From assembly GCA_022361195.1 (NCBI GenBank), contig JAKSBJ010000129.1, positions 1-45,198 of the forward strand: a DNA stretch of 45,198 nt, given 5' to 3'. The position numbers were made by a program, and so were the translations under genes. Positions 1 through 45,198 of this stretch are shown here, piece by piece (positions within the stretch are counted from its first letter, which is position 1; the number at the start of each line of letters is the position of its first letter). The notes beneath the pieces were generated by a model. The model worked only from the letters and a program-made list of their open reading frames with translations. It did no database searches and had not been told where the DNA came from. This stretch comes from Flavobacteriales bacterium (lineage in GTDB: Bacteria; Bacteroidota; Bacteroidia; Flavobacteriales_D; Crocinitomicaceae).

Positions 1-218
1 CTGTAATGAGTACGTTTTACCCAATGATGTCCTGCATCGTCTCTGGCATGCTCTGTGTCCCCTTCTTTATATCGATAAACCCTTCCTTCTGCTCCTTCTG
101 GATCTTTAATCAACTGAAAAACCTGATCATCAGATTTTTTTCTTTGAACTACAGCATGAGCCGCAGCCATTTGAGTCACTTCCTCATTATCCTGATATCT
201 GTACTGCGCTGCAACCAT
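1..218 (-). CDS. Hypothetical protein, 5' partial in window (N-terminus MVAAQYRYQDNEEVTQMAAAH...). Its ATG overlaps the TGA of the upstream GH25 gene (ATGA), so the eCIS operon continues past the window start.
   Basis: I translated the minus strand by hand from 218 downward. The frame stays open to position 3 with no stop. The start codon at 218-216 shares bases with the stop codon 220-218 of the preceding gene. This ORF is absent from the supplied ORF track because it has no stop in the window. Confidence 0.4.
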   Translation of the reverse strand, partial: MVAAQYRYQDNEEVTQMAAAHAVVQRKKSDDQVFQLIKDPEGAEGRVYRYKEGDTEHARDDAGHHWVKRTHY

Positions 219-1009
219 CAGCTCTTTTTACTTTTTGAAATGAACTTTTTCAACTCGCTCTCATTCCCGTTAAAAACATCCAAGTCGTTCTTCGTATTCC
301 CTAACATATAATGATCACTCATTTGCCAGAAGGTCCAGGTCGTCCAGCCTCCAAAGAGTTCAGGGGTACTATCTGAATAGTCTGCCACCCAAAGCGGATA
401 ATCAGCAAAGGCAGAATCAGTTAAATTGGTTTTACCAAAGGATGAATTGGTATAAATAATGGGAACATAATTGGTTAGTTTTTCTACTTCTTGTATAAAT
501 ACCAAAAGACTATCCATATCCGCCGCAGTACAAGCCGACCCTTTTGATTGGTTTTCAATATCAACGATTGGAGGCAATACTTTATCTCCAAAAGTTTTTA
601 CCTGATTGACGTAAAACTGAGCCTGAGCTATTGGAGAATCCTCACAACGATAAAAATGATAATAGCCTGAATAGTACTTGGATGAATCTAAAAAGACCTT
701 ATTAGAATCAAATTCAGGATCGACGTAGGTTATTCCTTCAGTTGCTTTGCAGATGATGAAACTAAGTGAGTCACTCAATTGGTTCGTTTTTCTGATTTCA
801 TCTCCCTGCCAATGTGAGACATCAATTCCGTAAGCATAAGCCCCGGGATCGCTTGCTACTGTTCCACTTCCCGAACAGTTGGTACAACACCCCAACACAC
901 CACATACTGCTGTTACTGCTTTTTTTTCATAGGCGAGAATGACAGTAGAAAAATGAGCTCCTAATAAAACAAATGGTATAGCTATCAAAATGAGACACTT
1001 GAGTTTCAT
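218..1009 (-). CDS. GH25-family lysozyme (N-acetylmuramidase) with an N-terminal signal peptide and a Cys-rich segment. Last complete gene of the eCIS operon.
   Basis: GH25 motifs are visible in the translation: GIDVSHWQG, IICKATEG, GYYHF and PPIVDIENQ (the DxE catalytic region). The hydrophobic N-terminus MKLKCLILIAIPFVLLGA fits a signal peptide. A 4-nt overlap with the upstream ORF indicates co-transcription. Confidence 0.8.
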   Translation of the reverse strand: MKLKCLILIAIPFVLLGAHFSTVILAYEKKAVTAVCGVLGCCTNCSGSGTVASDPGAYAYGIDVSHWQGDEIRKTNQLSDSLSFIICKATEGITYVDPEFDSNKVFLDSSKYYSGYYHFYRCEDSPIAQAQFYVNQVKTFGDKVLPPIVDIENQSKGSACTAADMDSLLVFIQEVEKLTNYVPIIYTNSSFGKTNLTDSAFADYPLWVADYSDSTPELFGGWTTWTFWQMSDHYMLGNTKNDLDVFNGNESELKKFISKSKKS

Positions 1010-1575
1010 ACTTCAACTTTTAACCATTCAATTAATATCTCCCAACTCTCAATATCTAACTCTACAGGTCCAATCCAATCTTTGTTCTCATAATGAGGCG
1101 CTGAACAGAAGTTGTTGTTCTCTGTTAGATCTTTGATTCGCTCTATTTCTGCTGAGTAATATCTTTTTTCAAATGGAATTCCGCTCAAAGCTTTGATTAA
1201 ATCCTGATTAATAAGGGGAAGTCGCTCAAATGTTGCTCCCAATTCTTCATTCCAACTAAAATCAATTTCTTCATCGTCTTTTCCCAAAAGCATTCTTCTT
1301 AATCGAAGTTGATTGTGAATTTCAATTTTCAGATATTCATCCAATAAGTGCATTAAATCCTGCACCTCTCCTTTATTCCTTAAAATCAGAAAAAGATTTT
1401 TATTGGTCATCAAATAGCCTACAACCCTCATTCCATTTGAATGAATACAGTAGTTTAAGCCTTTTGCCAGCATTAGTTTACATTGCGAATCAAGGAAATA
1501 GTCCTTCCAATCCGTCAACCTCAAGGTTAGAGGTTGAAGATTATCAGGAATTTTATTTGATTCAAAAACTTCCAT
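1006..1575 (-). CDS. Hypothetical soluble protein, 189 aa, with no transmembrane segment and no recognisable motif. It sits between the eCIS ATPase and the lysozyme.
   Basis: This is an ORF-track ORF in the same strand and operon context, with an ATGA overlap onto the GH25 gene. It has no hydrophobic stretch, so it is not a holin. Confidence 0.45.
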   Translation of the reverse strand: MEVFESNKIPDNLQPLTLRLTDWKDYFLDSQCKLMLAKGLNYCIHSNGMRVVGYLMTNKNLFLILRNKGEVQDLMHLLDEYLKIEIHNQLRLRRMLLGKDDEEIDFSWNEELGATFERLPLINQDLIKALSGIPFEKRYYSAEIERIKDLTENNNFCSAPHYENKDWIGPVELDIESWEILIEWLKVEV

Positions 1576-1582
1576 TTAAAAA

Positions 1583-2944
1583 CTAATAATCAGCCTTTTG
1601 AATTGTTTTATTTTCTTTGTTGTACTCACGTTTAATGCCTTCTAAAATATCATCTGATGTCACCTGGCTATTATCTCGCTGAACAGCTTTTAAAGCACAG
1701 AAACGTAGCACATTAATGATTGATCCTCCAGATAGCTCAAAGTCTTCTGCAATACGGTATAAATCCAAGCCTTCTTCCAAGGTACATCCAGCAGAAAAGG
1801 CATTTTGCCAAAGTAGAAGCCGCTCTTCGACAGAAGGAATCGGGAAATTGATCATTGCTTGAAAACGTCGGGTAAAAGCCTCGTCCATATTAGCTTTAAG
1901 GTTAGAAGCCAAAATGATTACTCCTGGATAATCCTCTATCCTTTGTAGTAAGAAGGACGTTTGTTGATTAGCATGGCGATCGTTGGAATTATTAGCAGCA
2001 GTACGTTTTCCAAACAAGGCATCCGCCTCATCAAAAAACAGTATCCAGTCTTTGTACTGCGCAATGTCAAAAATACGAGCCAAATTCTTCTCTGTTTCTC
2101 CAATATATTTAGAGACAATCATTGATAAGTCAACCCGATACACTTCTCTTCCAGAAGCCTTCCCCAATAGCGTTGCAGTTAAGGTTTTACCCGTTCCGGG
2201 AGGGCCATAAAACAAGGCCCTGTAGCCTGGTTTTATCATTTTATCCAACCCCCAATCATTCATGATTAGAGAAGAATGATCCAGCCAAACCGAAATCTCT
2301 TCCAACTGATTCATTACCACATCTGAAAGCACTACATCTTCCCACTCCATTTTAGTTGTAATCAGTTGAGCAGGAAAATTGGCACTGTGTTGAATTTTAG
2401 GTTGTTCTCCAGTAATAAAATACTGCATCCATGAATCACTAATACTTAAAATTCCATTTAAAGATGGAATGTGATCATCTGTATCACCCAACAAGAGAAT
2501 TCGTTCTTTTATTAAAATGCTATTTCGTCCTAGCACCCTATTTACTTCCAGTCTGAATTCAACATCAATAGTAGCAATGAGAAAGCAATAAGTTTGCCCA
2601 GTAGGTAAAAAACCACTGAAGTTTTTATCTACTACTCCACCAAATTCGGTAAAACCACGATCGTAAAGTTGATTTCGACCAAAGAAGATATCCAATACCT
2701 CGGGTTTTAAATGAGGCGAAATGGCCAAAATAAGTGCCAGACGATCAAAAACATTTAATTCGTGTTCTTGTACAAAATTGGCATAAGGACAATCTATTTC
2801 ACTTAAATCCGGAACCGGAATATCCATCCAGTGTTTTTCGTGCCCTTCTTGTAATAAATAGGAACGAATTACCTGATCAATAACTGCTTGTAACCAATCA
2901 ATCTCAGTATATAAAGTTGATATGGCTACATTTTTATCTTCCAT
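1583..2944 (-). CDS. eCIS-type AAA+ ATPase (Afp15/Pvc15-like, single AAA domain).
   Basis: Walker A is LFYGPPGTGKTL and Walker B is ILFFDEADALF. Downstream of these sit a sensor-1 region and an arginine finger region (SNLKANMDEAFTRRF). A roughly 230-aa N-terminal non-AAA domain is present, as in Afp15-family ATPases. Its position after the tape measure and accessory genes also fits. Confidence 0.85.
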   Translation of the reverse strand: MEDKNVAISTLYTEIDWLQAVIDQVIRSYLLQEGHEKHWMDIPVPDLSEIDCPYANFVQEHELNVFDRLALILAISPHLKPEVLDIFFGRNQLYDRGFTEFGGVVDKNFSGFLPTGQTYCFLIATIDVEFRLEVNRVLGRNSILIKERILLLGDTDDHIPSLNGILSISDSWMQYFITGEQPKIQHSANFPAQLITTKMEWEDVVLSDVVMNQLEEISVWLDHSSLIMNDWGLDKMIKPGYRALFYGPPGTGKTLTATLLGKASGREVYRVDLSMIVSKYIGETEKNLARIFDIAQYKDWILFFDEADALFGKRTAANNSNDRHANQQTSFLLQRIEDYPGVIILASNLKANMDEAFTRRFQAMINFPIPSVEERLLLWQNAFSAGCTLEEGLDLYRIAEDFELSGGSIINVLRFCALKAVQRDNSQVTSDDILEGIKREYNKENKTIQKADY

Positions 2945-3854
2945 TTGAATTAAAGAGTCGGCTTATATCGTCCAGATCAAAATCGGCCCATTTGAAATAC
3001 AATAAAGCTGTATTTGGATTGAGTTCATTGGCTTGTAACATATCGAGCAGACTCCCCTGAACATTGTTGGATACCTGTGGAGAATAATTCACCATGTCAT
3101 ACTCAAAATTGTAATCGTAAAATTCACTGGCCCATTCGTACACACCCTTTCGACGATTGATTAAATCACTGATAAAGTGGTCAAGTTTATCGTTTTTTAC
3201 TTTGAGCTTTTTAGCCTTAAAAAAGTGCGGTTTTCTTTTCACCTCGCGGTGGTAATATTCTATTTCTTTGGATTGAACTGTTCGTGAGGTTTCATGTCCA
3301 AAGAGATCCACCAACCCGTGATTTTCGGTATTAGTGGCAATTTCAAGCTCTCCTTCTTCCGATCCGCAAATGGCTAATGTCCAATTTGAAGTAACCGCTG
3401 TTTCAGTTACCACATAAACATCCCTGAAGGAGAAGTTAGTTTGAGTTAATTTGATGATTAGCTCATCAGCAATAATGTTCCAATTATTGATTCTGACTGA
3501 TTCAGGATTTGTTCCTTTAAAAAAGAAGCTTCCATATCCATCAAAAGCCAATACCTGTCGACTATATTCAAATTGTCCATCAATTAAATTCTCTCCTACT
3601 CCCCTTCCTGAATAAGGTTTGGTAACTCCTTGATGAAAAGACCAATTAGCTGCATGAAGAAGGTTTGCTGAACTAATATCGCAATTCTCCGGACTCACCA
3701 ACTTATTCATGTAGATGTTTCCCAAAAGGGTTATTTCTCCATTGTTGATTTGAAAAAAATCACCCGGGTGAACATAATGCCCCAAAGGAATTGTTGGAAC
3801 GAATCCTGTGCGATTATAGCAGGATTGATAATAATTTTGAAATACTTTTTCCAT
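2934..3854 (-). CDS. Hypothetical protein, 306 aa (eCIS accessory, cargo or fibre candidate). No HExxH motif and no known motif recognised.
   Basis: ORF-track ORF whose start overlaps the ATPase gene by 11 nt. A strong hairpin lies immediately upstream. Confidence 0.45.
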   Translation of the reverse strand: MEKVFQNYYQSCYNRTGFVPTIPLGHYVHPGDFFQINNGEITLLGNIYMNKLVSPENCDISSANLLHAANWSFHQGVTKPYSGRGVGENLIDGQFEYSRQVLAFDGYGSFFFKGTNPESVRINNWNIIADELIIKLTQTNFSFRDVYVVTETAVTSNWTLAICGSEEGELEIATNTENHGLVDLFGHETSRTVQSKEIEYYHREVKRKPHFFKAKKLKVKNDKLDHFISDLINRRKGVYEWASEFYDYNFEYDMVNYSPQVSNNVQGSLLDMLQANELNPNTALLYFKWADFDLDDISRLFNSNGR

Positions 3855-3870
3855 AATCGAAAAATTAGTA

Positions 3871-3905
3871 AATCCTCAGCATAAAATTGTTTTACGCTGA
3901 GGATT
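3871..3905 (-). promoter_or_regulatory. Intra-operon stem-loop with 10-bp perfect arms (aatcctcagc / gctgaggatt) and a 15-nt loop, in the 62-bp gap between the 275-aa and 306-aa genes. Possible attenuator or mRNA-processing and stability element.
   Basis: The inverted repeat was read directly from the sequence. On the minus strand it is followed by TACTAATTTTTCG, a weak T-tract. Confidence 0.4.
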
Positions 3906-3916
3906 TTATGGAAATA

Positions 3917-4744
3917 TTACGAAGCCAAAGCCGCCGCATTCGCAGCTGCATATCCAGACTGCAAAGACGTTAGTTTTACCTGAGCCTTTTCAAGGTTAGA
4001 TTGTGCTTCATTTAACTGTTTTGCTGTTAATGTATTAGCATCTTGAGCTTTTTCATAATTCTTCTCAGCTTCCTGATAAGCCTTATGGATTAAGTAAAAC
4101 AAGGATGCCTCCTGATCTTCAGTGGCTTTTCCATCACTATCGGTTCCCGTATAAACCTCCAATAGGTTCACCGCCTGCATAAATTCAAGCGAAGAAATAG
4201 CCTCTGTTTCCTTATTGGATGATTGCGTGGTATAAGTAGACTTTAGAGCGACCAAAGTTGCGGCTACCGCATTATTAGCATCTTGACCGGCTGTTCCCAA
4301 AATGGTGATTAATTCATCAGAAATCAGCGGGTTTTGAGCTTTTCGGCGAATGACTAAATTCGACAACTTCTCAATCATCTCAGCAGAATAAATCAGCTCT
4401 TTAATCATTTGAGTGAGATTCTTTGTCAAATCATCAACCTTAACATCAGTCTCTGACATTTCTTCTAATGCAATTTCAGAACTGTTTTTAAGATCTGTTA
4501 GGTTCTTTAGAACATCCTGAGCTAAATCCCAATTGCTGAGAGCAGTAGCTCTTTTTGCATCAGCTGTTTGTAACAAAGCCGTGAATTTATTCGACTTTTC
4601 GGTTAAGGAAGTAACCATTGCTTCAAATTGTTGAACCGTATATTCAGCATTTCTTACCTCTTCTTCTAAAAGATCTAATTCAGCTTTTTTTCGTTCAGTA
4701 ACCCCGTATCTTTTTTGTGGGGCATTTATTGTGATATTGTTCAT
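3917..4744 (-). CDS. Hypothetical coiled-coil protein, 275 aa, rich in Ala/Ser/Thr/Gln with a heptad-like periodicity. eCIS accessory or cargo candidate.
   Basis: Sequence composition (for example LEEEVRNAEYTVQQFEAMVTSLTEK and LNEAQSNLEKAQVKLTSLQ). It lies inside the operon 25 nt downstream of the 854-aa gene. Confidence 0.45.
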   Translation of the reverse strand: MNNITINAPQKRYGVTERKKAELDLLEEEVRNAEYTVQQFEAMVTSLTEKSNKFTALLQTADAKRATALSNWDLAQDVLKNLTDLKNSSEIALEEMSETDVKVDDLTKNLTQMIKELIYSAEMIEKLSNLVIRRKAQNPLISDELITILGTAGQDANNAVAATLVALKSTYTTQSSNKETEAISSLEFMQAVNLLEVYTGTDSDGKATEDQEASLFYLIHKAYQEAEKNYEKAQDANTLTAKQLNEAQSNLEKAQVKLTSLQSGYAAANAAALAS

Positions 4745-4768
4745 TTTATTTTCTTTTTAAGTTAATTA

Positions 4769-7333
4769 TCAAGATTCCGGACTTATAACCGTTTGGTATT
4801 TGAATTTGGCTGTACTATCGATATCAGAAAGTTTATTGGTGAACTGAGCCAAATCTTCCTCATTTGCTGTCGAATACGTCAATACTACAGGAATGTAATA
4901 AGCGTCTTCTACTAACAAATTTCCAAAGTTGTCAGTCGTGTTCGACTCAATAGTTACTTGCCAGGTTTTATCGGCACCTCGGGCTTCTGCATCAATTATG
5001 TCTGCCACGGTATAATTTGCTGTCGAAACCTGCTCCGCAATATCCAAATCAAAGAAGAATGACAGTGTTCCTAGCTGTTTTCCAAACTCTTTATCAATTA
5101 ATACTGCAGAACCGCTTAAGCCACTTAACCCCTCTTCAAAAGAATTTAACGCATTTTCTGCTTCCTGACTTAACACTTTTTCTTCGGCCTTTAAATCCTT
5201 CAAATCTTTCTTAGATTGCTTTAAAGAGTCCTTCAGTTCACTAAGAACTGCTTCTAACTTGGTTTTTTCGCTGTCAGTAAGGTTAGGATTTTTCAACGCC
5301 TCCTCAATGGTACTTACTTCGTTATTAAAACCACTTATTTCATTCTGCTTTTGTTTAATCTCGGTTTGTTTAGCCGCTACTTCTCCCTGTTTATTAAAAA
5401 CCCCTTTCTTATTTGTGACTTGAGCTTGTAGATCTGTTTTAAATGCATTGAGAGCATCAGTCTGAATTTTGTACACTAAGTACTTATCAATTGTAGCAAG
5501 GGAATCTGTTTCAAATTGTCCCAGATCATCCTGAGAGACAATTTTAAGCTCATCTACCATTTGCTCAAAAGTATCAAAGTTGGAAGTGATTTTCATTTGT
5601 TTGATACGAGCAATGTCCTTATTCATGGAAGCTTCAGTCTCTTTGAGTTTCGCTGAAAGTTCCTGGTATTTATTCTTCAGCTCATTGGCTTTTGCAGTAT
5701 CTCCATCGGCCAAACATTTATGGATTTCAGCTTTTACTTCTACCATCTCAGCCTGAATACTTAAGATCGTTGACGAATAAGCCTCAAAGACTTTTTGAAC
5801 CATTTCATCAGCCTTTTCAATAGAGTTGAGTTCTTTTTCGGTTAAAAGATTAGCCGTGATGTCTGAATTGGCAGGAATAAACATACAACGATATTCTACA
5901 TCCTGACCTTTATTAACGCTTTCGTTTAGTTTAAACTGCATAGTTTGACGCAAGAACTTCTTGTTCAGGTCTTCCTCTCTCTCCTTACGAATCTCAAACT
6001 TCTTAGTACCGTTACTAACGTCAATTTCAATGACATCAAACTCTGTTACCATTGATAAATCTTCCTCTTCGCTTTCAACTGTTATATTTGAGGCTATTGG
6101 TCCTCCCAACTCACTTGTCAAAGTAAAAATTGGTGAGGAAGCAGAAAGGAAATTCTCGAAATTGTTGATTTCTGACTTATAACTCTCAAGGTACTTGGCA
6201 AAGACAAAAACAACATAGCTTTTACCAAACTCTATCCTCTCATTATCAGTATCTCTCAAGGTTGTGTACTCTGATACATCAGCATCAATTTCATAAGAAT
6301 CTTTGCCATCATTAGGAACAGAAATTAACCGTTTGGTTGTGGCCACAGTAGAAGGATCCGTATCTACATTGAAAATATTTTCGGCAGTAGCAATGTTGAA
6401 TATTCCTGATTTATTGCTCTTAACGATGAAAACGGCATATTCCTGTACTGGATATGTATAGTCTATCTTCTCAATACCCAGACTTGTTTTTGTCACTTTA
6501 GGGAAAGGACTTAGAAGCGCATCAAAAGAGATTTGGAACTTCAATTCTCCCTCTACAGTATTTACTGGAAATGTAACATTTGCAGTCGTCAGACTCATAT
6601 TGAGTTCACTGTTCATCAATGTATAGGCCGAATTGGCTGCATAATAATCCGTATTCGCATCTTCCAGATTCCCTTCGGCTACTTTTTCTTTTGCACTCGC
6701 CACTGCCAATGCCTCATTATCAGCGGTAACCTGCTCGTTAGCAGCATCATATTCTGATGTGGCAATTTTTAAAAGATCCTGAATAGAAGTATTGGCTACT
6801 GTTGCCTGCGCTTCTACATTTGCAGAAGAAACTTCTGACATCAAGGCAGAGGACTCCATGGCATACTGCGAAGTTACCTCTGCATGAGAGGCAGTAATGT
6901 CCATATAGTGCTTTGTTGTTTTACAAAGATCATAGATATCCGTTCCATAGTCCGCAGCATTGATAATACTCGAAATGCTTCCCATATCGCTTGCCAGCTT
7001 TACAACAGCATTTGTTGCGATTTGAACATTCGCCGCTGAAACAGCAGCATTGGATACAGACAAATCAGAAAATTGTTTTTGCTGCTTAGCAGAAGTCAAA
7101 ACATTAATTGAATTGTTACTGTTTGTAACTGCTCCCTTTTTTACGGCAGCTTTTTTATCGGAATCTTGCTCGGCCTCATCCAATTTTTCGGCATCCGTAA
7201 TTGTTGCCTCCTGGGCATAATAGAGAGTAAACTTGGACGCATTCATAGATGCCTCCATTTTCTTTTGCTCCAGCTCTTGCTCGTTGAGTGAATCAACGAC
7301 ACTTGAACGCAGATTATCGTTATAGGTATTCAT
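4769..7333 (-). CDS. Hypothetical 854-aa protein. It has an N-terminal Ala/Ser-rich helical region, a central beta-rich domain, a long coiled coil (roughly residues 500-780) and a C-terminal globular domain. Tail-fibre-like, cage or cargo candidate of the eCIS.
   Basis: The domain layout was read from the translation. It sits immediately downstream of the tape-measure candidate in the same operon, preceded by a 66-nt AT-rich gap. Confidence 0.45.
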   Translation of the reverse strand: MNTYNDNLRSSVVDSLNEQELEQKKMEASMNASKFTLYYAQEATITDAEKLDEAEQDSDKKAAVKKGAVTNSNNSINVLTSAKQQKQFSDLSVSNAAVSAANVQIATNAVVKLASDMGSISSIINAADYGTDIYDLCKTTKHYMDITASHAEVTSQYAMESSALMSEVSSANVEAQATVANTSIQDLLKIATSEYDAANEQVTADNEALAVASAKEKVAEGNLEDANTDYYAANSAYTLMNSELNMSLTTANVTFPVNTVEGELKFQISFDALLSPFPKVTKTSLGIEKIDYTYPVQEYAVFIVKSNKSGIFNIATAENIFNVDTDPSTVATTKRLISVPNDGKDSYEIDADVSEYTTLRDTDNERIEFGKSYVVFVFAKYLESYKSEINNFENFLSASSPIFTLTSELGGPIASNITVESEEEDLSMVTEFDVIEIDVSNGTKKFEIRKEREEDLNKKFLRQTMQFKLNESVNKGQDVEYRCMFIPANSDITANLLTEKELNSIEKADEMVQKVFEAYSSTILSIQAEMVEVKAEIHKCLADGDTAKANELKNKYQELSAKLKETEASMNKDIARIKQMKITSNFDTFEQMVDELKIVSQDDLGQFETDSLATIDKYLVYKIQTDALNAFKTDLQAQVTNKKGVFNKQGEVAAKQTEIKQKQNEISGFNNEVSTIEEALKNPNLTDSEKTKLEAVLSELKDSLKQSKKDLKDLKAEEKVLSQEAENALNSFEEGLSGLSGSAVLIDKEFGKQLGTLSFFFDLDIAEQVSTANYTVADIIDAEARGADKTWQVTIESNTTDNFGNLLVEDAYYIPVVLTYSTANEEDLAQFTNKLSDIDSTAKFKYQTVISPES

Positions 7334-7399
7334 AACTTTCGGTTTATTAAATTATTATTCAACTATTTAAAAATCATTTATTTATTAAAACTTATTTAA

Positions 7400-10300
7400 T
7401 CAATAACTCCAATTAACATGTAAAGGCTTTTTCATCCATGGATATTTGATAATTGAAAAGGAAAAAGGAGATTGATTTAAGAGAACATCATAAGCTCTCT
7501 TTTCTACATTCAACTCCCACCTATCTATACTTTCAACCAACAAACCTTCACGTACTAACCAATTTCCTCTGAACCCCATAGTGGAAGTTTCTCCTATTTG
7601 AGACCAATGTGATCCCATTGCCGTTAGCATACCGTTAATTACATCTCTATCGTCCTCTGGCATTTCTTCTAAGGCCTCAATTGGTGTTGATGGATGAATT
7701 CCGCACAGAAGTTTATTTAAGGCCAGGAAGCCTTCATCTACATCAATCACAGAAGTAGCTACAAATTGTAGGTAATAGACTGCTTTGTATTGTGCTTGCT
7801 TATCAACAAATTCGCCATCAACCAACAAACCGCAACGCTCAAACAACATAGACAAGTAGTTGTTAATGAGCACTAGGCCCGCGTTTTTCACATAAATTCC
7901 AGTTGCCTCAATCTCTGGTTCCTCCTCCTCCCACAACTCTTCTGTAATTTCCTCCTCAATCATATCCTCCTGAACTGCTATAAGCTTTTTAGGCAAAGGA
8001 TAACGCTCCAATTCCATTCGATAAGCCGCTGGAAGTGCAAAAGACAGTTCTGCAAACTCTACCAACAACTCATCTCTCGACCAGCCTTGTAATTGTTTTA
8101 ATTCCCAGAATATCTCTTTCCAAAAAGTATCTCCTCTGAAAAAATTCCAATCATTATTTTTCCAACTCAAAAAGAGTTTTTGATAAATCAAATCTTTTAT
8201 ACTGACCAGTAGAAGGCGATTTGAACTGATTTGGTTAAAAGCCAAATAAAGCTCCTGAATTCTTCCCATTAAGGTTGCTTGAGTTGGATTTACCTTAGAA
8301 ATAGAGGTAACGAAACGCTCAAAGGAAATCAGTGATTTGAAATGAACTTTTTTGACCGCTTCATTTTTGCTTCTTCTAATTTCAATTAAGAAGTTAGAAA
8401 CAGACCGTTCCAAAAGCTTATCTACCCAATTTTTTAAGGATGTTTTAGAGTTAAATTTGAGCCAGGAAGGTGTTTGTCCATACTGAATCAGGTAATACCA
8501 TACTTCTCTCACCTCATTATCACTGAGTAAATCAATGTTCTTTTTTAGCTCTTCTGTTTCATTAAAAATGACATCATCAAACAAACTTTTTACCGTTTCA
8601 TTTTGTTTTAGTGCCTTTATCAAGCCTTTTGAAAAATGGTCTCTTTGGCTGGCTATGACTGTCAAAACCTCTTCAGAGTTTAAGGCTGAATTTAGCATGA
8701 GTTCTTCCAAGGTAATTTCGATTAGCTCACTTAGGAACTTATTGACATCTCCACCTTTTGCCAGTACTTGCTGAATTGCGTCTTCAAATTTTTGCTCAAA
8801 AGAAGCATCCTTATACAGTAGCTCCTTTGCGAAGAAATACAATTCATGAGCTGCCTTCATCCACAATCCATAGTTAGATGTGCCTTGAAAGGCAAATAAA
8901 ATCTCGTGAATTCCTATTTCATGGACAATACTAAGTTGTTCAGTCTTTGACAATTCCTTTTCAAACAAGATGGCAAAGACTTCTGGTTTCTCGTTCAGAA
9001 TAAGCTTCAGCAAGTCTATTCTTGAATAAACAGCCTTATTAAAAAAGATTTCCTTCTCCCCAGTTTTAAAAAGCTTTCGGAAGGTTTTATAATCAAACAC
9101 TGTCCCTTCTACCTCGCTTAGTTTTTTTCTTAATTTCTTAAGCAACTTTGGAGAAACTTCGGTAGTTGAGATAAATTGAGAAGAAGAATTTATTTGATGG
9201 GAATTAATGATGCTTTCAAAAAACAGATCTTCCAGCTTACTCATAGTCACCTGAGGACCTACAGTCAATAAAATATTCCACAATACATCTTCAAAAATGA
9301 GTTGAGTATTTCTTATCGAAGAATTCTTTATTGTAAACTGTTTCCAAAATACCTTGAGTTTCTCAATTTTAGAAAGAGATAACTGTGGAAATAGATATTC
9401 TAAAAGGGATTCCAAAACCGGACTTTCGGCAAGTCTGATTTGTATGAATTCCTTGTCATAGTAAAGCTTTTTGAGCAATAAAATGAATTCAATTTTCGTA
9501 TTAGTTCCCTGCTCTTTCCAGAATTTCACTTTTGTTTCAAACGACAACTCTTGTTGTATTTGAAATTCAATAACAAAAGCTTCAATTTGACTCTGAGAAA
9601 GAGTAATCTTATTCCCAATTCGTTGAAAGTAGGCCTTAGCTAGCTCTAGAAAATAAATTCTCTTTTCCTCCGTCAATTTAGAGGCATAACTCAAGAAAAT
9701 TTGTTGAATCTCTTTAAACTTTAGTTTTTCATTCCGGACGATATATTCTCGTCCTATTTCGGCTGAAATATTCAACAAAAATTGGTTAGAAAAAGGCAGT
9801 TCCAACTGATCTGCAACAGCAAATAATTGATCCGTAAACCACTTCAACAGTGGATGGGCATCATTCCATTTCTTAACTAAAGTATGGAAAACGTTATCTG
9901 GGATGATTTGAGGTAGTATTTTTCTCAACCCTTCTTTGTCCTGATAATTCAGAAGGTAGGTCAAACTTAATTCAGCATCAGCTTGCAAAATTTTCCGTAA
10001 GTGCTCCAAAGAATTAGACTGTTGTGCAGTAATATCTACCGTTCCACTTTGTTGAATAAGTTGTTCCAATATCTTTCGGAATAGTTTTTCACTCAATTGT
10101 GAATGTCCCATTTCTGAAGCGAGTTGGTCAAAATAAAGTGCTTTGGTATTGACTTTCCAACTACTTTTCATGGACGTCTGTGGATTGTTTATTAAAGTCT
10201 GCACCACAGTTCCCTTTTTCAATTTGCTTTTTTCTTCAAATTCCTGGGCCCATAATTGTATCCAGTTTTTAGAAGTCAAATCGTTGGGACGAAGGAGCAT

Positions 10301-11548
10301 GTTATTTAAAACTGAAATCCAGAAGTTTTTTTCATCAAAACGTTCCAAACTATCTACCAACTGCTGTCTTAAGCTTTCAAAATGGACAATATATTCTGAG
10401 GAAGATCCTTTTAACCAAGTCTTCACAAGAGTTTTAGCCACATCTGCATTCAGGTGAACAGACAGTCTTTTTAATGCTTTAGAATCCAGATCAGCCTCAA
10501 TAATTTGCTTAAAGCGCCTTTCATCCTTTTGAACTAAAGCAGGTAAAAGCTCATTTAAATGCATTTGCCTTTGCCGAACCTTTTTATCATCCCCTTTAAG
10601 GTATTGTGTAAAACTCTTCCAATGAATTTCTGAAACGCTTTGATGGCCTGCTTTTTTAACAGGAATGGCATCATTTTCAGCTATCGCTCTGATAACATCC
10701 ATAAAGTCCGACCTTAAGGACATTTTCTGAGAGATTTCATCAATGGCCTTACGAATCATGTCTAAGAGTTCATAAAAATCCAAACCATAATGAGCTGCCA
10801 TTTGAGAAATGATACTTCGGGTAAAAGAAATTCGGTTAAATAAGGTTCCTCTTTCGGTTAGTAAGAAGTTCAAAACCCACCACCACACTTTTTTTCGGAA
10901 TTCGGAGGCCCCCGTTTGCACTACAGTTTTTCCCGACTGAATTTTCACCAACTCATCAGAGAATCCTATGATGCTTTCGTGATTATTTGGTTCTAAGCCC
11001 TGAACAATTTTTCGGATCGTAGCATCCTTGATTTGCCAGGCCATTCTCTTTCTAACCTTTTCAGAACGTCCTAAACTTCTGATGAGCCTAATAAACTGCT
11101 GCTTCTCACTTAAGAGTAAATGGTTGATGATTTGATCTACTGTTCCAAACTCAGAGCGATATGACCAGGGGAAATAACCTTTTGCAAAGTATTTTCCAAT
11201 TACCTCCAATTGAGATTCCTGCTTACGTATAATCTGTATATTCTTTTCCCGTTGATAAGAGTCCAGCGTGAGACGTAATAGCTCATTCATGAGTTCAACT
11301 CCCAATTTTTGGGTTAACTCACGTTCGAGATTTTGATAATCCACCTCTCCTAAATCAATTTCAAGCCTGTCTATTCGCCAAATTTGATCTTCGGGGCAAA
11401 CTTTATCAAAGACTCGATTTAATTCCCTACCCAAAGGTTCTTTACTCCATGAACTGATTCTATTTTGCAATTCTGTTGCAAAGGCACGATCATCCAAACT
11501 GGTTTCCCAGCCAAACTTTGAAATGATATGTCCAGAATCTTTAGCCAT
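7400..11548 (-). CDS. Putative eCIS tape-measure / tail-length-determination protein (Afp14-like), 1382 aa, predominantly alpha-helical.
   Basis: Its size and helical, low-complexity-free composition fit a tape measure. Its position immediately after the two large baseplate genes and before the ATPase matches Afp/PVC synteny. I recognised no catalytic motif. The call rests on synteny and composition only. Confidence 0.4.
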   Translation of the reverse strand: MAKDSGHIISKFGWETSLDDRAFATELQNRISSWSKEPLGRELNRVFDKVCPEDQIWRIDRLEIDLGEVDYQNLERELTQKLGVELMNELLRLTLDSYQREKNIQIIRKQESQLEVIGKYFAKGYFPWSYRSEFGTVDQIINHLLLSEKQQFIRLIRSLGRSEKVRKRMAWQIKDATIRKIVQGLEPNNHESIIGFSDELVKIQSGKTVVQTGASEFRKKVWWWVLNFLLTERGTLFNRISFTRSIISQMAAHYGLDFYELLDMIRKAIDEISQKMSLRSDFMDVIRAIAENDAIPVKKAGHQSVSEIHWKSFTQYLKGDDKKVRQRQMHLNELLPALVQKDERRFKQIIEADLDSKALKRLSVHLNADVAKTLVKTWLKGSSSEYIVHFESLRQQLVDSLERFDEKNFWISVLNNMLLRPNDLTSKNWIQLWAQEFEEKSKLKKGTVVQTLINNPQTSMKSSWKVNTKALYFDQLASEMGHSQLSEKLFRKILEQLIQQSGTVDITAQQSNSLEHLRKILQADAELSLTYLLNYQDKEGLRKILPQIIPDNVFHTLVKKWNDAHPLLKWFTDQLFAVADQLELPFSNQFLLNISAEIGREYIVRNEKLKFKEIQQIFLSYASKLTEEKRIYFLELAKAYFQRIGNKITLSQSQIEAFVIEFQIQQELSFETKVKFWKEQGTNTKIEFILLLKKLYYDKEFIQIRLAESPVLESLLEYLFPQLSLSKIEKLKVFWKQFTIKNSSIRNTQLIFEDVLWNILLTVGPQVTMSKLEDLFFESIINSHQINSSSQFISTTEVSPKLLKKLRKKLSEVEGTVFDYKTFRKLFKTGEKEIFFNKAVYSRIDLLKLILNEKPEVFAILFEKELSKTEQLSIVHEIGIHEILFAFQGTSNYGLWMKAAHELYFFAKELLYKDASFEQKFEDAIQQVLAKGGDVNKFLSELIEITLEELMLNSALNSEEVLTVIASQRDHFSKGLIKALKQNETVKSLFDDVIFNETEELKKNIDLLSDNEVREVWYYLIQYGQTPSWLKFNSKTSLKNWVDKLLERSVSNFLIEIRRSKNEAVKKVHFKSLISFERFVTSISKVNPTQATLMGRIQELYLAFNQISSNRLLLVSIKDLIYQKLFLSWKNNDWNFFRGDTFWKEIFWELKQLQGWSRDELLVEFAELSFALPAAYRMELERYPLPKKLIAVQEDMIEEEITEELWEEEEPEIEATGIYVKNAGLVLINNYLSMLFERCGLLVDGEFVDKQAQYKAVYYLQFVATSVIDVDEGFLALNKLLCGIHPSTPIEALEEMPEDDRDVINGMLTAMGSHWSQIGETSTMGFRGNWLVREGLLVESIDRWELNVEKRAYDVLLNQSPFSFSIIKYPWMKKPLHVNWSY

Positions 11549-14225
11549 TATTTTCTTCGAGGTTTTCTAAATAGAGTTTGATCATTTGAAGCACCAACTT
11601 CCCTGTTGACTTCACCAAATCTTCATCATAGTTTTTATTGGGTCCCTGAAAGCGAAGATTGTTGTGCCAATCAGCAAAATGAGGGATCAGTTTCTCCAAA
11701 CGATGTGTCGTAGCCCTGTAAAAACTACAATTGATTCGTGGTGAAATAGTATCCGCTACAAAGTCTTCAAGAACAGTCTTGAAGGAGTCTTTTGAAAAGC
11801 GAAACACATAATCTGGGAAAATAAAATGCAGTTTATTCTTAAAAATGGGATGATTGGTTGAAACCTCAGCATCACCTCCCCAAGAAGCTTTAATTCCAAG
11901 TTTAACACCACTATCTCCTAAATCTTCAAAATAGGAGGATTCCCAATTTACCCGAGTCTTTTTAGCATGACTACCATCAGCTGTTGTTAAAGTCTTAGCA
12001 TCGTTCAACTTTTCCAGTAAAGAATCTGCCATTTTCTCCAGCTCGTAACAAATCTCAAGGGCTGTTTCGTAGTCATGTATTTCTCCTATCTGCCATACTT
12101 GATCCTCATCATTTTTTTCTATAATAACAATCTGAAAATCGGCTGACTGTAATAGAAGATCACTTTCAATAAAAATGGACCCTTTACGTTCTATCATCAT
12201 CCAATAAGTCTGACTTACCTCATCTTTTAAGGAATCTTCATAATAGTTATCAATAATAAAATTGCGATAGGTTGACCTTAAACCAAAAAGCAGATTCAAT
12301 TTCAACTCAACTGATGAGTAATCGTCAAAATCCTGTTCTGAAAGCTTTTCTGTTTCATCGATAAGTTGCGAGCGAAGAATGAATTCATTTTGTTGTTCTT
12401 CATACAACTCAATCCACATTTTTTCAGTTACCAGAGGCAGTGTTTCCTCAATTTTTCGGCATCCCATAAAATTGTATGCCTTAAACCGATAATAAGAAAG
12501 TAGTCCAATATTTTGGACGTACAGACTCTTAAAGATGACCTTATCCTCCAGTTTATTTGCTGAGAAAGATGAAGTTGAAATAATCTCATCAATTAAATAC
12601 GGAGACTCTCCATGGCGAGCAATTAAATGATCTAAAATTTCATTTCGTCTTTCCAAACCTTCCTGAGATTCTTCAATCGCGCCTCCAACTCCTTTAATGT
12701 AGGTATTGTAAGGATCATTTTTATAAGCTTTCCAACTATCTATTTCCAATTGCTGTGAAGTTGTGGTTTGTAGAGAAAAATCAAACGCTCCCGAATTTTT
12801 TAGTATTGGCCTGATATTCGGAACTTCATAAAGCGATTGATAGAAATAAGAAGGAGAAAAACTTAAAAACGGAGCTGGATATTGTGGATTAGCCAATTCA
12901 TATTGGTCCATTTGTGCAAAAAGGGCTTGTTGATCAAAGGGAGCAGGACAAATTGAATTCTTAAAAGAAAACAACTCATGAACACTGGCCAATTGAGAAA
13001 ACTCGTTCGCCAATACCTGATCAAACAAGGTTAAGTATCCTTTTAGTTGGCGAGAACGGGCAATTTGATAATCAGCCACTCCAGATTCAATAGCGTTTTC
13101 TCCTACTCCAAATATCTCAGGAAAAGTATTTTGGATAGAATAATATTCCTGAATTTCACGATAGGTGCCATCTGGTAATTTAGGGTCAGTATTAACAACA
13201 GACTTGTTTGGGTTATTTGCAACCTCTTTAGTACTAATTCGAGAAAGAACGTTAGTCAGATACGCATTAGTCAACTGCTCCCCCTTCCACATCACTTTTA
13301 TATCTCCCGACTGAATAGAAGAAATAAGATTTACCACAATTAGCTGCTCATCGTTAGAGCTAAGAGCATTCAACTGCTTTGAGTCCTGCGTAAATGCTAT
13401 TTCTTCAACAAAACTGATTCCTTTAATCTCTTGAAGAATCCCAATAATTTCGGAAGTATTAAGATCATTTCGCTTGCTTCCCAAACTTTCGGTTAAGATC
13501 CATCCATTTTGTAATTTAGGTCCATCAAAAATAGAATCTGGAGTAGCTCCTTTACTAATCAAATCATCATAGCTGTACTGGGTAACTCTTGGAAAGAGGT
13601 ATTGATTAATTGCATCCTGAGCTCCTTTAAACAGATCATCCAGTGAATGTTCTGATTCAACTACAAATGTTCCACTAAGACCATAATTCAGCTTTTGAAA
13701 TGGCTTTGGTTTGAGAAACAACTCACCCAAATTTCGACATCGTGAAAATTGATAATATGCCGCTTCGCATATTTGGTCTATTTGCATTTCATCTGAAATC
13801 GTTTCTGAGATAAGCAAATAAGTATGATACAATCCACTTTCGAGATGTACACCTTGGGCCTTAGGAATAATCACAGCATTTTCAACTACCTCTATTCCAT
13901 CAATAATGTATTTTCTAAAATCATTGATAGTTAAAGGAGTTGTTGTCAAAATTTCTTCAGCTGTGTAAAACTGATTTTTAACAATAAGTTGATCATTCTT
14001 ATCAGTAAGAATGTCTTTCATTGGAAAATCGATACAGTACCCTAACTCGGTCAAGGCAAAACACAGCTGATCCAAAATGGTAATTCCTGGATCACTAGGA
14101 TTAAAATTAGTCCAGGAGTTTCCACTGAATTCCTGTAAAAAGGCCAAGCCCTCCTCTTTCAGAAGCTCAAAATTCTGCGTAACCGGCAAAGTCTCATCTA
14201 CTATGTGATACTGTTCTTCGATCAT
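11541..14225 (-). CDS. Large baseplate wedge protein, Afp12/gp7-like (894 aa).
   Basis: It follows the gp6/J-like gene with an 8-nt overlap and has the size expected from conserved gp25-gp6-gp7 synteny. No short diagnostic motif is known to me. Confidence 0.45.
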   Translation of the reverse strand: MIEEQYHIVDETLPVTQNFELLKEEGLAFLQEFSGNSWTNFNPSDPGITILDQLCFALTELGYCIDFPMKDILTDKNDQLIVKNQFYTAEEILTTTPLTINDFRKYIIDGIEVVENAVIIPKAQGVHLESGLYHTYLLISETISDEMQIDQICEAAYYQFSRCRNLGELFLKPKPFQKLNYGLSGTFVVESEHSLDDLFKGAQDAINQYLFPRVTQYSYDDLISKGATPDSIFDGPKLQNGWILTESLGSKRNDLNTSEIIGILQEIKGISFVEEIAFTQDSKQLNALSSNDEQLIVVNLISSIQSGDIKVMWKGEQLTNAYLTNVLSRISTKEVANNPNKSVVNTDPKLPDGTYREIQEYYSIQNTFPEIFGVGENAIESGVADYQIARSRQLKGYLTLFDQVLANEFSQLASVHELFSFKNSICPAPFDQQALFAQMDQYELANPQYPAPFLSFSPSYFYQSLYEVPNIRPILKNSGAFDFSLQTTTSQQLEIDSWKAYKNDPYNTYIKGVGGAIEESQEGLERRNEILDHLIARHGESPYLIDEIISTSSFSANKLEDKVIFKSLYVQNIGLLSYYRFKAYNFMGCRKIEETLPLVTEKMWIELYEEQQNEFILRSQLIDETEKLSEQDFDDYSSVELKLNLLFGLRSTYRNFIIDNYYEDSLKDEVSQTYWMMIERKGSIFIESDLLLQSADFQIVIIEKNDEDQVWQIGEIHDYETALEICYELEKMADSLLEKLNDAKTLTTADGSHAKKTRVNWESSYFEDLGDSGVKLGIKASWGGDAEVSTNHPIFKNKLHFIFPDYVFRFSKDSFKTVLEDFVADTISPRINCSFYRATTHRLEKLIPHFADWHNNLRFQGPNKNYDEDLVKSTGKLVLQMIKLYLENLEENNG

Positions 14226-17200
14226 GCGGCTCTAAAGGTGAAATGATGTTTTATACCCGGAACAAACAACTGGTTTGCTTGCTGGGGAACAATTAATGGA
14301 GTTTGTTGAGCAGCTGGATTTTCATCTGCTTCTAGTATATGGTCAGAAGTAATGAATGAAAGTTCCTGAACTTCCAAAACCCCCTCTATTGATTTTATAA
14401 GTGGTCTAAGCTGCGATTCGCTTATCCCCTGGTCAATTTGTACATGACTTTGACCATCTTGTATCCATGGAGCTAAAAATGTGTTTAATCGTTGATTCAG
14501 TTCCTGCTCCAATCCTCTAATAGCGAAACCTTTTTTAACAACAATTGTTGCTTTAACAGTGACATAAACAGGATTAAAGTTTGCTATATCAAGTTTTGTG
14601 AAAGGCGAAACTTTACTCTGTAAGTAGTCCGTCACTCTCAATTCCAAGCATTCATTTACCAGCGGTAAAAAGGCAGATGGTGAGGCTTCATCCTCTACTT
14701 GCTTGACTAACAATACTTCGGTTTTCCCCTGACTTTTATCATAAATTACTTTGACATAATAAACATCCGGGAAATTCTCTTTAATCAATCTAAAATAATC
14801 TGCCGAACGACCAATTCTACCTTTTGTCGCTAAATGATTACTAACACGCTTGAACATTGCGGTTTCATTCTCAGCTCCTTTCCCGCCAAATGAAGGAAAC
14901 GGTTGAGCCAAAGAAGCTATTTTGGGCATTGGCACAGCAGGAGATGTGATTTTAGATGCAGCCAGCTTAGGAGCAGTTGTATCTGCTAAATAGGCTGTTG
15001 AGCTTCGTTGAAGTTCAATTCCATTTGAATCTAAATAAACTGTCTCAGGAATAGCCCCAAGATCTTCGTTCACCCCTATCGCTAACCAATACTTTTTGGG
15101 AGGCATAAAAACCGTATCAGAAGAAGGGTCTAACGGAATGTCCAGACTTAAAATACCGCTGCAAATAAAATGCTGTGTTCCGTCATTCAATAAAGAACAA
15201 TCTTGCCACCCTTGATCCGTTAATGCACTGTAAGTTATTGGTGATTTAGTATTTGGAATTCCTATTTTTCTGCTGAGTTCATAAAACAGGTTGAGTTCAC
15301 TATTCCCTTCTAAATTCTGTAAATTGATGAGTTGAACTCCCTCCTGCTGAAAAGGAACATAAAGGGGTAAATAGGATGATTCAGTATTTTCTTCCTCCGT
15401 TGATTTTTTCTCCTCTAAAGGAGCTCCCAAAGCAAAATTGGAAATGAAAACAGAGTTATCAACTGAATTATCAAAGGATTTATAGGTTGAAAAAGGCGTA
15501 TAATGAAAACACTCTAAAGGATATTGATCTTCTGTTGATCTAGCCTGCTCAAAAGTATACAACTGACTGGAGCTGTAAGAGAGATTCATTTTTTTCACCT
15601 TTGGTGTGTAAGGGACATTCGCAGATTGCTTTAGCTTCTTACACCAAAGTTTTCGCATTAATGTTTTTGCATTTTGTAATGCGAGATAGGACACCACTTT
15701 TCCATATAGCTCCAAGCCAAACCCAAACCCTGGATTAACCAATGTCATCTTCATAAAACCATCTTTGGTTTTATCTGAAAAGGTTAAAGGTTTACTTTGA
15801 AGACCTGTTAAGGGCTCAAATCCTTTGGGCATTTCATCACAATTGAAATTGGTAGAAGGCGATAAAGCCCCCAATAAACTCTCCTTAAAGAGGTATAAAC
15901 CTTTTTTATGTTTTTCCCATTCTTTTTTCTCTGATTTTCGCTTTTTGCGAGCATGTTTATCAGATAATGTGCATTGATCCACTTCATCCACCTCCAAATC
16001 AGTCCAAATTCCATTTTGGAGATAATCAAAGTTGACTCTGAAACTTTTGTTGGAATACTGAAAAGCTGCAATATTCCAACCTAACAAATTACTTAACAGC
16101 CAATTGATGGTGCGTTTAAACCAAGTCGGTTTTTTTGATCCGGTACTATCAAGGACATCATAATGTTTCAAGTACTTATTGTACTGTTCGTAATATTTTT
16201 TGAAATCTTCAGGAAGTCCATCCCAATCCAGCTCTATGCAAATTTGCCCTTCAGGTTTACTAAAGATTTCTGAGCTTCCAACAAAAAAGCTGGAATTAAC
16301 CGCAGGTGTTGGACCCAATAACTCGAAAGGTTTTTTAGCACTTAATTTTCCATTATCATTCTCAAGTGCCATTGATTTCATTCCACTCACTTCTACATCT
16401 ACCTCCAAACTTTCAATTTCGGGAGGATTGTTTAAATCCTTAAATTGAGAAAAGTGAATTTTAAATAGCGGCCAGGAAGCCTGATAGCCATCCGGATTCT
16501 TTTTAAAAGCCTGTATAGCTGGATCACCTGTATCTAAAGAAACCTCAATAAGTAACTGTCGAACCTTTTTATCCTGATCTTTTTCTACATCAACGTTCGG
16601 AAATGTCAATTTACCCTTAAGATCAAACCAGCTTTTTTCAGTACTCAAAAAATAATCGGCATTGAATAAATCCACCAGATCAGTTTCTTCCTTAAAGGTG
16701 AAGGTTAGTTTTAAAGTCCTTGTTCCGTCTTGTAAAAAGAACATTGGTGAAGCAAAGGCTACTGCCATATCTTGCCGAACTGCAGTAGTTTTATCTCCTC
16801 CAAAACCTGGCCAGGAAATGAGTTTTCCCTTTTCATTTTTTTTGAGTTTGTTTGGCGTAATTTCTTCAGAAAGATATAGTTCTGAAAGTCCGGAATCACT
16901 ATTAATCTGAAACAAAGTAGAAAGCGTCCCAATTTTAGCAGGACTTAAAATAGTCTCCTTTAAAGTTTCAAATAAAATGGGTTGCTTACTAGCATTTAAC
17001 CCTCCTTTAAACTCTGTTCCTTGTGCCAGAACTAGGAAATCTGTTTTAGGAGCTAGTTTGGCTGTAACAAAAACCTTATCAGGCTGAGCATTCTTTTGAT
17101 TTTGTTTAAGAATATCTCTGTAGTAAAAATTAAGATGTTTTTTACTGAGACCATTCATTGCCTCGGTATAAAGTGACAATAATCTTGTAAAAACCCGAAC

Positions 17201-18010
17201 TAAAATGGTATCAGGAAACTTATTCTTCTCCGTTTTTAAGTTTTCAAACTCCTGGGTAGCCTGATCAATATTATGTTTATAAAATCCAAAGAGATCATTT
17301 CCAGTGGATAGCAGTCTGGAGAATATGGTCAGGGTTGAATTATCTTGTAAAGGGTATTCCAAATTGATAATTTCCCAAGGAGAACCTTCATCAACATCAT
17401 CATTGTTTTGCCCCCATAATTCAGGTACATAGGTTCCTCCTTTTTTCCACAAGTCAGGATCAAAATCCTCAAAAAGATTTAACTGTACTGCCTTAATTCC
17501 TTGAATTATGCCCGTAATGTTTAAGGCTGTTCTTAAACTCAAAAGTTCGGTAAGTAATTGAGCATATTTACTTTTTACTTCTTGAAACAAGTAGTTTTCT
17601 AGCGGATAATCATGATTATGTTTTTTCATGTAATGTGTCCACTGCTCTATTTCAAGGTATATTTCGGTATAGAGATCAAATAACTGATTGACCAGCTTTC
17701 CTAATTGTTCTTCGGAAATATTACCGGAATTTACGTCTTCACTTTGCGATACAATTTGAAGGAAAAGGTTTCGCTTAACAGTATATCGGCTTTTGGCAAT
17801 ATAAGCGAGAAGTATAATAGGGTCTTTGAGTAAGAGTGGCTGCCAACTACTGTATATTTTGTTTTCCTGATCATAAAAGTTCAAAACATCCGAAAAATCT
17901 GCCATGAACTGAAGAAAATCCTGATCTAACCTTCCATCTATAACGGCCGTTGTAGGATTCAATGCTTGTTCCAGCGATTTAAGGGCTTTATTTTGATCGA
18001 TTTGAATCAT
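14222..18010 (-). CDS. Baseplate J / gp6-like protein, Afp11-like (1262 aa).
   Basis: It lies directly downstream of the gp25-like gene with a 5-nt gap. The gp25 then gp6-like order is conserved across contractile tails, eCIS and T6SS (TssE-TssF). Confidence 0.5.
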   Translation of the reverse strand: MIQIDQNKALKSLEQALNPTTAVIDGRLDQDFLQFMADFSDVLNFYDQENKIYSSWQPLLLKDPIILLAYIAKSRYTVKRNLFLQIVSQSEDVNSGNISEEQLGKLVNQLFDLYTEIYLEIEQWTHYMKKHNHDYPLENYLFQEVKSKYAQLLTELLSLRTALNITGIIQGIKAVQLNLFEDFDPDLWKKGGTYVPELWGQNNDDVDEGSPWEIINLEYPLQDNSTLTIFSRLLSTGNDLFGFYKHNIDQATQEFENLKTEKNKFPDTILVRVFTRLLSLYTEAMNGLSKKHLNFYYRDILKQNQKNAQPDKVFVTAKLAPKTDFLVLAQGTEFKGGLNASKQPILFETLKETILSPAKIGTLSTLFQINSDSGLSELYLSEEITPNKLKKNEKGKLISWPGFGGDKTTAVRQDMAVAFASPMFFLQDGTRTLKLTFTFKEETDLVDLFNADYFLSTEKSWFDLKGKLTFPNVDVEKDQDKKVRQLLIEVSLDTGDPAIQAFKKNPDGYQASWPLFKIHFSQFKDLNNPPEIESLEVDVEVSGMKSMALENDNGKLSAKKPFELLGPTPAVNSSFFVGSSEIFSKPEGQICIELDWDGLPEDFKKYYEQYNKYLKHYDVLDSTGSKKPTWFKRTINWLLSNLLGWNIAAFQYSNKSFRVNFDYLQNGIWTDLEVDEVDQCTLSDKHARKKRKSEKKEWEKHKKGLYLFKESLLGALSPSTNFNCDEMPKGFEPLTGLQSKPLTFSDKTKDGFMKMTLVNPGFGFGLELYGKVVSYLALQNAKTLMRKLWCKKLKQSANVPYTPKVKKMNLSYSSSQLYTFEQARSTEDQYPLECFHYTPFSTYKSFDNSVDNSVFISNFALGAPLEEKKSTEEENTESSYLPLYVPFQQEGVQLINLQNLEGNSELNLFYELSRKIGIPNTKSPITYSALTDQGWQDCSLLNDGTQHFICSGILSLDIPLDPSSDTVFMPPKKYWLAIGVNEDLGAIPETVYLDSNGIELQRSSTAYLADTTAPKLAASKITSPAVPMPKIASLAQPFPSFGGKGAENETAMFKRVSNHLATKGRIGRSADYFRLIKENFPDVYYVKVIYDKSQGKTEVLLVKQVEDEASPSAFLPLVNECLELRVTDYLQSKVSPFTKLDIANFNPVYVTVKATIVVKKGFAIRGLEQELNQRLNTFLAPWIQDGQSHVQIDQGISESQLRPLIKSIEGVLEVQELSFITSDHILEADENPAAQQTPLIVPQQANQLFVPGIKHHFTFRAA

Positions 18011-18015
18011 GTAAT

Positions 18016-18444
18016 TTATCCAAGATTTGTTCCTTCTTTTAAATGAAAAGGGAATACATAATTGTGGCGGGTGTTGGTCTGATTATAAACATAAACCACC
18101 GTAATTTCTACTAATCCCAATTGTAGATCAGGATAGTCTACATCCACTTCCTGAACAGTAATTCGTGGTTCGTGATTTCGTAAACTGCTTTCAACAGCAT
18201 CTCTAATTTCACCTTTCAGTGTTTCATCCATTTTTCGGAAAAAGAACTCCTGTAACCCCGAACCAAAATCGGGTTCCATACAACGTTCACCTTTCTTTGT
18301 TTTCAGGATTACATCAATGGAATTATTAATGTTGTTCTCGTATTGAGTTACATCTAATTCAGCATTTCCCGCAGAAAAACTGATAGGAAAGGCCCAACCC
18401 GATCCTAAAAAATGATTATCCTGTTTTGACAATTGTTTATCCAC
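18016..18444 (-). CDS. gp25-like baseplate wedge protein (GPW_gp25 / TssE-like, Afp9-like), 142 aa.
   Basis: Matching motifs are LGSGWAFPISF, PDFGSGLQEFFF and EPRITVQEVDVD. Size is about 140 aa. Confidence 0.8.
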   Translation of the reverse strand: MDKQLSKQDNHFLGSGWAFPISFSAGNAELDVTQYENNINNSIDVILKTKKGERCMEPDFGSGLQEFFFRKMDETLKGEIRDAVESSLRNHEPRITVQEVDVDYPDLQLGLVEITVVYVYNQTNTRHNYVFPFHLKEGTNLG

Positions 18445-18736
18445 CTATTTCAACATTAAATGCACCTAAAACTATTTCTCCTCCGTGGGCAGTAGTATCA
18501 CCCACCCTAGCTGCCGGCATTCCACCAATCATAACTGTAGCCGATCCTTTCACAATGGCATCTGGTGGTCCAACACAAATCAACTCATCGCCTACTCTGG
18601 CGGCTGGTAATCCGCCAATTAAAACAGTAGGTTCACCGGGACCAACAACGGGTCCTCCAACATGTGGAATTGGAACCGGAGCTGGAGTTTCCATCGGACA
18701 TTCATGAAAATCTGTTAATCGTGCTGCTGGAGGCAT
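18437..18736 (-). CDS. PAAR-repeat spike-tip protein, 99 aa, with no toxin extension.
   Basis: Three PAAR-like motifs are present: PPAARLTD, LPAARVGD and MPAARVGD. Confidence 0.85.
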   Translation of the reverse strand: MPPAARLTDFHECPMETPAPVPIPHVGGPVVGPGEPTVLIGGLPAARVGDELICVGPPDAIVKGSATVMIGGMPAARVGDTTAHGGEIVLGAFNVEIGG

Positions 18737-18747
18737 ACTTTTGGTTT

Positions 18748-20547
18748 TTAGTTAATCATTACCATGGCTCCTTTCAAGGTCAATTCCATTCCTGCATTGA
18801 CTTGAGCCGTTTCACTTCCTTCGGCCGAATATTGCATATCAGCCGTTTCTTTTATATTCATTCCACTGATCTCTACATCTCCTCCTGAGGCTTCTACTGT
18901 CACTCCTTGTGTTCCTTTGATGGAGACTTTTTGATCAGCTTCTATATTGATATCTTTTTCACTTTTTATAGTGATTCCACTTTCGGACATCACAATGCTG
19001 TTGTTGTTTTGATCCTGAATGGTGATTTGCTTGTCTTCATCACTCAAAATCATGGTGTTTTTAGATGGAGTTTCTATTGTAAACACCTTATTTTCATCGT
19101 CGAACTTTACTTGAATTCCGGATTTGGAAACAATAGCTTTTATGGAATTTTGTTCATTCGGATCCAATCCATCAAAAGGCTTGATATTATCACTGCTATA
19201 AAGACTTCCGAGAATAACCGGATAACGAGGATCTTCACTTAAAAAGCCCAATACAACTTCATCTCCCACTTCAGGCAAAAAGAAAGCTCCTGCTCCGGAA
19301 GTAGAATAGAAATTGGCCAAACGAGCCCAAATTCCTTCACCATTTTGGTCAAAAAGCGGAACATCCACTAAAATTCGGTACTGACTGTCCGGATCTTCAT
19401 ACATCTGCTTCACCGTTCCATTAAAAAGTCCTCTCGCCCCTGGTAATAAGCCTGCTGCTGGTGGAGCCATTACATCCGGTTCTTCTGAAAACCAAATGGA
19501 CGACATTCCTACTGTTGTTTCGGTCAACCAATTTCCTTCACTAAAATCGTGTCGAACTCCTGAAACATAATGGTCGCCATTAAAACGATCTCCCAAGCCT
19601 TGAAGGGTAACATAGGTCCCTGGATTGACTAAATTGGTCCCTTGTGTTACTGCGGTTCCAATGATTTTGGAATATTCACTCTTAATCATTTGAGCTTTGG
19701 ACCAATTGGTTAAGTCATCTGACGTTTGATAAGCTGAAGTTTGTAAGTCAAATTCAGACAATCCAACAACCTCGGATAAAGTCTTTGAAGATAAGTTTCC
19801 TGCTCCAGCTACATCGTTTGATGCTTCTCCCGAAATAATGGCTTGTGTTTTATAGTCCCAGGCTTGTGCTTTAACACTTCCTAACTGACTTACGGAATTT
19901 AAATCTCCTCTGAATTCATGTAGATTATCTCCATACTTAATAGTCAAAACTGATGAACTATTGGCATCTGGAGCCTCTACACTTACCTTTCCATCCAAGA
20001 CATTAACAATTAAGCCATTTGCTTCTGATCGCGTCAAAATAAAATCCCAATCGGTAGCATAATACTGTACCTGTTCAGGCCATTCAGTAGTTGTCGCTGT
20101 CACATCAGCGCTCAAATCTGAATAGTTCCCAATAATGGTGCTCATGATATCACTATCCTTTTGTTTGGAATACGTGAGACTTTTACGCCCCACTACCATT
20201 TTGATAGCAGCATCACGGCATTCAATCTCTAAAGCTGATCCTATCATGGGATCAACTCTTAAACTTTGTCTGGTGATTATCCCTTTAAAAATTTGTTCAT
20301 TTTTTGTGTCATAACCGGCTTCAATAACTACTTCAGCTCCTGGCACAAAGGTTTCGGAAGAACTGGCTTCAAATGTTTCCGTACTCGCATCACCATCCAA
20401 AACAACAATTTTAGCCTCTGGAATTCTATTCGTTGAGCGTTCTATTGTAATCGAATAAATGCGTGATTCGTCCGGAATGGCGCTTCCTCCAACTTTTACA
20501 GTATAGGTGGCTATTCCGCCAGTTGTTATGTTATCTGACGCTGCCAT
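18748..20547 (-). CDS. VgrG-like spike (gp27/gp5-like, Afp8-like), 599 aa, with a C-terminal beta-helix and no effector extension.
   Basis: The N-terminal gp27-like region reads YTVKVGG...ITIERSTNRIPEAKIVVLDGD. The C-terminal tract carries repetitive V/I-x-V/I-x beta-helix repeats (ITIQDQNNNSIVMSESGITIKSEKDINIEADQKVSIKGTQGVTVEASGGDVEISG). Confidence 0.75.
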   Translation of the reverse strand: MAASDNITTGGIATYTVKVGGSAIPDESRIYSITIERSTNRIPEAKIVVLDGDASTETFEASSSETFVPGAEVVIEAGYDTKNEQIFKGIITRQSLRVDPMIGSALEIECRDAAIKMVVGRKSLTYSKQKDSDIMSTIIGNYSDLSADVTATTTEWPEQVQYYATDWDFILTRSEANGLIVNVLDGKVSVEAPDANSSSVLTIKYGDNLHEFRGDLNSVSQLGSVKAQAWDYKTQAIISGEASNDVAGAGNLSSKTLSEVVGLSEFDLQTSAYQTSDDLTNWSKAQMIKSEYSKIIGTAVTQGTNLVNPGTYVTLQGLGDRFNGDHYVSGVRHDFSEGNWLTETTVGMSSIWFSEEPDVMAPPAAGLLPGARGLFNGTVKQMYEDPDSQYRILVDVPLFDQNGEGIWARLANFYSTSGAGAFFLPEVGDEVVLGFLSEDPRYPVILGSLYSSDNIKPFDGLDPNEQNSIKAIVSKSGIQVKFDDENKVFTIETPSKNTMILSDEDKQITIQDQNNNSIVMSESGITIKSEKDINIEADQKVSIKGTQGVTVEASGGDVEISGMNIKETADMQYSAEGSETAQVNAGMELTLKGAMVMIN

Positions 20548-21224
20548 TAATTTGGTTGAACAATTGGTGGAAAAATCAATTTAGTTCCTCCCATAAGGTG
20601 GCGGAACTTATTTAGGCCGTTGTATTTTGCTACCTGGATATAATAGGAATCATCATTCCAAATTTTTTGGCACAATTGAGGAAGAGTATCACCATCCACT
20701 ACATCCACCAAGTGACTCACATCTGGAGATTCCTGCCCATCTACTTTTTTAACCGTTGATGGCGATAGGTATTGACTAAAACTTAAGGATACTTTAGCTC
20801 TTAAAGGACTTCCATCAGGCTTAAAGAGCGTATAACTGGTGTCAAAAGAGGTTAATACACCTTTAAAGGTGATGTTTTTACCCCATTGAATTTTGACGAA
20901 GTTTGGACGGTGAATTTTTCCATTATAGGTAAAAACGATATTCTCAAGAGCCGTTATTTCCTTGTACATGACCGTTCGTTTGGAGTCTACTACTCCGGTA
21001 CAGTCAATAACAATATCAAAAGACAATTTATCGCTGGGAGTACTCTTGTACTTTTGAGAAGCAGAACTGGAATCGGGAGATTGTTGCTCATTGTATTCAA
21101 TGGCTCGAGTCCATTTAATGGATTCGGGGTTAATCATTACCGTGTAAGGATCACCACTAAAGGCCGATGAGAATTCCTCATCAGTATATCCCGTAATTTT
21201 CATCAATTCTAAACTCGATCCCAT
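20547..21224 (-). CDS. LysM-domain tube-initiator / baseplate hub protein (Afp7-like), 225 aa.
   Basis: The C-terminal LysM reads VDGDTLPQLCQKIWNDDSYYIQVAKYNGLNKFRHLMGGTKLIFP. It lies between the tube genes and the spike, as in Afp/PVC. Confidence 0.75.
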   Translation of the reverse strand: MGSSLELMKITGYTDEEFSSAFSGDPYTVMINPESIKWTRAIEYNEQQSPDSSSASQKYKSTPSDKLSFDIVIDCTGVVDSKRTVMYKEITALENIVFTYNGKIHRPNFVKIQWGKNITFKGVLTSFDTSYTLFKPDGSPLRAKVSLSFSQYLSPSTVKKVDGQESPDVSHLVDVVDGDTLPQLCQKIWNDDSYYIQVAKYNGLNKFRHLMGGTKLIFPPIVQPN

Positions 21225-21228
21225 TCTT

Positions 21229-21399
21229 TTATCTCTTGTGTTTTTTTCGATTCATATTTTGTGAAATCAACTTTCGGCATTCATTCACAATTTGAGTTTT
21301 TAATTGTCCCAGTTCTTTTTCAGATACTGTTCCTTCGCCATTGGACATAGAAGTCCTAACCTCCGTTCGGATGGTGATTTCTTTTATTTCTACAGGCAT
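21229..21399 (-). CDS. Small 56-aa ORF (MPVEIKEITIRTEVRTSMSNGEGTVSEKELGQLKTQIVNECRKLISQNMNRKKHKR), a positional equivalent of Afp6/Pvc6. Not in the ORF track.
   Basis: I translated it by hand. The ATG is at 21399-21397 and the TAA at 21231-21229. It fills the otherwise empty 185-nt gap between the tube and LysM genes. Afp/PVC loci carry a small ORF at this position. Confidence 0.4.
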   Translation of the reverse strand: MPVEIKEITIRTEVRTSMSNGEGTVSEKELGQLKTQIVNECRKLISQNMNRKKHKR

Positions 21400-21409
21400 A
21401 CTTTTAGCG

Positions 21410-21874
21410 TTAGTTGAATAGTTTGGACCACTTCTTTTGAGGCCCTACTTCAAAATAGGTGTAAGCCAGTTCAATGGTTTCAATCAATACACTGTTTTCT
21501 GTCGACTTAAAATCGGACAAAGCGTATTTAATTGGATAGGCATTGTGAAAAGTCCAGCTTCTGGATGGAGTTCCCTTTGCGTTGAGCAAAGAGACAGTTA
21601 CATCGTGTGGCTGAACGGCCTTTGCCAATCCCTGATCCATGGTTGTTGAACACCATCCCAATAATTGAGAGCCCTTGGTAACCACAGCTCGCTTCAGTAC
21701 TAAATTTTGACCTGAAGCAATGGTGGGAAGACGGTATTTAAAGCGATTCTCCCCACCACAGGTAACTTCTTCAACTGCCAGTTCCTTTGACAAGCCGGAC
21801 ACTTCTTGAAAAGCAGCATCCTCACCTTTAAAAGAAAGCTTGAAATAAAAGCTAACTGGATAATTAAGAGCCAT
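21410..21874 (-). CDS. Tail tube protein (gp19/Hcp-like, Afp5-like), 154 aa.
   Basis: Motifs YPVSFYFKLSF and AAFQEVSGLS are present. The size matches a tube protein. Confidence 0.8.
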   Translation of the reverse strand: MALNYPVSFYFKLSFKGEDAAFQEVSGLSKELAVEEVTCGGENRFKYRLPTIASGQNLVLKRAVVTKGSQLLGWCSTTMDQGLAKAVQPHDVTVSLLNAKGTPSRSWTFHNAYPIKYALSDFKSTENSVLIETIELAYTYFEVGPQKKWSKLFN

Positions 21875-22328
21875 TTGTTATGGTCAGTTTCTCATGAGCA
21901 ACTTCCAATGTATCTACAGCCACCTCATTTCCGTCCGACTTAAGATCAGTACTGGTAATTTTAGTTGGCCAGGCATTGTCCAATTGCCATTGCATGGTTA
22001 CTTTTCCACTTTCGTCCAATAATTTTATCAAAACAGTTCGTCGTTTGATCGTATTCATGGAAATTTCCTTGTGCCAGTTCCAAAAGGTATTGTCATTGAC
22101 AAAAACACCTCTTTTCATGGTAATGTTTCCATACTTTACTATTCCGGGCATTTTTTCTGTAGAAAATTCAGGACTATTACTTTTTCTGTACTCAATAATC
22201 TGATTTTCAACATCCATACCGGATACTTCTTGAAAAGCTACACCTTTCATTTCGGTTCCAAGATCTACTTCAAATCGGAACTTCGGCATGGGCCAGGTTG
22301 CGCCTTCTTTACTTCCGTCATCTGCCAT
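21864..22328 (-). CDS. Tail tube protein (gp19/Hcp-like, Afp1-like), 154 aa.
   Basis: Motifs PKFRFEVDLG and VAFQEVSGMD are present. It is a paralogue of the adjacent tube gene. Confidence 0.8.
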   Translation of the reverse strand: MADDGSKEGATWPMPKFRFEVDLGTEMKGVAFQEVSGMDVENQIIEYRKSNSPEFSTEKMPGIVKYGNITMKRGVFVNDNTFWNWHKEISMNTIKRRTVLIKLLDESGKVTMQWQLDNAWPTKITSTDLKSDGNEVAVDTLEVAHEKLTITNGS

Positions 22329-22371
22329 AATGGTATATTTTAATGGTTTTTATTCGTGATTAAATTTTTGA

Positions 22372-23943
22372 TTAAGATGATTTTGCCATTTGCTGTTCAA
22401 ACTCAAGAACAATAAATTCAGCCGGATGGACAACTGCTACTTTCACCGCTACTTTCATGAATCCGTTGAGAATATCATCAGAGGTCATCGTAGTCCCTAA
22501 TCCACATTGAACTGAAAAAGCATCAGCAGCAGTTGCACCTTGTAATCCACCTTCTTTCCAAATAGAAGTCAGGAAACTTGAAATCATAGACTTCACTCCT
22601 TCCCATGTATTTTTATCATTTGGCTCAAATACATAAGCATGAGCGGCTAGTTTACAGGATTGTTCTAAGAAGGTCATCGTTCGTCTAACCGGAAGGTATT
22701 TCCAGTCTAAACTATTACCGTCTAGTGTTCTTGCACCCCAAACCAAAATTCCTAATCCGTTAAAGAATCGAATGGCATTAATTGACTTTCCAGAAACAGC
22801 ATCTATATTCAAATCAGCCTGCTGACTTTCTGATAATCGAATTGGTAAACTTACCGTTCCAACAATACTCGTATTAGCCGGTGCATACCAAACTCCTTCT
22901 TGATTATCAGTAGTTGTAATAACTCCAGCCATACCTCCACTGGGAGGAAGAATATTGGCATCAGATAAAACATGCTTCACCATTTGGGAATACGTTTTAC
23001 TTGCATTAATCAATGCATTTTGTCCCTGAGTGGTAGACAATTCACCACTTTCAATTTTAGAGAAAATAGTTGCAACGCTTTGATTTGGATTATCAGCCGG
23101 ATTCAATAATGGCTCCAATTGTTTTAAATCTCCCCCAAATAAATTGGTAAAATCAATGTCACTATTTTGCATGATTGTAGTACCAATAAAAGGGTAATAA
23201 GCTGTTCCATAATTCAGACCATTGGCACCTGTACTATTTCGGAACGTCTCAATATCATTTGTATATAAAATTGGGTCTGGATCACGTCCTCCAATGATGT
23301 CAAAAATGCTGACCGCCGTTTGCATCTCTGTGCACTGTAAAAGCATTTCCTGCATCAAGGTTGCGTTATTATCAACCGACATTAAAGTTGCTTCAGGACA
23401 GATGTACATCGTTGGTTCTTGCTCGTTTTTGAGTAAAGCCAAACCGTTCATCAAATCATTCAATTGTACATTCGGATTCACAATTTGATCACCCGGAGTC
23501 ATTGGATTTTTAGAAGGATCTCCGTACGTTCCAACCGATACAATATAAGCATCTCCTCCTCCATTTTCATAAAACAGCTTAATACTGTTATAGAGATAGT
23601 AGATGGTATTAGGATCTGGAACAATCGAATAAAAATCACCATCAATTAGCATATAATCGCCTTTTTCTGGTTTACTCTTTTGTTTCACGAAATAATACTC
23701 CGGATTGTACTGTTTTGCAGGAGGTGCCGGAGGTGATGGATTCGGATAACAGAAGATTGCCTGAAACTCAGCAAAAGAGGTAATCTTTTGCGGTACATTA
23801 GTGTATGACTTTCCTTCATACATTGCCTGAGGGGTATATCCGATAAAGGCCGGAACCGCTGTGGCTACGGGAACCACTGAATTCGGAAAAGCATTTATCT
23901 CGTCGATATAAACACCCGGAGATTTAATGGTTGATAAATTCAT
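22372..23943 (-). CDS. Contractile sheath protein (single sheath gene), 523 aa.
   Basis: The N-terminus reads KSPGVYIDEINAFPNSVVPVATAVPAFIGYT. The C-terminal domain carries ILVWGARTLDG. Both are typical sheath-family signatures. Confidence 0.85.
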   Translation of the reverse strand: MNLSTIKSPGVYIDEINAFPNSVVPVATAVPAFIGYTPQAMYEGKSYTNVPQKITSFAEFQAIFCYPNPSPPAPPAKQYNPEYYFVKQKSKPEKGDYMLIDGDFYSIVPDPNTIYYLYNSIKLFYENGGGDAYIVSVGTYGDPSKNPMTPGDQIVNPNVQLNDLMNGLALLKNEQEPTMYICPEATLMSVDNNATLMQEMLLQCTEMQTAVSIFDIIGGRDPDPILYTNDIETFRNSTGANGLNYGTAYYPFIGTTIMQNSDIDFTNLFGGDLKQLEPLLNPADNPNQSVATIFSKIESGELSTTQGQNALINASKTYSQMVKHVLSDANILPPSGGMAGVITTTDNQEGVWYAPANTSIVGTVSLPIRLSESQQADLNIDAVSGKSINAIRFFNGLGILVWGARTLDGNSLDWKYLPVRRTMTFLEQSCKLAAHAYVFEPNDKNTWEGVKSMISSFLTSIWKEGGLQGATAADAFSVQCGLGTTMTSDDILNGFMKVAVKVAVVHPAEFIVLEFEQQMAKSS

Positions 23944-23973
23944 ATTTTGTTTCTGTTTATTTAGTTATTGTAT

Positions 23974-24792
23974 TTATACATAGACATACATTGGAGAAGC
24001 CAAATCACCATTGTTAGAGGCATTCTTTATCTCCAAGTTCATGGGGTCAGGATTTGGTAATGCCTGAAAAATTGTTTTCTGAATTTTTCGAGAAGCAGTC
24101 AATCTGCCTGTCCCACTTTGATTATTGACCAATTTAAACTTGTATTTGGGACGATAACTCAAAGGAATGAGGGTTAAGCCCGAACTGAATAATAAAGCTG
24201 TTTGTTTGTTGGGTAATATTACCTCTTCTGGTCCTTCAAATAAAACCTCTTCTGAACCAGTAATTTCTGGCTCAGAAAGGTCTAAAGAACTCTGATTAAT
24301 AATGTAATAGTTCCATTGCGTTTTACGAGCAGTAAAGGAAAGATCAAATATCTCCGTGCTTAAAATGTCTTTAAAATAAAGACGAATTATAGCCAACTTT
24401 GTATATTCTCCCTGTTCAAATCTCCCCTTCCCTAAATCAATTTGGCCTTCATCAACTTTAGTTCCTTCATTGCTATTAAAAACAAGACGCCCCAGTTCAT
24501 TTACCGGAACGTCAGTATATTGATAAAAGCTATTTTCTTCAGTTACTAACTCAAATACAAAGGCATTTTCACCAGTAATTTTTTCGACATATTGAAACCG
24601 ATCCTTTAGATCGCCCGAGTTTTGTGTATATAATCTAATGATATTATCTCTAAAGTATGTAACAGTGAATCCATATTTAGAAACCCATTGCTCAGTAGCT
24701 GCAGACAGCTTTAATTGAATGGGATAAGTCATCTCCAAATCAAAATAACTGTGGCTTATTTTCACCTCTGATATTTTTGTATAGCTAATCAT
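23974..24792 (-). CDS. Hypothetical protein, 272 aa, between the cap-like and sheath genes. eCIS-associated, function unknown.
   Basis: ORF-track ORF with a 4-nt overlap onto the upstream gene. No motif recognised. Confidence 0.45.
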   Translation of the reverse strand: MISYTKISEVKISHSYFDLEMTYPIQLKLSAATEQWVSKYGFTVTYFRDNIIRLYTQNSGDLKDRFQYVEKITGENAFVFELVTEENSFYQYTDVPVNELGRLVFNSNEGTKVDEGQIDLGKGRFEQGEYTKLAIIRLYFKDILSTEIFDLSFTARKTQWNYYIINQSSLDLSEPEITGSEEVLFEGPEEVILPNKQTALLFSSGLTLIPLSYRPKYKFKLVNNQSGTGRLTASRKIQKTIFQALPNPDPMNLEIKNASNNGDLASPMYVYV

Positions 24793-25364
24793 TGATTTGG
24801 TAAAACTGGATTGGATTGGTTGGTAACCGGAGCGACAAAACCTTGTGTATTTTCTGACTCAATAGTGATTAATCTCATCTTATAAATCACAGAAGGAACA
24901 TATTTCGCTCCCATTGCACTCCAAAGGTTATGCATCTCGAAATAACTGATTTTCTCTACTTCAAATTCAAGGCGATCAATTCCCTCGGGAAGATTTGAGT
25001 ACGAAGAAGAATTAACCACTGGATTTATCTGGAAAAACTGAATTCCCGAATTGAGAAACTTGAGTGTTTCTGTATAATCATCAAAACTTGAAGACACTAA
25101 TAGGTCTATATTATACCTTTCGGGCCGTCTTACATTTGAGAAGCTTCCATCCGACAAGCGTTGGTTACGTACATAAAACTGGCGATTAGTTTCCTGAGCA
25201 ATATTGATCATAGAAATGACCAACTTATTTTGATTTGGCTTGGGAACCGAACCATCGGCTTCAATAAGGTTATTGATCAACACTTTTGATTCGTTCAAAC
25301 CAAATTGATTACGTACAAACTGATCCAATGAATTGGCAGTAAACTGTAGCACTGTGTCGATCAT
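24789..25364 (-). CDS. DUF4255-like protein, candidate tube/sheath terminator cap (Afp16/Pvc16-like N-domain), 191 aa. First gene of the operon.
   Basis: It has the size and N-terminal pattern (MIDTVLQFTANSLDQFV...) of cap-family proteins that often open eCIS loci. The assignment is tentative. It is preceded by a 206-bp promoter region. Confidence 0.45.
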   Translation of the reverse strand: MIDTVLQFTANSLDQFVRNQFGLNESKVLINNLIEADGSVPKPNQNKLVISMINIAQETNRQFYVRNQRLSDGSFSNVRRPERYNIDLLVSSSFDDYTETLKFLNSGIQFFQINPVVNSSSYSNLPEGIDRLEFEVEKISYFEMHNLWSAMGAKYVPSVIYKMRLITIESENTQGFVAPVTNQSNPVLPNQ

Positions 25365-25453
25365 CTTTATATAAGGTTTACTTTCTCGTTTTGGGTTTGT
25401 GAAAAAAGTCTGATCGTAAAGTTATTAGGAAGCCATTCGGAAAAAGAATTTCA

Positions 25454-25514
25454 AAATAGACGATCCATAGACAGCTTTTTAAATGATTAAAAAAAGCATA
25501 GACAAAACATAGAC
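25454..25514 (-). promoter_or_regulatory. Candidate operator or promoter of the eCIS operon. Two pairs of direct repeats (ATAGAC / CATAGACA on the plus strand, TGTCTATG on the coding strand) sit at 25455, 25466, 25497 and 25508. Spacing is 11 bp within each pair and 42 bp between pairs.
   Basis: The repeats were read directly from the sequence. They lie 90-150 bp upstream of the first eCIS start codon and downstream of the LuxR-family gene. Confidence 0.35.
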
Positions 25515-25570
25515 ATGGCGTTTTGGGCAAAAAAACTCCCTCAAACAGAACTCTTTATAAAGGCTGGATT

Positions 25571-26497
25571 TTAGACTAGATCCGAATAGATTTCACGATT
25601 TCCTCTACTCTCCTGAATGGGAGTTGAAGTTCTTGAAGAAAAAGATTGTAAATAGTTTCTCAGGTTTTGATCCTTAGACAAGGCCATTTTCTTTTTGAGG
25701 CGGTATTTGTGCGTCCGAACACTTTCGGAATTAATGCTCAACAGACGTTTAATGTCTTCGGTAGACATATTCATCTTTAAATAGCAGCAATATTTTAAAT
25801 CACGTGAAGTAAGGCCTGGAAATTTTTGGGAGAGCCTTTCGAGGAACTGTGGATTAATACTTTCAAAATAGATTTTAAAGTCATCCCAATGTTTTTCATC
25901 CGAAGTAGACACTTTTATTGAATTCATAATGGACATCAACTCTCTGCGGGTTGATTCATCTACATTTGAAATTAAATCACTAATGCGCCTTTTTACCTGG
26001 ATTAAAGTTTGATTCCGTTTCTCAATTTCCATAACATGCCGGCTAAGATTACGACTGTAATTGGACTGTTGATCAACCAGACTACCTGCAGGAACAAATG
26101 ATTTTTGTAAGGGTTGTTCCCTTAAACGTGCGAGTTTGAGAATAGATCGGACCTTTAAACAAAAACTATGAGGCTGTTCCAAAATATCTTCTCGTTCAAA
26201 AAAGACAATATTATGATCTTCACAACGCACTGGTTGAACATGATGCATTTTATTAATACATAAAACCGGAATGCTAAATTTCCTCCAATGAACATTCAAA
26301 CCATTTAAAGCACTTTGGTTATCCTCAAAACTCATAAGAAGAAGAGAAGGCTTAATGCTTTTGGTAATGGATAATACCTCAGCATGACGACTTGCTGTGA
26401 CAAAATCAGCTTCTATTTCAGACCTTAATAATTGCATGATTGCAACTAGTTTATCTGGTCTGTCACAGCAAAGAATTATGCAGGCACGCTTTGTCAT
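25571..26497 (-). CDS. LuxR-family transcriptional regulator with a degenerate, receiver-like N-domain (atypical response regulator), 308 aa.
   Basis: The C-terminal HTH reads STEDIKRLLSINSESVRTHKYRLKKKM, which is LuxR/GerE type. The N-terminal region has a receiver-like layout, but CDRPD replaces the DD pair and LLLMSFEDN replaces the phospho-acceptor LxxD. Confidence 0.65.
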   Translation of the reverse strand: MTKRACIILCCDRPDKLVAIMQLLRSEIEADFVTASRHAEVLSITKSIKPSLLLMSFEDNQSALNGLNVHWRKFSIPVLCINKMHHVQPVRCEDHNIVFFEREDILEQPHSFCLKVRSILKLARLREQPLQKSFVPAGSLVDQQSNYSRNLSRHVMEIEKRNQTLIQVKRRISDLISNVDESTRRELMSIMNSIKVSTSDEKHWDDFKIYFESINPQFLERLSQKFPGLTSRDLKYCCYLKMNMSTEDIKRLLSINSESVRTHKYRLKKKMALSKDQNLRNYLQSFSSRTSTPIQESRGNREIYSDLV

Positions 26498-26779
26498 AAA
26501 TGAAATTCAAAGCTTGGCCACTGCAGGCATACACAGAATATAAATATCCATGATGTGAGGATTTTGGGTTAAGCCCGCTTTTCCACATCCTCTTGCCTTT
26601 TCAAAAACGGGAAACTAAGGTAGACATCGCAAATCATTATATTATAAGACTTTACACCTATTTTAAAATTATTTTTTTATGCTTTAAGACCTATGAAAGA
26701 AGGTAATAAGTAGGATAACACAAGAGAAAATGATTCTTTTAAAGAGTCAGAATCATTACAATTTCAGTACTTTTCGTTT

Positions 26780-27181
26780 ATGTCCTCTCAAGTAAGTTTA
26801 TTAGTTGGCATTGGCATTTTCGTAATCATTCTTCTTGCCCTTAAATTGGGCTTTAACAAGTTTGACAAAAGCAGAAAAGGTTCATTACATTCTGATGTAG
26901 TTGATTTCAAAACAGCTTGCAAACAAAACAATATTTTTGAGGTCAATCGTTTAGGAGCCCGAATCGTGAATAATCCTTATCTCACCCTTGAAATTTTTCG
27001 TAAAATTTTACTCGAATATAAAGACTTTAAAAAGGACCAAACTCCACCTAAGAAGGCATTAGAGAAATTCGATGATGCTATTCATACAAGACGCTTTAAT
27101 TGGGGGCTTTACGCTCATCGTTTTAAAGACCCTGAAGAATACAAAAAAGCAAAAGAGGATATTGTAAATTTTCATGAATAA
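26780..27181 (+). CDS. Hypothetical membrane-anchored protein, 133 aa, with an N-terminal transmembrane helix.
   Basis: The hydrophobic N-terminus LLVGIGIFVIILLALKLGF is the basis. No other motif. Confidence 0.4.
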   Translation: MSSQVSLLVGIGIFVIILLALKLGFNKFDKSRKGSLHSDVVDFKTACKQNNIFEVNRLGARIVNNPYLTLEIFRKILLEYKDFKKDQTPPKKALEKFDDAIHTRRFNWGLYAHRFKDPEEYKKAKEDIVNFHE

Positions 27182-27223
27182 GAAGGCACGTTATTTGTAG
27201 GTTTAATCCAAAATTGAACAGCT

Positions 27224-28459
27224 TTGAATGCTACCCTGAAAAAACTGCTGAACTGTAGCAAAAATGTTTTCCTTTTTCTGCTTTTAATTCCAGGACCTGG
27301 ATTTGGACAGTACGATTCTTATACAGACACTTTAGCCGAGATAAAACGGAAAAAAACACATTATGAATATTCCTATTATGATTCAGGCGAATTGTTATCT
27401 ATTGAGAGAGGACGCTGGAGATCAGACATTCCTATCAAGTCCTATTTTTATAAAAACGGTTATTTAAAAACTGATGTATTTATTGGTGCCACATACCACT
27501 ACTCTGAGTCTGTCAAAGATCAAATTGTGCAACGTCTTATAGGAAACCCAGATTACCCTGGTGCTCCAACATATGATTATAGGGATGGGGAATTGTATCA
27601 AATCACATCCTTAAAAAGAGTTAATAAAGGGATGACTAAAATCCCTTACATGATTTCAAAAGGACAATTTATAAAACAAAGACTTTACGATGGAACCATT
27701 AATTTTTATTCAGAAGATGATCAATTCCTTGTATCAAAAAAGGTGAAAAATGGAAAACAACAAGAAGGTTTAATTTATCAGGGAGAAATCTGTAATTTGA
27801 CTGATAGTACTGGCAAAAGACAAGGTAAATGGGTTGATTTGGGGCTAAAGAGTTATGAAGAGGATCTTTCGTCAGGAGATCTAAAAAACAAGTTTATCCA
27901 AAAAATTGAGTTCTATGAAGACGGAATTCCAGTTGACACAACTTTTCGTTTCTACAAGTCTGGGAATCTGCATAGCATCCATATCCACCAAAAAGACAGT
28001 ATTGCACCATACAGCATTCTTTACCGGGAAGATGGGACACTAAAACAAAAAATAACTTACTCAAAAGACCAAAATGGCCTTTTTTCCATCCTAACTACAC
28101 ATTATTATTCTGACTCAATACAGGATTGTATTGTTAAAAAGACAATTGAACGAAAAGGACAAGCATTTCCTAATTTCACCTATGCATTCAAAGACTGTCA
28201 ACTCTACTCCAAAACATCTACCCGACGAGAAATTTATCATAATGATGAAACAACAGAAATTGAAGAAATTATTGACGGAAGAACATATACCCGAACAGTA
28301 GAAATTGGGTTTGATACTCGGCCAATTCCTTACACCGCGGAAATTGGAACCTTTGATGATGAGGGGGTGAACCTAGTAAATGGGAAAATATGTTACTATT
28401 CAGCTAGAGGAGAATTATTACATTGCAAAGAGGTCATTAACGGTTTAATTATTGAATAA
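27224..28459 (+). CDS. Secreted MORN-variant (YwqK-like) repeat protein, 411 aa.
   Basis: A signal peptide (LFLLLIPGPGFGQ) is followed by repeated Y-x-x-G-x-L/K-x-x-x-x-Y units, for example YYDSGELLSIERGRW, FYKNGYLKTDVF, FYKSGNLHSIH and YREDGTLKQKITY. Confidence 0.5.
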   Translation: MNATLKKLLNCSKNVFLFLLLIPGPGFGQYDSYTDTLAEIKRKKTHYEYSYYDSGELLSIERGRWRSDIPIKSYFYKNGYLKTDVFIGATYHYSESVKDQIVQRLIGNPDYPGAPTYDYRDGELYQITSLKRVNKGMTKIPYMISKGQFIKQRLYDGTINFYSEDDQFLVSKKVKNGKQQEGLIYQGEICNLTDSTGKRQGKWVDLGLKSYEEDLSSGDLKNKFIQKIEFYEDGIPVDTTFRFYKSGNLHSIHIHQKDSIAPYSILYREDGTLKQKITYSKDQNGLFSILTTHYYSDSIQDCIVKKTIERKGQAFPNFTYAFKDCQLYSKTSTRREIYHNDETTEIEEIIDGRTYTRTVEIGFDTRPIPYTAEIGTFDDEGVNLVNGKICYYSARGELLHCKEVINGLIIE

Positions 28460-29191
28460 ATGAATAGGGTAATTCTGGCTACAAGCATTAAACGTTTTTT
28501 ATTTAGCTTGTTTATCACACTAGCTTTAGTTTCTTGTAAAAATGAAACTGCTGATTCTATTCCCACCTCCAAAAGTGATAGTGAAATACCAGAACAAGAT
28601 TCTCTGGATAGCTCCTCCAAACCGACTCTTTATACTGGGCAAAGTAGTGATTCTATCTACAGTTGTGATTTATTGATTGAGGGTGACAGTTCCGTTATTT
28701 TTGTTGTGAGCCAAAGAGAAGCCTGGATATATACTGAATATCGTGGGGAAATGACTCACTTAAAAGACTCCATTTACAAACTCGATTTGGAATTAGACTA
28801 TGGCCACTACATCTGCAGAGCCTGGCGACATGACAGTCTTCAACTCTTAAGAAATCCTAACCAATTTCCTGAATTGGATTCTGCCGAAGTATGGTATAAA
28901 AATGGAACTGTTTTAAACCAAAAAGTAATCAGTGATGATTATATTTCCTACCCTATTCCAATTGACAGCTTTTATCGAAAACAAAGTATCTATGTTGATC
29001 CTCATCACCAAAACCCAATTACCAATGAGGCTTTAATTTTAGGGATTCCCAGTATGTCATCATCCGAATTTATAAGAGGTGAAAAATTAAACTTTGAGCT
29101 GTTCTTATCAAAAGATAAGCTATACCCTGTTGACGAAAAAGTACTCCAATTTGGAAACTTTGAACTAACACTAGCTTCTACATTACCTTAA
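28460..29191 (+). CDS. Hypothetical lipoprotein, 243 aa.
   Basis: A signal peptide with a lipobox-like LALVSC is followed by a Ser/Asp-rich linker. Its start abuts the stop of the upstream gene. Confidence 0.45.
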   Translation: MNRVILATSIKRFLFSLFITLALVSCKNETADSIPTSKSDSEIPEQDSLDSSSKPTLYTGQSSDSIYSCDLLIEGDSSVIFVVSQREAWIYTEYRGEMTHLKDSIYKLDLELDYGHYICRAWRHDSLQLLRNPNQFPELDSAEVWYKNGTVLNQKVISDDYISYPIPIDSFYRKQSIYVDPHHQNPITNEALILGIPSMSSSEFIRGEKLNFELFLSKDKLYPVDEKVLQFGNFELTLASTLP

Positions 29192-29332
29192 GTTTCTTTC
29201 TTAACTATATCCCTTTTTTTGTGTCAGCCGCTCAAGAAAAGTGCCATCCCCTAAGTTATTTTGGACATAAAATAGGGTCTTCTTATTTTCAATGGAAATT
29301 ATTTAACCCCTATTAAGAGAAAGTAAAACTGC

Positions 29333-30043
29333 ATGAGTATTAAGGCGATCATCATTGAAGATGAAAAATCTTCCAGAATAGTATTAAAAAGTTATATCAA
29401 TCGGTATTTCCCTGATGTAATTGTTGAGTCAGAACAGGATACGGTAGAAGGGGCTATTAACTATTTGCAAAATCATTCCCCAGACATTATCTTTTTAGAC
29501 ATTCAACTAAGAGATGGAATTGGCCTTGATATTTTTGAACGAATCAATTCTGAAAATCAACGTATCATATTTACAACAGCTAATTCGGAATATACTCTTA
29601 AGGCTTTTGAACTAAAGGCATTTGGTTATCTATTAAAGCCTTTTAGTCCTGTCGATTTTAAGAAGATCATGAACAGAATCATTAAGGACATTTCATACGC
29701 TGATATTAGTCAAAACAAGATAAAAGTCAATGTTAAACAAGGCATTGTATATCTCAACCCTCAAGACATTATCCGTTGTGAATCACAAAGTAATTACACC
29801 GAGATTTTTTGCAAATCATCGCACAAACCCTTTGTAATTGCCAAAACTCTCAAAATGGTTGAATCAATATTAACCAGTAGCCACTTTTTCTTTCGCATTC
29901 ATCAATCTCATTTGGTGAACTTTTCATACATCACCAAACCAATCATTAAAAACAATAGTATTGAATTAACTACTGGAGAGTTTTTACCCATTTCCAAATC
30001 GAGAAAATCTGATTTCACAGAATTTCTTGGGCGACTTAGCTAG
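29333..30043 (+). CDS. LytTR-family response regulator (REC plus LytTR DNA-binding domain), 236 aa.
   Basis: The receiver reads IIEDE...DIIFLDIQLRDGIGLD. The C-terminal LytTR region includes IIRCESQSNYTEIF and FFRIHQSHLVN. Confidence 0.8.
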   Translation: MSIKAIIIEDEKSSRIVLKSYINRYFPDVIVESEQDTVEGAINYLQNHSPDIIFLDIQLRDGIGLDIFERINSENQRIIFTTANSEYTLKAFELKAFGYLLKPFSPVDFKKIMNRIIKDISYADISQNKIKVNVKQGIVYLNPQDIIRCESQSNYTEIFCKSSHKPFVIAKTLKMVESILTSSHFFFRIHQSHLVNFSYITKPIIKNNSIELTTGEFLPISKSRKSDFTEFLGRLS

Positions 30044-30051
30044 ACAGATGG

Positions 30052-30801
30052 TTATTTAAACTGTTCTAAGAAACCGGCCTTACGATAACGGCTAACATTG
30101 AACTTTTCTCCATCCGTCATCTGCACTTTGCCACCTACTCCTTTATAATATTTAGTAATGTGTCGTAAATTGACGATGGTACTTTGATGAATTCGATAAA
30201 AACCATGTTCATACAACAATTCCTCATACTCTCCAAGCGTGGTACTTGTCATTATTTTACGATTTCCGGTTAAAATGAAATTGGTGTAATTTCCATCTCC
30301 CTCCAAACGAATGATATCTTCTACCAAAGAGACATCAAAACCTTTCATATGATTGATGATCAGCTTTTTGATCTTTCGTTCATCTTGATAATTCTCCATC
30401 AACACTTTAACCCGATTATTAGCTCCTTCTTTTAAAGCTTGTAAATGATTCTCCAAACGATCTACAACCACCTTAAGTTCATCCAATTTCATGGGTTTAA
30501 GCAAATAGCCAAATGCTGAGAACTGAAATGCTTGTATAGCATATTGATTATAAGCCGTTGTAAATACTACTTCAAAATCAACGTTCTCTATCTTTTGCAA
30601 TAAGTCAAAGCCCGTTCCTTCATGCATTTGTACATCCAAAAAGATAACATCCGGCTTTGTTTTTTGAATGACCTCTACTCCACTATTTACGTCATCTGCC
30701 TCGCCGACAACTTTTATGGGACTATTGGGTAAACGATCCAACATCCCCAACAACAGTCTCCTTGCCGGATTTTCATCATCAATTATTACTGTTCGGATCA
30801 T
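30052..30801 (-). CDS. LytTR-family response regulator, 249 aa, translationally coupled to the upstream kinase.
   Basis: The receiver reads VIIDDE...DVIFLDVQMHEGTGFD. The LytTR region includes IIRLEGDGNYTNF and FYRIHQSTIVN. It has an ATGA overlap with the kinase gene. Confidence 0.8.
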   Translation of the reverse strand: MIRTVIIDDENPARRLLLGMLDRLPNSPIKVVGEADDVNSGVEVIQKTKPDVIFLDVQMHEGTGFDLLQKIENVDFEVVFTTAYNQYAIQAFQFSAFGYLLKPMKLDELKVVVDRLENHLQALKEGANNRVKVLMENYQDERKIKKLIINHMKGFDVSLVEDIIRLEGDGNYTNFILTGNRKIMTSTTLGEYEELLYEHGFYRIHQSTIVNLRHITKYYKGVGGKVQMTDGEKFNVSRYRKAGFLEQFK

Positions 30802-32678
30802 ATTGGCACTTTTACGGTTACTAAGGTTCCTGGAGAAAGGCTTTGTACCTTTACTTTAGTTCCCAAACGTTGTTCGGTTATCTTCATTCCTTTAGATTCA
30901 TGCGTAGAGGACTTTACAACATTATCTATCCCCACTCCATTATCTTCTATTTCACAAATCAAATGACGAGCATTGTCTTGTATACGCATTCTAACTTTAA
31001 CCAGGCCCTTTTCTTTTTTTGGTAAAATCCCATGCCAAATTGCATTTTCAACAAAGGGCTGAATAACCATGGGCGGAACCTTTGTTCCCAATTTATCAAT
31101 CCGATCATCCAAATCAATCTGATACTCCAACATCCCAATATTACGTCCTTTTTCCAAATCAAGATAAAGACGTAACATGCTCATTTCTTCCTTTATAGTA
31201 ATCTTTTCTTTACCACTATTGTCCAATATTTTACGCATGAGTTTACCAAAGTCGCCCATATAGTCGTTGGCCATGTCTAACTCTCCCGTAATATACAATT
31301 GCTGAATAGCTCCTAAACTGTTAAATATAAAGTGAGGATTCATTTGAGCACGAAGAATTTTTTGCTCCATTTCGGCTTTATTTCTTTGCTCTTTGGCTCT
31401 TCGTCTACTAACGTAAAAAAGAATTACCATAATAAATGCAATACCTATGACGCTACCAGAAATCAACATAATTTTCCGCCTTTCGGCAATAGCATTTGCC
31501 TCAACTTCACGTTTTTCCAATTCAGCAATTTCCTTATCCTTTTGACTTGTTTCATACTTTGTTTGAAGCTCGTTGATTTGGTTTTTGACATCTTCCCCTG
31601 CCAAACTATCATCTAATGCATGATATTTAACATGCCACTCATAAGCTTCTTTATAGTCTCCATTAATTCGATAGGCATCTGAAAGGCCCCTATAAGAGAG
31701 TATTAACATAGGTAAGGTTCCTATTTGCTGGTTAATGGTTAAACTACTGTCATAATAGGCTATCGCTCTATTGCCATTTTGTAACTCACTCTCAATTCCG
31801 CCTAAATTATTGTAAATCATCCCAATTTCTGATTGTTGATTTAAGTGACGATAAATGTTCAATGCATCTGCATAATAAAACTTCGCACTATCCAATTCGT
31901 TGGTTTCTTTATAAATAACTCCAATGTTATTATTGAGAATGGCTATGTCATGAGAATTACTTACTTGTTTTGCCACCCTCAACGTTTGTTTGAGTTTATC
32001 CAAAGCTTTATTATATTTCTCCTGAGCAATATATACAGCAGAAACAGCATTCATACCTCTAACAATGCTGGCAGAATCACCGAGAGTCTCTCTTATGGAT
32101 AACGAACGTTGAAAAAAATCCAAGGCCTGATCATTTTGTCCAAGGCTAAAATGTACGTTTCCAACATTATGATAGGACTGTGCCTCTCCCACCTTACTCT
32201 CAACTTTCTCATAAATATCTGCTGCAGTCAGATAATAAGCCATTGCTTCGGGATAATTTCCCTGTATGATTTCTACATTACCAAGTCCAGTCATATTACC
32301 AGCTACACCAATATAGTGCTCAACAGCGGTGAAGCAATTTCGGCTTTTATGATACATCTGCCTGGATTTGTCATAATCTCCACGAAAATCATAATAGGAA
32401 CCATAATAATGATATGAGAATCCCTGCCCCTTTTTATAATCTAATTCCTGAGCCAAAGCCAGAGCTTTGTCCAAACACTCTTTTGCTTTTTCGGGTTCTG
32501 TTTTTGATTGAAGTTTATACAGTTTATTTAAGGCTATAACTTCATTTGTATCTCTTTTATTTTCGTTGACAAGCTCATATAACTCTTCAATGCTCTCCTG
32601 TCCAAAAACGTTCATCCCCACAAAGAAGAACCCCAGAAAAATCCATCCCTTTTTTAAATATCTTGTTAGTTCCTTCAT
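30798..32678 (-). CDS. Sensor histidine kinase with an N-terminal signal peptide, a TPR-repeat sensor domain, one transmembrane helix and a LytS/YehU-type His_kinase plus HATPase core. 626 aa.
   Basis: TPR-like repeats run through residues about 60-360. The TM segment is IMLISGSVIGIAFIMVILFYV. The LytS-type H-box reads QMNPHFIFNSLGAIQQL. The C-terminal ATPase region includes EDNGVGI. Confidence 0.75.
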   Translation of the reverse strand: MKELTRYLKKGWIFLGFFFVGMNVFGQESIEELYELVNENKRDTNEVIALNKLYKLQSKTEPEKAKECLDKALALAQELDYKKGQGFSYHYYGSYYDFRGDYDKSRQMYHKSRNCFTAVEHYIGVAGNMTGLGNVEIIQGNYPEAMAYYLTAADIYEKVESKVGEAQSYHNVGNVHFSLGQNDQALDFFQRSLSIRETLGDSASIVRGMNAVSAVYIAQEKYNKALDKLKQTLRVAKQVSNSHDIAILNNNIGVIYKETNELDSAKFYYADALNIYRHLNQQSEIGMIYNNLGGIESELQNGNRAIAYYDSSLTINQQIGTLPMLILSYRGLSDAYRINGDYKEAYEWHVKYHALDDSLAGEDVKNQINELQTKYETSQKDKEIAELEKREVEANAIAERRKIMLISGSVIGIAFIMVILFYVSRRRAKEQRNKAEMEQKILRAQMNPHFIFNSLGAIQQLYITGELDMANDYMGDFGKLMRKILDNSGKEKITIKEEMSMLRLYLDLEKGRNIGMLEYQIDLDDRIDKLGTKVPPMVIQPFVENAIWHGILPKKEKGLVKVRMRIQDNARHLICEIEDNGVGIDNVVKSSTHESKGMKITEQRLGTKVKVQSLSPGTLVTVKVPI

Positions 32679-32934
32679 TCAATTACAATTAGCTTAAAAG
32701 TATAGCATTAGCTAAATTCATCTCAAATCACAAAGAAAACTACTTTTGAATTAAGATATGGATTCAGACTTAGCGAATTCGTATACATTTTTTAACGAAA
32801 AAAGACTAAGTTCTCCTACTTTCAACAGAAAAGTACATTTTTCGTTACCGCTTTGAGAATAGTTTATTTTCTAAAGGAAAAATACAGGATTGTAGATTAA
32901 CAGTTGCCTGAGAGATGGCAATTGGAGTAATCAT

Positions 32935-33579
32935 TCACCTCTTTTGAAACTTAAATACAGCTCCAACCAACAGTGATGTGGGTCTGGACGATTTTGAAAA
33001 TTTGATTTCCGGATCGCCATTGGGACCATCTCTTAAATAGTCCTCTTTAATGACAGATGATGCATGTTGCCTTGCTGTTACGCTCAAAGCAAAAAATTTC
33101 TTCTTTCCAAACCAATAATAAGCTCCCAAATGAAAACCAGCTGTTACCCTTTCCTGTTTAGCTTCGGAAGTGGCATTCCCTACCGCGAATATTCCGCTGG
33201 AGTTATTGATTTGATAGGATGTGCTGCCGGCAAATAAAAAATCGCCATGAATTCCTGCGTGTAAATCAATGGTCTTACTTAATGCCATATTTACTGATAA
33301 ATTCATTCCTATTGTTCTGCGCTCGAGCAGGTATTTACCCACATCAGACGCAACCGAACGATAATTATCCATGGACAAAAACAAAGTGGGTTCAAATTGA
33401 AACTGATCTGTTCGGCCCAAGGAGGTTCCAACACTTCCGTAAACAGATGCTCCTAACAAATTTGGAGCACTCTTGTCAAAAATGAAATTGGGACCTGCAG
33501 AGGCTTTAAAAAGCAAAGGTGGTTGTGCCCAAAGATTTGAAAGGCTAAAGAAACATAATATGGTTATAATCAGTCGCAC
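32935..33579 (-). CDS. Putative outer-membrane beta-barrel protein, 214 aa.
   Basis: A signal peptide (ILCFFSLSNLWAQ) is followed by alternating hydrophobic beta-strand patterns and an aromatic-rich C-terminus. Confidence 0.4.
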   Translation of the reverse strand: MRLIITILCFFSLSNLWAQPPLLFKASAGPNFIFDKSAPNLLGASVYGSVGTSLGRTDQFQFEPTLFLSMDNYRSVASDVGKYLLERRTIGMNLSVNMALSKTIDLHAGIHGDFLFAGSTSYQINNSSGIFAVGNATSEAKQERVTAGFHLGAYYWFGKKKFFALSVTARQHASSVIKEDYLRDGPNGDPEIKFSKSSRPTSLLVGAVFKFQKR

Positions 33580-33636
33580 GGATGGATAACGTGATTTTGG
33601 GGTAGTTATTTTTTAGGTGGACACTAAGCTGGAACT

Positions 33637-35010
33637 TTACTTCCCAATACAAAAATTAGAAAAGATATTCCCCAACAAATCATCGGAGGAAATTTGACCG
33701 GTAATTTCACCTAAAAGATTGAGCGTTTCCCGAATATCCATGGCCAACAAATCACCTGGTATTTGCATTTCAAGCCCCTCTTCTACTTTCACCAATGATT
33801 CTTCACATCTCACTAAAATCTCATAATGACGAATGTTGGTAACAATTAACTGATCTTCGGCACTTTCGTTTTGAACGGTGGCCAACAACTGTTCTACCAA
33901 TTCATTGAGGTTCTCTTGTTTTTTAGCAGAAATGAACAAACCTTTATCCTTTAGCTTTTTAAAATCCTTTGATTTGGTTTTATCTACTTTATTGAAAAGA
34001 GCAATTAGGGTTTGTCCTTCTCCCAAAGTCTTTTGTTCAAAGTTTTCAATCTGCCCCAACACAAACTCTTCGCTAGAAGTGTCCAAATCAAACAATAATA
34101 GAACTACCCGGGCTTTTTTGATTTGTTCAAAAGCACGTTCAATTCCCAAGTTTTCAATGGTATCAGAGGTTTCCCGAATTCCAGCAGTATCAATAAATCG
34201 GAATTCAATTCCTTCCAATACAATGGTATCTTCAATTACATCTCTTGTGGTTCCAGCAATGTCCGAAACAATGGCCTTATCTTCTTTTAAAAGGGCATTG
34301 AGTAAGGTTGACTTTCCAGAATTTGGAGCACCTACAATCGCTACCGGAACTCCATTTTTACTGGCATTTCAATATTGAAAAGATTGACAAAGTGAAGTCA
34401 CCTTAGCTTTCACCTGACTCACCAATTCTTTTAATTGCGTACGATCAGCAAACTCAACATCCTCCTGAGAAAAATCTAACTCTAATTCAACCAATGAGGC
34501 AAAATCCATCAATCCCTGACGCAATTCTGAAATCTCTTTGGAGAATCCTCCTCGCATTTGATGCATGGCCAAACGATGAGCTGCGGAAGAATTCGCAGCA
34601 ATTAAATCTGCCACCGCCTCTGTTTGAGAAAGATCCATCTTGCCATTCATAAAAGCACGTAACGAAAATTCACCCGCTTGGGCCATTCGTGCTCCTTTTG
34701 AAATCAATAACTTCAACAGCTCACTTTGAATGTATTGTGAACCATGACAAGCAATTTCAACTGTGTCCTGTCCTGTAAAAGAATGGGGACCTTTAAATAA
34801 AGTAACCACCACTTCATCTAAAATATGATCACCCTTTAAAATTTTACCATAATGTGCTGTATGAGAAGCTGCATTTTCAATCGACTTACTAAAAATAGAT
34901 TGGGTAATTGAAAAAGCCTTTCCTCCCGACAAACGGATTAAAGAAATGGCTCCAACTCCATTGGCAGTTGAAAGGGCACAAATTGTATCTTCCTGATTTT
35001 TAAAGCTCAT
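33637..35010 (-). pseudogene. mnmE: tRNA modification GTPase MnmE (TrmE), interrupted by an in-frame TGA at 34369-34371. It is otherwise full length and colinear. The interruption may be a nonsense mutation or a sequence error.
   Basis: The N-terminal part (34369..35010) reads DTICALSTANGVGAISLIRLSG. The same frame continues after the TGA as NASKNGVPVAIVGAPNSGKSTLLNAL (G1 motif), DTAGIRE (G3 motif) and the terminal FCIGK motif. The two ORF-track ORFs are in the same frame, separated only by this codon. Confidence 0.7.
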
Positions 35011-35167
35011 CTTAATTCTGAGACAAATTTAGCATATCTGAGGATTTATGCCTATAAATTCGATCGAAGAACAATTCAAAAAATTTGTGGTTGAAAAAAG
35101 GAATTAATCCCTCAGGCTTTGAAGAATTAATTATTACATTTGAGAACTAAATTAATTAGATTAATAT

Positions 35168-36049
35168 ATGTCCGTTTTAGTTAATAAAGATTCCAAAATC
35201 ATAGTTCAAGGTTTTACAGGTGGTGAAGGTACTTTTCACGCCAGTCAAATGATTGAATATGGTTCAAATGTTGTTGGTGGTGTTACTCCTGGTAAAGGAG
35301 GACAAAGTCACCTTGACAGACCTGTTTTTAATACCGTTGAAGAGGCGGTGAAAGCAACCGGAGCTGATGTTTCCATCATTTTTGTTCCACCTGCTTTTGC
35401 AGCTGATGCCATTATGGAAGCGGCTAATGCAGGAATTAAAGTAATTATTGCCATTACCGAAGGAATTCCGGTAGCGGACATGGTAAAAGCCAAAGATTAT
35501 ATTTCTTCATACGATTGTCGATTAATCGGACCTAACTGCCCTGGTATTATTACTGCTGGAGAAGCTAAGGTTGGTATTATGCCAGGATTTATCTTCAAAA
35601 AAGGAGGAGTTGGAGTTGTTTCTAAGTCAGGAACATTGACTTATGAGGCTGCTGACCAAGTTGTGAAAGCTGGATTGGGAATTACAACTGCCATCGGAAT
35701 TGGTGGTGACCCAATTATTGGAACAACGACTCAAGAGGCTGTTGAATTGTTGATGGCTGATCCTGAAACTGAAGGAATCGTGATGATTGGTGAAATTGGT
35801 GGAAATCTTGAAGCTAAAGCTGCAAGATGGATCAAAGAAAATGGAACCAAGCCTGTTGTAGGATTCATCGCTGGAGAAACTGCTCCTGCAGGACGTACAA
35901 TGGGACATGCCGGAGCAATTGTTGGAGGTGCTGAAGACACTGCTCAAGCTAAAAAGCAAATTATGAGAGATTGTGGAATTCACGTGGTTGATTCCCCTGC
36001 TGAAATTGGAAAGAAAATGGCAGAGGTGTTAGGCGTGAGTGTAGCATAA
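35168..36049 (+). CDS. sucD: Succinyl-CoA synthetase alpha subunit.
   Basis: Matching regions are [20 protein letters not shown], the CoA-binding region, and GHAGAIVGG containing the phosphohistidine loop. Confidence 0.9.
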
Positions 36050-36068
36050 TTTTCAAAATATATTATTG

Positions 36069-36101
36069 AAAGCGCCTCACGAAAGTTTGGCGCTTTTTTT
36101 A
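36069..36101 (+). terminator. Rho-independent terminator after sucD.
   Basis: The stem AAGCGCC...GGCGCTT is followed by TTTTTTT. Confidence 0.6.
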
Positions 36102-36111
36102 TTTCAAAAAA

Positions 36112-36630
36112 ATGGATTATTTCAACTTACAAAGCGAACGATTACAATTTAGAAAACTCAGCAGGGAGGATATTCCTAAATGGACGACCTTTTTCAATGC
36201 GAAAGGCAATGACAGTCTCCCCTACCTTGGAATTGACATGAGCAAAAGCGCTGAGGAGATTGCGACAGAGTGGATTGAGCTTCAGTTTCCACGTTATGAG
36301 AATGTAGGTTTAGGACATTTGGCTATTGAATTAAAATCAACAGGTGAATTTATTGGAGTAAGTGGTATAATCCCCAGAGAAATTAAGGAACAGGATCGAT
36401 TTGAAATTGCATATACCCTTCACCCCGATTTTTGGGGCAATGGATACGGTTCTGAAGCTGCTCAGCGACTAAAAGAGTTTGGAAAAAATCAACTCAAAAT
36501 AAAAAAATTCATTTCCATTATTCATATTAATAATGAACGCTCCATCAATGTGGCAAGGAAAAACGGAATGGAGGTACTCTTTCACCTTGAAAACTTTAAA
36601 GGAATGCCGGTTGATGTTTACGGCGATTAA
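36112..36630 (+). CDS. GNAT-family N-acetyltransferase (RimJ/RimL-like), 172 aa.
   Basis: Matching regions are ERLQFRKLSREDIP, IGVSGI and the acetyl-CoA motif FWGNGYGSEAA. Confidence 0.7.
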   Translation: MDYFNLQSERLQFRKLSREDIPKWTTFFNAKGNDSLPYLGIDMSKSAEEIATEWIELQFPRYENVGLGHLAIELKSTGEFIGVSGIIPREIKEQDRFEIAYTLHPDFWGNGYGSEAAQRLKEFGKNQLKIKKFISIIHINNERSINVARKNGMEVLFHLENFKGMPVDVYGD

Positions 36631-36695
36631 GTAACTAATTCAAGCTTATTTAAAAACAGTTTTCTTTTAAAGAATTCTTACGCTTCTCATTACAT

Positions 36696-37460
36696 TTGCC
36701 GCAAATTATTGAGACGATGAAATATCTTTTGTGGCTTTTTTTGTTGATTTCTTATTCGGGCTTTTCGCAAATTGTGAACATTGAAAACAAGCGTTTAGAA
36801 AAGAAAGAGGGTTTTTCGGGGAATATTGACCTGAACCTAAATTTTATCATGAATACGAAACAACTACTCCAGATTGGAGACAAGTTAAAGGTGGCCTATA
36901 CCAAACGTAAAAGTCATTTGTTATTAATTACTGACCATAGCTTTATTAAGTCAGAAGGACAAGATTTTGTAAACAGAGGTTATGAGCACGTCCGGTTCAA
37001 TTACACACTAAAAGATAGTGGGCGAATTGATTATGAAGTTTTTCAGCAGGGCCAATTCAATAAAATTCAGAAAATCAATCTTCGATTGTTATTGGGAACG
37101 GGATTTAGACTGAACCTGGTACGACAAAAAAAATACGACATGAATTTTGGTACTGGATTTATGGGAGAATATGAAGAGTTGATTGATAATGGAATTTCAC
37201 GAGATGTGTTGTCCAGCTCTTACCTTTCTTTTGACGCTCAATTTACACCTAGTTTTGGCTTTAATACCATCACCTATTTTCAACCCAAACTGATTGACTT
37301 TGGTAATTATCGTTTGGCGAATGAAAGTTATATACGTCTTAAAATCAATAAATATCTCACTTTTAAAGTGATTTATTCATTGGCACATGATTCACGGAAT
37401 ATACCAGATGTCCGTAAAACCAATTACACCTTAAAAAATACCCTGAGTTTTAAATTTTAA
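36696..37460 (+). CDS. Putative outer-membrane beta-barrel protein (DUF481-like), 254 aa.
   Basis: A signal peptide (LLWLFLLISYSGFSQ) is followed by an amphipathic beta pattern ending in a C-terminal F. Confidence 0.4.
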   Translation: MPQIIETMKYLLWLFLLISYSGFSQIVNIENKRLEKKEGFSGNIDLNLNFIMNTKQLLQIGDKLKVAYTKRKSHLLLITDHSFIKSEGQDFVNRGYEHVRFNYTLKDSGRIDYEVFQQGQFNKIQKINLRLLLGTGFRLNLVRQKKYDMNFGTGFMGEYEELIDNGISRDVLSSSYLSFDAQFTPSFGFNTITYFQPKLIDFGNYRLANESYIRLKINKYLTFKVIYSLAHDSRNIPDVRKTNYTLKNTLSFKF

Positions 37461-37483
37461 CCTCTTTAGCTTAGTTTTGTTTC

Positions 37484-37993
37484 ATGAAGAACATCATCAC
37501 AACAGACCGTCTCGACTTAAGAGAATTTTCGCTGGAAGAAGCTCCTTTAATGGTTGATCTAAATGCCGATCCTGAAGTCATGAAATACACAGGTGACGTT
37601 GCCTTTTCATCCGTTGAAGATGCTGAAAATTTAATTCGAAATTACGACCAATACAAACGATTTGGCTTTGGAAGATGGAGCGTGTACTTAAAAGAAAGTG
37701 GCGAATTTATTGGCTGGTGTGGTTTAAAACAGCATGAGGATGGAATGATTGATTTAGGGTATCGTTTTTTTCAGAACCAATGGGGAAAAGGATATGCAAC
37801 CGAATCGTCAATAGCTTGCATTGATTACGGTTTTAACCAATTAAAAATGGAAGAGATTGTTGGCCGTACAGCGAAAGCTAACATCCCTTCCATTCGAGTT
37901 CTTGAAAAAGCAGGCATGGTTTTCTGGAAAGAAGCACCTTGTGAGGGCATTGAAAACTCAGTCTACTATAAAATTGTTAATCCAAATTCTTAG
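37484..37993 (+). CDS. GNAT-family N-acetyltransferase (RimL-like), 169 aa.
   Basis: Matching regions are DRLDLREFSLEEAP, IGWCGL and QWGKGYATES. Confidence 0.7.
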   Translation: MKNIITTDRLDLREFSLEEAPLMVDLNADPEVMKYTGDVAFSSVEDAENLIRNYDQYKRFGFGRWSVYLKESGEFIGWCGLKQHEDGMIDLGYRFFQNQWGKGYATESSIACIDYGFNQLKMEEIVGRTAKANIPSIRVLEKAGMVFWKEAPCEGIENSVYYKIVNPNS

Positions 37994-39024
37994 AATTTAA
38001 AGAACCACGAGCATTGTGGAACTGGAAAACTAATTACCTGATTTCGTCTTGCAAAAGTGGCTCCTGCTAAAGCTACTTGAAATGCATTTTTATCTGATTT
38101 TTGAAAACGCATTCCCGGCATTACAAAAAACATAGCCGTAAATTCCTTTGAAGTTGAAACTTGAATTTGATCTGGCTCTAAGTCTGGATTATTCCATGAA
38201 TGAGTAACTGTCTTGTATTTTTGATTCGATAAAGAGAACATTGAATCAAAAATAAAGCTCACATTTTTTCCTAATTTTTTTGTTGCAGCTACTTGAAAAA
38301 TAGGTGAATGCTTTAACTGGGCATCATTAGAATAAATTTCATCCCAGGAATCATAAATTCCATCTTCAGCAACAATTGGTCTTCCAAATACAGAATTGTT
38401 CCCTGCATCAAAATATCCATATCCAGCAGATAAACTTACATTATTGGCATGAGATCCATAAGTGAAAGTTCCCCAATGTAAACCTCCGTATCCACTAAAC
38501 TGATTAAAGTAACCACTAGTTCCGATTAAAGTTCCCAAGGCAAGGTTTACCTTATCATTTTTAGTTTTAAAACTCTTTTTTAAAGCCAAAACAAAAGGAC
38601 TCGCCCACCAGGTAGTCATAATTCCGGCTGAAAAGCCTTTTCCTAAGGACATATGAACTTCAGGTCCATATAAATGAATCATGGCATAATTATCTCCTTT
38701 TTCCAGAGGGAGCGCATTTGTGGTAAAATAATAACGTGTAGCAAATGGACCTTTTGGTTCATATCCTCCATCTTTATTATAGTCCTCATCTCCAACATTT
38801 TTTATGGATTTAATGGATGCTTTTGGAATATATATTTTTCCCAACTCTTCTGTCTCCATTAAAATTTCTCTTCCATCATCACTCAAAATAACGCCCATGT
38901 ATTTGGTTCCATCAGATTTGGTGACAACTTTTATCTCTTTCTTAGTTGTGTCAGATGGTTCGGCCTGGCCAAAGGCTAAACTTCCCGCAAAAATCAGTAA
39001 CACGCTCAATAATAACGTTTTCAT
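37990..39024 (-). CDS. Putative secreted or outer-membrane protein, 344 aa.
   Basis: A signal peptide (LLLSVLLIFAGSLAFGQ) is present, and the C-terminus is an aromatic WFFKF. Confidence 0.4.
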   Translation of the reverse strand: MKTLLLSVLLIFAGSLAFGQAEPSDTTKKEIKVVTKSDGTKYMGVILSDDGREILMETEELGKIYIPKASIKSIKNVGDEDYNKDGGYEPKGPFATRYYFTTNALPLEKGDNYAMIHLYGPEVHMSLGKGFSAGIMTTWWASPFVLALKKSFKTKNDKVNLALGTLIGTSGYFNQFSGYGGLHWGTFTYGSHANNVSLSAGYGYFDAGNNSVFGRPIVAEDGIYDSWDEIYSNDAQLKHSPIFQVAATKKLGKNVSFIFDSMFSLSNQKYKTVTHSWNNPDLEPDQIQVSTSKEFTAMFFVMPGMRFQKSDKNAFQVALAGATFARRNQVISFPVPQCSWFFKF

Positions 39025-39216
39025 AGCTTTCTTTTTTGTTATTCACCCTTCTTACTTATTTTAAAGATACAATTACTTGGGTGATGTTTACGGTGTAAAA
39101 TTAGATAGGAAGTACAGAAATTTTAAATTGATTTTCGCATTGTACTTTTAAAATTTGCGGAAAACGCAAATAAGTACTTTTCAGGAATTGCTGATATATT
39201 TGTCAAAAGTTGATTT

Positions 39217-40116
39217 ATGTATGATGTTGTTCTACTAACCGAAAAAAAATATATCAATCCTACCGATGTTGATTGGTATGTTGAGCAGGTTTTACAAGAA
39301 GATGGATTAGTAAAAGAAGCGCTTGAAGCGGAGGGATTAAAGTGCACCATTAAAGCCTGGTGTGATTCTGATTTTGATTGGGCTTCGACTAAAACGGTTT
39401 TGTTTAGAACAATTTGGGATTATTTTCATCGGTTTGATGAATTTTCAAAATGGCTAGAGGAAACCAAACATAAAACCAAAATGATTAATCCTTACGCTCA
39501 AATTAAATGGAATGTGGACAAGCATTATTTAGGAGATTTGGAGCAAAAGGGAATTAACATCGTAAAATCACACTTTATTGAAAAAGGAGATTCCAAAAAT
39601 TTAGCTGATTGGCATCAAGAGTTAGGATGGTCAGAAACTGTTTTAAAACCTTGCGTTTCGGGTGGTGGTCGTCATACTTACCGTCTCAACCCTGATAATT
39701 ATGCTGAACATGAAGCTGTTTTTAAGGAACTGATTCAGGACGAAGCTATGATGCTTCAGCCTTTTATGAAAAATGTACCTACTAAAGGAGAAGTTTCACA
39801 TATTGTTATTGGAGGCCAATATTCACACTCCATCTTAAAAATTGCAAAAAAGGGAGATTACCGTGTTCAGGATGATTTTGGAGGAAGTGTTCATGATTAT
39901 ACTGCCAATGAACAGGAAATAAAGTATGCTGAAAGTGTCGCTAAAGCTTGCGAACCCCTTCCCTATTATGCCCGAGTAGATGTTATTTGGGATGATAATG
40001 ATGAATTGGCCTTAGGAGAGGTAGAGTTAATTGAGCCTGAACTTTGGTTTAGAAATTTCCCGGAAGCAGCAAAAATGCTGGCCCGGGAAATTACATCAAG
40101 AGAATTTAGCGTTTAA
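39217..40116 (+). CDS. ATP-grasp domain protein (RimK / glutathione-synthetase-like fold), 299 aa.
   Basis: The C-terminal pattern LKPCVSGGGRHTY ... ARVDVIWDDNDELALGEVELIEPELWF resembles an ATP-grasp C-domain. A TATATTTG -7 box (Bacteroidota TAnnTTTG type) lies 16-23 nt upstream. Confidence 0.45.
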   Translation: MYDVVLLTEKKYINPTDVDWYVEQVLQEDGLVKEALEAEGLKCTIKAWCDSDFDWASTKTVLFRTIWDYFHRFDEFSKWLEETKHKTKMINPYAQIKWNVDKHYLGDLEQKGINIVKSHFIEKGDSKNLADWHQELGWSETVLKPCVSGGGRHTYRLNPDNYAEHEAVFKELIQDEAMMLQPFMKNVPTKGEVSHIVIGGQYSHSILKIAKKGDYRVQDDFGGSVHDYTANEQEIKYAESVAKACEPLPYYARVDVIWDDNDELALGEVELIEPELWFRNFPEAAKMLAREITSREFSV

Positions 40117-40760
40117 TCAACGTCATACGCTGACAGTGTATATTCACGAATTCCTCCATCCGACATTGGATAGGAAATCTTAATAAAACCAATACCTGGT
40201 TTTAAAATCGTTGTTTTAACTGCTTCGACTTCATAATAATTACAATCAGTGAAATCTCCAGCTGGCGTTGAAACTGTTTCACCCATTACATAAGCCGTTA
40301 AACTTGTCATAATATCTCCTCCTACAAGAGCATGAGAGTACAGGGTATCACTTCCCAACGGAAAGTAATCTCTATTTTTAAATTTACAACTTGTAAGGTC
40401 CGTTTGTAAACCGTAGAGACTATCACCATCAATATGAATATCACTTAATAGGTCACTGAATCGCCACCAAATGTCACCATCAATAGTTCTGGTACCAATT
40501 GGTTCAACAGTCACAAAGGAGGTACTAATAACTTCTCCAGAACCACTTCTTAGTGTATCGGCATAAGTCCAACTATAATTTTCTGATAATGGGATTAATC
40601 CCTCTTCGGTCAAAGTTGATGAAGTAAGTTCTGATACATCAACACCATAATTGCAAGTGAAATCAGGTTCTGGTTCGGGTACTGGTTCTTCGTCTTTTTT
40701 ACAAGCTACGAATGCCAACGCCATTAAGACCAAAGACACTCCTATTCTTTTGTGTGTCAT
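40113..40760 (-). CDS. Hypothetical lipoprotein, 215 aa.
   Basis: A signal peptide carries a lipobox-like ALAFVAC. Confidence 0.45.
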   Translation of the reverse strand: MTHKRIGVSLVLMALAFVACKKDEEPVPEPEPDFTCNYGVDVSELTSSTLTEEGLIPLSENYSWTYADTLRSGSGEVISTSFVTVEPIGTRTIDGDIWWRFSDLLSDIHIDGDSLYGLQTDLTSCKFKNRDYFPLGSDTLYSHALVGGDIMTSLTAYVMGETVSTPAGDFTDCNYYEVEAVKTTILKPGIGFIKISYPMSDGGIREYTLSAYDVD

Positions 40761-40897
40761 TTAAATTTGTATTAATGATGGTCAGCATTTTTCTAAACGG
40801 ACTAAAAGGTATAAAGGTGAGTTCAATCTCTCATTTTTTTCAAACAAAATCCGTAAAACACTGAATTACAAATAAAAAAAGGAATCGATTCCAATGA

Positions 40898-40936
40898 GTA
40901 AAAAAACAAAAAAGAGGACTTTTATGGCCCTCTTCT
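40898..40936 (-). terminator. Rho-independent terminator after the flotillin gene.
   Basis: On the minus strand the stem GAAGAGG...CCTCTTC is followed by TTTTGTTTTTTT. Confidence 0.5.
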
Positions 40937-40976
40937 TTGTTTATGTGGTTTATGTAAAGCCTATTGGCTTTTTTGC

Positions 40977-42488
40977 TTATTCTTCGTCATTATCAGAAGA
41001 ATCAACTTCTTCAGCATTTACATCTTCTACTTTCTTCTTTTTCAAATAATCCGGCAACTCCATTCCAGCCATGTTAAACATTTCCTCTAATGGTGGAACC
41101 GATCCATAAAGTCCACTTAAGAAACCAGCCGTAGATGTTTTTCCATCTTTCCCTGATTTTCCGGAATCCCAAACAGTAACTTTATCAATTTTAATATTCT
41201 TAATTGCTTCAGCCTGGAATTTAACCATATCTTCCAATTTATCAGCAATAAGTAGTAATGCAGCATCTTTTGAACTACCTCCAGCGGCTTTTACGATTTG
41301 ATCAAAACCTTGTGCCTGTTTGGTTAGGATTTCATACAACCCTTTCGCCTCTGCCTCTTTTCTTAAGAAAATCGCATCAGCCTCCCCTTTTGCAACACGA
41401 CGAATGTTCTCCGCTTCTGCTTCCGCATCAATTTCAACCTTTGACTTTTGAATTTGAGCTGGGATAATGATGTTGGCGTATTCTGTAGCCTGATCTCTTT
41501 CGGCACGAGCCTGCTCAGCAACCTGCTCAGCGTGATATGATTCCTCGAGTGCTTTTGCCGCCTGAACTTTCTCTGAAGCAATCGCGGTTTTCTCAGCCTC
41601 TGCTTGCTTGGTTCTTCTCAATGAATCTGACTCTGCAATGGCAATTTGAGAGGTATTCTCCCCTTCAATCGCTGTTGCATTGGCTGCTGCAATTTTAATA
41701 CGCTCTGTTTTAGCTGCCTCGGCTTCACCAATTTTAGCTTTAGCCACAGCATCTGCAACTTGAATTCTCTCATCTTGTACTGCATTCGCCTCACCAATAG
41801 ATCCATCTCTATTCTTTTCAGCAACTGAAGTACGCGCTTCGTTAATTGCATGTGCGGCAGCTTCTTTACCAAGAGCCTCAATATATCCTGACTCATCTTT
41901 AATATCCGTTACGTTAACGTTGATGAGTTTAAGACCAATTTTCTTTAGCTCAGCCTCTACGTTGTGAGATACATTTGACAAGAATTTATCACGGTTGTTG
42001 TTGATCTCTTCAATGTCCATCGTTGCAATCACCAAACGTAACTGACCAAAAAGGATATCTGTTGCTACTGCTTTGATTTGATCTTTGCTCAATCCTAACA
42101 AACGCTCAGCTGCATTATTCATGATAGTTGGCTCTGTTGAGATACCCACCGTAAATCGCGAAGGAACATCCACCCGGATATTTTGTTTCGAAAGGGCATT
42201 TGTTAACTCCACTTCAATTGAGATTGGTGTCAAGTCCAAAAATGCGTAATCCTGAATAATGGGCCATATAAACGAAGCTCCACCATGTACACATTTTGCT
42301 GTACGACCACCTTCTCCTCCTCCGGAGACCTTACCGTAAACAACTAAGATTCTATCAGAAGGACAACGTTTGTACCTTCTGAACATCGCATAAACGAATA
42401 TCACGAAGAAGAGTACGCCTGCTGCGATTCCAATAAGGGCAAAAGGAACTCCTCCTATGCCACCTTCCTGTAATAAAACTAAATTCAT
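40977..42488 (-). CDS. Flotillin-like SPFH/Band-7 protein (YqiK-like), 503 aa.
   Basis: An N-terminal TM segment is followed by an SPFH domain (VHGGASFIWPIIQDYAFLDLTPISIEV...), an Ala/Glu-rich coiled coil and an acidic C-terminus. Confidence 0.8.
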   Translation of the reverse strand: MNLVLLQEGGIGGVPFALIGIAAGVLFFVIFVYAMFRRYKRCPSDRILVVYGKVSGGGEGGRTAKCVHGGASFIWPIIQDYAFLDLTPISIEVELTNALSKQNIRVDVPSRFTVGISTEPTIMNNAAERLLGLSKDQIKAVATDILFGQLRLVIATMDIEEINNNRDKFLSNVSHNVEAELKKIGLKLINVNVTDIKDESGYIEALGKEAAAHAINEARTSVAEKNRDGSIGEANAVQDERIQVADAVAKAKIGEAEAAKTERIKIAAANATAIEGENTSQIAIAESDSLRRTKQAEAEKTAIASEKVQAAKALEESYHAEQVAEQARAERDQATEYANIIIPAQIQKSKVEIDAEAEAENIRRVAKGEADAIFLRKEAEAKGLYEILTKQAQGFDQIVKAAGGSSKDAALLLIADKLEDMVKFQAEAIKNIKIDKVTVWDSGKSGKDGKTSTAGFLSGLYGSVPPLEEMFNMAGMELPDYLKKKKVEDVNAEEVDSSDNDEE

Positions 42489-42495
42489 TCTTTTT

Positions 42496-43074
42496 CTACT
42501 TTTTCAATTTTTCAACCAATAATAACTCTCCACTCACTACTTGAGTGACTTTAATAACATTTCCCTGAACGAGGTCTTCGTCCTCATCTGTAATCGCCTC
42601 TAACTCTCTCAAGGTTCCTTGTACTTTAACCTGAATTTTCCCCATTGAACTGCGGTTTTTACCAATGGTTAAATAGACTTCACCAACCTGCCCCAGGGCG
42701 TTATTGATTTTAAGCGTTCCGCTTTCAGCTTGCTTGCTCATAAATCGGAACATCCAAGCCAATAAAAACATCATTGCTAAACCACAGATCATAGAGATGA
42801 CTATGGTCATAGTGTTGGTATTACCACTTTTGATGCTAGCCAAACCTGACCAGGCAAAAACAGTAAAGAACCCAACAAGGTTTTTGAATGTTAAGAATTG
42901 AAAACCGATTCCGGTATCCGTATCAACATCCACATCAACAGCATCCAGATCTGTCTCGGCACCGCCACCGATAACTGTACCAATAAGCACAACCAGAAAA
43001 AGGATACTTGAGATTAGGGCAATGATCCAGTAAACATGTTCTAACTGGCCCATAGCACCCCACCATTCATTCAT
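42496..43074 (-). CDS. NfeD-like membrane protein (YqiJ-like), the usual partner of flotillin. 192 aa.
   Basis: Two TM regions are followed by a C-terminal OB-fold-like soluble domain. It lies immediately upstream of the flotillin gene. Confidence 0.65.
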   Translation of the reverse strand: MNEWWGAMGQLEHVYWIIALISSILFLVVLIGTVIGGGAETDLDAVDVDVDTDTGIGFQFLTFKNLVGFFTVFAWSGLASIKSGNTNTMTIVISMICGLAMMFLLAWMFRFMSKQAESGTLKINNALGQVGEVYLTIGKNRSSMGKIQVKVQGTLRELEAITDEDEDLVQGNVIKVTQVVSGELLLVEKLKK

Positions 43075-43300
43075 AGTTTTTAGTTTAAAATTAGACTTTA
43101 ACTTTTGTCAGGATAAATATAACATTTTGCCTGAATCAAAAGACAACTATTTTAGTTATTTACTAATAATATTAGTTAAACAGTTTGGATTTTGCAAGTT
43201 TTGGGGGATATTTTTTTTTGAACAATAAAGAAACACTCACATTTTACCAGAAATATTAACATTTATTCCGTTCAAAATAGTTGAATGACCGAGGTATTTT

Positions 43301-44932
43301 TTAATTCACAACTAACTTTAGAGTTTCAACTTGCGATCCACTTTGAACCTTCACAAAATATTGCCCACGATTAACTCCCGAAAAGTCATACTTCTTCCCT
43401 ATTTCGCTTTTGAACTCCTTAATTAACTTTCCGTCAATAGACAAAATTTGAACATTGCTTCCTTCCGGAACATCTAAATAAAACTCTCCCCTTGATGGAT
43501 TAGGGTAAAGATTCATCGTGACAGACTCGTGCACTTCTAAACCTGAAGTATTTAAATTCAATTTAACCAAGTAAATATCATAAAGATCAGCCGCATTTAC
43601 CACAGCTTCACTGATCCCAGGGTCCATATCAATATTCCACCAATAGCCTCCAGTAATATAAATGTTATTTTCATCATCAACATCCAAGCTAGCTCCTGTA
43701 TTAAACCCTCCACTATTGCTTTCAAAATTTACAGCCCACTTTAACAATCCATCACTAGTAATTTTGAAAACGAAGGAGGTAGAACTGAGCTCATCATCAA
43801 CATACAAAAGATATTCTTCTTCGGTTGGATCAAAATCTGCAATACCTGTGAAGTTCCCAGTCACAAGAATATTCTCATTTTCATCTAAAATCAGGTCTTT
43901 GGGAAGATCAAAACTTACTCCTCCAAATTGGTGAACCCAAACCAAGTTTCCGTCAACATCTAGTTTTTGGACAAAAATGTCATCTTCTCCAAAAGGTGTC
44001 ATTAACTCTTCATCCTCGGATGGATCAAAATCAATTTCTCCATTAAAATGTCCGGTGATATAGCTGTTACCTTCCGTATCTACAGCAATCCCTTCAGTTT
44101 GAGTGGAAGACGCTCCAGCCATTACACTTGCCCACTCAAAATCTCCTGAAGAATTGAGTCTGAGAACGTAAACATCAGTTAATGAGGCTGCTGTATAAGA
44201 TGCTGTTTCTGATCCTGGATTTAAATCTACCGTTCCATTAAAATACCCCGTTAAGTAAATATCTCCATCATCCGATAAATCAATACCACTTGGAGATACA
44301 TCTTGATCTCCAATTATTTGTTGAACCCAATCGAAACTTCCATCCTCTGTCAACTTTAGAATAAAACCATCCGAAAAAACATCAGCAATTAAGACTTCTT
44401 CTTCGGCAACATCCGCATTGAAATCAACAGTATCCAAAAAGTTTCCCGTTATATAAACATTATCATCGGAATCCAAAACCATTGCTTTTCCTGCAGGACT
44501 TCCCATTCCTTCCGTTTCATAAGACCAAAGTAAGGTCCCATCCGAATCATATTTATTGACTCCTAGTTTGTCATCATCTATTAACAACAATACATTTCCC
44601 GATTGATCGACAGCTAAATCTACCCCATCATCAAAATCTGCTCCTCCAAGTTGATTTGCCCAAATATAATTTCCTTCGGTGTCAAACTTTACCAGAAATA
44701 TATCTGATGCCCCGGCTGAACCGAACTCAATCAAATCAGGACCAGGATTCATGTCTATTTCATTAAAGAAAAAACCAGTAACGTATATACAATCATTTGA
44801 AGGATCTGATACAATAGCATTGGGTAATTCTGTGCTAACTCCACCCAATGAGATTCCCCAATCAAAATCTTGATTATAGGCAGATATAGAGGCTAAAACA
44901 AAGCCTGAAGCAAGTATGGTATTTTTAATCAT
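43301..44932 (-). CDS. T9SS-secreted SBBP beta-propeller repeat protein with a C-terminal Por secretion-system sorting domain. 543 aa.
   Basis: A signal peptide is followed by repeated G-x-F-x-G-x-x-D-F/L units. The C-terminus reads MNLYPNPSRGEFYLDV...YFVKVQSG...TLKLVVN, a type-A T9SS CTD. Confidence 0.7.
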   Translation of the reverse strand: MIKNTILASGFVLASISAYNQDFDWGISLGGVSTELPNAIVSDPSNDCIYVTGFFFNEIDMNPGPDLIEFGSAGASDIFLVKFDTEGNYIWANQLGGADFDDGVDLAVDQSGNVLLLIDDDKLGVNKYDSDGTLLWSYETEGMGSPAGKAMVLDSDDNVYITGNFLDTVDFNADVAEEEVLIADVFSDGFILKLTEDGSFDWVQQIIGDQDVSPSGIDLSDDGDIYLTGYFNGTVDLNPGSETASYTAASLTDVYVLRLNSSGDFEWASVMAGASSTQTEGIAVDTEGNSYITGHFNGEIDFDPSEDEELMTPFGEDDIFVQKLDVDGNLVWVHQFGGVSFDLPKDLILDENENILVTGNFTGIADFDPTEEEYLLYVDDELSSTSFVFKITSDGLLKWAVNFESNSGGFNTGASLDVDDENNIYITGGYWWNIDMDPGISEAVVNAADLYDIYLVKLNLNTSGLEVHESVTMNLYPNPSRGEFYLDVPEGSNVQILSIDGKLIKEFKSEIGKKYDFSGVNRGQYFVKVQSGSQVETLKLVVN

Positions 44933-45038
44933 AAGTTTTAAGGTTTCCTTAAAATTAAGGTGTATGATTAAAACACAACTTGAGTTTTAGCAAAAATCGT
45001 ATAATTATTTACTAGTCAATTCTGAAAAAAATGAGTGT

Positions 45039-45198
45039 TTAGTTCAGCTCTTTCTCCAAAAAGCGTGAGGTTTCAGTCTTGAATTTCTTTACGAATTGCT
45101 CTGGCGTTCCTGTCCATACAATTTCACCACCTCCAGCTCCACCGTCAGGCCCCATATCAATAATATAATCAGCTACTTTGATGATGTCTAAATTATGC
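45039..45198 (-). CDS. uvrA: Excinuclease ABC subunit A, C-terminal 52 codons. The gene starts beyond the window end.
   Basis: Hand translation gives [52 protein letters not shown] followed by a stop. This closely matches the conserved UvrA C-terminus. Confidence 0.8.

What the first reader, a model, noticed from the sequence alone, without database searches (positions are those of the whole stretch)
1..25364. Complete phage-tail-like extracellular contractile injection system (eCIS) operon, about 25 kb, with non-canonical content
Twenty-one co-directional, mostly overlapping genes encode every hallmark part of a contractile injection machine. No capsid, portal, terminase or integrase is present.

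The hallmark parts, identified from motifs readable in the translations, are:
- a sheath with PGVYIDE near the N-terminus and VWGARTL near the C-terminus;
- two tube proteins with FRFEV / FQEVSG;
- a LysM tube initiator;
- a VgrG-like spike with a beta-helix;
- a PAAR protein with three PAAR motifs;
- a gp25-like wedge with GWAFP;
- two giant baseplate proteins;
- a 1382-aa helical protein that I read as a tape measure;
- an AAA+ ATPase with GPPGTGKT and FFDEAD.

The single-AAA ATPase, the LysM initiator and the tape measure distinguish this from a T6SS (which has ClpV and TssB/C) and from a prophage. It is an Afp/PVC/MAC-type particle, which such bacteria release to inject protein cargo into eukaryotic or bacterial targets.

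Unusual points:
- a single sheath gene;
- the cap-like DUF4255 gene at the 5' end of the operon;
- an unknown 272-aa gene between the cap-like and sheath genes;
- three unknown proteins between the tape measure and the ATPase;
- a lysozyme gene at the 3' end;
- the operon runs off the window start.
Basis: partly seen in the sequence, partly recalled or inferred. Interest (0 to 1): 0.85.

Follow-up and report, generated by a model that had tools for sequence, protein, structure and literature searches.

The report
Subtype-Ib contractile injection system gene cluster
This is a phage-tail-like protein-injecting machine of an already described type (the AlgoCIS/SalCIS group) in an uncultured Flavobacteriales bacterium; it is real but ordinary, cut off at the contig end before its toxin genes, and contains three conserved genes whose role is still unknown.

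Summary
Window 1-25364 (minus strand) carries 19 intact co-directional genes plus one truncated gene. Profile searches identify every hallmark part of a contractile injection system (CIS). No phage head, portal, terminase or integrase gene is present.

The cluster fits eCIS subtype Ib, the group of AlgoCIS and SalCIS.
- a single sheath gene;
- the cap gene first in the operon;
- a long Afp11 homologue;
- the "unknown 272-aa gene", which is the cap adaptor Cis16B (sequence profile and fold).

The operon is not complete in the window. A 99.6%-identical metagenome contig continues it with five more genes. Three are DUF4157 cargo proteins, and a convergent helicase gene follows. A conserved LuxR-type regulator gene (25571-26497) also belongs to the cluster. 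The GH25 lysozyme gene is therefore internal.

The three genes between tape measure and ATPase form a module conserved in over 30 loci of Bacteroidota and Gammaproteobacteria. They match no known family, and their function is unresolved. One distant homologue of the 306-aa protein is fused to a caspase domain.

Verdict: new member of a known kind, of modest interest.

The parts
25571..26497 (-). 308-aa regulator gene with a weak C-terminal LuxR/GerE-type HTH. It lies directly upstream of the operon and is co-directional with it.
   Evidence: Pfam GerE hit is below threshold (E 0.0075). The protein is 42% identical (1e-76) to the gene directly upstream of cis16A in L070, whose other neighbours differ. 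Geller et al. report GerE-domain regulators next to eCIS operons.
24789..25364 (-). Cis16A cap / tube terminator, 191 aa
   Evidence: Pfam Pvc16_N 5.3e-24. Its length is like Alg16A (197 aa). It is the first gene of the operon, as in SalCIS and in L070/L071.
23974..24792 (-).
   Evidence: A family profile hits SalCis16b (9r9n_C, 1.4e-9, full length), tCIS All3326 (1.1e-4) and the AlgoCIS cap adaptor (7adz_1A, 3e-4). The AF2 model has pLDDT 86. Its top Foldseek PDB hits are 7adz_1A (2.8e-9) and 7b5i_AB (2.3e-7).
22372..23943 (-). Cis2 sheath, 523 aa; the only sheath gene
   Evidence: Pfam Phage_sheath_1C. PDB matches: SalCis2 2e-112, Alg2 2e-83, tCIS All3325 8e-78, Afp/Pvc sheaths about 1e-31 to 1e-50.
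21864..22328 (-). Cis1 inner tube protein, 154 aa
   Evidence: Pfam Phage_T4_gp19 1.2e-42.
21410..21874 (-). Second tube-fold protein, 154 aa. Called Cis5-like by its position in the operon.
   Evidence: Pfam Phage_T4_gp19 2e-37. The Cis5 role is inferred from gene order and from AlgoCIS, where Alg5/Alg7 form the tube initiator.
21229..21399 (-).
   Evidence: Pfam DUF5908 6.2e-12. Same size and position as Afp6/Alg6. Alg6 is the plug in the spike cavity.
20547..21224 (-). Cis7 tube initiator with C-terminal LysM-type domain, 225 aa
   Evidence: Pfam CIS_tube 1.7e-48. Full-length alignment to SalCis7 (1.1e-48) and to Alg7, 'LysM domain-containing protein' (2.5e-48).
18748..20547 (-). Cis8 VgrG-like spike, 599 aa
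   Evidence: Pfam Phage_base_V 1.8e-18 and Phage_GPD 1.4e-8, plus a DUF2345 hit below threshold.
18437..18736 (-). Cis10 PAAR tip protein, 99 aa
   Evidence: Pfam PAAR_motif 2.3e-24. Three PAAR motifs are visible in the translation.
18016..18444 (-). Cis9 gp25-like sheath initiator / wedge protein, 142 aa
   Evidence: Pfam GPW_gp25 5.6e-19.
14222..18010 (-). Cis11 baseplate wedge (gp6-like) with a long N-terminal/central extension, 1262 aa; probable spike cage
   Evidence: Pfam Baseplate_J 8e-5. PDB matches: Alg11 5.8e-45 (query residues 261-610 aligned to Alg11 107-488), tCIS All3317 1.5e-44, SalCis11 2.2e-36, Pvc11 1.7e-24. Afp11 is notably longer in subtype Ib. Alg11 extensions form the cage.
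11541..14225 (-). Cis12 baseplate wedge (gp6/gp7-like), 894 aa
   Evidence: No Pfam hit. PDB matches: Alg12 1.4e-50, tCIS All3315 2.3e-40, SalCis12 2.5e-21, Pvc12 and Afp12.
7400..11548 (-). Cis14 tape measure protein, 1382 aa
   Evidence: Pfam CIS_TMP 4.7e-95 over residues 918-1380. Alg14 acts as a ruler at 0.229 nm per residue.
4769..7333 (-). u854: conserved protein of unknown function. Four regions in order: a helical N-terminal region of about 250 aa, a conserved middle region with no predicted fold, a coiled coil of variable length, and a conserved C-terminal block of about 60 aa.
   Evidence: No Pfam, NCBIfam, PHROG or PDB match. BLASTP matches in 35 of the 64 related loci compared, in all the closer relatives at the same position. 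Alignment. 171 homologues, none with an informative source name; a few carry a precomputed Pfam accession that was not looked up.
3917..4744 (-). u275: conserved all-helical protein of unknown function with a near-invariant Ala-rich C-terminal tail (LQSG.AAANAAALAS-COOH)
   Evidence: No family or PDB match. Syntenic homologues. Alignment.
3870..3906 (-). 17-bp stem-loop followed by a U-rich tract, in the gap between u275 and u306
   Evidence: Terminator scan. Folding energy -22.1 kcal/mol, z = -8.0 against shuffles. Hairpins of unrelated sequence, -21 to -26 kcal/mol, sit in the same gap in L005, L061 and L013.
2934..3854 (-). u306: highly conserved protein of unknown function. Its stop overlaps the ATPase start by 11 nt.
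   Evidence: No Pfam, NCBIfam, PHROG, PADLOC or PDB match. 429 homologues at 90% clustering and 108 clusters at 50%. One distant member is fused to Peptidase_C14. The AF2 model failed, pLDDT 37.
1583..2944 (-). Cis15 AAA+ ATPase, 453 aa, one AAA module
   Evidence: Pfam AAA 1.4e-26. 42-73% identical to the ATPases of most of the 65 related loci found. Alg15 is required for cargo loading.
1006..1575 (-). u189: unknown 189-aa protein. Conserved at this position in Bacteroidota relatives only.
   Evidence: No family match. Homologues in 13 related loci.
218..1009 (-). GH25 muramidase, 263 aa, with an N-terminal hydrophobic segment (residues 1-27)
   Evidence: Pfam Glyco_hydro_25 6.6e-37. It carries the only TM-like segment among the 24 cluster proteins. 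Present at this position in 7 Bacteroidota loci.
1..218 (-). First 72 codons of a 318-aa gene, cut by the contig end. The operon continues beyond the window.
   Evidence: Translation is identical to the start of L001 10105-11061. L001 is 99.55% identical to window 1-10311.

Best explanation
What it is. The region is the structural and loading part of a subtype-Ib contractile injection system (the AlgoCIS/SalCIS group). It sits in the chromosome of an uncultured Flavobacteriales bacterium, and the contig end cuts it off before its cargo genes.

Shown by homology:
- A baseplate is built from Cis11 and Cis12 wedges and gp25-like Cis9. These surround a VgrG-PAAR spike that carries the small plug Cis6.
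- Tube initiators (Cis7 with a LysM domain, and Cis5) start a Cis1 tube. The 1382-aa tape measure sets its length.
- A single sheath protein wraps the tube.
- A two-ring cap closes the assembly: Cis16A plus the cap adaptor Cis16B.

Inferred from AlgoCIS and PVC experiments:
- The AAA+ ATPase Cis15 unfolds cargo proteins and threads them into the tube lumen. It is taken to recognise them by a disordered N-terminal leader.
- The cargo here is the set of DUF4157 proteins, with variable C-terminal domains, encoded just beyond the window.
- Sheath contraction then drives tube, spike and cargo into a target cell.

Most likely, but not shown:
- Particles act extracellularly after the producer cell lyses. 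The exported GH25 muramidase encoded in the operon would help that lysis.
- The conserved LuxR-type gene upstream controls expression.
- A conserved hairpin after u275 sets a lower expression level for the loading and cargo genes than for the structural genes.

Unresolved. The conserved trio u854-u275-u306 is an integral part of this sub-lineage, with no assigned function. My best guess: u854 and u275 are structural or fibre-like accessory proteins, because they are transcribed with the structural genes. u306 would be a partner of the ATPase, because its gene overlaps the ATPase start.
For: Family assignment of 14 of the 19 complete genes in the window comes from Pfam and solved-structure homologues.

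Cap adaptor: profile search and predicted fold.

Lineage-I and subtype-Ib markers:
- Afp6, Afp12 and Afp14 homologues are present;
- Afp11 is long, and there is a single sheath gene and a cap adaptor;
- the best structural relatives are SalCIS, AlgoCIS and tCIS, ahead of Afp and PVC.

Operon continuation with three DUF4157/eCIS_core proteins:
- they share 74-85% identical N-terminal 160 residues and have unrelated C-termini;
- a leader motif of the form h-x-D-N-R recurs in most cargo proteins listed from related loci.

Roles taken from the literature: Alg15, the N-terminal loading sequence and the tape-measure ruler; Cgo1 and Cgo2 as lumen cargo.

Context and regulation:
- No TM-like segment in any of the 24 cluster proteins except the GH25 N-terminus.
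- The flanks are chromosomal housekeeping and regulatory genes, with no phage genes.
- The regulator gene is conserved upstream.
- The hairpin is strong and positionally conserved.
- Synteny holds across 30 or more loci.
Against: No Afp13-type or Alg19-type tail fibre was recognised, so target binding is unexplained.

The closest solved sheath and cap adaptor are those of SalCIS, for which no extracellular release was detected.

GH25 is present in only 7 of the related loci, so it cannot be the general release factor of the lineage.

Nothing here shows expression, assembly or release.

The cargo genes are inferred from a 99.6%-identical contig of another sample, not from the window itself.

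The functions proposed for u854, u275 and u306 rest only on gene position and conservation. The structure prediction for u306 failed.
Confidence: 0.78

Rival explanations
1. The machine is a cell-associated CIS (SalCIS-like or T6SS-iv-like). It stays in the cytoplasm, docks its baseplate on the inner membrane and fires outward on contact. The periplasmic GH25 enzyme locally remodels peptidoglycan rather than lysing the cell.
For: - The sheath's best solved relative is SalCis2 (2e-112), and the cap adaptor's is SalCis16b.
- SalCIS is placed in clade Ib. Its authors propose inner-membrane tethering through a hydrolase-containing membrane protein and a trimeric fibre-like anchor.
- The operon here also encodes an exported peptidoglycan hydrolase.
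- No canonical tail fibre was found.
- u854 is a coiled-coil protein at the position where an anchor or fibre would be expected.
Against: - SalCis19 has three TM helices and a SleL-like (Bacillus cereus cortex-lytic enzyme) fold. The enzyme here is a small GH25 with one N-terminal hydrophobic segment, and it is absent from most related loci.
- No other membrane protein is encoded in the cluster.
- Cis11 and Cis12 are closer to AlgoCIS, a demonstrated eCIS, than to SalCIS.
- The SalCIS membrane model is itself still a hypothesis.
Confidence: 0.17
2. The region is a prophage tail module or an R-type tailocin (a bacteriocin that kills by depolarising the membrane and carries no cargo).
For: Sheath, tube, gp25, baseplate J and VgrG folds are shared with myophage tails. 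A lysozyme gene is present, as in phage lysis cassettes.
Against: - CIS-specific families are present: Pvc16_N, CIS_tube, CIS_TMP, DUF5908 and eCIS_core.
- There is an AAA+ ATPase, a cap adaptor and leader-bearing cargo proteins.
- No head, portal, terminase, integrase, holin or tRNA gene was found on either side.
- The same cluster sits in different chromosomal contexts in relatives.
Confidence: 0.02
3. The machine is a cytoplasmic CIS that kills its own producer under stress (Streptomyces-type) and does not inject other cells.
For: Such a mode exists among CIS relatives (titles and abstracts listed). The operon carries its own muramidase. One homologue of u306 is fused to a caspase-like protease, an architecture typical of cell-death modules.
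Against: - There is a PAAR-tipped spike and multiple polymorphic DUF4157 cargo proteins with loading leaders. These are the hallmarks of delivery to another cell.
- The Streptomyces sheath is only a distant relative (8bky, 6.6e-40, against 2e-112 for SalCIS).
- No CisA-like membrane protein is encoded.
Confidence: 0.03

Closest known systems
AlgoCIS of Algoriphagus machipongonensis (eCIS subtype Ib; PDB 7adz/7aeb; PMC8894135)
   Same: - Single sheath gene.
- Short Cis16A cap (191 aa here, 197 aa in AlgoCIS) plus a cap adaptor.
- Small plug protein.
- LysM-bearing Cis7.
- PAAR-tipped VgrG spike.
- Very long Cis11 that aligns over the Alg11 extension region; Alg11's extensions form the cage.
- Cis12 is the best PDB match of the window's Cis12.
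- AAA+ loader and tape measure.
- DUF4157 cargo with a shared N-terminal region and variable C-termini.
   Different: - No Alg19-type Ig-like tail fibre was recognised.
- The sheath lacks the extra Alg2 domains (523 aa against 692 aa).
- The tape measure is long (1382 aa). If the AlgoCIS ratio of 0.229 nm per residue applied, this would predict a particle of roughly 300 nm. That figure is my extrapolation.
- The trio u854-u275-u306, u189 and the GH25 gene are not among the AlgoCIS components named in the passages read. The 18-gene list itself (its Supplementary Table 1) could not be checked.
- The cap adaptor is detectable only at profile or fold level (15% identity).
SalCIS of Salmonella enterica subsp. 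salamae (clade Ib; PDB 9r9h/9r9n/9rce; bioRxiv 10.1101/2025.06.01.657177)
   Same: - Closest solved sheath (519 aa against 523 aa, 2e-112).
- Closest cap adaptor (full-length profile match).
- Closest Cis7.
- Cap gene first in the cluster.
- Single sheath gene.
- A DUF4157 effector after the ATPase.
- A peptidoglycan hydrolase encoded in the operon.
   Different: - The hydrolase here is a small GH25 with one hydrophobic N-terminal segment. SalCis19 has three TM helices and a SleL-like fold.
- Cis11 and Cis12 are less similar to SalCIS than to AlgoCIS.
- I could not test whether u854 corresponds to SalCis13, because no SalCis13 sequence was available.
Afp of Serratia entomophila and PVC of Photorhabdus (eCIS subtype Ia)
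   Same: Core set present: Afp1/5, 2, 6, 7, 8, 9, 10, 11, 12, 14, 15 and 16. Cargo is loaded through an N-terminal signal and an AAA+ ATPase.
   Different: - One sheath gene instead of three.
- The cap is split into a short cap plus an adaptor, and it is encoded first instead of last.
- No Afp13 adenovirus-like fibre.
- Afp11 homologue about twice as long.
- Cargo of the DUF4157 type.
tCIS of Anabaena PCC 7120 (thylakoid-anchored; PDB 7b5h/7b5i)
   Same: Sheath, Cis7, Cis11, Cis12 and cap adaptor (All3326) are all significant matches.
   Different: tCIS is anchored to thylakoids through baseplate extensions. Neither thylakoids nor TM segments are present here. tCIS belongs to a different subtype: the SalCIS preprint lists it as IIa.

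Membership tests
eCIS superfamily (operational definition of Chen 2019 and Geller 2021) | [quoted passage not shown] | tested here: met
   Twelve core types are present: Afp1/5, 2, 6, 7, 8, 9, 10, 11, 12, 14, 15 and 16. The definition was read.
eCIS superfamily | Not a prophage: no head, portal, terminase or integrase gene in or next to the cluster. | tested here: met
   Pfam was run on the main flanking ORFs of the window and on the continuation in L001. No tRNA was found.
eCIS superfamily | Not a classical T6SS: no TssB/TssC pair, no ClpV, no TssJLM membrane complex; Afp11, Afp14 and Afp16 homologues present. | tested here: met
   There is a single phage-type sheath and a single-AAA ATPase. 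No T6SS family appears in the Pfam output.
eCIS superfamily | Particles are released from the cell and act extracellularly. | not testable with these tools
   Only indirect hints: no membrane anchor protein and an operon-encoded exported muramidase.
eCIS superfamily | Tail fibre (Afp13 or an equivalent) for target binding. | tested here: inconclusive
   No fibre family was hit. u854 is a candidate by position and coiled-coil content only. The listed homologues carry no recognised receptor-binding domain and no informative name.
Subtype Ib / AlgoCIS-type CIS | Cap adaptor (Cis16B) in addition to a short cap. | tested here: met
   Profile and fold matches to SalCis16b, All3326 and the AlgoCIS cap adaptor.
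Subtype Ib / AlgoCIS-type CIS | Plug protein (Afp6/Alg6 homologue) between the tube genes and Cis7. | tested here: met
   DUF5908 6.2e-12, 56 aa, at 21229-21399. The role of Alg6 was read.
Subtype Ib / AlgoCIS-type CIS | Much enlarged Afp11 homologue that forms a cage round the spike. | tested here: inconclusive
   The length (1262 aa) and the alignment over Alg11 residues 107-488 fit. The cage itself was not modelled.
Subtype Ib / AlgoCIS-type CIS | Lineage-I markers Afp6, Afp12 and Afp14 present, and a single contiguous VgrG ORF. | tested here: met
.
Subtype Ib / AlgoCIS-type CIS | Placement in the Ib clade of an Afp8/Afp11 or sheath tree. | not tested
   No reference sequence set was available. 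Only the ranking of PDB homologues supports it: SalCIS, AlgoCIS and tCIS rank ahead of Afp and PVC.
SalCIS-type membrane-tethered CIS | Operon-encoded integral membrane hydrolase (SalCis19: signal sequence, three TM helices, SleL-like domain). | tested here: not met
   The only hydrophobic segment in the cluster is the GH25 N-terminus. The fold family also differs.
SalCIS-type membrane-tethered CIS | [quoted passage not shown] | not testable with these tools
   No SalCis13 sequence or structure was available. Structure-prediction jobs were exhausted.
Bacterial gasdermin (considered for u306 only) | Sequence or fold match to bGSDM, and an adjacent or fused activating protease. | tested here: not met
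   - PADLOC models did not hit u306 or its distant relatives.
- The family profile found nothing in the PDB.
- Foldseek on the poor model gave only noise.
- The eCIS operon has no protease gene.
- Only one distant homologue carries a caspase domain.

The most novel reading that the evidence does not exclude
The trio conserved between tape measure and ATPase (u854, u275, u306) may be a new functional module of a large CIS sub-lineage. In particular, u306 may be a protease- or ATPase-activated cell-death or pore-forming effector. Its family includes a full-length fusion to a caspase-like peptidase outside any CIS. In that reading u306, together with the exported GH25 muramidase where that is present, opens the producer cell to release the particles. 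It would be a dedicated lysis device of a kind not described for any CIS.
Probability: 0.1. Interest if true: 0.7.

Novelty: new member of a known kind. Interest (0 to 1): 0.3.

Why it matters
As an instance it adds little. eCIS loci of subtype Ib are already catalogued by the hundred, and two members have atomic structures.

Its value is as a pointer to a sub-lineage with no characterised member found here. This sub-lineage spans Flavobacteriia, Sphingobacteriia, Chitinophagia and several Gammaproteobacteria, including Pseudomonas syringae and Dickeya. Its members share three things:
- a very long tape measure;
- no recognisable tail fibre;
- three conserved genes with no Pfam family.

How eCIS particles choose targets and how they leave the producer cell are open questions. 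These three genes, the GH25 gene and the caspase-fused homologue of u306 are concrete candidates to test. Cultivable relatives exist, among them Kordia algicida OT-1, Dokdonia pacifica and Pedobacter species.

Tried and rejected
- Split of u854 in L001. In L001 the gene appears as 191 + 644 aa. This is an N-run scaffold gap, not biology.
- u306 structure prediction. Using 32 homologues of 55-70% identity it failed (pLDDT 37). Foldseek on that model gave nothing significant. A bGSDM pore chain at rank 3 has E = 3.1 and probability 0.04, which is noise.
- u306 as a gasdermin. There was no PADLOC hit, no PDB profile hit and no Pfam hit. I could not obtain bGSDM sequences for a profile-profile test.
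- u854 and u275 as paralogues. hhalign gave probability 1%.
- u306 against the 212-aa third gene of the Cytophagales variant of the module. No similarity.
- The 283-aa gene next to the caspase fusion as a u306 paralogue. No similarity.
- u854 as a modular tail fibre. None of the listed homologues carries a recognised receptor-binding domain or an informative name. The PDB profile hits are coiled-coil noise.
- The trio as leader-bearing cargo. The h-x-D-N-R leader motif of the DUF4157 proteins is absent from u854, u275, u306, u189 and the 318-aa protein.
- u189 as a degenerate IS200/RayT-like protein. This was an impression from the sequence; Pfam gives no support.
- Toxin domains in the cargo C-termini. 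None was found at E <= 5.
- Plasmid collection. There is no u306 homologue. Sheath homologues are at most 41% identical.
- Sigma-70 promoter and terminator scans. Counts did not exceed shuffled sequence, apart from the single strong hairpin. Bacteroidota promoters are not covered by that tool.
- Rfam and tRNA scans were empty.
- AlgoCIS supplementary files. They did not hold the locus-tag table that would have given its exact gene order.

Full report
**Origin and layout**

The window is one whole 45,198-bp contig of an NCBI metagenome-assembled genome labelled 'Flavobacteriales bacterium'. Proteins identical to the 272-aa and 854-aa products carry locus tags MI810_07410 and MI810_07350, on a longest contig of exactly 45,198 bp.

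All genes of the finding lie on the minus strand, from 25364 down to position 1. There are 19 complete ORFs, separated by -11 to +66 nt. The first 72 codons of a twentieth gene run off the contig end. GC content is 35-40% across both cluster and flank.

**Check of the observation**

Pfam confirms the parts.

| Part | Pfam family | E-value |
|---|---|---|
| cap | Pvc16_N | 5e-24 |
| sheath | Phage_sheath_1C | 4e-11 |
| two tube proteins | Phage_T4_gp19 | 1e-42, 2e-37 |
| tube initiator | CIS_tube | 2e-48 |
| spike | Phage_base_V / Phage_GPD | 2e-18 / 1e-8 |
| spike tip | PAAR_motif | 2e-24 |
| wedge | GPW_gp25 | 6e-19 |
| 1262-aa baseplate protein | Baseplate_J | 8e-5 |
| 1382-aa tape measure | CIS_TMP | 5e-95 |
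| ATPase | AAA | 1e-26 |
| lysozyme | Glyco_hydro_25 | 7e-37 |

- The 894-aa baseplate protein has no Pfam hit. It matches AlgoCIS Alg12 (1.4e-50), tCIS All3315, SalCis12, Pvc12 and Afp12.
It is DUF5908 (6e-12), the Afp6/Alg6 'plug'.
- The LysM call is right, although Pfam's LysM model does not fire. The protein aligns end to end with Alg7 ('LysM domain-containing protein', 2.5e-48) and with SalCis7.
- The Pfam-scanned main ORFs in 25.5-45.2 kb are a LuxR-like gene, LytTR response regulators, a TPR histidine kinase, mnmE, sucD, GNAT acetyltransferases, a flotillin-like protein, a T9SS-sorted protein and several with no hit. None is a phage gene. There is no tRNA or Rfam match.

**The 272-aa 'unknown' is the cap adaptor**

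It has 33 homologues of 30-38% identity, all unnamed.

- A profile of 24 of them hits SalCis16b (1.4e-9, full length), Anabaena All3326 (1.1e-4) and the AlgoCIS cap adaptor 7adz_1A (3e-4).
- An AlphaFold2 model is confident, with pLDDT 86. Its only significant PDB fold matches are 7adz_1A (2.8e-9) and 7b5i_AB (2.3e-7).
- In AlgoCIS this protein links the short cap to the last sheath layer and is needed for correct assembly. The same holds in SalCIS.

**Which kind of CIS**

The nearest solved homologues are consistently SalCIS, AlgoCIS and tCIS, ahead of Afp and PVC.

| Component | Best PDB matches |
|---|---|
| sheath | SalCis2 2e-112, Alg2 2e-83, tCIS 8e-78, Afp/Pvc about 1e-31 to 1e-50 |
| Cis11 | Alg11 6e-45, tCIS 1.5e-44, SalCis11 2e-36, Pvc11 2e-24 |
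| Cis12 | Alg12 best |
| Cis7 | SalCis7 and Alg7 about equal |

Lineage-I markers (Afp6, Afp12, Afp14) are present. The Afp11 homologue is long, as described for subtype Ib.

SalCis16a is 'the first gene' of its cluster and SalCis2 is 'the sole sheath component'. Two close relatives (L070, L071) have the same order from the regulator gene to Cis11.

**The operon is not complete in the window**

Four public contigs encode the identical GH25 protein. The longest, L001, is 99.55% identical to window 1-10311 and extends 8.8 kb further. After the GH25 gene come five more co-directional genes:

- 318 aa, no family;
- 393 aa, eCIS_core/DUF4157, 4e-12;
- 547 aa, no family;
- 529 aa, eCIS_core, 9e-11;
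- 970 aa, eCIS_core, 8e-11.

A convergent helicase gene (AAA_12) follows.

The three DUF4157 proteins share 74-85% identical N-terminal 160 residues and have unrelated C-termini. That is the architecture of AlgoCIS Cgo1/Cgo2 and of eCIS-associated toxins in general.

A short leader motif (hydrophobic-x-D-N-R) lies 25-45 residues from the N-terminus in most of the 45 cargo proteins listed from related loci. A loose pattern matched 32 of the 45, and the motif is visible by eye in most of the rest. It also occurs in the 547-aa protein, which lacks DUF4157.

The whole cluster is therefore about 35 kb with about 25 genes, and the lysozyme gene is internal.

At the other end, the 308-aa gene at 25571-26497 belongs to the cluster. 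It has a weak GerE/LuxR HTH hit. It is 42% identical to the gene directly upstream of cis16A in L070, whose other neighbours are ribosomal-protein genes. GerE-type regulators next to eCIS operons are already on record.

**The three genes between tape measure and ATPase**

A genome scan with the ATPase returned 65 loci. I called ORFs in them and compared them with BLASTP. The order Cis12 - tape measure - u854 - u275 - u306 - ATPase - DUF4157 cargo is kept in about 30 loci. These include:

- Flavobacteriia: a Crocinitomicaceae MAG, the closest relative (ATPase 73%, u306 65%, u275 62%, u854 50% identity), plus Kordia, Dokdonia, Flavobacterium, Psychroserpens and Aquimarina;
- Sphingobacteriia and Chitinophagia: Pedobacter, Mucilaginibacter and a Chitinophagaceae MAG;
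- Gammaproteobacteria: Pseudomonas syringae, Rheinheimera and Methylobacter.

Variants also exist:
- Dickeya, Kosakonia, Phytobacter and Vibrio have u854 and a longer u275 but no u306.
- Two Cytophagales MAGs carry a diverged u854/u275 pair after the ATPase.
- u189 occurs in 13 related loci and GH25 in 7, all from Bacteroidota.

None of the three proteins matches Pfam, NCBIfam, PHROGs, PADLOC or any PDB sequence, singly or as profiles. None has a TM-like segment or the cargo leader motif.

What the alignments show:
- u854 has a conserved helical N-terminal region of about 250 aa, a conserved middle region, a coiled coil whose length varies by hundreds of residues, and a conserved C-terminal block of about 60 residues (T-D-N-F-G-N-P-L).
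- u275 is all-helical, with a near-invariant Ala-rich C-terminal tail.
- u306 is as conserved as the ATPase, at 55-65% identity across Bacteroidota. Its stop overlaps the ATPase start by 11 nt.

**The hairpin between u275 and u306**

A 17-bp hairpin with a U-tract sits in the gap between u275 and u306. Its folding energy is -22.1 kcal/mol, z = -8 against shuffles. Hairpins of unrelated sequence but similar strength occupy the same gap in three relatives.

I read this as an internal attenuator or processing site. It would separate a highly expressed structural half (cis16A to u275) from a loading and cargo half (u306 onward). This is inference.

**An unexpected lead on u306**

An exhaustive profile search found only 108 clusters at 50% identity. 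One of them, P0255 (578 aa), is a full u306-like module followed by a Peptidase_C14 caspase domain (8e-30). It sits in a genome context without CIS genes.

That architecture recalls protease-activated death effectors such as gasdermins. The tests I could run were negative or void:
- no PADLOC gasdermin hit;
- no PDB profile hit;
- a failed structure prediction, pLDDT 37;
- only noise from Foldseek.

I keep it as a low-probability lead.

**How it most likely works**

Shown by homology: the parts list of a contractile particle with cap, cap adaptor, sheath, tube, plug, initiators, spike, PAAR tip, wedges and tape measure.

Inferred from AlgoCIS and PVC experiments:
[quoted passage not shown] The tape measure sets tube length.
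- With 1382 residues, and if the AlgoCIS ratio of 0.229 nm per residue applied, the particle would be roughly 300 nm long. This is my extrapolation.

Most likely but not shown: the particle is released by lysis of the producer and acts extracellularly.
- For: the cluster encodes no membrane anchor. It encodes an exported muramidase. Its baseplate proteins are closest to those of AlgoCIS, a demonstrated eCIS.
- Against: no tail fibre was recognised, and the sheath and cap adaptor are closest to those of SalCIS, which its authors think is membrane-tethered.

I put about two thirds on the extracellular mode within the CIS explanation.

**Comparison and novelty**

This is a member of the eCIS superfamily by the published operational definitions, and it fits subtype Ib (see the membership table). 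It differs from AlgoCIS in four ways:
- a shorter sheath protein;
- a much longer tape measure;
- no Alg19-type fibre;
- the u854-u275-u306, u189 and GH25 genes.

It differs from SalCIS in lacking the three-TM hydrolase. It is a new member of a known kind.

The only aspect of wider interest is the conserved, unnamed three-gene module. In the papers searched, no experimental study of any member of this sub-lineage turned up.

**Limits**

- The cargo genes are read from a near-identical contig of another sample, not from the window.
- No tree was built.
- Nothing here bears on expression or activity.

Noticed in passing
window 33637-35010 (minus strand); stop codon at 34369-34371: mnmE (tRNA modification GTPase) is one continuous reading frame broken by a single in-frame TGA just before the G-domain P-loop. 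It therefore appears as two ORFs of 213 and 193 aa. TGA is a genuine stop in 6 of 20 cluster genes, so recoding is unlikely. It is either an assembly error or a pseudogene.
   Followed up: partly
window 3870-3906 (minus strand), gap between u275 and u306: A 17-bp stem-loop plus U-tract, -22.1 kcal/mol, z = -8.0. Hairpins of different sequence sit in the same intergenic gap in L005, L061 and L013. This suggests a conserved internal attenuator or RNA-processing site inside the operon.
   Followed up: partly
L072 6001-7737 (GCA_000429305.1, AUBP01000002.1); protein P0255: A distant homologue of the 306-aa protein is fused to a C-terminal caspase (Peptidase_C14) domain. It lies outside any CIS cluster, next to a transposase fragment and a 283-aa unknown gene.
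   Followed up: partly
L001 10105-18450 (continuation beyond the window start): Five further operon genes. Three are DUF4157 proteins with 74-85% identical N-terminal 160 residues and unrelated C-termini that match no toxin family. A 547-aa protein without DUF4157 carries the same h-x-D-N-R leader motif. No immunity-like genes are evident.
   Followed up: partly
window 3917-4744 (u275) and homologues in L005-L061: The protein family ends in a near-invariant Ala-rich tail (...LQSGLAAANAAALAS...AAYAA...AVAA). To my eye it resembles the C-terminal part of the ssrA degradation tag. It might be a handle for the neighbouring AAA+ ATPase. This is untested.
   Followed up: no
window 1006-1575 (u189): A 189-aa protein of unknown function sits between the ATPase and the GH25/cargo genes. 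It is conserved at that position in 13 related loci, Bacteroidota only, and matches no family.
   Followed up: no
window 26780-32678: Divergent from the regulator gene are three plus-strand ORFs (133, 411 and 243 aa) with no family. After them come two LytTR response-regulator genes and a TPR-LytS-type histidine kinase gene. They are not found next to the related cluster in L070, so they are probably unrelated to the CIS.
   Followed up: partly
L001 about 3560-3620 and 18555-19124: The public contig L001 contains N-run scaffold gaps. These split the u854 gene artificially into 191 + 644 aa and put X residues into the helicase. Automated gene calls on that contig are misleading there.
   Followed up: yes

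Follow-up and report, generated by a model that had tools for sequence, protein, structure and literature searches.

Reviews describe eCIS particles as released by lysis and note many loci without a known lysis cassette, and for eCIS other than the classical tailocins the way out of the producer is for the most part an assumption. Among the systems closest to the one analysed here, afp1 on pADAP is adjoined upstream by Phage_lysis, Phage_holin_3_3 and Phage_lysozyme genes, a holin/lysozyme/Rz-like cassette, and R-type pyocins carry a holin, a lysin and spanins. Holin holes are not the only path to the wall for a lytic enzyme: the host Sec system serves Lys44 of oenophage fOg44, a lysin that carries a signal peptide (PMC12403621), and the SAR endolysins P1 Lyz and phage 21 R. 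For AlgoCIS, cargo is reported to need a disordered N-terminal loading sequence and an AAA+ ATPase and to be loaded unfolded in the cytoplasm (bioRxiv 10.64898/2026.05.27.728243). We found no earlier description in the literature of a GH25 or muramidase gene in an eCIS operon, and PF01183 is not named in the accessible part of the supplementary tables of Geller et al.

Here we consider a stretch of 45,198 nucleotides from a marine Flavobacteriales bacterium (the window), in which an eCIS operon on the minus strand includes a gene for a GH25 muramidase with a predicted export signal of its own. Our analysis of the sequence and of related loci favours, with a probability of roughly 0.55, the reading that this enzyme would act as a holin-less, Sec-exported autolysin that helps to release particles assembled in the cytoplasm.

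The operon begins with the cap gene (24789-25364; Pvc16_N, E=5e-24; AlgoCIS cap 7adz, E=3e-13) and runs toward window base 1. Its greater part (3917..25364, minus strand), recognised by Pfam matches, comprises in order the cap, a 272-aa gene, the sheath, two tube genes, the tube initiator, a VgrG-type spike and gp25, and then a Baseplate_J-like gene (1262 aa), an 894-aa gene, the tape-measure (1382 aa), an 854-aa gene and, as the last, a 275-aa gene. There follow, all on the minus strand, p306 (2934..3854; 306 aa), a conserved eCIS gene without assigned function that served as our anchor for related loci; an AAA+ ATPase of the Afp15/Pvc15/Alg15 type (1583..2944; 453 aa; PF00004, E=1.4e-26), whose position is kept in all related loci and whose counterpart AlgoCIS needs to load its cargo; the p189 gene (1006..1575; 189 aa); the GH25 gene (218..1009; 263 aa, stop codon 218-220 included); and the first 72 codons (1..218) of a 318-aa gene, p318, which is cut by the window edge. 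The 318-aa, 306-aa and 854-aa proteins had no Pfam or PDB sequence matches.

The sequence-only reading had described ATGA overlaps on both sides of the GH25 gene. The 189-aa ORF that it named upstream does exist and its stop overlaps the GH25 start in this way, but on the downstream side the GH25 stop and the ATG of p318 have just 1 nt in common (TGATG). That reading had also placed the GH25 at the 3' end of the operon, which is not the case: window base 1 is the end of the contig, and the apparent position arises because the window edge cuts the operon. Two contigs (L001 and L002) that are 99.6-99.7% identical to the window, and belong to the same population, continue past base 1 for 8.3 kb with five more cargo genes on the same strand, three of which contain a DUF4157/eCIS_core domain. 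The GC and GC3 of the GH25 gene agree with those of the remainder of the operon. A scan for sigma-70 promoters and terminators returned fewer sites than in shuffled controls, the model being ill-suited to Bacteroidota promoters. From the gene arrangement, the GH25 gene is probably co-transcribed and translationally coupled with the late genes of the operon.

The GH25 ORF matches PF01183 over residues 62-235 (E=6.6e-37; 128 bits for a cut-off of 27), PHROG endolysin families (best 8e-39) and, among PDB sequences, GH25 structures, the best being Cellosyl (1jfx, E=1.8e-24); the identical protein at NCBI is MI810_07325, from a MAG of a Flavobacteriales bacterium. The motifs on which the family assignment had first been based are real (GIDVSHWQG at residue 61, KATEG at 88, YYHF at 116 and DIE at 150). 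The catalytic domain (residues 59-263; 221..835, minus strand) is modelled confidently by AlphaFold (pLDDT 82-98), and its residues D63, D150 and E152 align with D9, D98 and E100 of Cellosyl, which we take to be the catalytic acidic residues of that enzyme. This triad is invariant in 77 homologues and in all 11 eCIS-linked GH25s inspected. Judged by family and active site, the window GH25 is an intact enzyme, and its product would be expected to have muramidase activity. Ahead of the domain lies a variable linker (residues 19-58; 836..955, minus strand), read from the sequence, with a second hydrophobic stretch, HFSTVILAY; AlphaFold gives it low confidence (pLDDT 47-66 over residues 1-58). It had been called Cys-rich, and four cysteines are indeed there (C36, C41, C42 and C45), but they are poorly conserved, homologues having 0-2.

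At the N-terminus a Sec signal peptide for signal peptidase I is predicted (956..1009, minus strand; residues 1-18, MKLKCLILIAIPFVLLGA, followed by H19), as had been proposed; the assignment is made by sequence pattern and conservation. The n-region has two Lys and the h-region 13-14 residues, and the c-region (LxGAH in the window) follows a motif, L-x-G/S-A-H, that is common to L005, L016, L015, L029 and P0007 and would place cleavage after A18. Many signal peptidase I substrates in Bacteroidota begin with Gln at +1; the +1 residue of the window GH25 is His. An export signal is present in 11 of 11 eCIS-linked GH25s inspected, either of the signal peptidase I type or with a lipobox (LAAGC, LVAC, LGSC, AFSC, SFSC or LLGC). 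Of the three signal types named beforehand, the predicted one is Sec with signal peptidase I in the window's clade and lipoprotein in other clades, and never T9SS. Pfam and PDB alignments gave no T9SS C-terminal sorting domain (~70-100 residues) in the window GH25, and none is possible, since the GH25 alignments extend as far as residue 253-258 of 263, leaving about 8 residues. We also considered a SAR endolysin and rejected it. A SAR anchor is uncleaved and weakly hydrophobic, about 20 residues long and rich in Gly/Ala/Ser/Thr, and should be conserved in relatives; the h-regions of the relatives extend over only 13-14 residues and are then followed by polar sequence, a length that falls short of such an anchor and is usual for signal peptides that are cleaved, and the hydrophobic stretch is extended to 23 residues only in the window GH25 and not in its homologues.

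How general is this arrangement? With the p306 alignment as anchor we retrieved 48 species loci, in which p306 is 35-65% identical over the best tblastn segment; the window p306 is 52-64% identical to its counterparts in L005, L009 and L012. A GH25 gene occurs in 9 of 35 species-level loci, in eight of them directly after the p189 family gene and in one further downstream. Together with four GH25 loci beyond the species set (the window, L005, L064 and L065) there are 13 distinct loci, and in 12 of these the GH25 directly follows a p189 family gene. Of the GH25-bearing loci, the only one found in a cultured isolate is L033, from Tenacibaculum sp. MAR_2009_124. In the p306+AAA tree the GH25-bearing loci belong to at least five clades, and in the GH25 tree the eCIS-linked GH25s occupy at least four places, both being neighbour-joining trees without support values. 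A 4-nt overlap at the GH25 start is present in 5 of 10 loci, and synteny around the gene persists even where GH25 identity has fallen to 47-53%. In two loci there is a GH25-related Rv2525c-like protein, in one case with a signal peptide. This recurrence favours the release function that the sequence-only reading had put forward, but its word "dedicated" was too strong: 26 of the 35 related species loci are without any GH25, which is therefore not required for the basic function of the lineage. The slot after p189 is also the start of a variable region open to any accessory gene, which counts against a release model.

One might suppose instead that the GH25 is a passenger with no eCIS role, an ordinary periplasmic enzyme of cell-wall turnover whose gene happened to end up in the variable region. 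Flavobacteriia commonly have GH25 lipoproteins about 45% identical to it in ordinary chromosomal, housekeeping neighbourhoods, and L015 has a close GH25 relative with the same signal-peptide subtype and no eCIS visibly adjacent, from which it follows that the family has roles outside eCIS; the patchy presence of the GH25 across the lineage agrees with such a history. However, the adjacency of GH25 and p189 in 8 of 28 loci, distributed over as many clades as noted above, is far beyond chance. For about 1-2 GH25 genes in a genome of about 4,000 genes, a rough binomial estimate gives <1e-10 even if only 5 independent events are counted. Moreover, the start-stop overlaps and the catalytic triad have been retained, as has the synteny. 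We therefore consider this alternative unlikely.

The 189-aa protein had been suggested as a chaperone or immunity partner of the GH25, a suggestion that we have abandoned. p189 belongs to a family of ~180-aa proteins whose gene comes next after that of the AAA+ ATPase in 28 of 35 related species loci. No GH25 is present in 19 of these 28; the family is present in 9 of 9 GH25 loci and in 19 of 26 GH25-less loci (one-sided Fisher p ~0.1). It has no signal peptide, and so cannot be a periplasmic immunity protein. By its distribution p189 is a separate, lineage-wide eCIS accessory gene, whose product is probably cytoplasmic and, to judge by where the gene lies, may take part in cargo handling. 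Searches of Pfam, NCBIfam, PHROGs, PADLOC and PDB sequences gave no match, and the p189 profile recovered only 5 proteins in a third homologue search, which was word-indexed. In an alignment of 61 sequences the residues M1, W23, Y54, S158 and V171 are invariant. Foldseek reports a weak similarity (E ~6e-3, TM 0.4-0.5) to IS200/IS605 TnpA and to REP-associated Y1 transposases. The identity to these is, however, only 4-14%, with no conserved metal ligands, and p189 lies in an eCIS operon and not in an insertion sequence as does IS200/IS605 TnpA. The same 61-sequence alignment contains no His-hydrophobic-His and no conserved His, which speaks against an IS200/IS605 Y1 (HUH) transposase. A tail cap, which would follow the ATPase as Afp16 does, was rejected, the cap being the first gene of the operon and p189 having no Pvc16_N match. 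On the other side of the GH25, p318 is 76% identical in L005, and its N-terminus resembles the leader of a 379-aa cargo-like protein of L016 that carries the DNR motif; p318 is a probable cargo or effector gene, with a soluble product.

Could the GH25 itself be an antibacterial weapon, whether carried in the tube as cargo or set free in soluble, bacteriolytic form alongside the particles once the producer has lysed? Its gene heads the cargo region, and Flavobacteriia are often bacteriolytic. Peptidoglycan-hydrolase toxins are also found in eCIS loci, namely EAT10 and a pesticin-domain protein of Pseudoalteromonas luteoviolacea, which have in common with the window GH25 a peptidoglycan hydrolase in the eCIS effector region. 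These are read, however, as injected or target-directed toxins, and in its test EAT10 depended on an artificial Tat leader for access to the periplasm, whereas the window GH25 has a native Sec signal and no cargo leader. The DNR leader is present in 4 of 4 complete leader-bearing cargo genes of the window's locus, in 40 of 80 other downstream ORFs and in 0 of 125 GH25s, and Pfam matched no eCIS_core (DUF4157) domain in the GH25. A Sec or lipoprotein signal stands in their place, and since the AAA+ ATPase loads cargo in the cytoplasm, a Sec-exported protein would miss the tube. Nor did we find an exported immunity protein adjoining the GH25: p189 is not exported, and p318 is soluble and cargo-like. 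Without a T9SS C-terminal domain, too, an antibacterial role, which the sequence-only reading had kept as its alternative, is weakened, and we hold it to be improbable.

A conventional lysis cassette is likewise missing from this locus. As had been noted for the window, there is no holin-like ORF, and the same is true of the extended contigs; in the window, L001 and L005 the same-strand hydrophobic ORFs other than the GH25 are all small and nested in other genes. One of them, a 60-aa ORF within the AAA gene (1936-2118), was rejected as a holin because L005 does not keep the hydrophobic segment. We found neither a spanin pair nor a unimolecular spanin, there being no lipoprotein or transmembrane ORF pair after the GH25, where the next genes are soluble and cargo-like. 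The GH25 signal is the sole hydrophobic segment among the non-nested, full-length ORFs of the operon strand; the operon encodes no transmembrane protein, and hence no membrane anchor is evident.

How, then, would the particles leave the cell? According to the autolysin reading they would be assembled and loaded in the cytoplasm, and since in addition the operon holds no membrane anchor, they could exit only through failure of the envelope. The GH25 gene, placed between the putative cargo-loading pair of AAA+ ATPase and p189 and the cargo genes, would yield an active N-acetylmuramidase; exported by way of Sec, this enzyme would arrive in the producer's own periplasm and weaken the sacculus there, leading to lysis and particle release. 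Timing might come from slow accumulation through coupled translation, or from an activation like that of Sec-exported and SAR endolysins, set off once the membrane potential breaks down under toxic cargo or stress. We infer muramidase activity, action on the producer's own wall, lysis, particle release and control of timing from the features set out above. The lack of a holin, a spanin and a timing device weighs against such a model, since an exported muramidase, produced at the same time as the particle's structural proteins, might bring on lysis too soon.

TagX and MltE are wall-opening helpers of the classical T6SS. That the GH25 is a comparable wall-remodelling helper of a cell-anchored system firing from the producer (T6SS subtype iv; Aureispira, Amoebophilus), locally opening the producer's peptidoglycan for a trans-envelope structure or tube, is in our judgement a poor prospect. 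Such a helper would be expected to be an exported hydrolase, either close to the membrane or a lipoprotein, and among close relatives of this CIS class AlgoCIS and MACs are released whereas Aureispira T6SSiv, with its trans-envelope complex, is anchored, two modes between which sequence alone is indecisive. On the other hand, the operon encodes no transmembrane or anchor protein, most related loci do without a GH25, and it is AlgoCIS, which is released, that the cap and the cargo architecture (DUF4157 and N-terminal leader) resemble.

More generally, and as a rather doubtful extension of the autolysin reading, we propose that this Bacteroidota particle lineage may have repeatedly recruited Sec-exported GH25s, of the signal peptidase I or the lipoprotein type, from at least four branches of the family and into the same slot, as a one-gene, holin-independent release factor timed by coupling or by de-energisation through cargo, and that p189, with its putative transposase fold, might be a cofactor of AAA+ loading that recognises the DNR leader. 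Found in roughly one in four species of a single Bacteroidota lineage, the GH25 is a concrete and readily testable release candidate, for which the GH25-bearing and GH25-free loci of the same lineage provide a natural contrast set. Should the GH25 act in this way, engineered particles could be produced with a compact switch for their release, which touches on the "suicidal lysis" production bottleneck raised for eCIS applications. The DNR leader on cargo genes and the conserved ~180-aa gene beside the loading ATPase bear, in turn, on cargo loading.

How does this candidate module compare with those already described? With the tailocin and Afp lysis cassettes it shares a peptidoglycan hydrolase encoded together with a phage-tail-like particle that can be released only by lysis of the producer. 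In contrast to the holin, lysin and spanins of the R-type pyocins, however, the window locus has no holin and no spanin, and its enzyme is a GH25 with its own Sec signal, whereas the Afp and pyocin cassettes have enzymes of the GH24 or pyocin lysin type. Moreover, the GH25 gene lies inside the operon, following the ATPase/p189 pair and preceding the cargo genes, whereas the tailocin and Afp genes form a separate cassette, and the host here is a member of the Bacteroidota. Phages with Sec-dependent endolysins such as Lys44 resemble the window locus in how the enzyme would reach the wall, but they encode a holin or pinholin for timing, which we did not find at this locus. Type 10 secretion, as in the Yersinia entomophaga lysis cassette that releases Tc toxin, likewise uses a wall hydrolase to free a large cytoplasmic complex from a sacrificed subpopulation; it does so with a holin, an endopeptidase and spanins, often unlinked to the cargo, whereas the window has a single exported GH25 within the operon. 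On this comparison of gene content and gene order it is plausible that the GH25, while not universal in its lineage, represents a release module that is a distinct variant of the known tailocin and Afp lysis modules.

Our analysis suggests that the simplest role of the GH25 muramidase in this eCIS (contractile injection particle) operon is that of a release factor, a hypothesis strengthened by sequence comparison across related loci. The gene (window 218-1009, minus strand) encodes a 263-aa product that matches Pfam Glyco_hydro_25 (E=6.6e-37), PHROG endolysin families and solved GH25 muramidase structures, and whose D63, D150 and E152 align with D9, D98 and E100 of Cellosyl. The GH25 motifs listed in the sequence-only reading are indeed there, at residues 61, 88, 116 and 150; of the Cys-rich linker described with them, the four cysteines are present in this protein but are not conserved in its homologues. 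AlphaFold confidence is high over residues 59-263 and low over residues 1-58. GC and GC3 of the gene are those of the rest of the operon.

Among the real genes on the operon strand, a hydrophobic segment occurs just once, at the GH25 N-terminus (MKLKCLILIAIPFVLLGA/HF...). The closest GH25 relatives have the same N-terminal build and a conserved c-region (IFVLLGAH in the related locus L005, after correction of a miscalled start; LVAGAH in L016 and L014; ALVGAH in L015; ALLGAH in the homologue P0007; LFSAH in L029). With 13-14 residues, their hydrophobic cores have the length usual for Sec signals that are cleaved; a signal-anchor would need a longer one. Lipoboxes appear in more distant GH25s, both at other eCIS loci and at housekeeping loci. 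Moreover, the window GH25 has no T9SS sorting domain, since its catalytic domain reaches the C-terminus. The signal peptide proposed earlier is supported by this sequence pattern, and among the types then considered it appears to be Sec/signal peptidase I here and lipoprotein elsewhere, not T9SS.

From window 25364 to base 1 every large ORF is on the minus strand, and together they make up a single eCIS operon. It opens with the cap gene (Pvc16_N; match to the AlgoCIS cap 7adz, E=3e-13), followed by genes for a 272-aa protein, the sheath, two gp19-type tube proteins, a CIS_tube initiator, a VgrG-type spike, gp25, a 1262-aa Baseplate_J protein, an 894-aa protein, the 1382-aa tape measure (CIS_TMP, E=5e-95) and proteins of 854, 275 and 306 aa without family match. 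Then come the AAA+ ATPase (1583-2944), a 189-aa ORF (p189; 1006-1575), the GH25 gene and an ORF cut by the window edge, with its first 72 codons inside. The 306-aa protein (p306; 2934-3854, minus strand), whose gene overlaps the AAA+ gene start, has no Pfam or PDB match and shows 35-65% identity (best tblastn segment) across 48 species loci; though uncharacterised, it belongs to the core set of this eCIS lineage. The 854-aa ORF (4769-7333, minus strand) is two genes (191 and 644 aa) in the near-identical contig L001 (2979-5554), a split that is not biological because it stems from a run of N in the scaffold. A possible operon regulator is the 308-aa ORF directly upstream of the cap gene (25571-26497, minus strand), whose GerE/LuxR helix-turn-helix match is weak and below threshold (E=0.0075). 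Farther upstream, some 4 kb from the operon, lie two LytTR response regulators and a TPR-His_kinase (LytS-type) sensor (29333-30043, plus; 30052-30801 and 30798-32678, minus), and in the divergent locus L005 the eCIS is immediately followed by one Response_reg-LytTR and one His_kinase gene; these too may be eCIS regulators.

The window is one whole contig, since the NCBI record for the identical GH25 protein (MI810_07325, from a Flavobacteriales MAG) sits on a contig of 45,198 bp, the same extent. Two contigs from other metagenomes, L001 and L002, are 99.6-99.7% identical to it over the common stretch and reach 8.8 kb past base 1, where five same-strand genes follow GH25 before a convergent gene. 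They encode proteins of 318, 393 (eCIS_core/DUF4157), 547, 529 (eCIS_core) and 970 aa (eCIS_core). In AlgoCIS the cargo consists of DUF4157 proteins, and the domain is also a hallmark of eCIS toxins; thus GH25 stands at the border of conserved machinery and cargo array, and not at the 3' end of the operon where it had been placed. The ATGA overlap reported on both sides of GH25 holds for the 189-aa gene; with the 318-aa gene it is a 1-nt overlap (TGATG).

The 189-aa protein has no match in Pfam, NCBIfam, PHROGs, PADLOC or PDB sequences. Exhaustive phmmer searching yielded 139 representative homologues, about 180 aa long, with common motifs including W23, ALNYC, GYLIT and FCSA.DY..GPV. In every locus with visible context, with or without GH25, the gene comes directly after the AAA+ ATPase and before the cargo genes. 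Of the 35 species-level loci whose downstream sequence is long enough, 28 carry it, 19 of these without GH25, which makes it a conserved accessory gene of the eCIS lineage; its suggested part as chaperone or immunity partner of GH25 falls away. A role in cargo handling is no more than a reasonable guess, since the gene adjoins the cargo-loading ATPase. After the p189 homologue, two loci (L045 10629-12071; L050 12854-14289) carry a 171-aa protein whose match to CIS_TMP (E=2e-61) is confined to the C-terminal part, and next a membrane-anchored Peptidase_M90 protein.

How often does GH25 recur? Anchoring on p306, we collected one locus for each of 48 species (Kordia, Tenacibaculum, Pedobacter, Flavobacterium, Crocinitomix, Mucilaginibacter and various MAGs), and mapped them with HMMs. 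GH25 directly follows p189 in 8 of 35 evaluable loci (L016, L017, L019, L020, L029, L037, L040, L041), and in Tenacibaculum sp. MAR_2009_124 (L033) it comes after the first cargo genes; counting the window, L005, L064 and L065, it is found in 13 distinct loci. Given a genome content of one or two GH25 genes, such frequent placement next to p189 is, on a rough estimate, far more than chance would give. The catalytic triad and export signal are kept in all 11 eCIS-linked GH25s inspected, and in 5 of 10 GH25 loci the start codon overlaps the stop of the preceding gene by 4 nt. In a p306+AAA tree GH25-bearing loci are spread over five or more clades, and eCIS-linked GH25s occupy at least four places of a GH25 tree that includes non-eCIS copies; as both are neighbour-joining trees without support values, they do not separate several gains from one gain and many losses. 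GH25-related Rv2525c-like glycoside-hydrolase-like proteins (PF08924) occur in the cargo regions of L017 (5320-5985) and L059 (13496-14251), the latter with a signal peptide and in a locus without GH25.

Could GH25 itself be cargo? Cargo-region proteins, with or without DUF4157 (L001 11074-18450; loci L009-L063), have a common N-terminal leader, hydrophobic-x-hydrophobic-x-D-N-R, at about residues 24-38, often trailed by a V/I-Q-R-K/R element. It is found in four cargo genes of the window's locus (IELKDNRES in the 393-aa, IQLKDNRES in the 529-aa, IQLQDKRP in the 970-aa and QFEDNRPAS in the 547-aa protein). Of 80 other downstream ORFs in the related loci, 40 carry it; of 125 GH25 sequences, none does. 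The lineage may use this leader to load its cargo. For AlgoCIS, loading depends on both the AAA+ ATPase Alg15 and a disordered N-terminal loading sequence, and takes cargo into the tube in unfolded form, in the cytoplasm (bioRxiv 10.64898/2026.05.27.728243). A Sec-routed GH25 does not fit such loading and is probably not cargo; nor is there an exported immunity-like gene beside GH25. Two cargo-like proteins with the leader and glycine-zipper or hydrophobic segments (L027 14432-15481; L012 10562-11764) are candidate membrane-disrupting toxins, which could also de-energise the producer.

Reviews describe eCIS particles as leaving the producer by lysis. The operon encodes no membrane protein able to anchor the particle, and hence the simplest expectation is that the co-expressed, self-exported muramidase would degrade the producer's own sacculus, leading to lysis and particle release. 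A real possibility is that GH25 instead helps to open the wall for a cell-anchored, T6SSiv-like mode, since relatives include anchored systems. GH25 might also be a bacteriolytic enzyme released along with the particles, or a passenger housekeeping gene. All three stay alive because 26 of 35 related loci have no GH25 and non-eCIS homologues exist.

How lysis would be timed in the absence of a holin is where the release model is weakest. Low, coupled translation could make GH25 accumulate slowly. Sec-exported and SAR endolysins are activated on membrane de-energisation. GH25 might likewise become active when the membrane is de-energised. A signal peptide is noted for the lysin of oenophage fOg44 (PMC12403621).

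The sequence-only reading was largely right in its observation and wrong in where it put the operon's end and in casting the 189-aa protein as a partner. We found no earlier description of GH25 in an eCIS operon in the searchable literature. Holin-lysin-spanin cassettes occur in tailocins and Afp, and many other loci have none. Whereas tailocins and Afp use such a cassette, the operon studied here has a muramidase with its own export signal and no holin, an arrangement that fits the known association of lysis enzymes with phage-tail-like particles, in a new form.

Follow-up and report, generated by a model that had tools for sequence, protein, structure and literature searches.

A conserved array of phased direct repeats upstream of Bacteroidota eCIS operons as a candidate operator of the adjacent LuxR-type regulator

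Four short direct repeats, arranged as two pairs upstream of the first gene of an eCIS operon, are almost certainly a conserved functional promoter element. Both pairs recur in 106 of 121 non-redundant regions upstream of first eCIS genes, drawn from Flavobacteriia, Sphingobacteriia, Chitinophagia and Cytophagia. We infer from sequence comparisons that the array is bound by the LuxR-type regulator encoded beside it; probably it is the upstream operator of that protein, which would act there as an activator.

Most eCIS loci are silent in culture, which hampers work on their ecology as well as their application as programmable protein-delivery particles. Of how production of the particles is switched on, the literature searched records only a frequent GerE-domain neighbour. 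An operator of four units, with both its phasing and its distance to the core promoter fixed, and present at more than 100 loci in at least four classes of Bacteroidota, makes the switch directly testable and provides a genome-wide signature with which its regulon can be sought.

Organisation of the repeat array

The window analysed here, by which is meant the whole stretch of 45,198 nucleotides, carries a complete eCIS (Afp/PVC-like) gene set in one operon, with sheath, tube, spike/PAAR, baseplate, tape measure, ATPase and Pvc16 cap. The order of genes is Pvc16_N, an unknown protein of 272 aa, the sheath, two gp19 tubes and a CIS_tube, a VgrG-like spike and PAAR, gp25 and Baseplate_J, the CIS tape measure, an AAA ATPase and, at the end, a GH25 muramidase. 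The operon and the units of the array are listed below.

218-25364, minus strand: eCIS operon (Pfam matches), presumably under the control of the array promoter
24789-25364, minus strand: first eCIS gene, Pvc16_N / Afp16-like (Pfam PF14065, E 5e-24), the first gene downstream of the array
25508-25515, minus strand: distal unit 1, TGTCTATG; spans about -103 to -96 relative to the predicted start; fits the consensus TGTCTACG
25497-25504, minus strand: distal unit 2, TGTCTATG; one 11-bp period downstream of distal unit 1
25466-25473, minus strand: proximal unit 1, TGTCTATG; displaced 42 bp downstream from distal unit 1; about -61 to -54
25455-25462, minus strand: proximal unit 2, CGTCTATT; one 11-bp period downstream of proximal unit 1

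A string search of the window places ATAGAC on the plus strand at 25456-25461, 25467-25472, 25498-25503 and 25509-25514. The four copies reported in the preliminary description are all present, although each of the starts given there (25455, 25466, 25497 and 25508) is 1 too low; its two spacings, 11 bp inside each pair and 42 bp from pair to pair, are right. A repeat search of the window returned an 18-nt unit at 25456-25473 and again at 25498-25515, at the 42-bp spacing. Read on the minus (transcribed) strand, the four units have a single orientation and consist of three copies of TGTCTATG and one of CGTCTATT, in the order CCA-TGTCTATG-TTT-TGTCTATG-C...(22 nt)...GC-TGTCTATG-GAT-CGTCTATT-TTG. 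The units are 8 bp long and are separated within pairs by 3-bp spacers, giving a period of 11 bp. The array lies 92-151 bp upstream of the first eCIS ATG (25364), within the 206-bp gap between the operon and the gene at 25571-26497, and this position bears out its assignment to the promoter region upstream of Pvc16_N.

The first alternative to be weighed is that an AT-rich hexamer has clustered by chance and has no function. The hexamer taken singly behaves as this would lead one to expect, since the 16 copies of ATAGAC in the window show no enrichment over the 16.1 expected. The dimer behaves otherwise: allowing at most one mismatch, ATAGAC-N5-ATAGAC occurs in the window at these two places only, against an expectation of 0.15 and with a count of 2 reached by a single shuffle in 100, and from the hexamer frequency we estimate that two exact same-strand dimers within about 50 bp would arise in roughly 1e-8 of windows. 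Weight matrices made from other genomes only give 28.5 bits to the distal pair and 16.9-19.6 bits to the proximal pair, the top scores of the 45-kb window. No further strong site of a kind that might serve autoregulation or internal operon promoters was seen there, the best other score being at most 13.6 bits, and the weight-matrix scan found no site of at least 15 bits inside the eCIS operon (218-25364). The dimer statistics, these independent matrix matches and the sequence, orientation and spacing kept in the 106 regions across several classes confirm that the repeats are non-random, as had been claimed. Chance clustering is already refuted by the comparative alignments and matrix scans, and we give it practically no probability.

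The inter-pair spacer of the window (25474-25497) is an AT-rich palindrome, GCTTTTT-N10-AAAAAGC, a stretch that shows no conservation among the other loci. No Rfam match at E of 1 or below was obtained in 25200-26900, and a terminator scan found no intrinsic terminator in the intergenic region.

Conservation among Bacteroidota

A regulator-anchored set of 80 loci was obtained by scanning one genome per species. At 68 of these the regulator is the immediate upstream neighbour of the eCIS: Pvc16_N, the 272-aa ORF and the sheath gene come next, in the same orientation. Nearly all of the intergenic regions between regulator and Pvc16 contain GTCTACGnTTTGTCTACG, followed after about 42 bp by a second pair, GTATACGAAAGGTATAT, and then by TAnnTTTAC. 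When aligned on this last box, about 66 of the 68 eCIS-linked loci line up, with the motif, and among 60 non-redundant regulator-anchored loci information is confined to the two pairs and the box, being near 0 bits elsewhere. Across the 937 kb of the 80 loci, 134 of 143 matches of at least 15 bits fall in the gap between regulator and Pvc16 and every one of these 134 is in promoter orientation, a scan that is partly circular because the matrices were built from those loci. The window scan, an eCIS-anchored set and a Kordia set are independent of the matrix training.

The eCIS-anchored set came from a metagenome scan with a Pvc16 alignment and comprises 77 loci. The motif is present in every locus of this sample that has the regulator upstream. 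Loci with neither regulator nor motif mostly have a GC content of 0.5-0.6 and are 37-45% identical, and for this reason probably belong to other phyla. Pooling of the sets gave the 121 non-redundant upstream regions in which both pairs were counted.

In the 106 loci with both pairs the consensus of the distal pair is TGTCTACGnTTTGTCTACG and that of the proximal pair TGTATACGAAAnGTATAT. All four units have the same orientation and follow the formula T-GT(C/A)TA(C/T)-G, with T at -1 and G at +7. The core G, T, T and A are essentially invariant, distal units have C at the third position, where proximal ones mostly have A, and the spacers are T-rich in the distal and A-rich in the proximal pair. 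The distance from distal to proximal pair is 41-44 bp in 91 of these loci, 31-34 bp in 14 and 40 bp in one, such that the two spacing classes differ by one helical turn; the modal value, 42 bp (47 of 106), is also that of the window. The TAnnTTTA(C) box stands 49 bp from the proximal pair in 93 of 103 loci; in five the distance is 48 bp, as in the window, and all others are between 47 and 50 bp. Since the 11-bp and 42-bp phasing is real and has been conserved in evolution, the earlier suggestion of a candidate operator controlling particle production is well founded.

Several Kordia loci at first seemed to depart from this pattern. In nine the regulator is present and no eCIS is found inside 6 kb, and it was considered that these might be paralogues. 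In both of the two that were checked further this was rejected, as one contig carries both the eCIS and, about 30 kb off, the same regulator: on CANLEA010000001.1 the eCIS begins near 175.5 kb, the regulator being found near 207 kb, and on a contig of 184,964 bp the two are about 33 kb apart. The eCIS promoters of these two Kordia and of Kordia sp. SMS9 retain all four sites (27-29 and 19-21 bits), the 42-bp spacing and a TAATTTTAG box. Intact promoters with the regulator gene some 30 kb away indicate that the element belongs to the eCIS promoter and needs no regulator gene in cis, which is what a trans-acting factor predicts.

The exact distal-pair motif was matched four times among 2.9 million viral contigs, three times in one phage coding region and never near eCIS genes, and is accordingly not a phage element. 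In loci of the F. johnsoniae group (L071-L074, L078, L053, L043 and L061) a fifth unit stands in inverted orientation (TAGACAAA...TTTGTCTA) just upstream of the distal pair. Pairs upstream of the regulator gene itself were seen only in L070 (about 3540) and L077 (about 5496), at 24.3 and 23.1 bits, and may point to autoregulation there.

Core promoter

The core promoter of the window is described by two features.

25416-25424, minus strand: -7-like box TAACTTTAC, beginning 48 bp downstream of the G of proximal unit 1
25412 (+/- 3 nt), minus strand: predicted transcription start, from the position of the box; leader of about 48 nt

The -7 box of flavobacterial sigma-A is TAnnTTTG at -12 to -5 (PMC9723704). 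The box in the window resembles this Bacteroidota sigma-A type, with A in place of G as its last base, and because the sigma-A box spans -12 to -5, placing TAACTTTAC there puts the start near 25412. Relative to this predicted start the pairs would span about -103 to -85 (distal) and about -61 to -43 (proximal). A sigma-70 promoter scan is not applicable to promoters of Bacteroidota.

Among eCIS promoters TAnnTTT is invariant and the final base is A in 91 of 101 loci. No conserved -33 element emerges from the alignment of 60 non-redundant sequences. The final A and the missing -33 element could mean that the promoter is deliberately weak, or that a different sigma factor reads it.

The upstream regulator

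The gene on the other side of the array encodes the candidate for the factor that reads it.

25571-26497, minus strand: candidate trans-factor, 308 aa; receiver-like domain without acceptor Asp, long helices and a LuxR/GerE-type HTH (LKYCCYLKMNMS...ESVRTHKYRLKKK)

A LuxR-family regulator had been noted as the immediate neighbour of the repeats, and it is indeed present, on the same strand and directly upstream of the operon. It has 419 relatives in the databases, all from Bacteroidota wherever the source names an organism (Kordia, Flavobacterium, Pedobacter, Dokdonia and Winogradskyella among them), with lengths of about 286-296 aa. Several sources label them 'CsgD family' (JGI) or 'helix-turn-helix regulator'. 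No curated family accommodates the protein: its match to Pfam GerE is below threshold (16.3 vs 23.5 bits) and its NCBIfam matches are far below their cut-offs, including a weak one to CsgD at E 2.7e-4. Its sequence matches in the PDB are marginal. In the family alignment the C-terminal motif LKYCCYLKMNMS..DI..LLGINQESVRTHKYRLKKK is invariant, and ESVRTHKYRLKKK of the HTH is invariant across the family. The reading frame opened by the ATG at 26497 (26438-26497, -) begins MTKRACIILCCD..., which fits the first beta-strand of the family; the deposited protein has 288 aa and starts 20 codons later, and the public annotation is on this ground probably 20 residues short.

An AF2 model (pLDDT 82) has a receiver-like alpha/beta domain at residues 1-107, long helices at 123-205 and a four-helix HTH at 211-268. 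The best PDB matches found with Foldseek are VraR, DosR, StyR, LiaR, EvgA, DesR and VpsT, of the NarL/FixJ family, on which the C-terminal domain superposes at 1.4-1.9 A. In a profile alignment to YycF, the position of the phospho-acceptor Asp is occupied in 30 family members by S, C, G, N, L or Y and never by Asp. Judged by that alignment the regulator is a pseudo-receiver LuxR-type protein, in which a phosphorylatable receiver would be lacking. Since the receiver-like domain has no acceptor Asp, its input is probably a ligand or a partner protein and not a histidine kinase. These findings on operator and regulator argue against a classical two-component phosphorelay as the input to eCIS production.

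Binding factor

The repeats had been proposed to be sites of the LytTR type, bound by one of two LytTR regulators 4-5 kb away, and if this were so the kinase encoded next to them would control eCIS production. The genes are real: Pfam identifies LytTR response regulators at 29333-30043 (+) and 30052-30801 (-), and a TPR-LytS-type histidine kinase (His_kinase/HATPase) at 30798-32678. LytTR proteins do bind direct repeats, but their consensus is of 9-bp repeats with a 12-bp spacer and a period of about 21 bp (PMC2766830), whereas the spacer of the array is 3 bp and its period 11 bp. A LytTR match lies within 6 kb in only 4 of the 80 regulator-anchored loci, in contrast to the motif, which is there in nearly all that are eCIS-linked, and the three ORFs that separate the LytTR genes from the regulator (26780-29191) likewise have no counterparts among the 80 loci. 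The operators of AgrA, ComE and SilA resemble the array in being direct repeats upstream of a promoter for a secreted weapon; they differ in having repeats of 9-10 bp, spacers of 11-12 bp and another consensus, and the array has no conserved LytTR partner. The comparative data already come near to refuting a LytTR factor, and we consider one very improbable.

A more serious alternative is that the operator is real and has another reader, whether an unlinked Bacteroidota regulator, a winged-helix protein of the OmpR/PhoB type or a protein encoded by the eCIS itself, with the LuxR-type protein acting elsewhere or indirectly. The layout gives some reason for this. Winged-helix proteins of the OmpR/PhoB type typically bind direct repeats with an 11-bp period, and Pho boxes and similar OmpR/PhoB sites consist of 7-8-bp direct repeats with a short AT-rich spacer, in promoters that lack the upstream hexamer. 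The array shares with Pho boxes its tandem 7-8-bp units and their 11-bp period, with several units in helical phase. Pho boxes differ in that they abut the -10 region, replace the -35 and are bound by winged-helix proteins, whereas the array stands farther upstream and its only conserved candidate is LuxR-type. HTH proteins of the NarL/FixJ type, moreover, classically bind inverted repeats, and here all four units are direct, an arrangement atypical of LuxR-type proteins. It can also be said for another reader that Kordia keeps the element without an adjoining regulator, and that at locus L129 the motif is present with no regulator within 3 kb.

Against this, the conserved neighbourhood showed neither a winged-helix protein nor any further conserved regulator. 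In both Kordia genomes that were checked, those of the L002 and L005 contigs, the LuxR-type regulator shares a contig with the eCIS, and the regulator-positive loci of the eCIS-anchored sample have the motif without exception. Binding of direct repeats is also on record for the family, as phosphorylated DegU binds them at aprE from -70 to -52 and NarL binds them as well (PMC2245950), and direct repeats are for LuxR-type HTH proteins an unusual but documented minority arrangement. We consider another reader unlikely, if still worth keeping in mind.

Binding by the LuxR-type regulator itself is favoured by the co-occurrence of a protein with a LuxR-type HTH and the array, as expected of a NarL/FixJ operator. 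The invariance of ESVRTHKYRLKKK in its HTH would match that of G, T, T and A in the units, and we have counted this in favour of the regulator. Because recognition helix and motif are both invariant no covariation between them can be obtained, and the co-occurrence of regulator and motif is confounded by phylogeny in that one clade carries both. Also to be counted against this reading are the sub-threshold GerE match of the protein, the metagenome loci L139 and L141, with a single pair and no regulator within 3 kb, and locus L054, in which regulator and sites stand before tail-collar-like genes in place of an eCIS. It is envisaged that the regulator binds head-to-tail with one HTH on each unit. 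It may sit as a dimer on each pair, the two dimers being joined through the long helical region; an interval of 42 or 32 bp keeps both pairs on the same side of the helix.

Direction of regulation

The sites lie upstream of the core promoter, their distance to the box is fixed within 1 bp, the variants in spacing differ by a helical turn and the core is weak. Such a combination suggests an activator-dependent promoter at which RNA polymerase is contacted stereospecifically. Bound between about -104 and -44, the regulator would activate the polymerase at a promoter that is otherwise weak; the upstream position and fixed spacing argue for activation and do not prove it.

It could be supposed instead that the regulator binds but represses or anti-activates, for example by looping the 42-bp interval, and that the eCIS stays silent until a signal arrives. 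Two phased pairs could support a repression loop, and eCIS loci are generally poorly expressed in culture. Every site, however, stays upstream of about -44, clear of both the -7 box and the start. A spacing to the box that is fixed within 1 bp in 98 of 103 loci fits contact with RNA polymerase and not steric repression, and the want of a -33 element together with a non-consensus box is as in activator-dependent promoters. Repression seems to us improbable.

A broader scheme may be put forward tentatively, and we consider it somewhat less likely true than false. Bacteroidota eCIS would have a phosphorylation-independent master switch, in which a pseudo-receiver LuxR-type activator, bound as a dimer of dimers head-to-tail on four phased units, recruits RNA polymerase to a TAnnTTTA promoter devoid of a -33 element and is itself switched by a ligand or partner through the pseudo-receiver. 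Were this scheme true, expressing or activating one protein would start the production of eCIS particles in many silent species.

Relation to known systems

Genes with a GerE domain adjoin 25.8% of eCIS loci, and have been called the first conserved eCIS regulator, with possible kinase or two-component input (PMC8213781). This observation of Geller et al. 2021 includes the protein of 25571-26497 and has in common with the present one a LuxR-type HTH gene beside the eCIS and its proposal as master regulator. It differs in that it concerns gene adjacency only, and not a binding site, the architecture of the promoter or the pseudo-receiver nature of the protein (PMC8213781). A 2026 review only repeats the adjacency of GerE (PMC12961389). 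No published description of an eCIS operator was found in the literature searched, in which subscription journals are incompletely covered. Relative to that literature the operator and its phasing, the non-consensus box and the loss of the phospho-acceptor Asp are new; as a kind of thing, a transcription-factor operator is ordinary.

A parallel in layout is offered by the sites of phosphorylated DegU at aprE, sacB and bpr of Bacillus subtilis (PMC2245950), where an activator with an HTH of the NarL/LuxR type also uses direct repeats in tandem, placed upstream of the core promoter. Of these the aprE site is comparable in position to the proximal pair, at about -62 to -44. DegU differs in that its repeats are spaced by 0-2 nt and its binding depends on phosphorylation, whereas here the period is 11 bp, the pairs are two and phased, and there is no acceptor Asp. 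In its domains the regulator resembles proteins of the VpsT / CsgD type, which likewise combine a receiver-like N-terminal domain with a LuxR HTH and are not controlled by a cognate kinase, and VpsT is among its fold matches. Their sequence similarity is marginal, and the regulator family is set apart by an additional module, helical and about 80 residues long (123-205).

Other observations

Elsewhere in the window a Por_Secre_tail protein is encoded, which assigns the contig to Bacteroidota, and the GH25 muramidase that ends the operon (218-1009, -, E 7e-37) could serve lysis-dependent release of the particles or be an antibacterial payload. The mnmE/trmE gene at 33637-35010 (-) is split into two ORFs with a gap of about 150 nt and a change of frame. 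The ORF at 34369-35010 has TrmE_N and the start of the helical domain, and that at 33637-34218 a remnant of the G domain and the helical end, an arrangement that would correspond to a pseudogene, a frameshift or an error of MAG assembly.

In the Kordia loci whose regulator does not adjoin the eCIS, it is followed by two small ORFs on the opposite strand (L002, 6830-7392, -; also L003-L006, L008, L011, L014 and L030). They have a leader of the form MKK..SLKKLTLNK...GG and Cys/Pro-rich repeats (CPIDT...), with a beta-lactamase-fold protein and DUF2589 nearby, and by their sequence look like precursors of RiPPs or bacteriocins.

Two metagenome loci, L139 and L141, have one pair only (18.2 and 12.2 bits), about 366 bp upstream of Pvc16. 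In these TAGATTTTT follows about 47 bp past the pair and precedes a leader of about 300 nt, and no regulator is found within 3 kb upstream. In Flavobacterium sp. ov086 (L054, 6997-9425) the regulator and both pairs are present (22.0 and 16.7 bits), and in place of Pvc16 and the sheath there follow three tandem proteins of about 179 aa resembling phage tail collar and MdpB proteins (GxIxLFAG..LPDLRGR). This may be a rearranged locus or a second class of target.

Follow-up and report, generated by a model that had tools for sequence, protein, structure and literature searches.

A LuxR-type regulator with a degenerate receiver domain and a conserved four-repeat site ahead of an eCIS operon of Bacteroidota

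Regulator gene and eCIS locus

The window, meaning the whole stretch of 45,198 nt that was analysed, carries on the minus strand a regulator gene of 308 codons followed by an eCIS gene cluster (Table 1). An eCIS is a toxin injector that resembles a phage tail. The ORF reported by the first-pass annotation is present as stated, and the two motifs cited there, CDRPD and LLLMSFEDN, lie at residues 11–15 and 52–60. The public annotation (P0001) is 288 aa long and starts at M21, 20 codons too late. The longer product is correct, as the N-terminal strand ILIGxDxxxxL is kept across homologues and was modelled as β1 in AF2 with pLDDT above 85. Three parts were recognized in the protein, namely a receiver-like domain (residues 5–127), a helical/coiled-coil region (140–215), and a LuxR-type HTH (216–283). 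The AF2 model of the whole protein has a mean pLDDT of 84.9 and consists of the receiver-like N-domain, long helices, and the HTH. Motifs SRYVLELDQK and W204/F207/Y210-F211 of the coiled-coil region are kept in the family, and the family consensus of the HTH is LTxxDLKYCCYLKMNMSxxDI..L.IN.ESVRTHKYRLKKK.

Table 1. Features of the regulator gene, the intergenic gap, and the eCIS gene cluster in the window.
Feature	Position	Strand	Remarks
Regulator CDS	25571–26497	−	308 aa; stop codon 25571–25573; start ATG 26497
Predicted aspartate-less pseudo-receiver domain	26117–26497	−	residues 1–127; β1 5–11 through α5 103–127
Disordered linker and putative coiled-coil helical region	25853–26116	−	residues 131–140 (linker) and 140–215 (helical); AF2, family alignment
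LuxR/GerE-type HTH module	25649–25852	−	residues 216–283; near-invariant in family
C-terminal tail	25574–25648	−	residues 284–308; low-confidence model, not conserved
Distal repeat pair R1 + R2	25497–25515	−	R1 TGTCTATG 25515–25508; R2 TGTCTATG 25504–25497; spacing 11 bp
Proximal repeat pair R3 + R4	25455–25473	−	R3 TGTCTATG 25473–25466; R4 CGTCTATT 25462–25455; spacing 11 bp
Candidate sigma-A −7 box	25417–25424	−	TAACTTTA, consensus TAnnTTTG
eCIS gene cluster (putative target)	218–25364	−	downstream of regulator
Pvc16_N	24789–25364	−	first eCIS gene
Conserved 272-aa protein	23974–24792	−	
Sheath	22372–23943	−	
Tube proteins	21864–22328 and 21410–21874	−	
CIS_tube	20547–21224	−	
VgrG-like spike	18748–20547	−	
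gp25	18016–18444	−	
Baseplate J	14222–18010	−	
894-aa protein	11541–14225	−	
Tape measure	7400–11548	−	unknown genes between tape measure and AAA ATPase
AAA ATPase	1583–2944	−	
GH25 lysozyme	218–1009	−	

A gap of 206 bp separates the regulator gene from Pvc16_N; both are on the minus strand, with the regulator gene upstream in the head-to-tail placement described earlier. The arrangement of regulator, Pvc16_N, sheath, and tubes, all on the same strand, was found in 69 out of 80 Bacteroidota species loci, which had been gathered by means of regulator homologues. At nine Kordia-type loci (L002–L006, L009, L011, L015, and L039), a close paralogue has no eCIS or repeat pair adjacent; the genes downstream of it are unrelated. 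The synteny and the conserved intergenic layout of repeats and promoter strongly support the earlier proposal of a pathway-specific eCIS regulator.

When ORFs up to 6 kb upstream were clustered over 81 loci, no family was found in more than 11 of them, none was a kinase, and no other DNA-binding protein was conserved. The only kinase of the window is a TPR-His_kinase (30798–32678) coded 4.3 kb upstream. This TPR-kinase/LytTR system was considered as the partner of the regulator and rejected, since the kinase gene overlaps that of a LytTR regulator of its own, and neither the kinase nor the LytTR genes are conserved at other loci. The regulator had been called an orphan, and the lack of any conserved upstream gene family or kinase agrees with this. 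Kinases are located upstream of 9% of GerE genes beside eCIS loci (Geller 2021, PMC8213781).

Domains of the regulator and related proteins

The receiver-like layout proposed for the N-terminus is supported by the AF2 model, in which residues 5–127 are arranged as β1-α1-β2-α2-β3-α3-β4-loop-β5-α5. The predicted domain has five strands in parallel order with helices α1, α2, α3, and α5, and loop 83–97 replaces α4. Against isolated receivers, this predicted structure gave TM-scores of 0.73–0.78 with rmsd of about 3 Å in Foldseek, and the best PDB matches of the regulator were StyR, DosR, LiaR, EvgA, NarL, RcsB, VraR, and FixJ. L140, a homologue from a metagenome locus with canonical REC, coil, and HTH, was aligned to residues 7–283 of the regulator (BLASTP 1e-35). 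Its Response_reg score is 91 bits, and a family profile of the N-domain only gave 27.5 bits on it, whereas none of 900 shuffles exceeded 5.8 bits. The NCBIfam NarL profile matches weakly at residues 3–69. None of the 99 family members matches Pfam Response_reg (PF00072) at E ≤ 0.01; for comparison, the two LytTR regulators of the window score 64–72 bits.

Active-site residues were mapped from the L140 alignment, which agrees with the alignment of the family profile to the B. subtilis PhoP receiver. C11-D12 is found at the DD pair, S56 at the phospho-Asp, N82 at the Thr, and E103 at the Lys, and four of the five catalytic residues of receivers are lost. Position 56 is S41/C34/Y/A across the 99 family members and D or E in none of them, while F57 is invariant (100%). 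The first position of the DD pair is C, S, or Y in the family. At position 82, S or T is present in only 52% of the family; K or R reaches at most 3% at family positions 100–103, and no Lys follows β5. The first-pass annotation had the acidic pocket and the phospho-acceptor replaced, which is correct for S56 and C11 and incorrect for D12. As D12 is retained in 99% of the family, the pocket is degenerate and not wholly replaced. There is also no displaced acceptor in the family, no intact acceptor Asp being located at a shifted position.

A pseudo-receiver is defined as a receiver homologue in which one or more of the five residues of the active site are missing, and in the ALR subset the phosphorylation-site Asp is absent (PMC12632262). 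Because of its homology and the loss of the phospho-Asp, of one of the metal-binding Asp residues, and of both Thr and Lys, the N-domain falls among the aspartate-less pseudo-receivers by this definition. It is probably a former receiver, though it is not recognized as a receiver by standard sequence models.

The C-terminal domain had been described as a clear LuxR/GerE HTH. The HTH is real according to Foldseek, profile, and L140 comparisons, but "clear" was an overstatement, as Pfam GerE (PF00196) scores only 16.3 bits (E 0.0075) on the window protein, below the gathering threshold of 23.5 bits. In the family, 89 of the 99 members match GerE only sub-threshold, with 8.2e-5 as the best E value; the homologue L140 clears the cutoff with 29.9 bits. 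The family profile matches the HTH of EsrB (E 0.008) and that of EvgA, the NCBIfam profiles MctR and CsgD match residues 217–282, and the C-terminus of BT3442_fam matches the HTH module with 6.9e-10. Taken alone, the Pfam and NCBIfam matches are not decisive, as GerE stays below its threshold and NarL, MctR, and CsgD match only weakly. Homologues of the regulator are named "CsgD family" by JGI. Taken with the structural comparison, the matches identify the domain as a predicted LuxR/GerE-type HTH homologous to the NarL/GerE effector domain.

The same coiled-coil segment precedes the HTH in REC-type (L140) and 7TMR-DISM-type (L104, L148) relatives, which share the module of coiled coil and HTH with the regulator. 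Common to them, to the regulator, and to the BT3442_fam module are the motif W..F..YF...P.F and a ESVRTHKYRLKKK-like recognition helix. The TGTCTACGnTTTGTCTACG pair downstream of the regulator gene also follows the L140, L104, and L148 genes, which links the HTH module to the repeat. The sensors of these three proteins look functional, unlike that of the regulator: L140 has a REC domain that keeps DD, D, T, and K, and L104 and L148 have a 7TM receptor. The three genes are not beside eCIS, and one repeat pair lies downstream of them versus two at the regulator. The regulator most likely belongs to a Bacteroidota family with a sensor domain, a coiled coil, and a LuxR-type HTH.

Repeats and promoter between regulator and operon

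The 206-bp gap between the regulator and the eCIS genes contains four TGTCTAYG repeats in the same orientation, arranged as two 11-bp-spaced pairs. The proximal pair lies 31 bp downstream of R2, and the pairs are about three helical turns apart. The candidate −7 box lies 37 nt past the G of R4 and 60 nt ahead of the Pvc16_N ATG. The −7 box of Bacteroidetes spans −12 to −5 (PMC9723704). A transcription start near 25412 is predicted from the consensus only, which would place R1-R2 at about −103 to −85 and R3-R4 at about −61 to −43.

This layout is conserved. Two repeat pairs are present in 64 out of 70 loci, and TGTCTA was found in 68 out of 70 intergenic regions at a density of 6.1/kb versus 0.24/kb in flanks. 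R2 and R3 are separated by 30–33 nt (55 loci) or by 20–21 nt (8 loci), the difference being one helical turn. Out of 63 loci, 55 have R4 at 38 nt from the box TAnnTTT[A/G] and another 5 have it at 37 nt. A conserved −33 element was sought at the orthologous promoters and not found. A scan for sigma-70 promoters and terminators revealed no terminator between regulator and operon; its promoter part is uninformative for a Bacteroidetes promoter. By these features, the intergenic layout appears to be of the activator type. Autoregulation was considered and rejected, as the window has no repeat pair ahead of the regulator gene, and a pair occurs within about 700 bp upstream in only 3 loci.

The tandem-pair pattern occurred 99 times at the regulator-eCIS junction versus 21 times elsewhere in 1.5 Mb. 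Its two occurrences in the window are both in the regulator-eCIS gap, with 0.05 expected. The count of GTCTAT(G) over the whole window is not enriched, and the signal consists in local phased clustering. In a metagenome scan, most of the 74 matches of the exact 19-mer pair were unrelated, i.e., 11-bp satellites, coding sequence, or an element of high-GC contigs. In the last group (non-Bacteroidota contigs L082, L087, L123, L125, and L131), the 19-mer precedes a conserved promoter-like element, and no such regulator is nearby. A repeat pair also follows the gene of a paralogue in L055, and in L097 and L117 it lies ahead of DUF4157/eCIS_core-like HExxH proteins. As the 19-nt pair occurs in many unrelated contexts, the bare pair is not diagnostic of the regulator family. 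The architecture of four repeats and −7 box was found only beside members of the family, and it alone is diagnostic of them.

Proposed mechanism and comparison with known systems

The regulator is probably a phosphorylation-independent, pathway-specific activator of the eCIS operon which binds the intergenic TGTCTAYG repeats; this is supported by the modelled fold, the lost residues, the conserved gene order, and the layout of repeats and promoter. A pseudo-receiver regulator and a conserved four-repeat site ahead of the eCIS operon across Bacteroidota point to a likely on-switch. Dimers formed through the coiled coil would bind head-to-tail to the two pairs of repeats (25455–25515), with all four sites on one face of the helix. 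The bound regulator would then be positioned just upstream of a putative sigma-A promoter with a good −7 box and without a −33 element, where it could recruit RNA polymerase and so activate the eCIS operon. Its activity may depend on how abundant it is or on an input other than a phosphoryl group, such as a ligand, a partner protein, or redox. The still-conserved face of the former active site (D12, F57, R58, N60, Q61, P77, C80, and E104) may represent the input site. LuxR-type HTH proteins usually bind inverted repeats, which counts against binding to direct repeats; MalT is a LuxR-type precedent for the latter. The sub-threshold Pfam GerE scores, a half-site not unique to the family, and the Kordia-type paralogues without eCIS were also counted against this reading.

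It is unlikely that the regulator binds the same repeats as a repressor or dual regulator, keeping a costly, lysis-linked eCIS silent until a signal arrives. Four sites over about 60 bp could support looping or oligomerization. Read-through might need damping, as there is no terminator ahead of the operon, and the production of eCIS is generally regarded as under tight restriction (review PMC12961389). Against this, all four sites are upstream of about −43, clear of the −7 box and the predicted transcription start, the lack of a conserved −33 element is typical of activator-dependent promoters, and the distance from repeat to box is fixed within 1 nt in 60 of 63 loci, a phasing expected for contact with RNA polymerase.

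Even less probable is the binding of the repeats by a factor encoded elsewhere, e.g., of the OmpR/PhoB type, with the local protein acting at another site or in another role. Direct repeats with an 11-bp period are a hallmark of the OmpR/PhoB winged-helix regulators, and the 7–8 bp repeats resemble Pho boxes (CTGTCAT-N4-CTGTCAT); for this reason, Pho-box/OmpR-type binding was weighed and kept only as a minor rival. The high-GC contigs that carry the same 19-mer and no such regulator nearby also favour another factor. However, the full layout of four repeats and −7 box is confined to the regulator family, and the pair also follows paralogues with other sensors and the same HTH module (L104, L140, L148, and L055). 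No pho/pst-type gene is located downstream of any Bacteroidota-like repeat match, and the regulator is the only DNA-binding protein conserved at the locus.

It is very improbable that the N-domain is still a working receiver, phosphorylated at a non-canonical site (D12, E58/D59, or Ser/Cys) by a kinase encoded elsewhere, e.g., at 30798–32678: the conserved D12, E58-D59 of the window protein located two to three residues past the canonical site, the histidine kinase upstream, and the kinases upstream of GerE genes of other eCIS loci speak for it, but the family consensus has R/N in place of E58/D59, none of the 99 members is acidic at the acceptor position, the Thr and Lys for phosphoryl chemistry are absent, and the kinase of the window overlaps a canonical LytTR gene of its own in a pair not conserved elsewhere.

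A broader joint reading can be put forward tentatively, in which the family would serve as master activator for the major eCIS lineage of Bacteroidota and would combine a repurposed receiver with a wider regulon. The family may form one branch of a regulator class built of sensor, coiled coil, and HTH that spans Bacteroidota and would be new to the literature; all members of the class may recognize tandem TGTCTAYG direct repeats located directly downstream of the genes that encode them. The conserved former active site may sense a ligand, a partner protein, or redox by the invariant Cys80 and Cys237/238, and the regulon may reach unlinked eCIS effector genes, as suggested by the repeat pairs of L097 and L117. 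If this joint reading is true, supplying or activating the regulator alone should turn on otherwise silent eCIS clusters. Most eCIS operons are silent in culture. A conserved regulator encoded at the locus with a precisely placed, conserved putative operator offers a testable handle in Flavobacterium, Pedobacter, and Kordia. The aspartate-less pseudo-receivers, which are poorly understood, also gain a well-defined family whose canonical sister protein allows comparison.

GerE-type regulators beside eCIS loci have already been published and proposed as transcriptional regulators (Geller et al. 2021, Nat Commun, PMC8213781), and the Bacteroidota eCIS loci of Kordia algicida, Pedobacter jeongneungensis, and Dokdonia pacifica are in that catalogue. 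Like the members of that class, the regulator of the window is a LuxR-type HTH gene adjoining an eCIS operon. The published class is defined by Pfam PF00196, and some of its members combine Response_reg and GerE in the canonical way and have kinases coded upstream (PMC8213781). As the regulator family is below the GerE cutoff, it was apparently not counted in that survey; the Kordia algicida orthologue KAOT1_18602, beside afp16, is listed there without a Pfam domain, so the family was apparently overlooked. Pfam-based eCIS surveys thus appear to have missed the family. The survey describes neither a pseudo-receiver nor an operator (PMC8213781). The literature was also searched for BT3442 and for an eCIS regulator already known from Bacteroidota, and nothing specific was found. 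The link between GerE and eCIS at domain level was known; the repeat/−7 box architecture of the gap is new.

In structure, the regulator is matched best across its two domains by NarL/FixJ regulators (StyR, DosR, LiaR, EvgA, and NarL), whose domain order is the same. The regulator differs from them by the lost phospho-Asp, Thr, and Lys, by the absence of a cognate kinase, and by a much longer helical linker. CsgD and VpsT resemble the regulator as predicted, namely with a receiver-fold N-domain that lacks catalytic residues, joined to a LuxR-type HTH and acting independently of Asp phosphorylation (definitions in PMC12632262). Over the N-domain there is no significant sequence match to them, and the NCBIfam CsgD match covers the HTH only. 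The VpsT-type c-di-GMP-binding motif is W[F/L/M][T/S]R. A VpsT-like binding of c-di-GMP was rejected, as this motif is absent from the family consensus, in which no Trp is invariant other than W204 of "HWDDF". Unlike CsgD and VpsT, the regulator lacks helix α4, has a coiled-coil region of about 75 residues between the two domains, and has a putative operator composed of direct repeats.

Regulator gene and its receiver-like domain

The regulator gene reported in the first-pass annotation is present and codes for a protein of 308 aa, and the strings CDRPD and LLLMSFEDN, quoted there as altered receiver motifs, are residues 11–15 and 52–60, respectively. In the public record of this very protein (P0001, 288 aa) the start is placed at M21, 20 codons too late, which drops strand β1 and the conserved Asp12. 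Truncated starts are also annotated for several homologues. Several lines of evidence show ATG 26497 to be the true start: the best-scoring of 419 relatives from a large protein collection are mostly 280–300 aa long, the additional N-terminal strand ILIG(C/S)D is kept in alignments of 21 and 99 of these relatives, and this strand is a confident β1 in the AlphaFold2 model.

The model was computed from the 99-sequence alignment with mean pLDDT 84.9 and a low pTM of 0.47, so the relative arrangement of the domains is not defined in it. The top PDB matches in Foldseek were the NarL/FixJ-type response regulators StyR, DosR, LiaR, EvgA, NarL, RcsB, VraR, and FixJ, and isolated receiver domains gave TM scores of 0.73–0.78 (rmsd about 3 Å). 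KaiA, a carrier of a known pseudo-receiver, was also among the matches. By sequence models the regulator is borderline: Pfam GerE scored 16.3 bits (cutoff 23.5), 89 of the 99 relatives matched it only below threshold, and none of the 99 matched Response_reg. NCBIfam models BT3442_fam (6.9e-10), MctR, and CsgD matched the C-terminal module only, and NarL matched residues 3–69 weakly.

We regard the protein of L140, a locus from the metagenome scan, as the decisive sequence evidence for a degenerate receiver. It is 317 aa long, has a genuine Response_reg domain (91 bits) and GerE (29.9 bits), and shares the coiled coil and HTH of the regulator, with which it aligned over residues 7–283 at 29% identity (BLASTP, 1e-35). 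The family profile restricted to the N-domain scored 27.5 bits on L140, versus a best of 5.8 bits in 900 shuffled controls. Catalytic residues were mapped from two independent alignments, with L140 and, by profile, with the Bacillus subtilis PhoP receiver; the DD pair falls on C11-D12, the phospho-Asp on S56, Thr on N82, and Lys on E103. Among the 99 relatives, C, S, or Y stands at position 11, D12 is kept in 99%, F57 is invariant, and position 82 is S/T in 52%. Position 56 is never acidic (S, C, Y, or A instead) and no Lys follows β5 in the family, so the loss of the phospho-acceptor Asp claimed at first holds, with no intact acceptor found elsewhere; E58-D59 of the window protein are R-N in the family. 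The acidic pair, also said to be replaced, is so at its first position only, as D12 is retained. The N-domain is almost certainly a pseudo-receiver, aspartate-less by the definition in PMC12632262, and the whole protein thus counts among the atypical response regulators. On the former active-site face D12, F57, R58, N60, Q61, P77, C80, and E104 are still strongly conserved, which suggests that this surface is still in use.

Neighbourhood of the regulator

As first described, the gene stands head-to-tail with the eCIS, a phage-tail-like toxin injector, whose complete cluster follows on the same strand after a gap of 206 bp. The order is Pvc16_N, a conserved 272-aa protein, sheath, two gp19-type tubes, CIS_tube, VgrG-like spike, gp25, baseplate J, CIS tape measure, AAA ATPase, and GH25 lysozyme. 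The last, at the 3' end of the cluster, may serve in lysis/release or as an effector.

Sampling was from the regulator side only, with one genome scanned per species, and gave 80 loci of Flavobacteriales, Sphingobacteriales, Chitinophagales, and Cytophagales-type organisms; the eCIS comes directly after the regulator in 69, in the same order and on the same strand. Of the 11 other loci, one is a contig end (L043), one is a Flavobacterium paralogue, and nine are Kordia-type paralogues (L002–L006, L009, L011, L015, and L039) with neither eCIS nor repeat pair downstream. In L003 (5606–13073), examined among the Kordia-type loci, the downstream genes are unrelated and code for small convergent Cys/Pro-rich peptides, a beta-lactamase-like protein, and a DUF2589 protein. 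Upstream PD40/ThiF/DUF4132 genes are common to the Kordia-type loci and the K. algicida eCIS locus. The Flavobacterium paralogue (L055, 10862–13506) has no eCIS beside it; a GTCTATAATTTGTATA repeat pair at +221 and three tandem phage-tail-collar-domain proteins come after it.

When ORFs were clustered across the loci, no conserved gene was found upstream of the regulator. A TPR-histidine kinase gene 3–6 kb upstream in the window, with two LytTR regulators, overlaps one of them (canonical two-component system at 29333–32678); it is not conserved at other eCIS loci, and LytTR genes recur at a few of them only. The proposed orphan status is thus supported. The role in eCIS regulation proposed at first also finds support in the conserved adjacency to the eCIS and in the conserved repeats and promoter, and the regulator is very probably eCIS-specific. 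Farther upstream, mnmE (trmE) has a single in-frame TGA (…QSFQY*NASKNGVPVAIVGAPNSGKS…) that splits it into ORFs of 213 and 193 aa; possible causes are an error in sequencing or assembly, a nonsense mutation, and recoding.

Features of the window and predicted elements of the regulator
Feature	Position	Strand	Remark
GH25 lysozyme	218–1009	−	
Pvc16_N	24789–25364	−	first eCIS gene
Inferred transcription start	near 25412		
TAnnTTT[A/G] box	25424–25417		candidate −7 element
R4	25462–25455	read on −	CGTCTATT
R3	25473–25466	read on −	TGTCTATG
R2	25504–25497	read on −	TGTCTATG
R1	25515–25508	read on −	TGTCTATG
Regulator	25571–26497	−	
Codons absent from P0001	26438–26497		
Response_reg + LytTR	29333–30043	+	
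Response_reg + LytTR	30052–30801	−	
TPR + His_kinase sensor	30798–32678	−	
mnmE (trmE)	within 33637–35010	−	
mnmE in-frame TGA	34369–34371		
N-domain β1, α1, β2, α2	residues 5–11, 14–27, 30–35, 38–47		AlphaFold2
N-domain β3, α3, β4	residues 52–56, 60–70, 78–82		AlphaFold2
Loop in place of α4	residues 83–97		AlphaFold2
N-domain β5, α5	residues 98–102, 103–127		AlphaFold2
Disordered linker	residues 131–140		AlphaFold2
Long helices	residues 140–176, 181–197, 200–214		AlphaFold2
Helix-turn-helix domain	residues 218–270		AlphaFold2

Intergenic repeats and candidate promoter

Four direct repeats (R1–R4) of the same orientation lie between the regulator and the eCIS, with spacing of 11 bp inside each pair and 31 bp between the pairs. 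The only two occurrences of the paired pattern GTMTAYN5GTMTA in the 45-kb window are both in this region (0.05 expected). TGTCTA is found in 68 of 70 orthologous intergenic regions, at 6.1/kb versus 0.24/kb in 1.5 Mb of flanks, and of the 120 times that the paired pattern occurs over all loci, 99 are at the regulator-eCIS junction in forward orientation. Two 11-bp pairs are present in 64 of the 70 regions; the R2–R3 distance is 30–33 nt in 55 loci and 20–21 nt in eight, a difference of one helical turn. R4 is 38 nt from the box in 55 of 63 loci and 37 nt in five, with 37 nt in the window. By consensus the box fits the −7 element of flavobacterial sigma-A promoters, whose position is −12 to −5 (PMC9723704), and with the start so placed the repeats would be at about −103/−92 and −61/−50. 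No conserved −33 element was found between R4 and the box in the orthologous loci. Sites on one helical face, rigidly spaced upstream of a promoter without an upstream element, are the classic activator-dependent layout, and by analogy the eCIS promoter would be of this type. The region is newly recognised and deeply conserved as a predicted operator and promoter.

No other DNA-binding gene is conserved at the locus, and the regulator is predicted to bind the repeats and probably does so. A metagenome scan for exact matches of TGTCTACGNTTTGTCTACG gave 74 loci, and among them the full architecture of four repeats and box stands beside members of the regulator family only. A repeat pair also follows the L055 paralogue, the L140 gene, and the genes of two 7TMR-DISM receptors (L104 and L148); the sensor domains of the last three differ, and the coiled-coil and HTH module is shared. 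In L104 (163–1887) and L148 (678–2579) the membrane receptor is fused to this LuxR-type module, and TGTCTACGCTTTGTCTACGC follows within about 70 nt. An 11-bp period of direct repeats is, however, found more typically with OmpR/PhoB-type than with LuxR-type proteins.

In L097 (6272–7498) and L117 (4276–5930), genes that code for HExxH proteins of a single family have a TGTCTACGCTTTGTCTACG pair about 70–90 nt upstream of them. The L097 protein matched eCIS_core (DUF4157) weakly in Pfam (19.2 bits, below cutoff), and the L117 protein did not, with Agro_virD5 as its sole Pfam match; these are hints of possible unlinked eCIS effector targets. Most other hits are unrelated, being 11-bp satellites, coding sequence, or a high-GC promoter-like element. 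The last is on contigs with GC of 0.48–0.60 (L082, L087, L123, L125, and L131, also L103 and L110), where a box of GGTATCATA type and then a GC-rich stretch (…ACGTGGTGGGGCCCACGTTGCAGACACCGG…GGAAGGGGGACTTCCGCGACCGG), both conserved, come after the 19-mer, and may be a promoter with a structured leader. In L081, L098, L099, L107, L109, and L118, several from metagenome Ga0126342, an 11-bp unit (TGTCTACGGTT or TGTCTACGTTT) is repeated in tandem; this is probably satellite DNA with no relation to the regulator.

In the proposed mechanism, coiled-coil dimers of the regulator would bind each tandem repeat pair, and two dimers on the same DNA face would bring RNA polymerase to the eCIS promoter. The regulator would act independently of Asp phosphorylation, and either the level of its expression or a non-phosphoryl input acting on the pseudo-receiver would set its activity. 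The regulator may well be an activator rather than a repressor.

Comparison with published systems

GerE-domain genes adjoin 25.8% of eCIS loci, 9% with kinases upstream, and were called the first conserved eCIS regulator (Geller et al. 2021, PMC8213781). The regulator family was apparently missed there, because the K. algicida orthologue KAOT1_18602 (139914–140768, adjoining afp16) is without a Pfam domain in the supplementary table and some of the GerE genes listed code for canonical Response_reg + GerE proteins. No paper on the family, its operator, or any Bacteroidota eCIS regulator was found in literature searches. CsgD and VpsT are well-known pseudo-receiver and LuxR regulators; in contrast to them, the regulator family has a long coiled-coil insert, has lost α4, and lacks the VpsT-type motif. 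It is a new, previously overlooked family that belongs to the eCIS-adjacent LuxR-type and aspartate-less atypical response regulators.

What the first reader, a model, noticed from the sequence alone, without database searches (positions are those of the whole stretch)
34369..34371. In-frame TGA interrupting an otherwise intact mnmE
The two ORF-track ORFs at 33637..34218 and 34369..35010 are in the same frame and colinear with full-length MnmE. The N-domain, the G1 motif GAPNSGKS, the G3 motif DTAGIR and the C-terminal FCIGK are all present. Only one TGA codon separates them.

The stop sits about seven codons before the P-loop, in the sequence ...SFQY*NASKNGVPVAIVG. Homologues have Gly here, so GGA to TGA is one substitution away. 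TGA is used as an ordinary stop in neighbouring genes (the GH25 gene, for example), which argues against a recoded genetic code.

The possibilities are a recent nonsense mutation (loss of mnm5s2U tRNA modification affects decoding fidelity), a sequencing or assembly error, or rare stop-codon readthrough.
Basis: seen in the sequence. Interest (0 to 1): 0.5.

Follow-up and report, generated by a model that had tools for sequence, protein, structure and literature searches.

The report
Strain-specific nonsense mutation in mnmE
The tRNA-modification gene mnmE of this uncultured Crocinitomix-like bacterium carries a real premature stop codon (GGA changed to TGA) that another strain of the same species lacks, so it is an ordinary, young gene-inactivating variant rather than a recoded or specially read codon.

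Summary
mnmE lies on the minus strand (33637..35010), and codon 214 is TGA (34369..34371). The rest of the 457-codon frame is open and collinear with full-length MnmE.

The stop replaces a Gly that is invariant in 120/120 homologous proteins and is GGN in 72/72 Bacteroidota loci. It sits at the first residue of the G domain.

The decisive result is an intact allele of the same species. Metagenome sample SAMN24292812 (contigs L083/L084, 99.8% identical over 3.6 kb) reads GGA here. Its 457-aa protein differs from the window's only at G214 (stop in the window) and I217 (Ser in the window).

The TGA+AGT allele recurs in two assemblies of a different sample, SAMN24292840, on a different SNP background. 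A Logan contig that I infer comes from that sample ends exactly one base before the variant.

Differences between the strains are mostly synonymous (64 synonymous, 16 non-synonymous), so they reflect real divergence rather than noise. TGA terminates 8 other ORFs in the window, so the genetic code is standard.

Best reading, about 0.8: a heritable, recent loss-of-function allele that is polymorphic in the population. A systematic sequencing artefact (about 0.1) and functional readthrough (about 0.05) are not excluded without reads or experiments. This is an ordinary kind of feature and of low novelty.

The parts
33637..35010 (-). The complete mnmE reading frame: 457 codons plus a TAA stop, interrupted once at codon 214.
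   Evidence: Translation. The intact same-species allele P0122 scores 400 bits against NF003661 (cut-off 380) and 379.5 bits against TIGR00450 (cut-off 252.6). It matches 3gee and 1xzp end to end.
34369..34371 (-). In-frame TGA at codon 214. It derives from GGA by a G to T change at 34371 on the minus strand.
   Evidence: GGA in L083/L084. Gly in 120/120 proteins. GGN in 72/72 loci. Aligns with residue 1 of the isolated G-domain construct 1rfl.
34360..34362 (-). Codon 217 is AGT (Ser). The intact allele has ATT (Ile), a T to G change at 34361 on the minus strand. This is a second, radical change at a conserved hydrophobic position.
   Evidence: Homologues have I/L/V/M in 120/120.
34372..35010 (-). 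The only product expected from the gene as written: a 213-aa N-terminal fragment. It holds the TrmE_N domain and the first part of the helical domain, with no G domain and no CIGK motif.
   Evidence: ORF list. Precomputed Pfam hits TrmE_N and MnmE_helical. 171.6 bits, below the NCBIfam cut-off of 380.
33640..34368 (-). Downstream remainder: G domain (G1-G4), C-terminal helical part and CIGK. It is still open and undecayed, but has no in-frame ATG/GTG/TTG before the P-loop.
   Evidence: Only two synonymous differences (34060, 33736) and I217S separate it from the intact allele.
34367..34380 (.). A perfect 14-nt palindrome, TTTCAATATTGAAA, created by the nonsense substitution. The intact allele has TTTCCATATTGAAA on the + strand, a quasi-palindrome with one mismatch.
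   Evidence: Only 0.106% of all possible single substitutions in the window would create a perfect palindrome of 14 nt or more. This was noticed after the fact, so it is only suggestive.

Best explanation
This is a genuine, heritable loss-of-function allele of mnmE, and it is polymorphic within the species.

In the lineage sampled by the window, codon 214 changed from GGA (an invariant Gly at the first residue of the G domain) to TGA. Codon 217 changed from ATT (Ile) to AGT (Ser).

Under the standard code that this genome uses, translation stops after residue 213. The product is an N-terminal fragment with no GTPase domain and no C-terminal CIGK motif. MnmE needs GTP hydrolysis by its G domain to work with MnmG. 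Cells carrying this allele should therefore lack the (c)mnm5 group on wobble U34 of the tRNAs that MnmEG modifies. That consequence is inferred, not shown.

The inactivation is young. The rest of the frame is undecayed, and an intact allele persists in another strain of the same species.

How the nonsense change arose is unknown. It turns a quasi-palindrome into a perfect 14-nt palindrome, which would fit a template-switch mutation. An ordinary G:C to T:A transversion explains it just as well.
For: Shown:
- The in-frame TGA is in the sequence.
- The code is standard: TGA ends 8 other ORFs, and a family profile ends at one of them.
- Gly is invariant at this position (120/120 proteins; 72/72 loci GGN).
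- The same-species intact allele P0122/L083/L084 reads GGA and ATT. It has only 6-7 mismatches in 3632 nt, and the protein is identical apart from residues 214 and 217.
- The TGA+AGT allele is also on contig k141_784651 of ERZ27314259. The same truncated 213-aa protein is called on a second ENA contig of 6624 nt.
- Other contigs tie ERZ27314259 to ERZ23486785, the depositor's assembly of SAMN24292840.
- That sample's sequence differs from the window at 5 sites in 4.7 kb (4 synonymous, 1 non-synonymous). It also differs at 25 sites in the adjacent 3.8 kb. It is therefore a different strain or read set.
- Logan contig SRR18532257_952459 shares the 34861 variant with k141_784651. It ends at 34372, the base before the variant. 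This is as expected if both alleles are present in that run.
- Window versus the intact-allele strain: 83 SNPs in 22.3 kb, of which 64 are synonymous, 16 non-synonymous and 3 intergenic. This is real divergence under purifying selection, not assembly noise.
- Neither fragment reaches the MnmE family cut-off on its own.
- No in-frame start codon lies between the stop and the P-loop.

Against: - No reads were available, so allele frequencies and strand balance are unknown.
- Both changes are G-T / A-C transversions. That class is also typical of Illumina miscalls and of oxidative library damage (my own knowledge). Both also lie among short inverted repeats.
- All three contigs on record that carry the 213-aa product end within about 40 nt of the site. 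This could reflect either true heterogeneity or a troublesome sequence.
- Only the window shows the TGA allele joined to the downstream half of the gene.
- Whether the genome has a second mnmE copy, or some suppression mechanism, cannot be seen from a 45-kb window.
- Loss of a nearly universal gene in a free-living bacterium is expected to be costly. That makes its presence on at least two SNP backgrounds mildly surprising.
Confidence: 0.8

Rival explanations
1. Systematic sequencing or library artefact. The true sequence is GGA/ATT everywhere. A context-dependent error at this inverted-repeat-rich spot produced TGA/AGT k-mers that won in some assemblies.
For: - Both changes are G-T (A-C) transversions.
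- They lie within overlapping short hairpins and palindromes, next to a GGC motif on the + strand.
- Contigs in sample SAMN24292840 break at or within 41 nt of the site.
- That organism is at low abundance in the public samples, where contigs are short.
Against: - The same two-base allele appears in the window (a contig of at least 45 kb, which suggests good coverage) and in two assemblies of another sample with different linked SNPs.
- A sample with the same CARD22-1 name prefix gives GGA/ATT in two assemblies. A purely sequence-driven error should hit it too.
- The other differences between these contigs are 4:1 synonymous, so they behave as real variation.
Confidence: 0.1
2. The gene is still functional. 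The UGA is decoded by near-cognate readthrough, by selenocysteine, or with help from the downstream mRNA hairpin. Enough full-length MnmE is then made, possibly as a regulatory device.
For: - The downstream frame is fully open and undecayed.
- The 72 nt from the UGA onward fold to -17.6 kcal/mol (z = -1.9).
- The second substitution (U to G in codon 217) ranks 4th of 207 possible single changes for stabilising that fold.
- The allele sits on at least two SNP backgrounds.
Against: - The stop is not conserved. It is absent from 72/72 related loci, and the sister strain has GGA with the same downstream sequence.
- The replaced residue is an invariant Gly. The read-through product would also carry I217S at a position that is always hydrophobic.
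- The hairpin gain shrinks to 1.6 kcal/mol when 31 nt of upstream context are added.
- There are no Rfam hits and no tRNA genes in the window.
- TGA works as an efficient terminator in neighbouring genes.
- An undecayed frame is simply what a young pseudogene looks like.
Confidence: 0.05
3. Hot-spot or adaptive null allele. The quasi-palindrome TTTC(C/A)ATATTGAAA is a template-switch hot spot that turns mnmE off repeatedly, and perhaps reversibly. Alternatively, the null allele is maintained or spread by selection, for example for altered decoding or for resistance to toxins that target modified anticodons.
For: - The nonsense change perfects a 14-nt palindrome. Only 0.106% of possible substitutions would do so.
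- Quasi-palindromes are known template-switch mutation hot spots (PMC7202029, abstract as listed).
- The allele occurs on different SNP backgrounds.
Against: - The palindrome was noticed after the fact. Its arms are only 7 nt, AT-rich and without a spacer.
- The second change (34361) is not explained by the same template. An inverted copy extended that far would have altered four more bases. That change also breaks a small ancestral hairpin.
- SNP pairs 10 nt or less apart are common between these strains (9 of 82 gaps between adjacent SNPs, counted from the positions listed), so no special event is needed.
- Both changes are always seen together, which argues for one origin rather than recurrence.
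Confidence: 0.04

Closest known systems
Strain-specific nonsense pseudogenes (young gene inactivations that are polymorphic within a bacterial species)
   Same: A single premature stop in an otherwise undecayed frame. An intact allele sits in a strain that is 99.6-99.8% identical. The standard genetic code is in use.
   Different: The gene affected is a nearly universal translation-fidelity factor rather than an accessory gene. The allele is seen on more than one SNP background.
Laboratory mnmE (trmE/thdF) null mutants of E. coli and other bacteria
   Same: Loss of the G domain and of the C-terminal CIGK motif should abolish MnmEG-dependent U34 modification. This is an inference. GTP hydrolysis is required for MnmE function (PMC3695501 and PMC4027165, abstracts as listed).
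   Different: This is a natural allele in an uncultured member of the Crocinitomicaceae. No phenotype or tRNA chemistry is known for it.
Quasi-palindrome-associated template-switch mutations (E. coli and yeast; PMC7202029, PMC3820800)
   Same: The nonsense substitution makes an imperfect inverted repeat perfect.
   Different: The arms are very short (7 nt, no spacer). The companion change 10 nt away is not templated by the same repeat. No evidence of recurrence was found.
Programmed UGA recoding (selenocysteine, readthrough, or TGA reassigned as in genetic codes 4 and 25)
   Same: An in-frame UGA within a conserved gene, at a Gly position. Code 25 reads UGA as Gly (my own knowledge).
   Different: TGA is a normal terminator in this genome. 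The stop is not conserved in any relative. No SECIS-like conserved element or suppressor tRNA was seen.

Membership tests
MnmE (TrmE/ThdF) tRNA U34 modification GTPase | Full-length match to the equivalog HMM above the curated cut-off | tested here: met
   The intact same-species allele P0122 scores 400 bits against a cut-off of 380 (NF003661) and 379.5 against 252.6 (TIGR00450). It differs from the window's frame only at residues 214 and 217.
MnmE (TrmE/ThdF) tRNA U34 modification GTPase | Three-domain layout: N-terminal TrmE_N domain, helical domain with an inserted G domain carrying G1-G4, and a C-terminal CIGK motif | tested here: met
   In the conceptual full frame: GAPNSGKS, GTTRD, DTAGIR, NKVD and CIGK. 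Precomputed Pfam hits TrmE_N, MnmE_helical and MMR_HSR1 on the intact allele. End-to-end alignment to 3gee and 1xzp.
MnmE (TrmE/ThdF) tRNA U34 modification GTPase | An uninterrupted coding sequence that yields one polypeptide | tested here: not met
   TGA at codon 214. The fragments score 171.6 and 215.3 bits, below the cut-off of 380. There is no in-frame start before the P-loop. This is an mnmE gene by descent, but as written it is a pseudogene or null allele.
MnmE (TrmE/ThdF) tRNA U34 modification GTPase | GTPase activity and MnmG-dependent cmnm5U34 formation | not testable with these tools
   Requires biochemistry or tRNA LC-MS. mnmG is not in the window.
Programmed stop-codon recoding (readthrough or selenocysteine) | The stop codon is conserved at the same position in orthologues | tested here: not met
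   GGN in 72/72 Bacteroidota loci. GGA in the sister strain.
Programmed stop-codon recoding (readthrough or selenocysteine) | A dedicated downstream RNA element (SECIS or stimulatory structure) | tested here: inconclusive
   A hairpin forms downstream at -17.6 kcal/mol, z = -1.9. Its gain over the ancestral allele is 4.6 kcal/mol in the 72-nt context but only 1.6 kcal/mol with upstream context. It has a 13-nt apical loop and gives no Rfam hit.
Reassigned genetic code (TGA as a sense codon; tables 4 and 25) | TGA is not used as a terminator, and in-frame TGAs are spread across many genes | tested here: not met
   TGA ends 8 of 36 other ORFs. The CIS_TMP profile ends at its TGA. The six-frame scan flags TGA stops between two open stretches of at least 70 codons at only two other places, 18886 (+) and 41618 (-). 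Both fall in frames other than those of the annotated genes there.
Quasi-palindrome template-switch mutation | The mutant base becomes complementary to the opposite arm of an imperfect inverted repeat | tested here: met
   The change at 34371 converts TTTCCATATTGAAA to the perfect TTTCAATATTGAAA.
Quasi-palindrome template-switch mutation | All clustered changes are explained by one templated inverted copy | tested here: not met
   Extending the inverted copy to 34361 predicts four further changes that are not present (my own comparison with the sequence). No alternative donor with 3 or fewer mismatches lies near the site. The 34361 change weakens a CCATT/AATGG hairpin.
Assembly or base-call error | The variant is confined to one assembly or read set | tested here: not met
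   The same TGA+AGT allele is in the window and in two ENA assemblies of SAMN24292840, with distinct linked SNPs.
Assembly or base-call error | Reads do not support the consensus, or support it on one strand only | not testable with these tools
   No access to reads.

The most novel reading that the evidence does not exclude
The mnmE null allele is not a passing accident. It is kept at appreciable frequency in a natural Crocinitomix-like population and has moved onto different strain backgrounds. Two reasons are possible. Losing the U34 modification could be advantageous under some conditions, for example through altered decoding or escape from toxins that recognise the modified anticodon. Alternatively, the UGA could be leaky enough, with help from the strengthened downstream hairpin, to give tunable MnmE levels.
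Probability: 0.08. Interest if true: 0.55.

Novelty: new member of a known kind. Interest (0 to 1): 0.18.

Why it matters
MnmE is one of the most widely conserved tRNA-modification enzymes, and losing it changes decoding accuracy.

A natural population that carries both an intact and a null allele would offer a small natural experiment on how dispensable wobble-uridine modification is outside the laboratory.

In practical terms, annotators should label this locus as an mnmE pseudogene (nonsense allele). It should not be annotated as two genes, and it is not evidence of an alternative genetic code. As it stands, this is an ordinary strain-level inactivating polymorphism.

Tried and rejected
1. 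Recoded genetic code. Rejected: TGA terminates 8 other ORFs, and a family profile ends at one of them.

2. Compensated frameshift around the stop. I read the other two frames of the local sequence by eye. Neither resembles GNVIKNG.

3. Two exact-pattern scans of JGI metagenome contigs across the site, the second with N at both variable bases. Both found nothing.

4. Homologue search with the C-terminal half, to find same-species fragments. The best hit was only 73% identical. An exact look-up of the 193-aa downstream ORF found it is not on record.

5. The genome-contig scan. The best relatives are only 72% identical at the protein level, so the window's own species is not among the representatives.

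6. Literature search for the sample and run identifiers. Nothing relevant.

7. A single mutational event explaining both changes.
- No donor sequence for gene conversion was found in the window.
- An inverted-copy (template-switch) model fails for 34361.
- The 10-nt spacing is not unusual. 9 of the 82 gaps between adjacent window-versus-strain-B SNPs are 10 nt or less (counted from the positions listed).

8. The idea that both changes strengthen local structure.
- The DNA folds are not significant against shuffles.
- The mRNA hairpin gain depends on how much context is folded.

9. Rfam and tRNA scans of the window. No hits.

10. An attempt to get the downstream half of mnmE from the TGA-carrying sample through neighbouring genes. 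That sample's contigs stop at 32856 on one side and at 34331 on the other.

Full report

Yes. The gene is on the minus strand. The + strand reads TCA at 34369..34371, which on the minus strand is ...TCT TTT CAA TAT TGA AAT GCC AGT AAA AAT GGA....

Translating 35010 down to 33637 gives 457 codons with one internal stop, at codon 214, and a terminal TAA.

The motifs are present: G1 GAPNSGKS (34309..34332), G2 GTTRD, G3 DTAGIR, G4 NKVD and the C-terminal CIGK (33640..33651).

Two small corrections apply. The stop lies 13 codons upstream of the first Gly of the P-loop, not about seven. The first ATG/GTG/TTG after the stop is the TTG at 34218, so the P-loop is outside the downstream ORF as listed.

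**2. Genetic code and organism**

Of the 36 other ORFs of at least 120 aa, 24 end in TAA, 8 in TGA and 4 in TAG. The tape-measure protein matches its Pfam profile to position 463/463 two residues before its TGA. TGA is therefore a terminator here.

The window contains no tRNA genes and gives no Rfam hits.

The best homologues are annotated as Crocinitomix or Crocinitomicaceae (Flavobacteriales). None is more than 72% identical at the protein level, so the species itself is not among the genome representatives.

**3. What the stop replaces**

In an alignment of the 120 best homologues, the position is Gly in 120/120. It sits in the motif S-F-x-x-G-N-[VA]-[ILVM]-K-N-G-V-P.

At the DNA level, 72 of the 80 Bacteroidota loci fetched matched the motif search. 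All 72 have GGN (26 GGA) and none has TGA.

Against solved structures, the position aligns with a Gly of Chlorobium and Thermotoga MnmE, and with residue 1 of the isolated G-domain construct 1rfl. The stop therefore falls exactly at the start of the G domain.

A second anomaly lies three codons further on. The window has Ser217, where all 120 homologues have Ile, Leu, Val or Met.

**4. The decisive comparison: an intact allele in the same species**

An exact look-up of the 213-aa N-terminal product showed that its 90% cluster contains a 457-aa member, P0122. P0122 is identical to the window's conceptual protein except for G214 (stop in the window) and I217 (Ser in the window).

Its DNA is on L083 (the depositor's assembly ERZ23486848, sample SAMN24292812) and L084 (ERZ27314236, which I take to be a re-assembly of the same sample). 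Over 3632 nt it has 6-7 mismatches to the window.

On the coding strand, the intact allele reads TAT GGA AAT GCC ATT and the window reads TAT TGA AAT GCC AGT. Because Gly and Ile are the family consensus, the window's allele is the derived one.

**5. Is the derived allele real or an artefact?**

The TGA+AGT allele is also on contig k141_784651 of ERZ27314259 (L081/L086). The same truncated 213-aa protein is called on a second ENA contig of 6624 nt. Other contigs tie ERZ27314259 to the depositor's assembly ERZ23486785 of sample SAMN24292840.

That sample's sequence is not the window's:
- It differs at 5 sites in 4.7 kb next to mnmE. Four are synonymous and one is non-synonymous.
- It differs at 25 sites in the adjacent 3.8 kb.

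The Logan assembly of run SRR18532257 carries the same private variant at 34861, so I infer it comes from the same sample. Its contig ends at 34372, exactly one base before the variable base. A de Bruijn graph does this when both alleles are present in the reads.

The window and the intact-allele strain differ by 83 SNPs over 22.3 kb (0.37%). Of these, 64 are synonymous, 16 non-synonymous and 3 intergenic. These assemblies therefore report real strain divergence under purifying selection, not noise.

Taken together, the allele is reproducible across read sets, sits on distinguishable backgrounds, and is absent from another sample whose contig names carry the same CARD22-1 prefix. This points to a heritable polymorphism.

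I cannot rule out a context-specific sequencing artefact without reads. Both changes are G-T/A-C transversions, and the site is full of short inverted repeats. All three contigs on record that carry the 213-aa product end within about 40 nt of the site.

**6. Consequence**

As written, the gene yields only residues 1-213: the TrmE_N domain plus the first helices. Neither fragment reaches the MnmE family cut-off (171.6 and 215.3 bits against 380). The intact allele scores 400 bits.

No in-frame ATG/GTG/TTG lies between the stop and the P-loop, so a functional two-piece enzyme is not expected.

MnmE needs GTP hydrolysis by its G domain for tRNA modification (PMC3695501 and PMC4027165, abstracts as listed). 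It acts with MnmG to add cmnm5 to wobble uridines (PMC12397908, abstract as listed). Loss of that modification in carriers of this allele is my inference and has not been shown.

The inactivation is young. Apart from the stop and I217S, the window's gene differs from the intact allele by only two synonymous sites.

**7. How did it arise?**

The G to T change (C to A on the + strand at 34371) turns TTTCCATATTGAAA into the perfect 14-nt palindrome TTTCAATATTGAAA (34367..34380). Only 0.106% of all possible single substitutions in the window would create a perfect palindrome of 14 nt or more. The window holds four such palindromes in all. Perfecting a quasi-palindrome is the signature of template-switch mutagenesis (PMC7202029, abstract as listed).

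I treat this only as a lead, for these reasons:
- It was noticed after the fact.
- The arms are short and AT-rich.
- The second change is not templated by the same repeat. It actually breaks a small CCATT/AATGG hairpin.

The two changes do not need a joint event either. Among the window-versus-strain-B SNPs, 9 of the 82 gaps between adjacent SNPs are 10 nt or less (counted from the positions listed).

**8. Readthrough or recoding**

There is no positive evidence for either.

The stop is not conserved. The residue it replaces is invariant, and the read-through product would also carry I217S.

The mRNA from the UGA onward does fold well (-17.6 kcal/mol, z = -1.9). The codon-217 change ranks 4th of 207 single substitutions for stabilising that fold. 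However, the advantage over the ancestral sequence falls from 4.6 to 1.6 kcal/mol once 31 nt of upstream context are included. The apical loop of 13 nt does not look like a bacterial SECIS (my own knowledge).

I keep this rival at about 0.05.

**9. Verdict**

This is an ordinary kind of feature: a strain-level nonsense allele, or very young pseudogene. What makes it a little unusual is that the gene is nearly universal and the allele occurs on more than one SNP background. It does not indicate an alternative code or a new mechanism.

Interest is low (0.18). Novelty: a new member of a known kind.

Noticed in passing
window 218..26497 (minus strand): A complete-looking extracellular contractile injection system (PVC/Afp/MAC-like) gene cluster. 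Components: GH25 lysozyme (218..1009), AAA ATPase (1583..2944), CIS_TMP tape measure (7400..11548, 320 bits), gp25 baseplate wedge (18016..18444), PAAR (18437..18736), VgrG-like spike (18748..20547), CIS tube (20547..21224), two gp19 tube proteins (21410..22328), sheath (22372..23943) and Pvc16_N (24789..25364). Three large ORFs without Pfam hits (4769..7333, 11541..14225, 14222..18010) may be baseplate or effector proteins.
   Followed up: partly
window 34372..36065: There are no differences between the window and the intact-allele strain across 1694 nt (the upstream half of mnmE plus sucD). About 6.3 SNPs are expected from the density elsewhere (P about 0.002). The identical tract ends exactly at the nonsense site. 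This could be a recent recombination tract or just a strongly conserved region.
   Followed up: partly
window 29099..32856 versus 34331..39049, compared with L096/L097 and L086: Contigs from sample SAMN24292840 differ from the window by 0.67% in the two-component-system region but by only 0.1% next to mnmE. This suggests a mosaic (recombining) population, or several co-occurring strains in that sample.
   Followed up: partly
window 39242, compared with L095 (JGI 3300044604): A third, more divergent strain (0.7%) has a 1-nt deletion near the start of the ATP-grasp (DcsG-like / glutathione-synthetase-like) gene at 39217..40116. The gene is called there as 238 aa rather than 299 aa. This may be a frameshift, a different start codon or a homopolymer error.
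   Followed up: no
window 27224..28459 and 28460..29191 (+ strand): Two ORFs with no family hits lie in the same frame, separated only by a TAA followed directly by ATG. They are probably two adjacent genes, but a second interrupted gene was not excluded.
   Followed up: partly
window 29333..32678: Two LytTR-type response regulators in convergent orientation (29333..30043 on the + strand, 30052..30801 on the minus strand). The second overlaps by ATGA the end of a TPR-containing histidine kinase (30798..32678).
   Followed up: no
window 17606..17619, 20858..20871, 41358..41371: Three further perfect 14-nt palindromes: ATAATCATGATTAT, CACCTTTAAAGGTG and TTTTCTTAAGAAAA. My rough back-of-envelope chance expectation for a genome of this base composition is about five, so they are probably unremarkable.
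   Followed up: no
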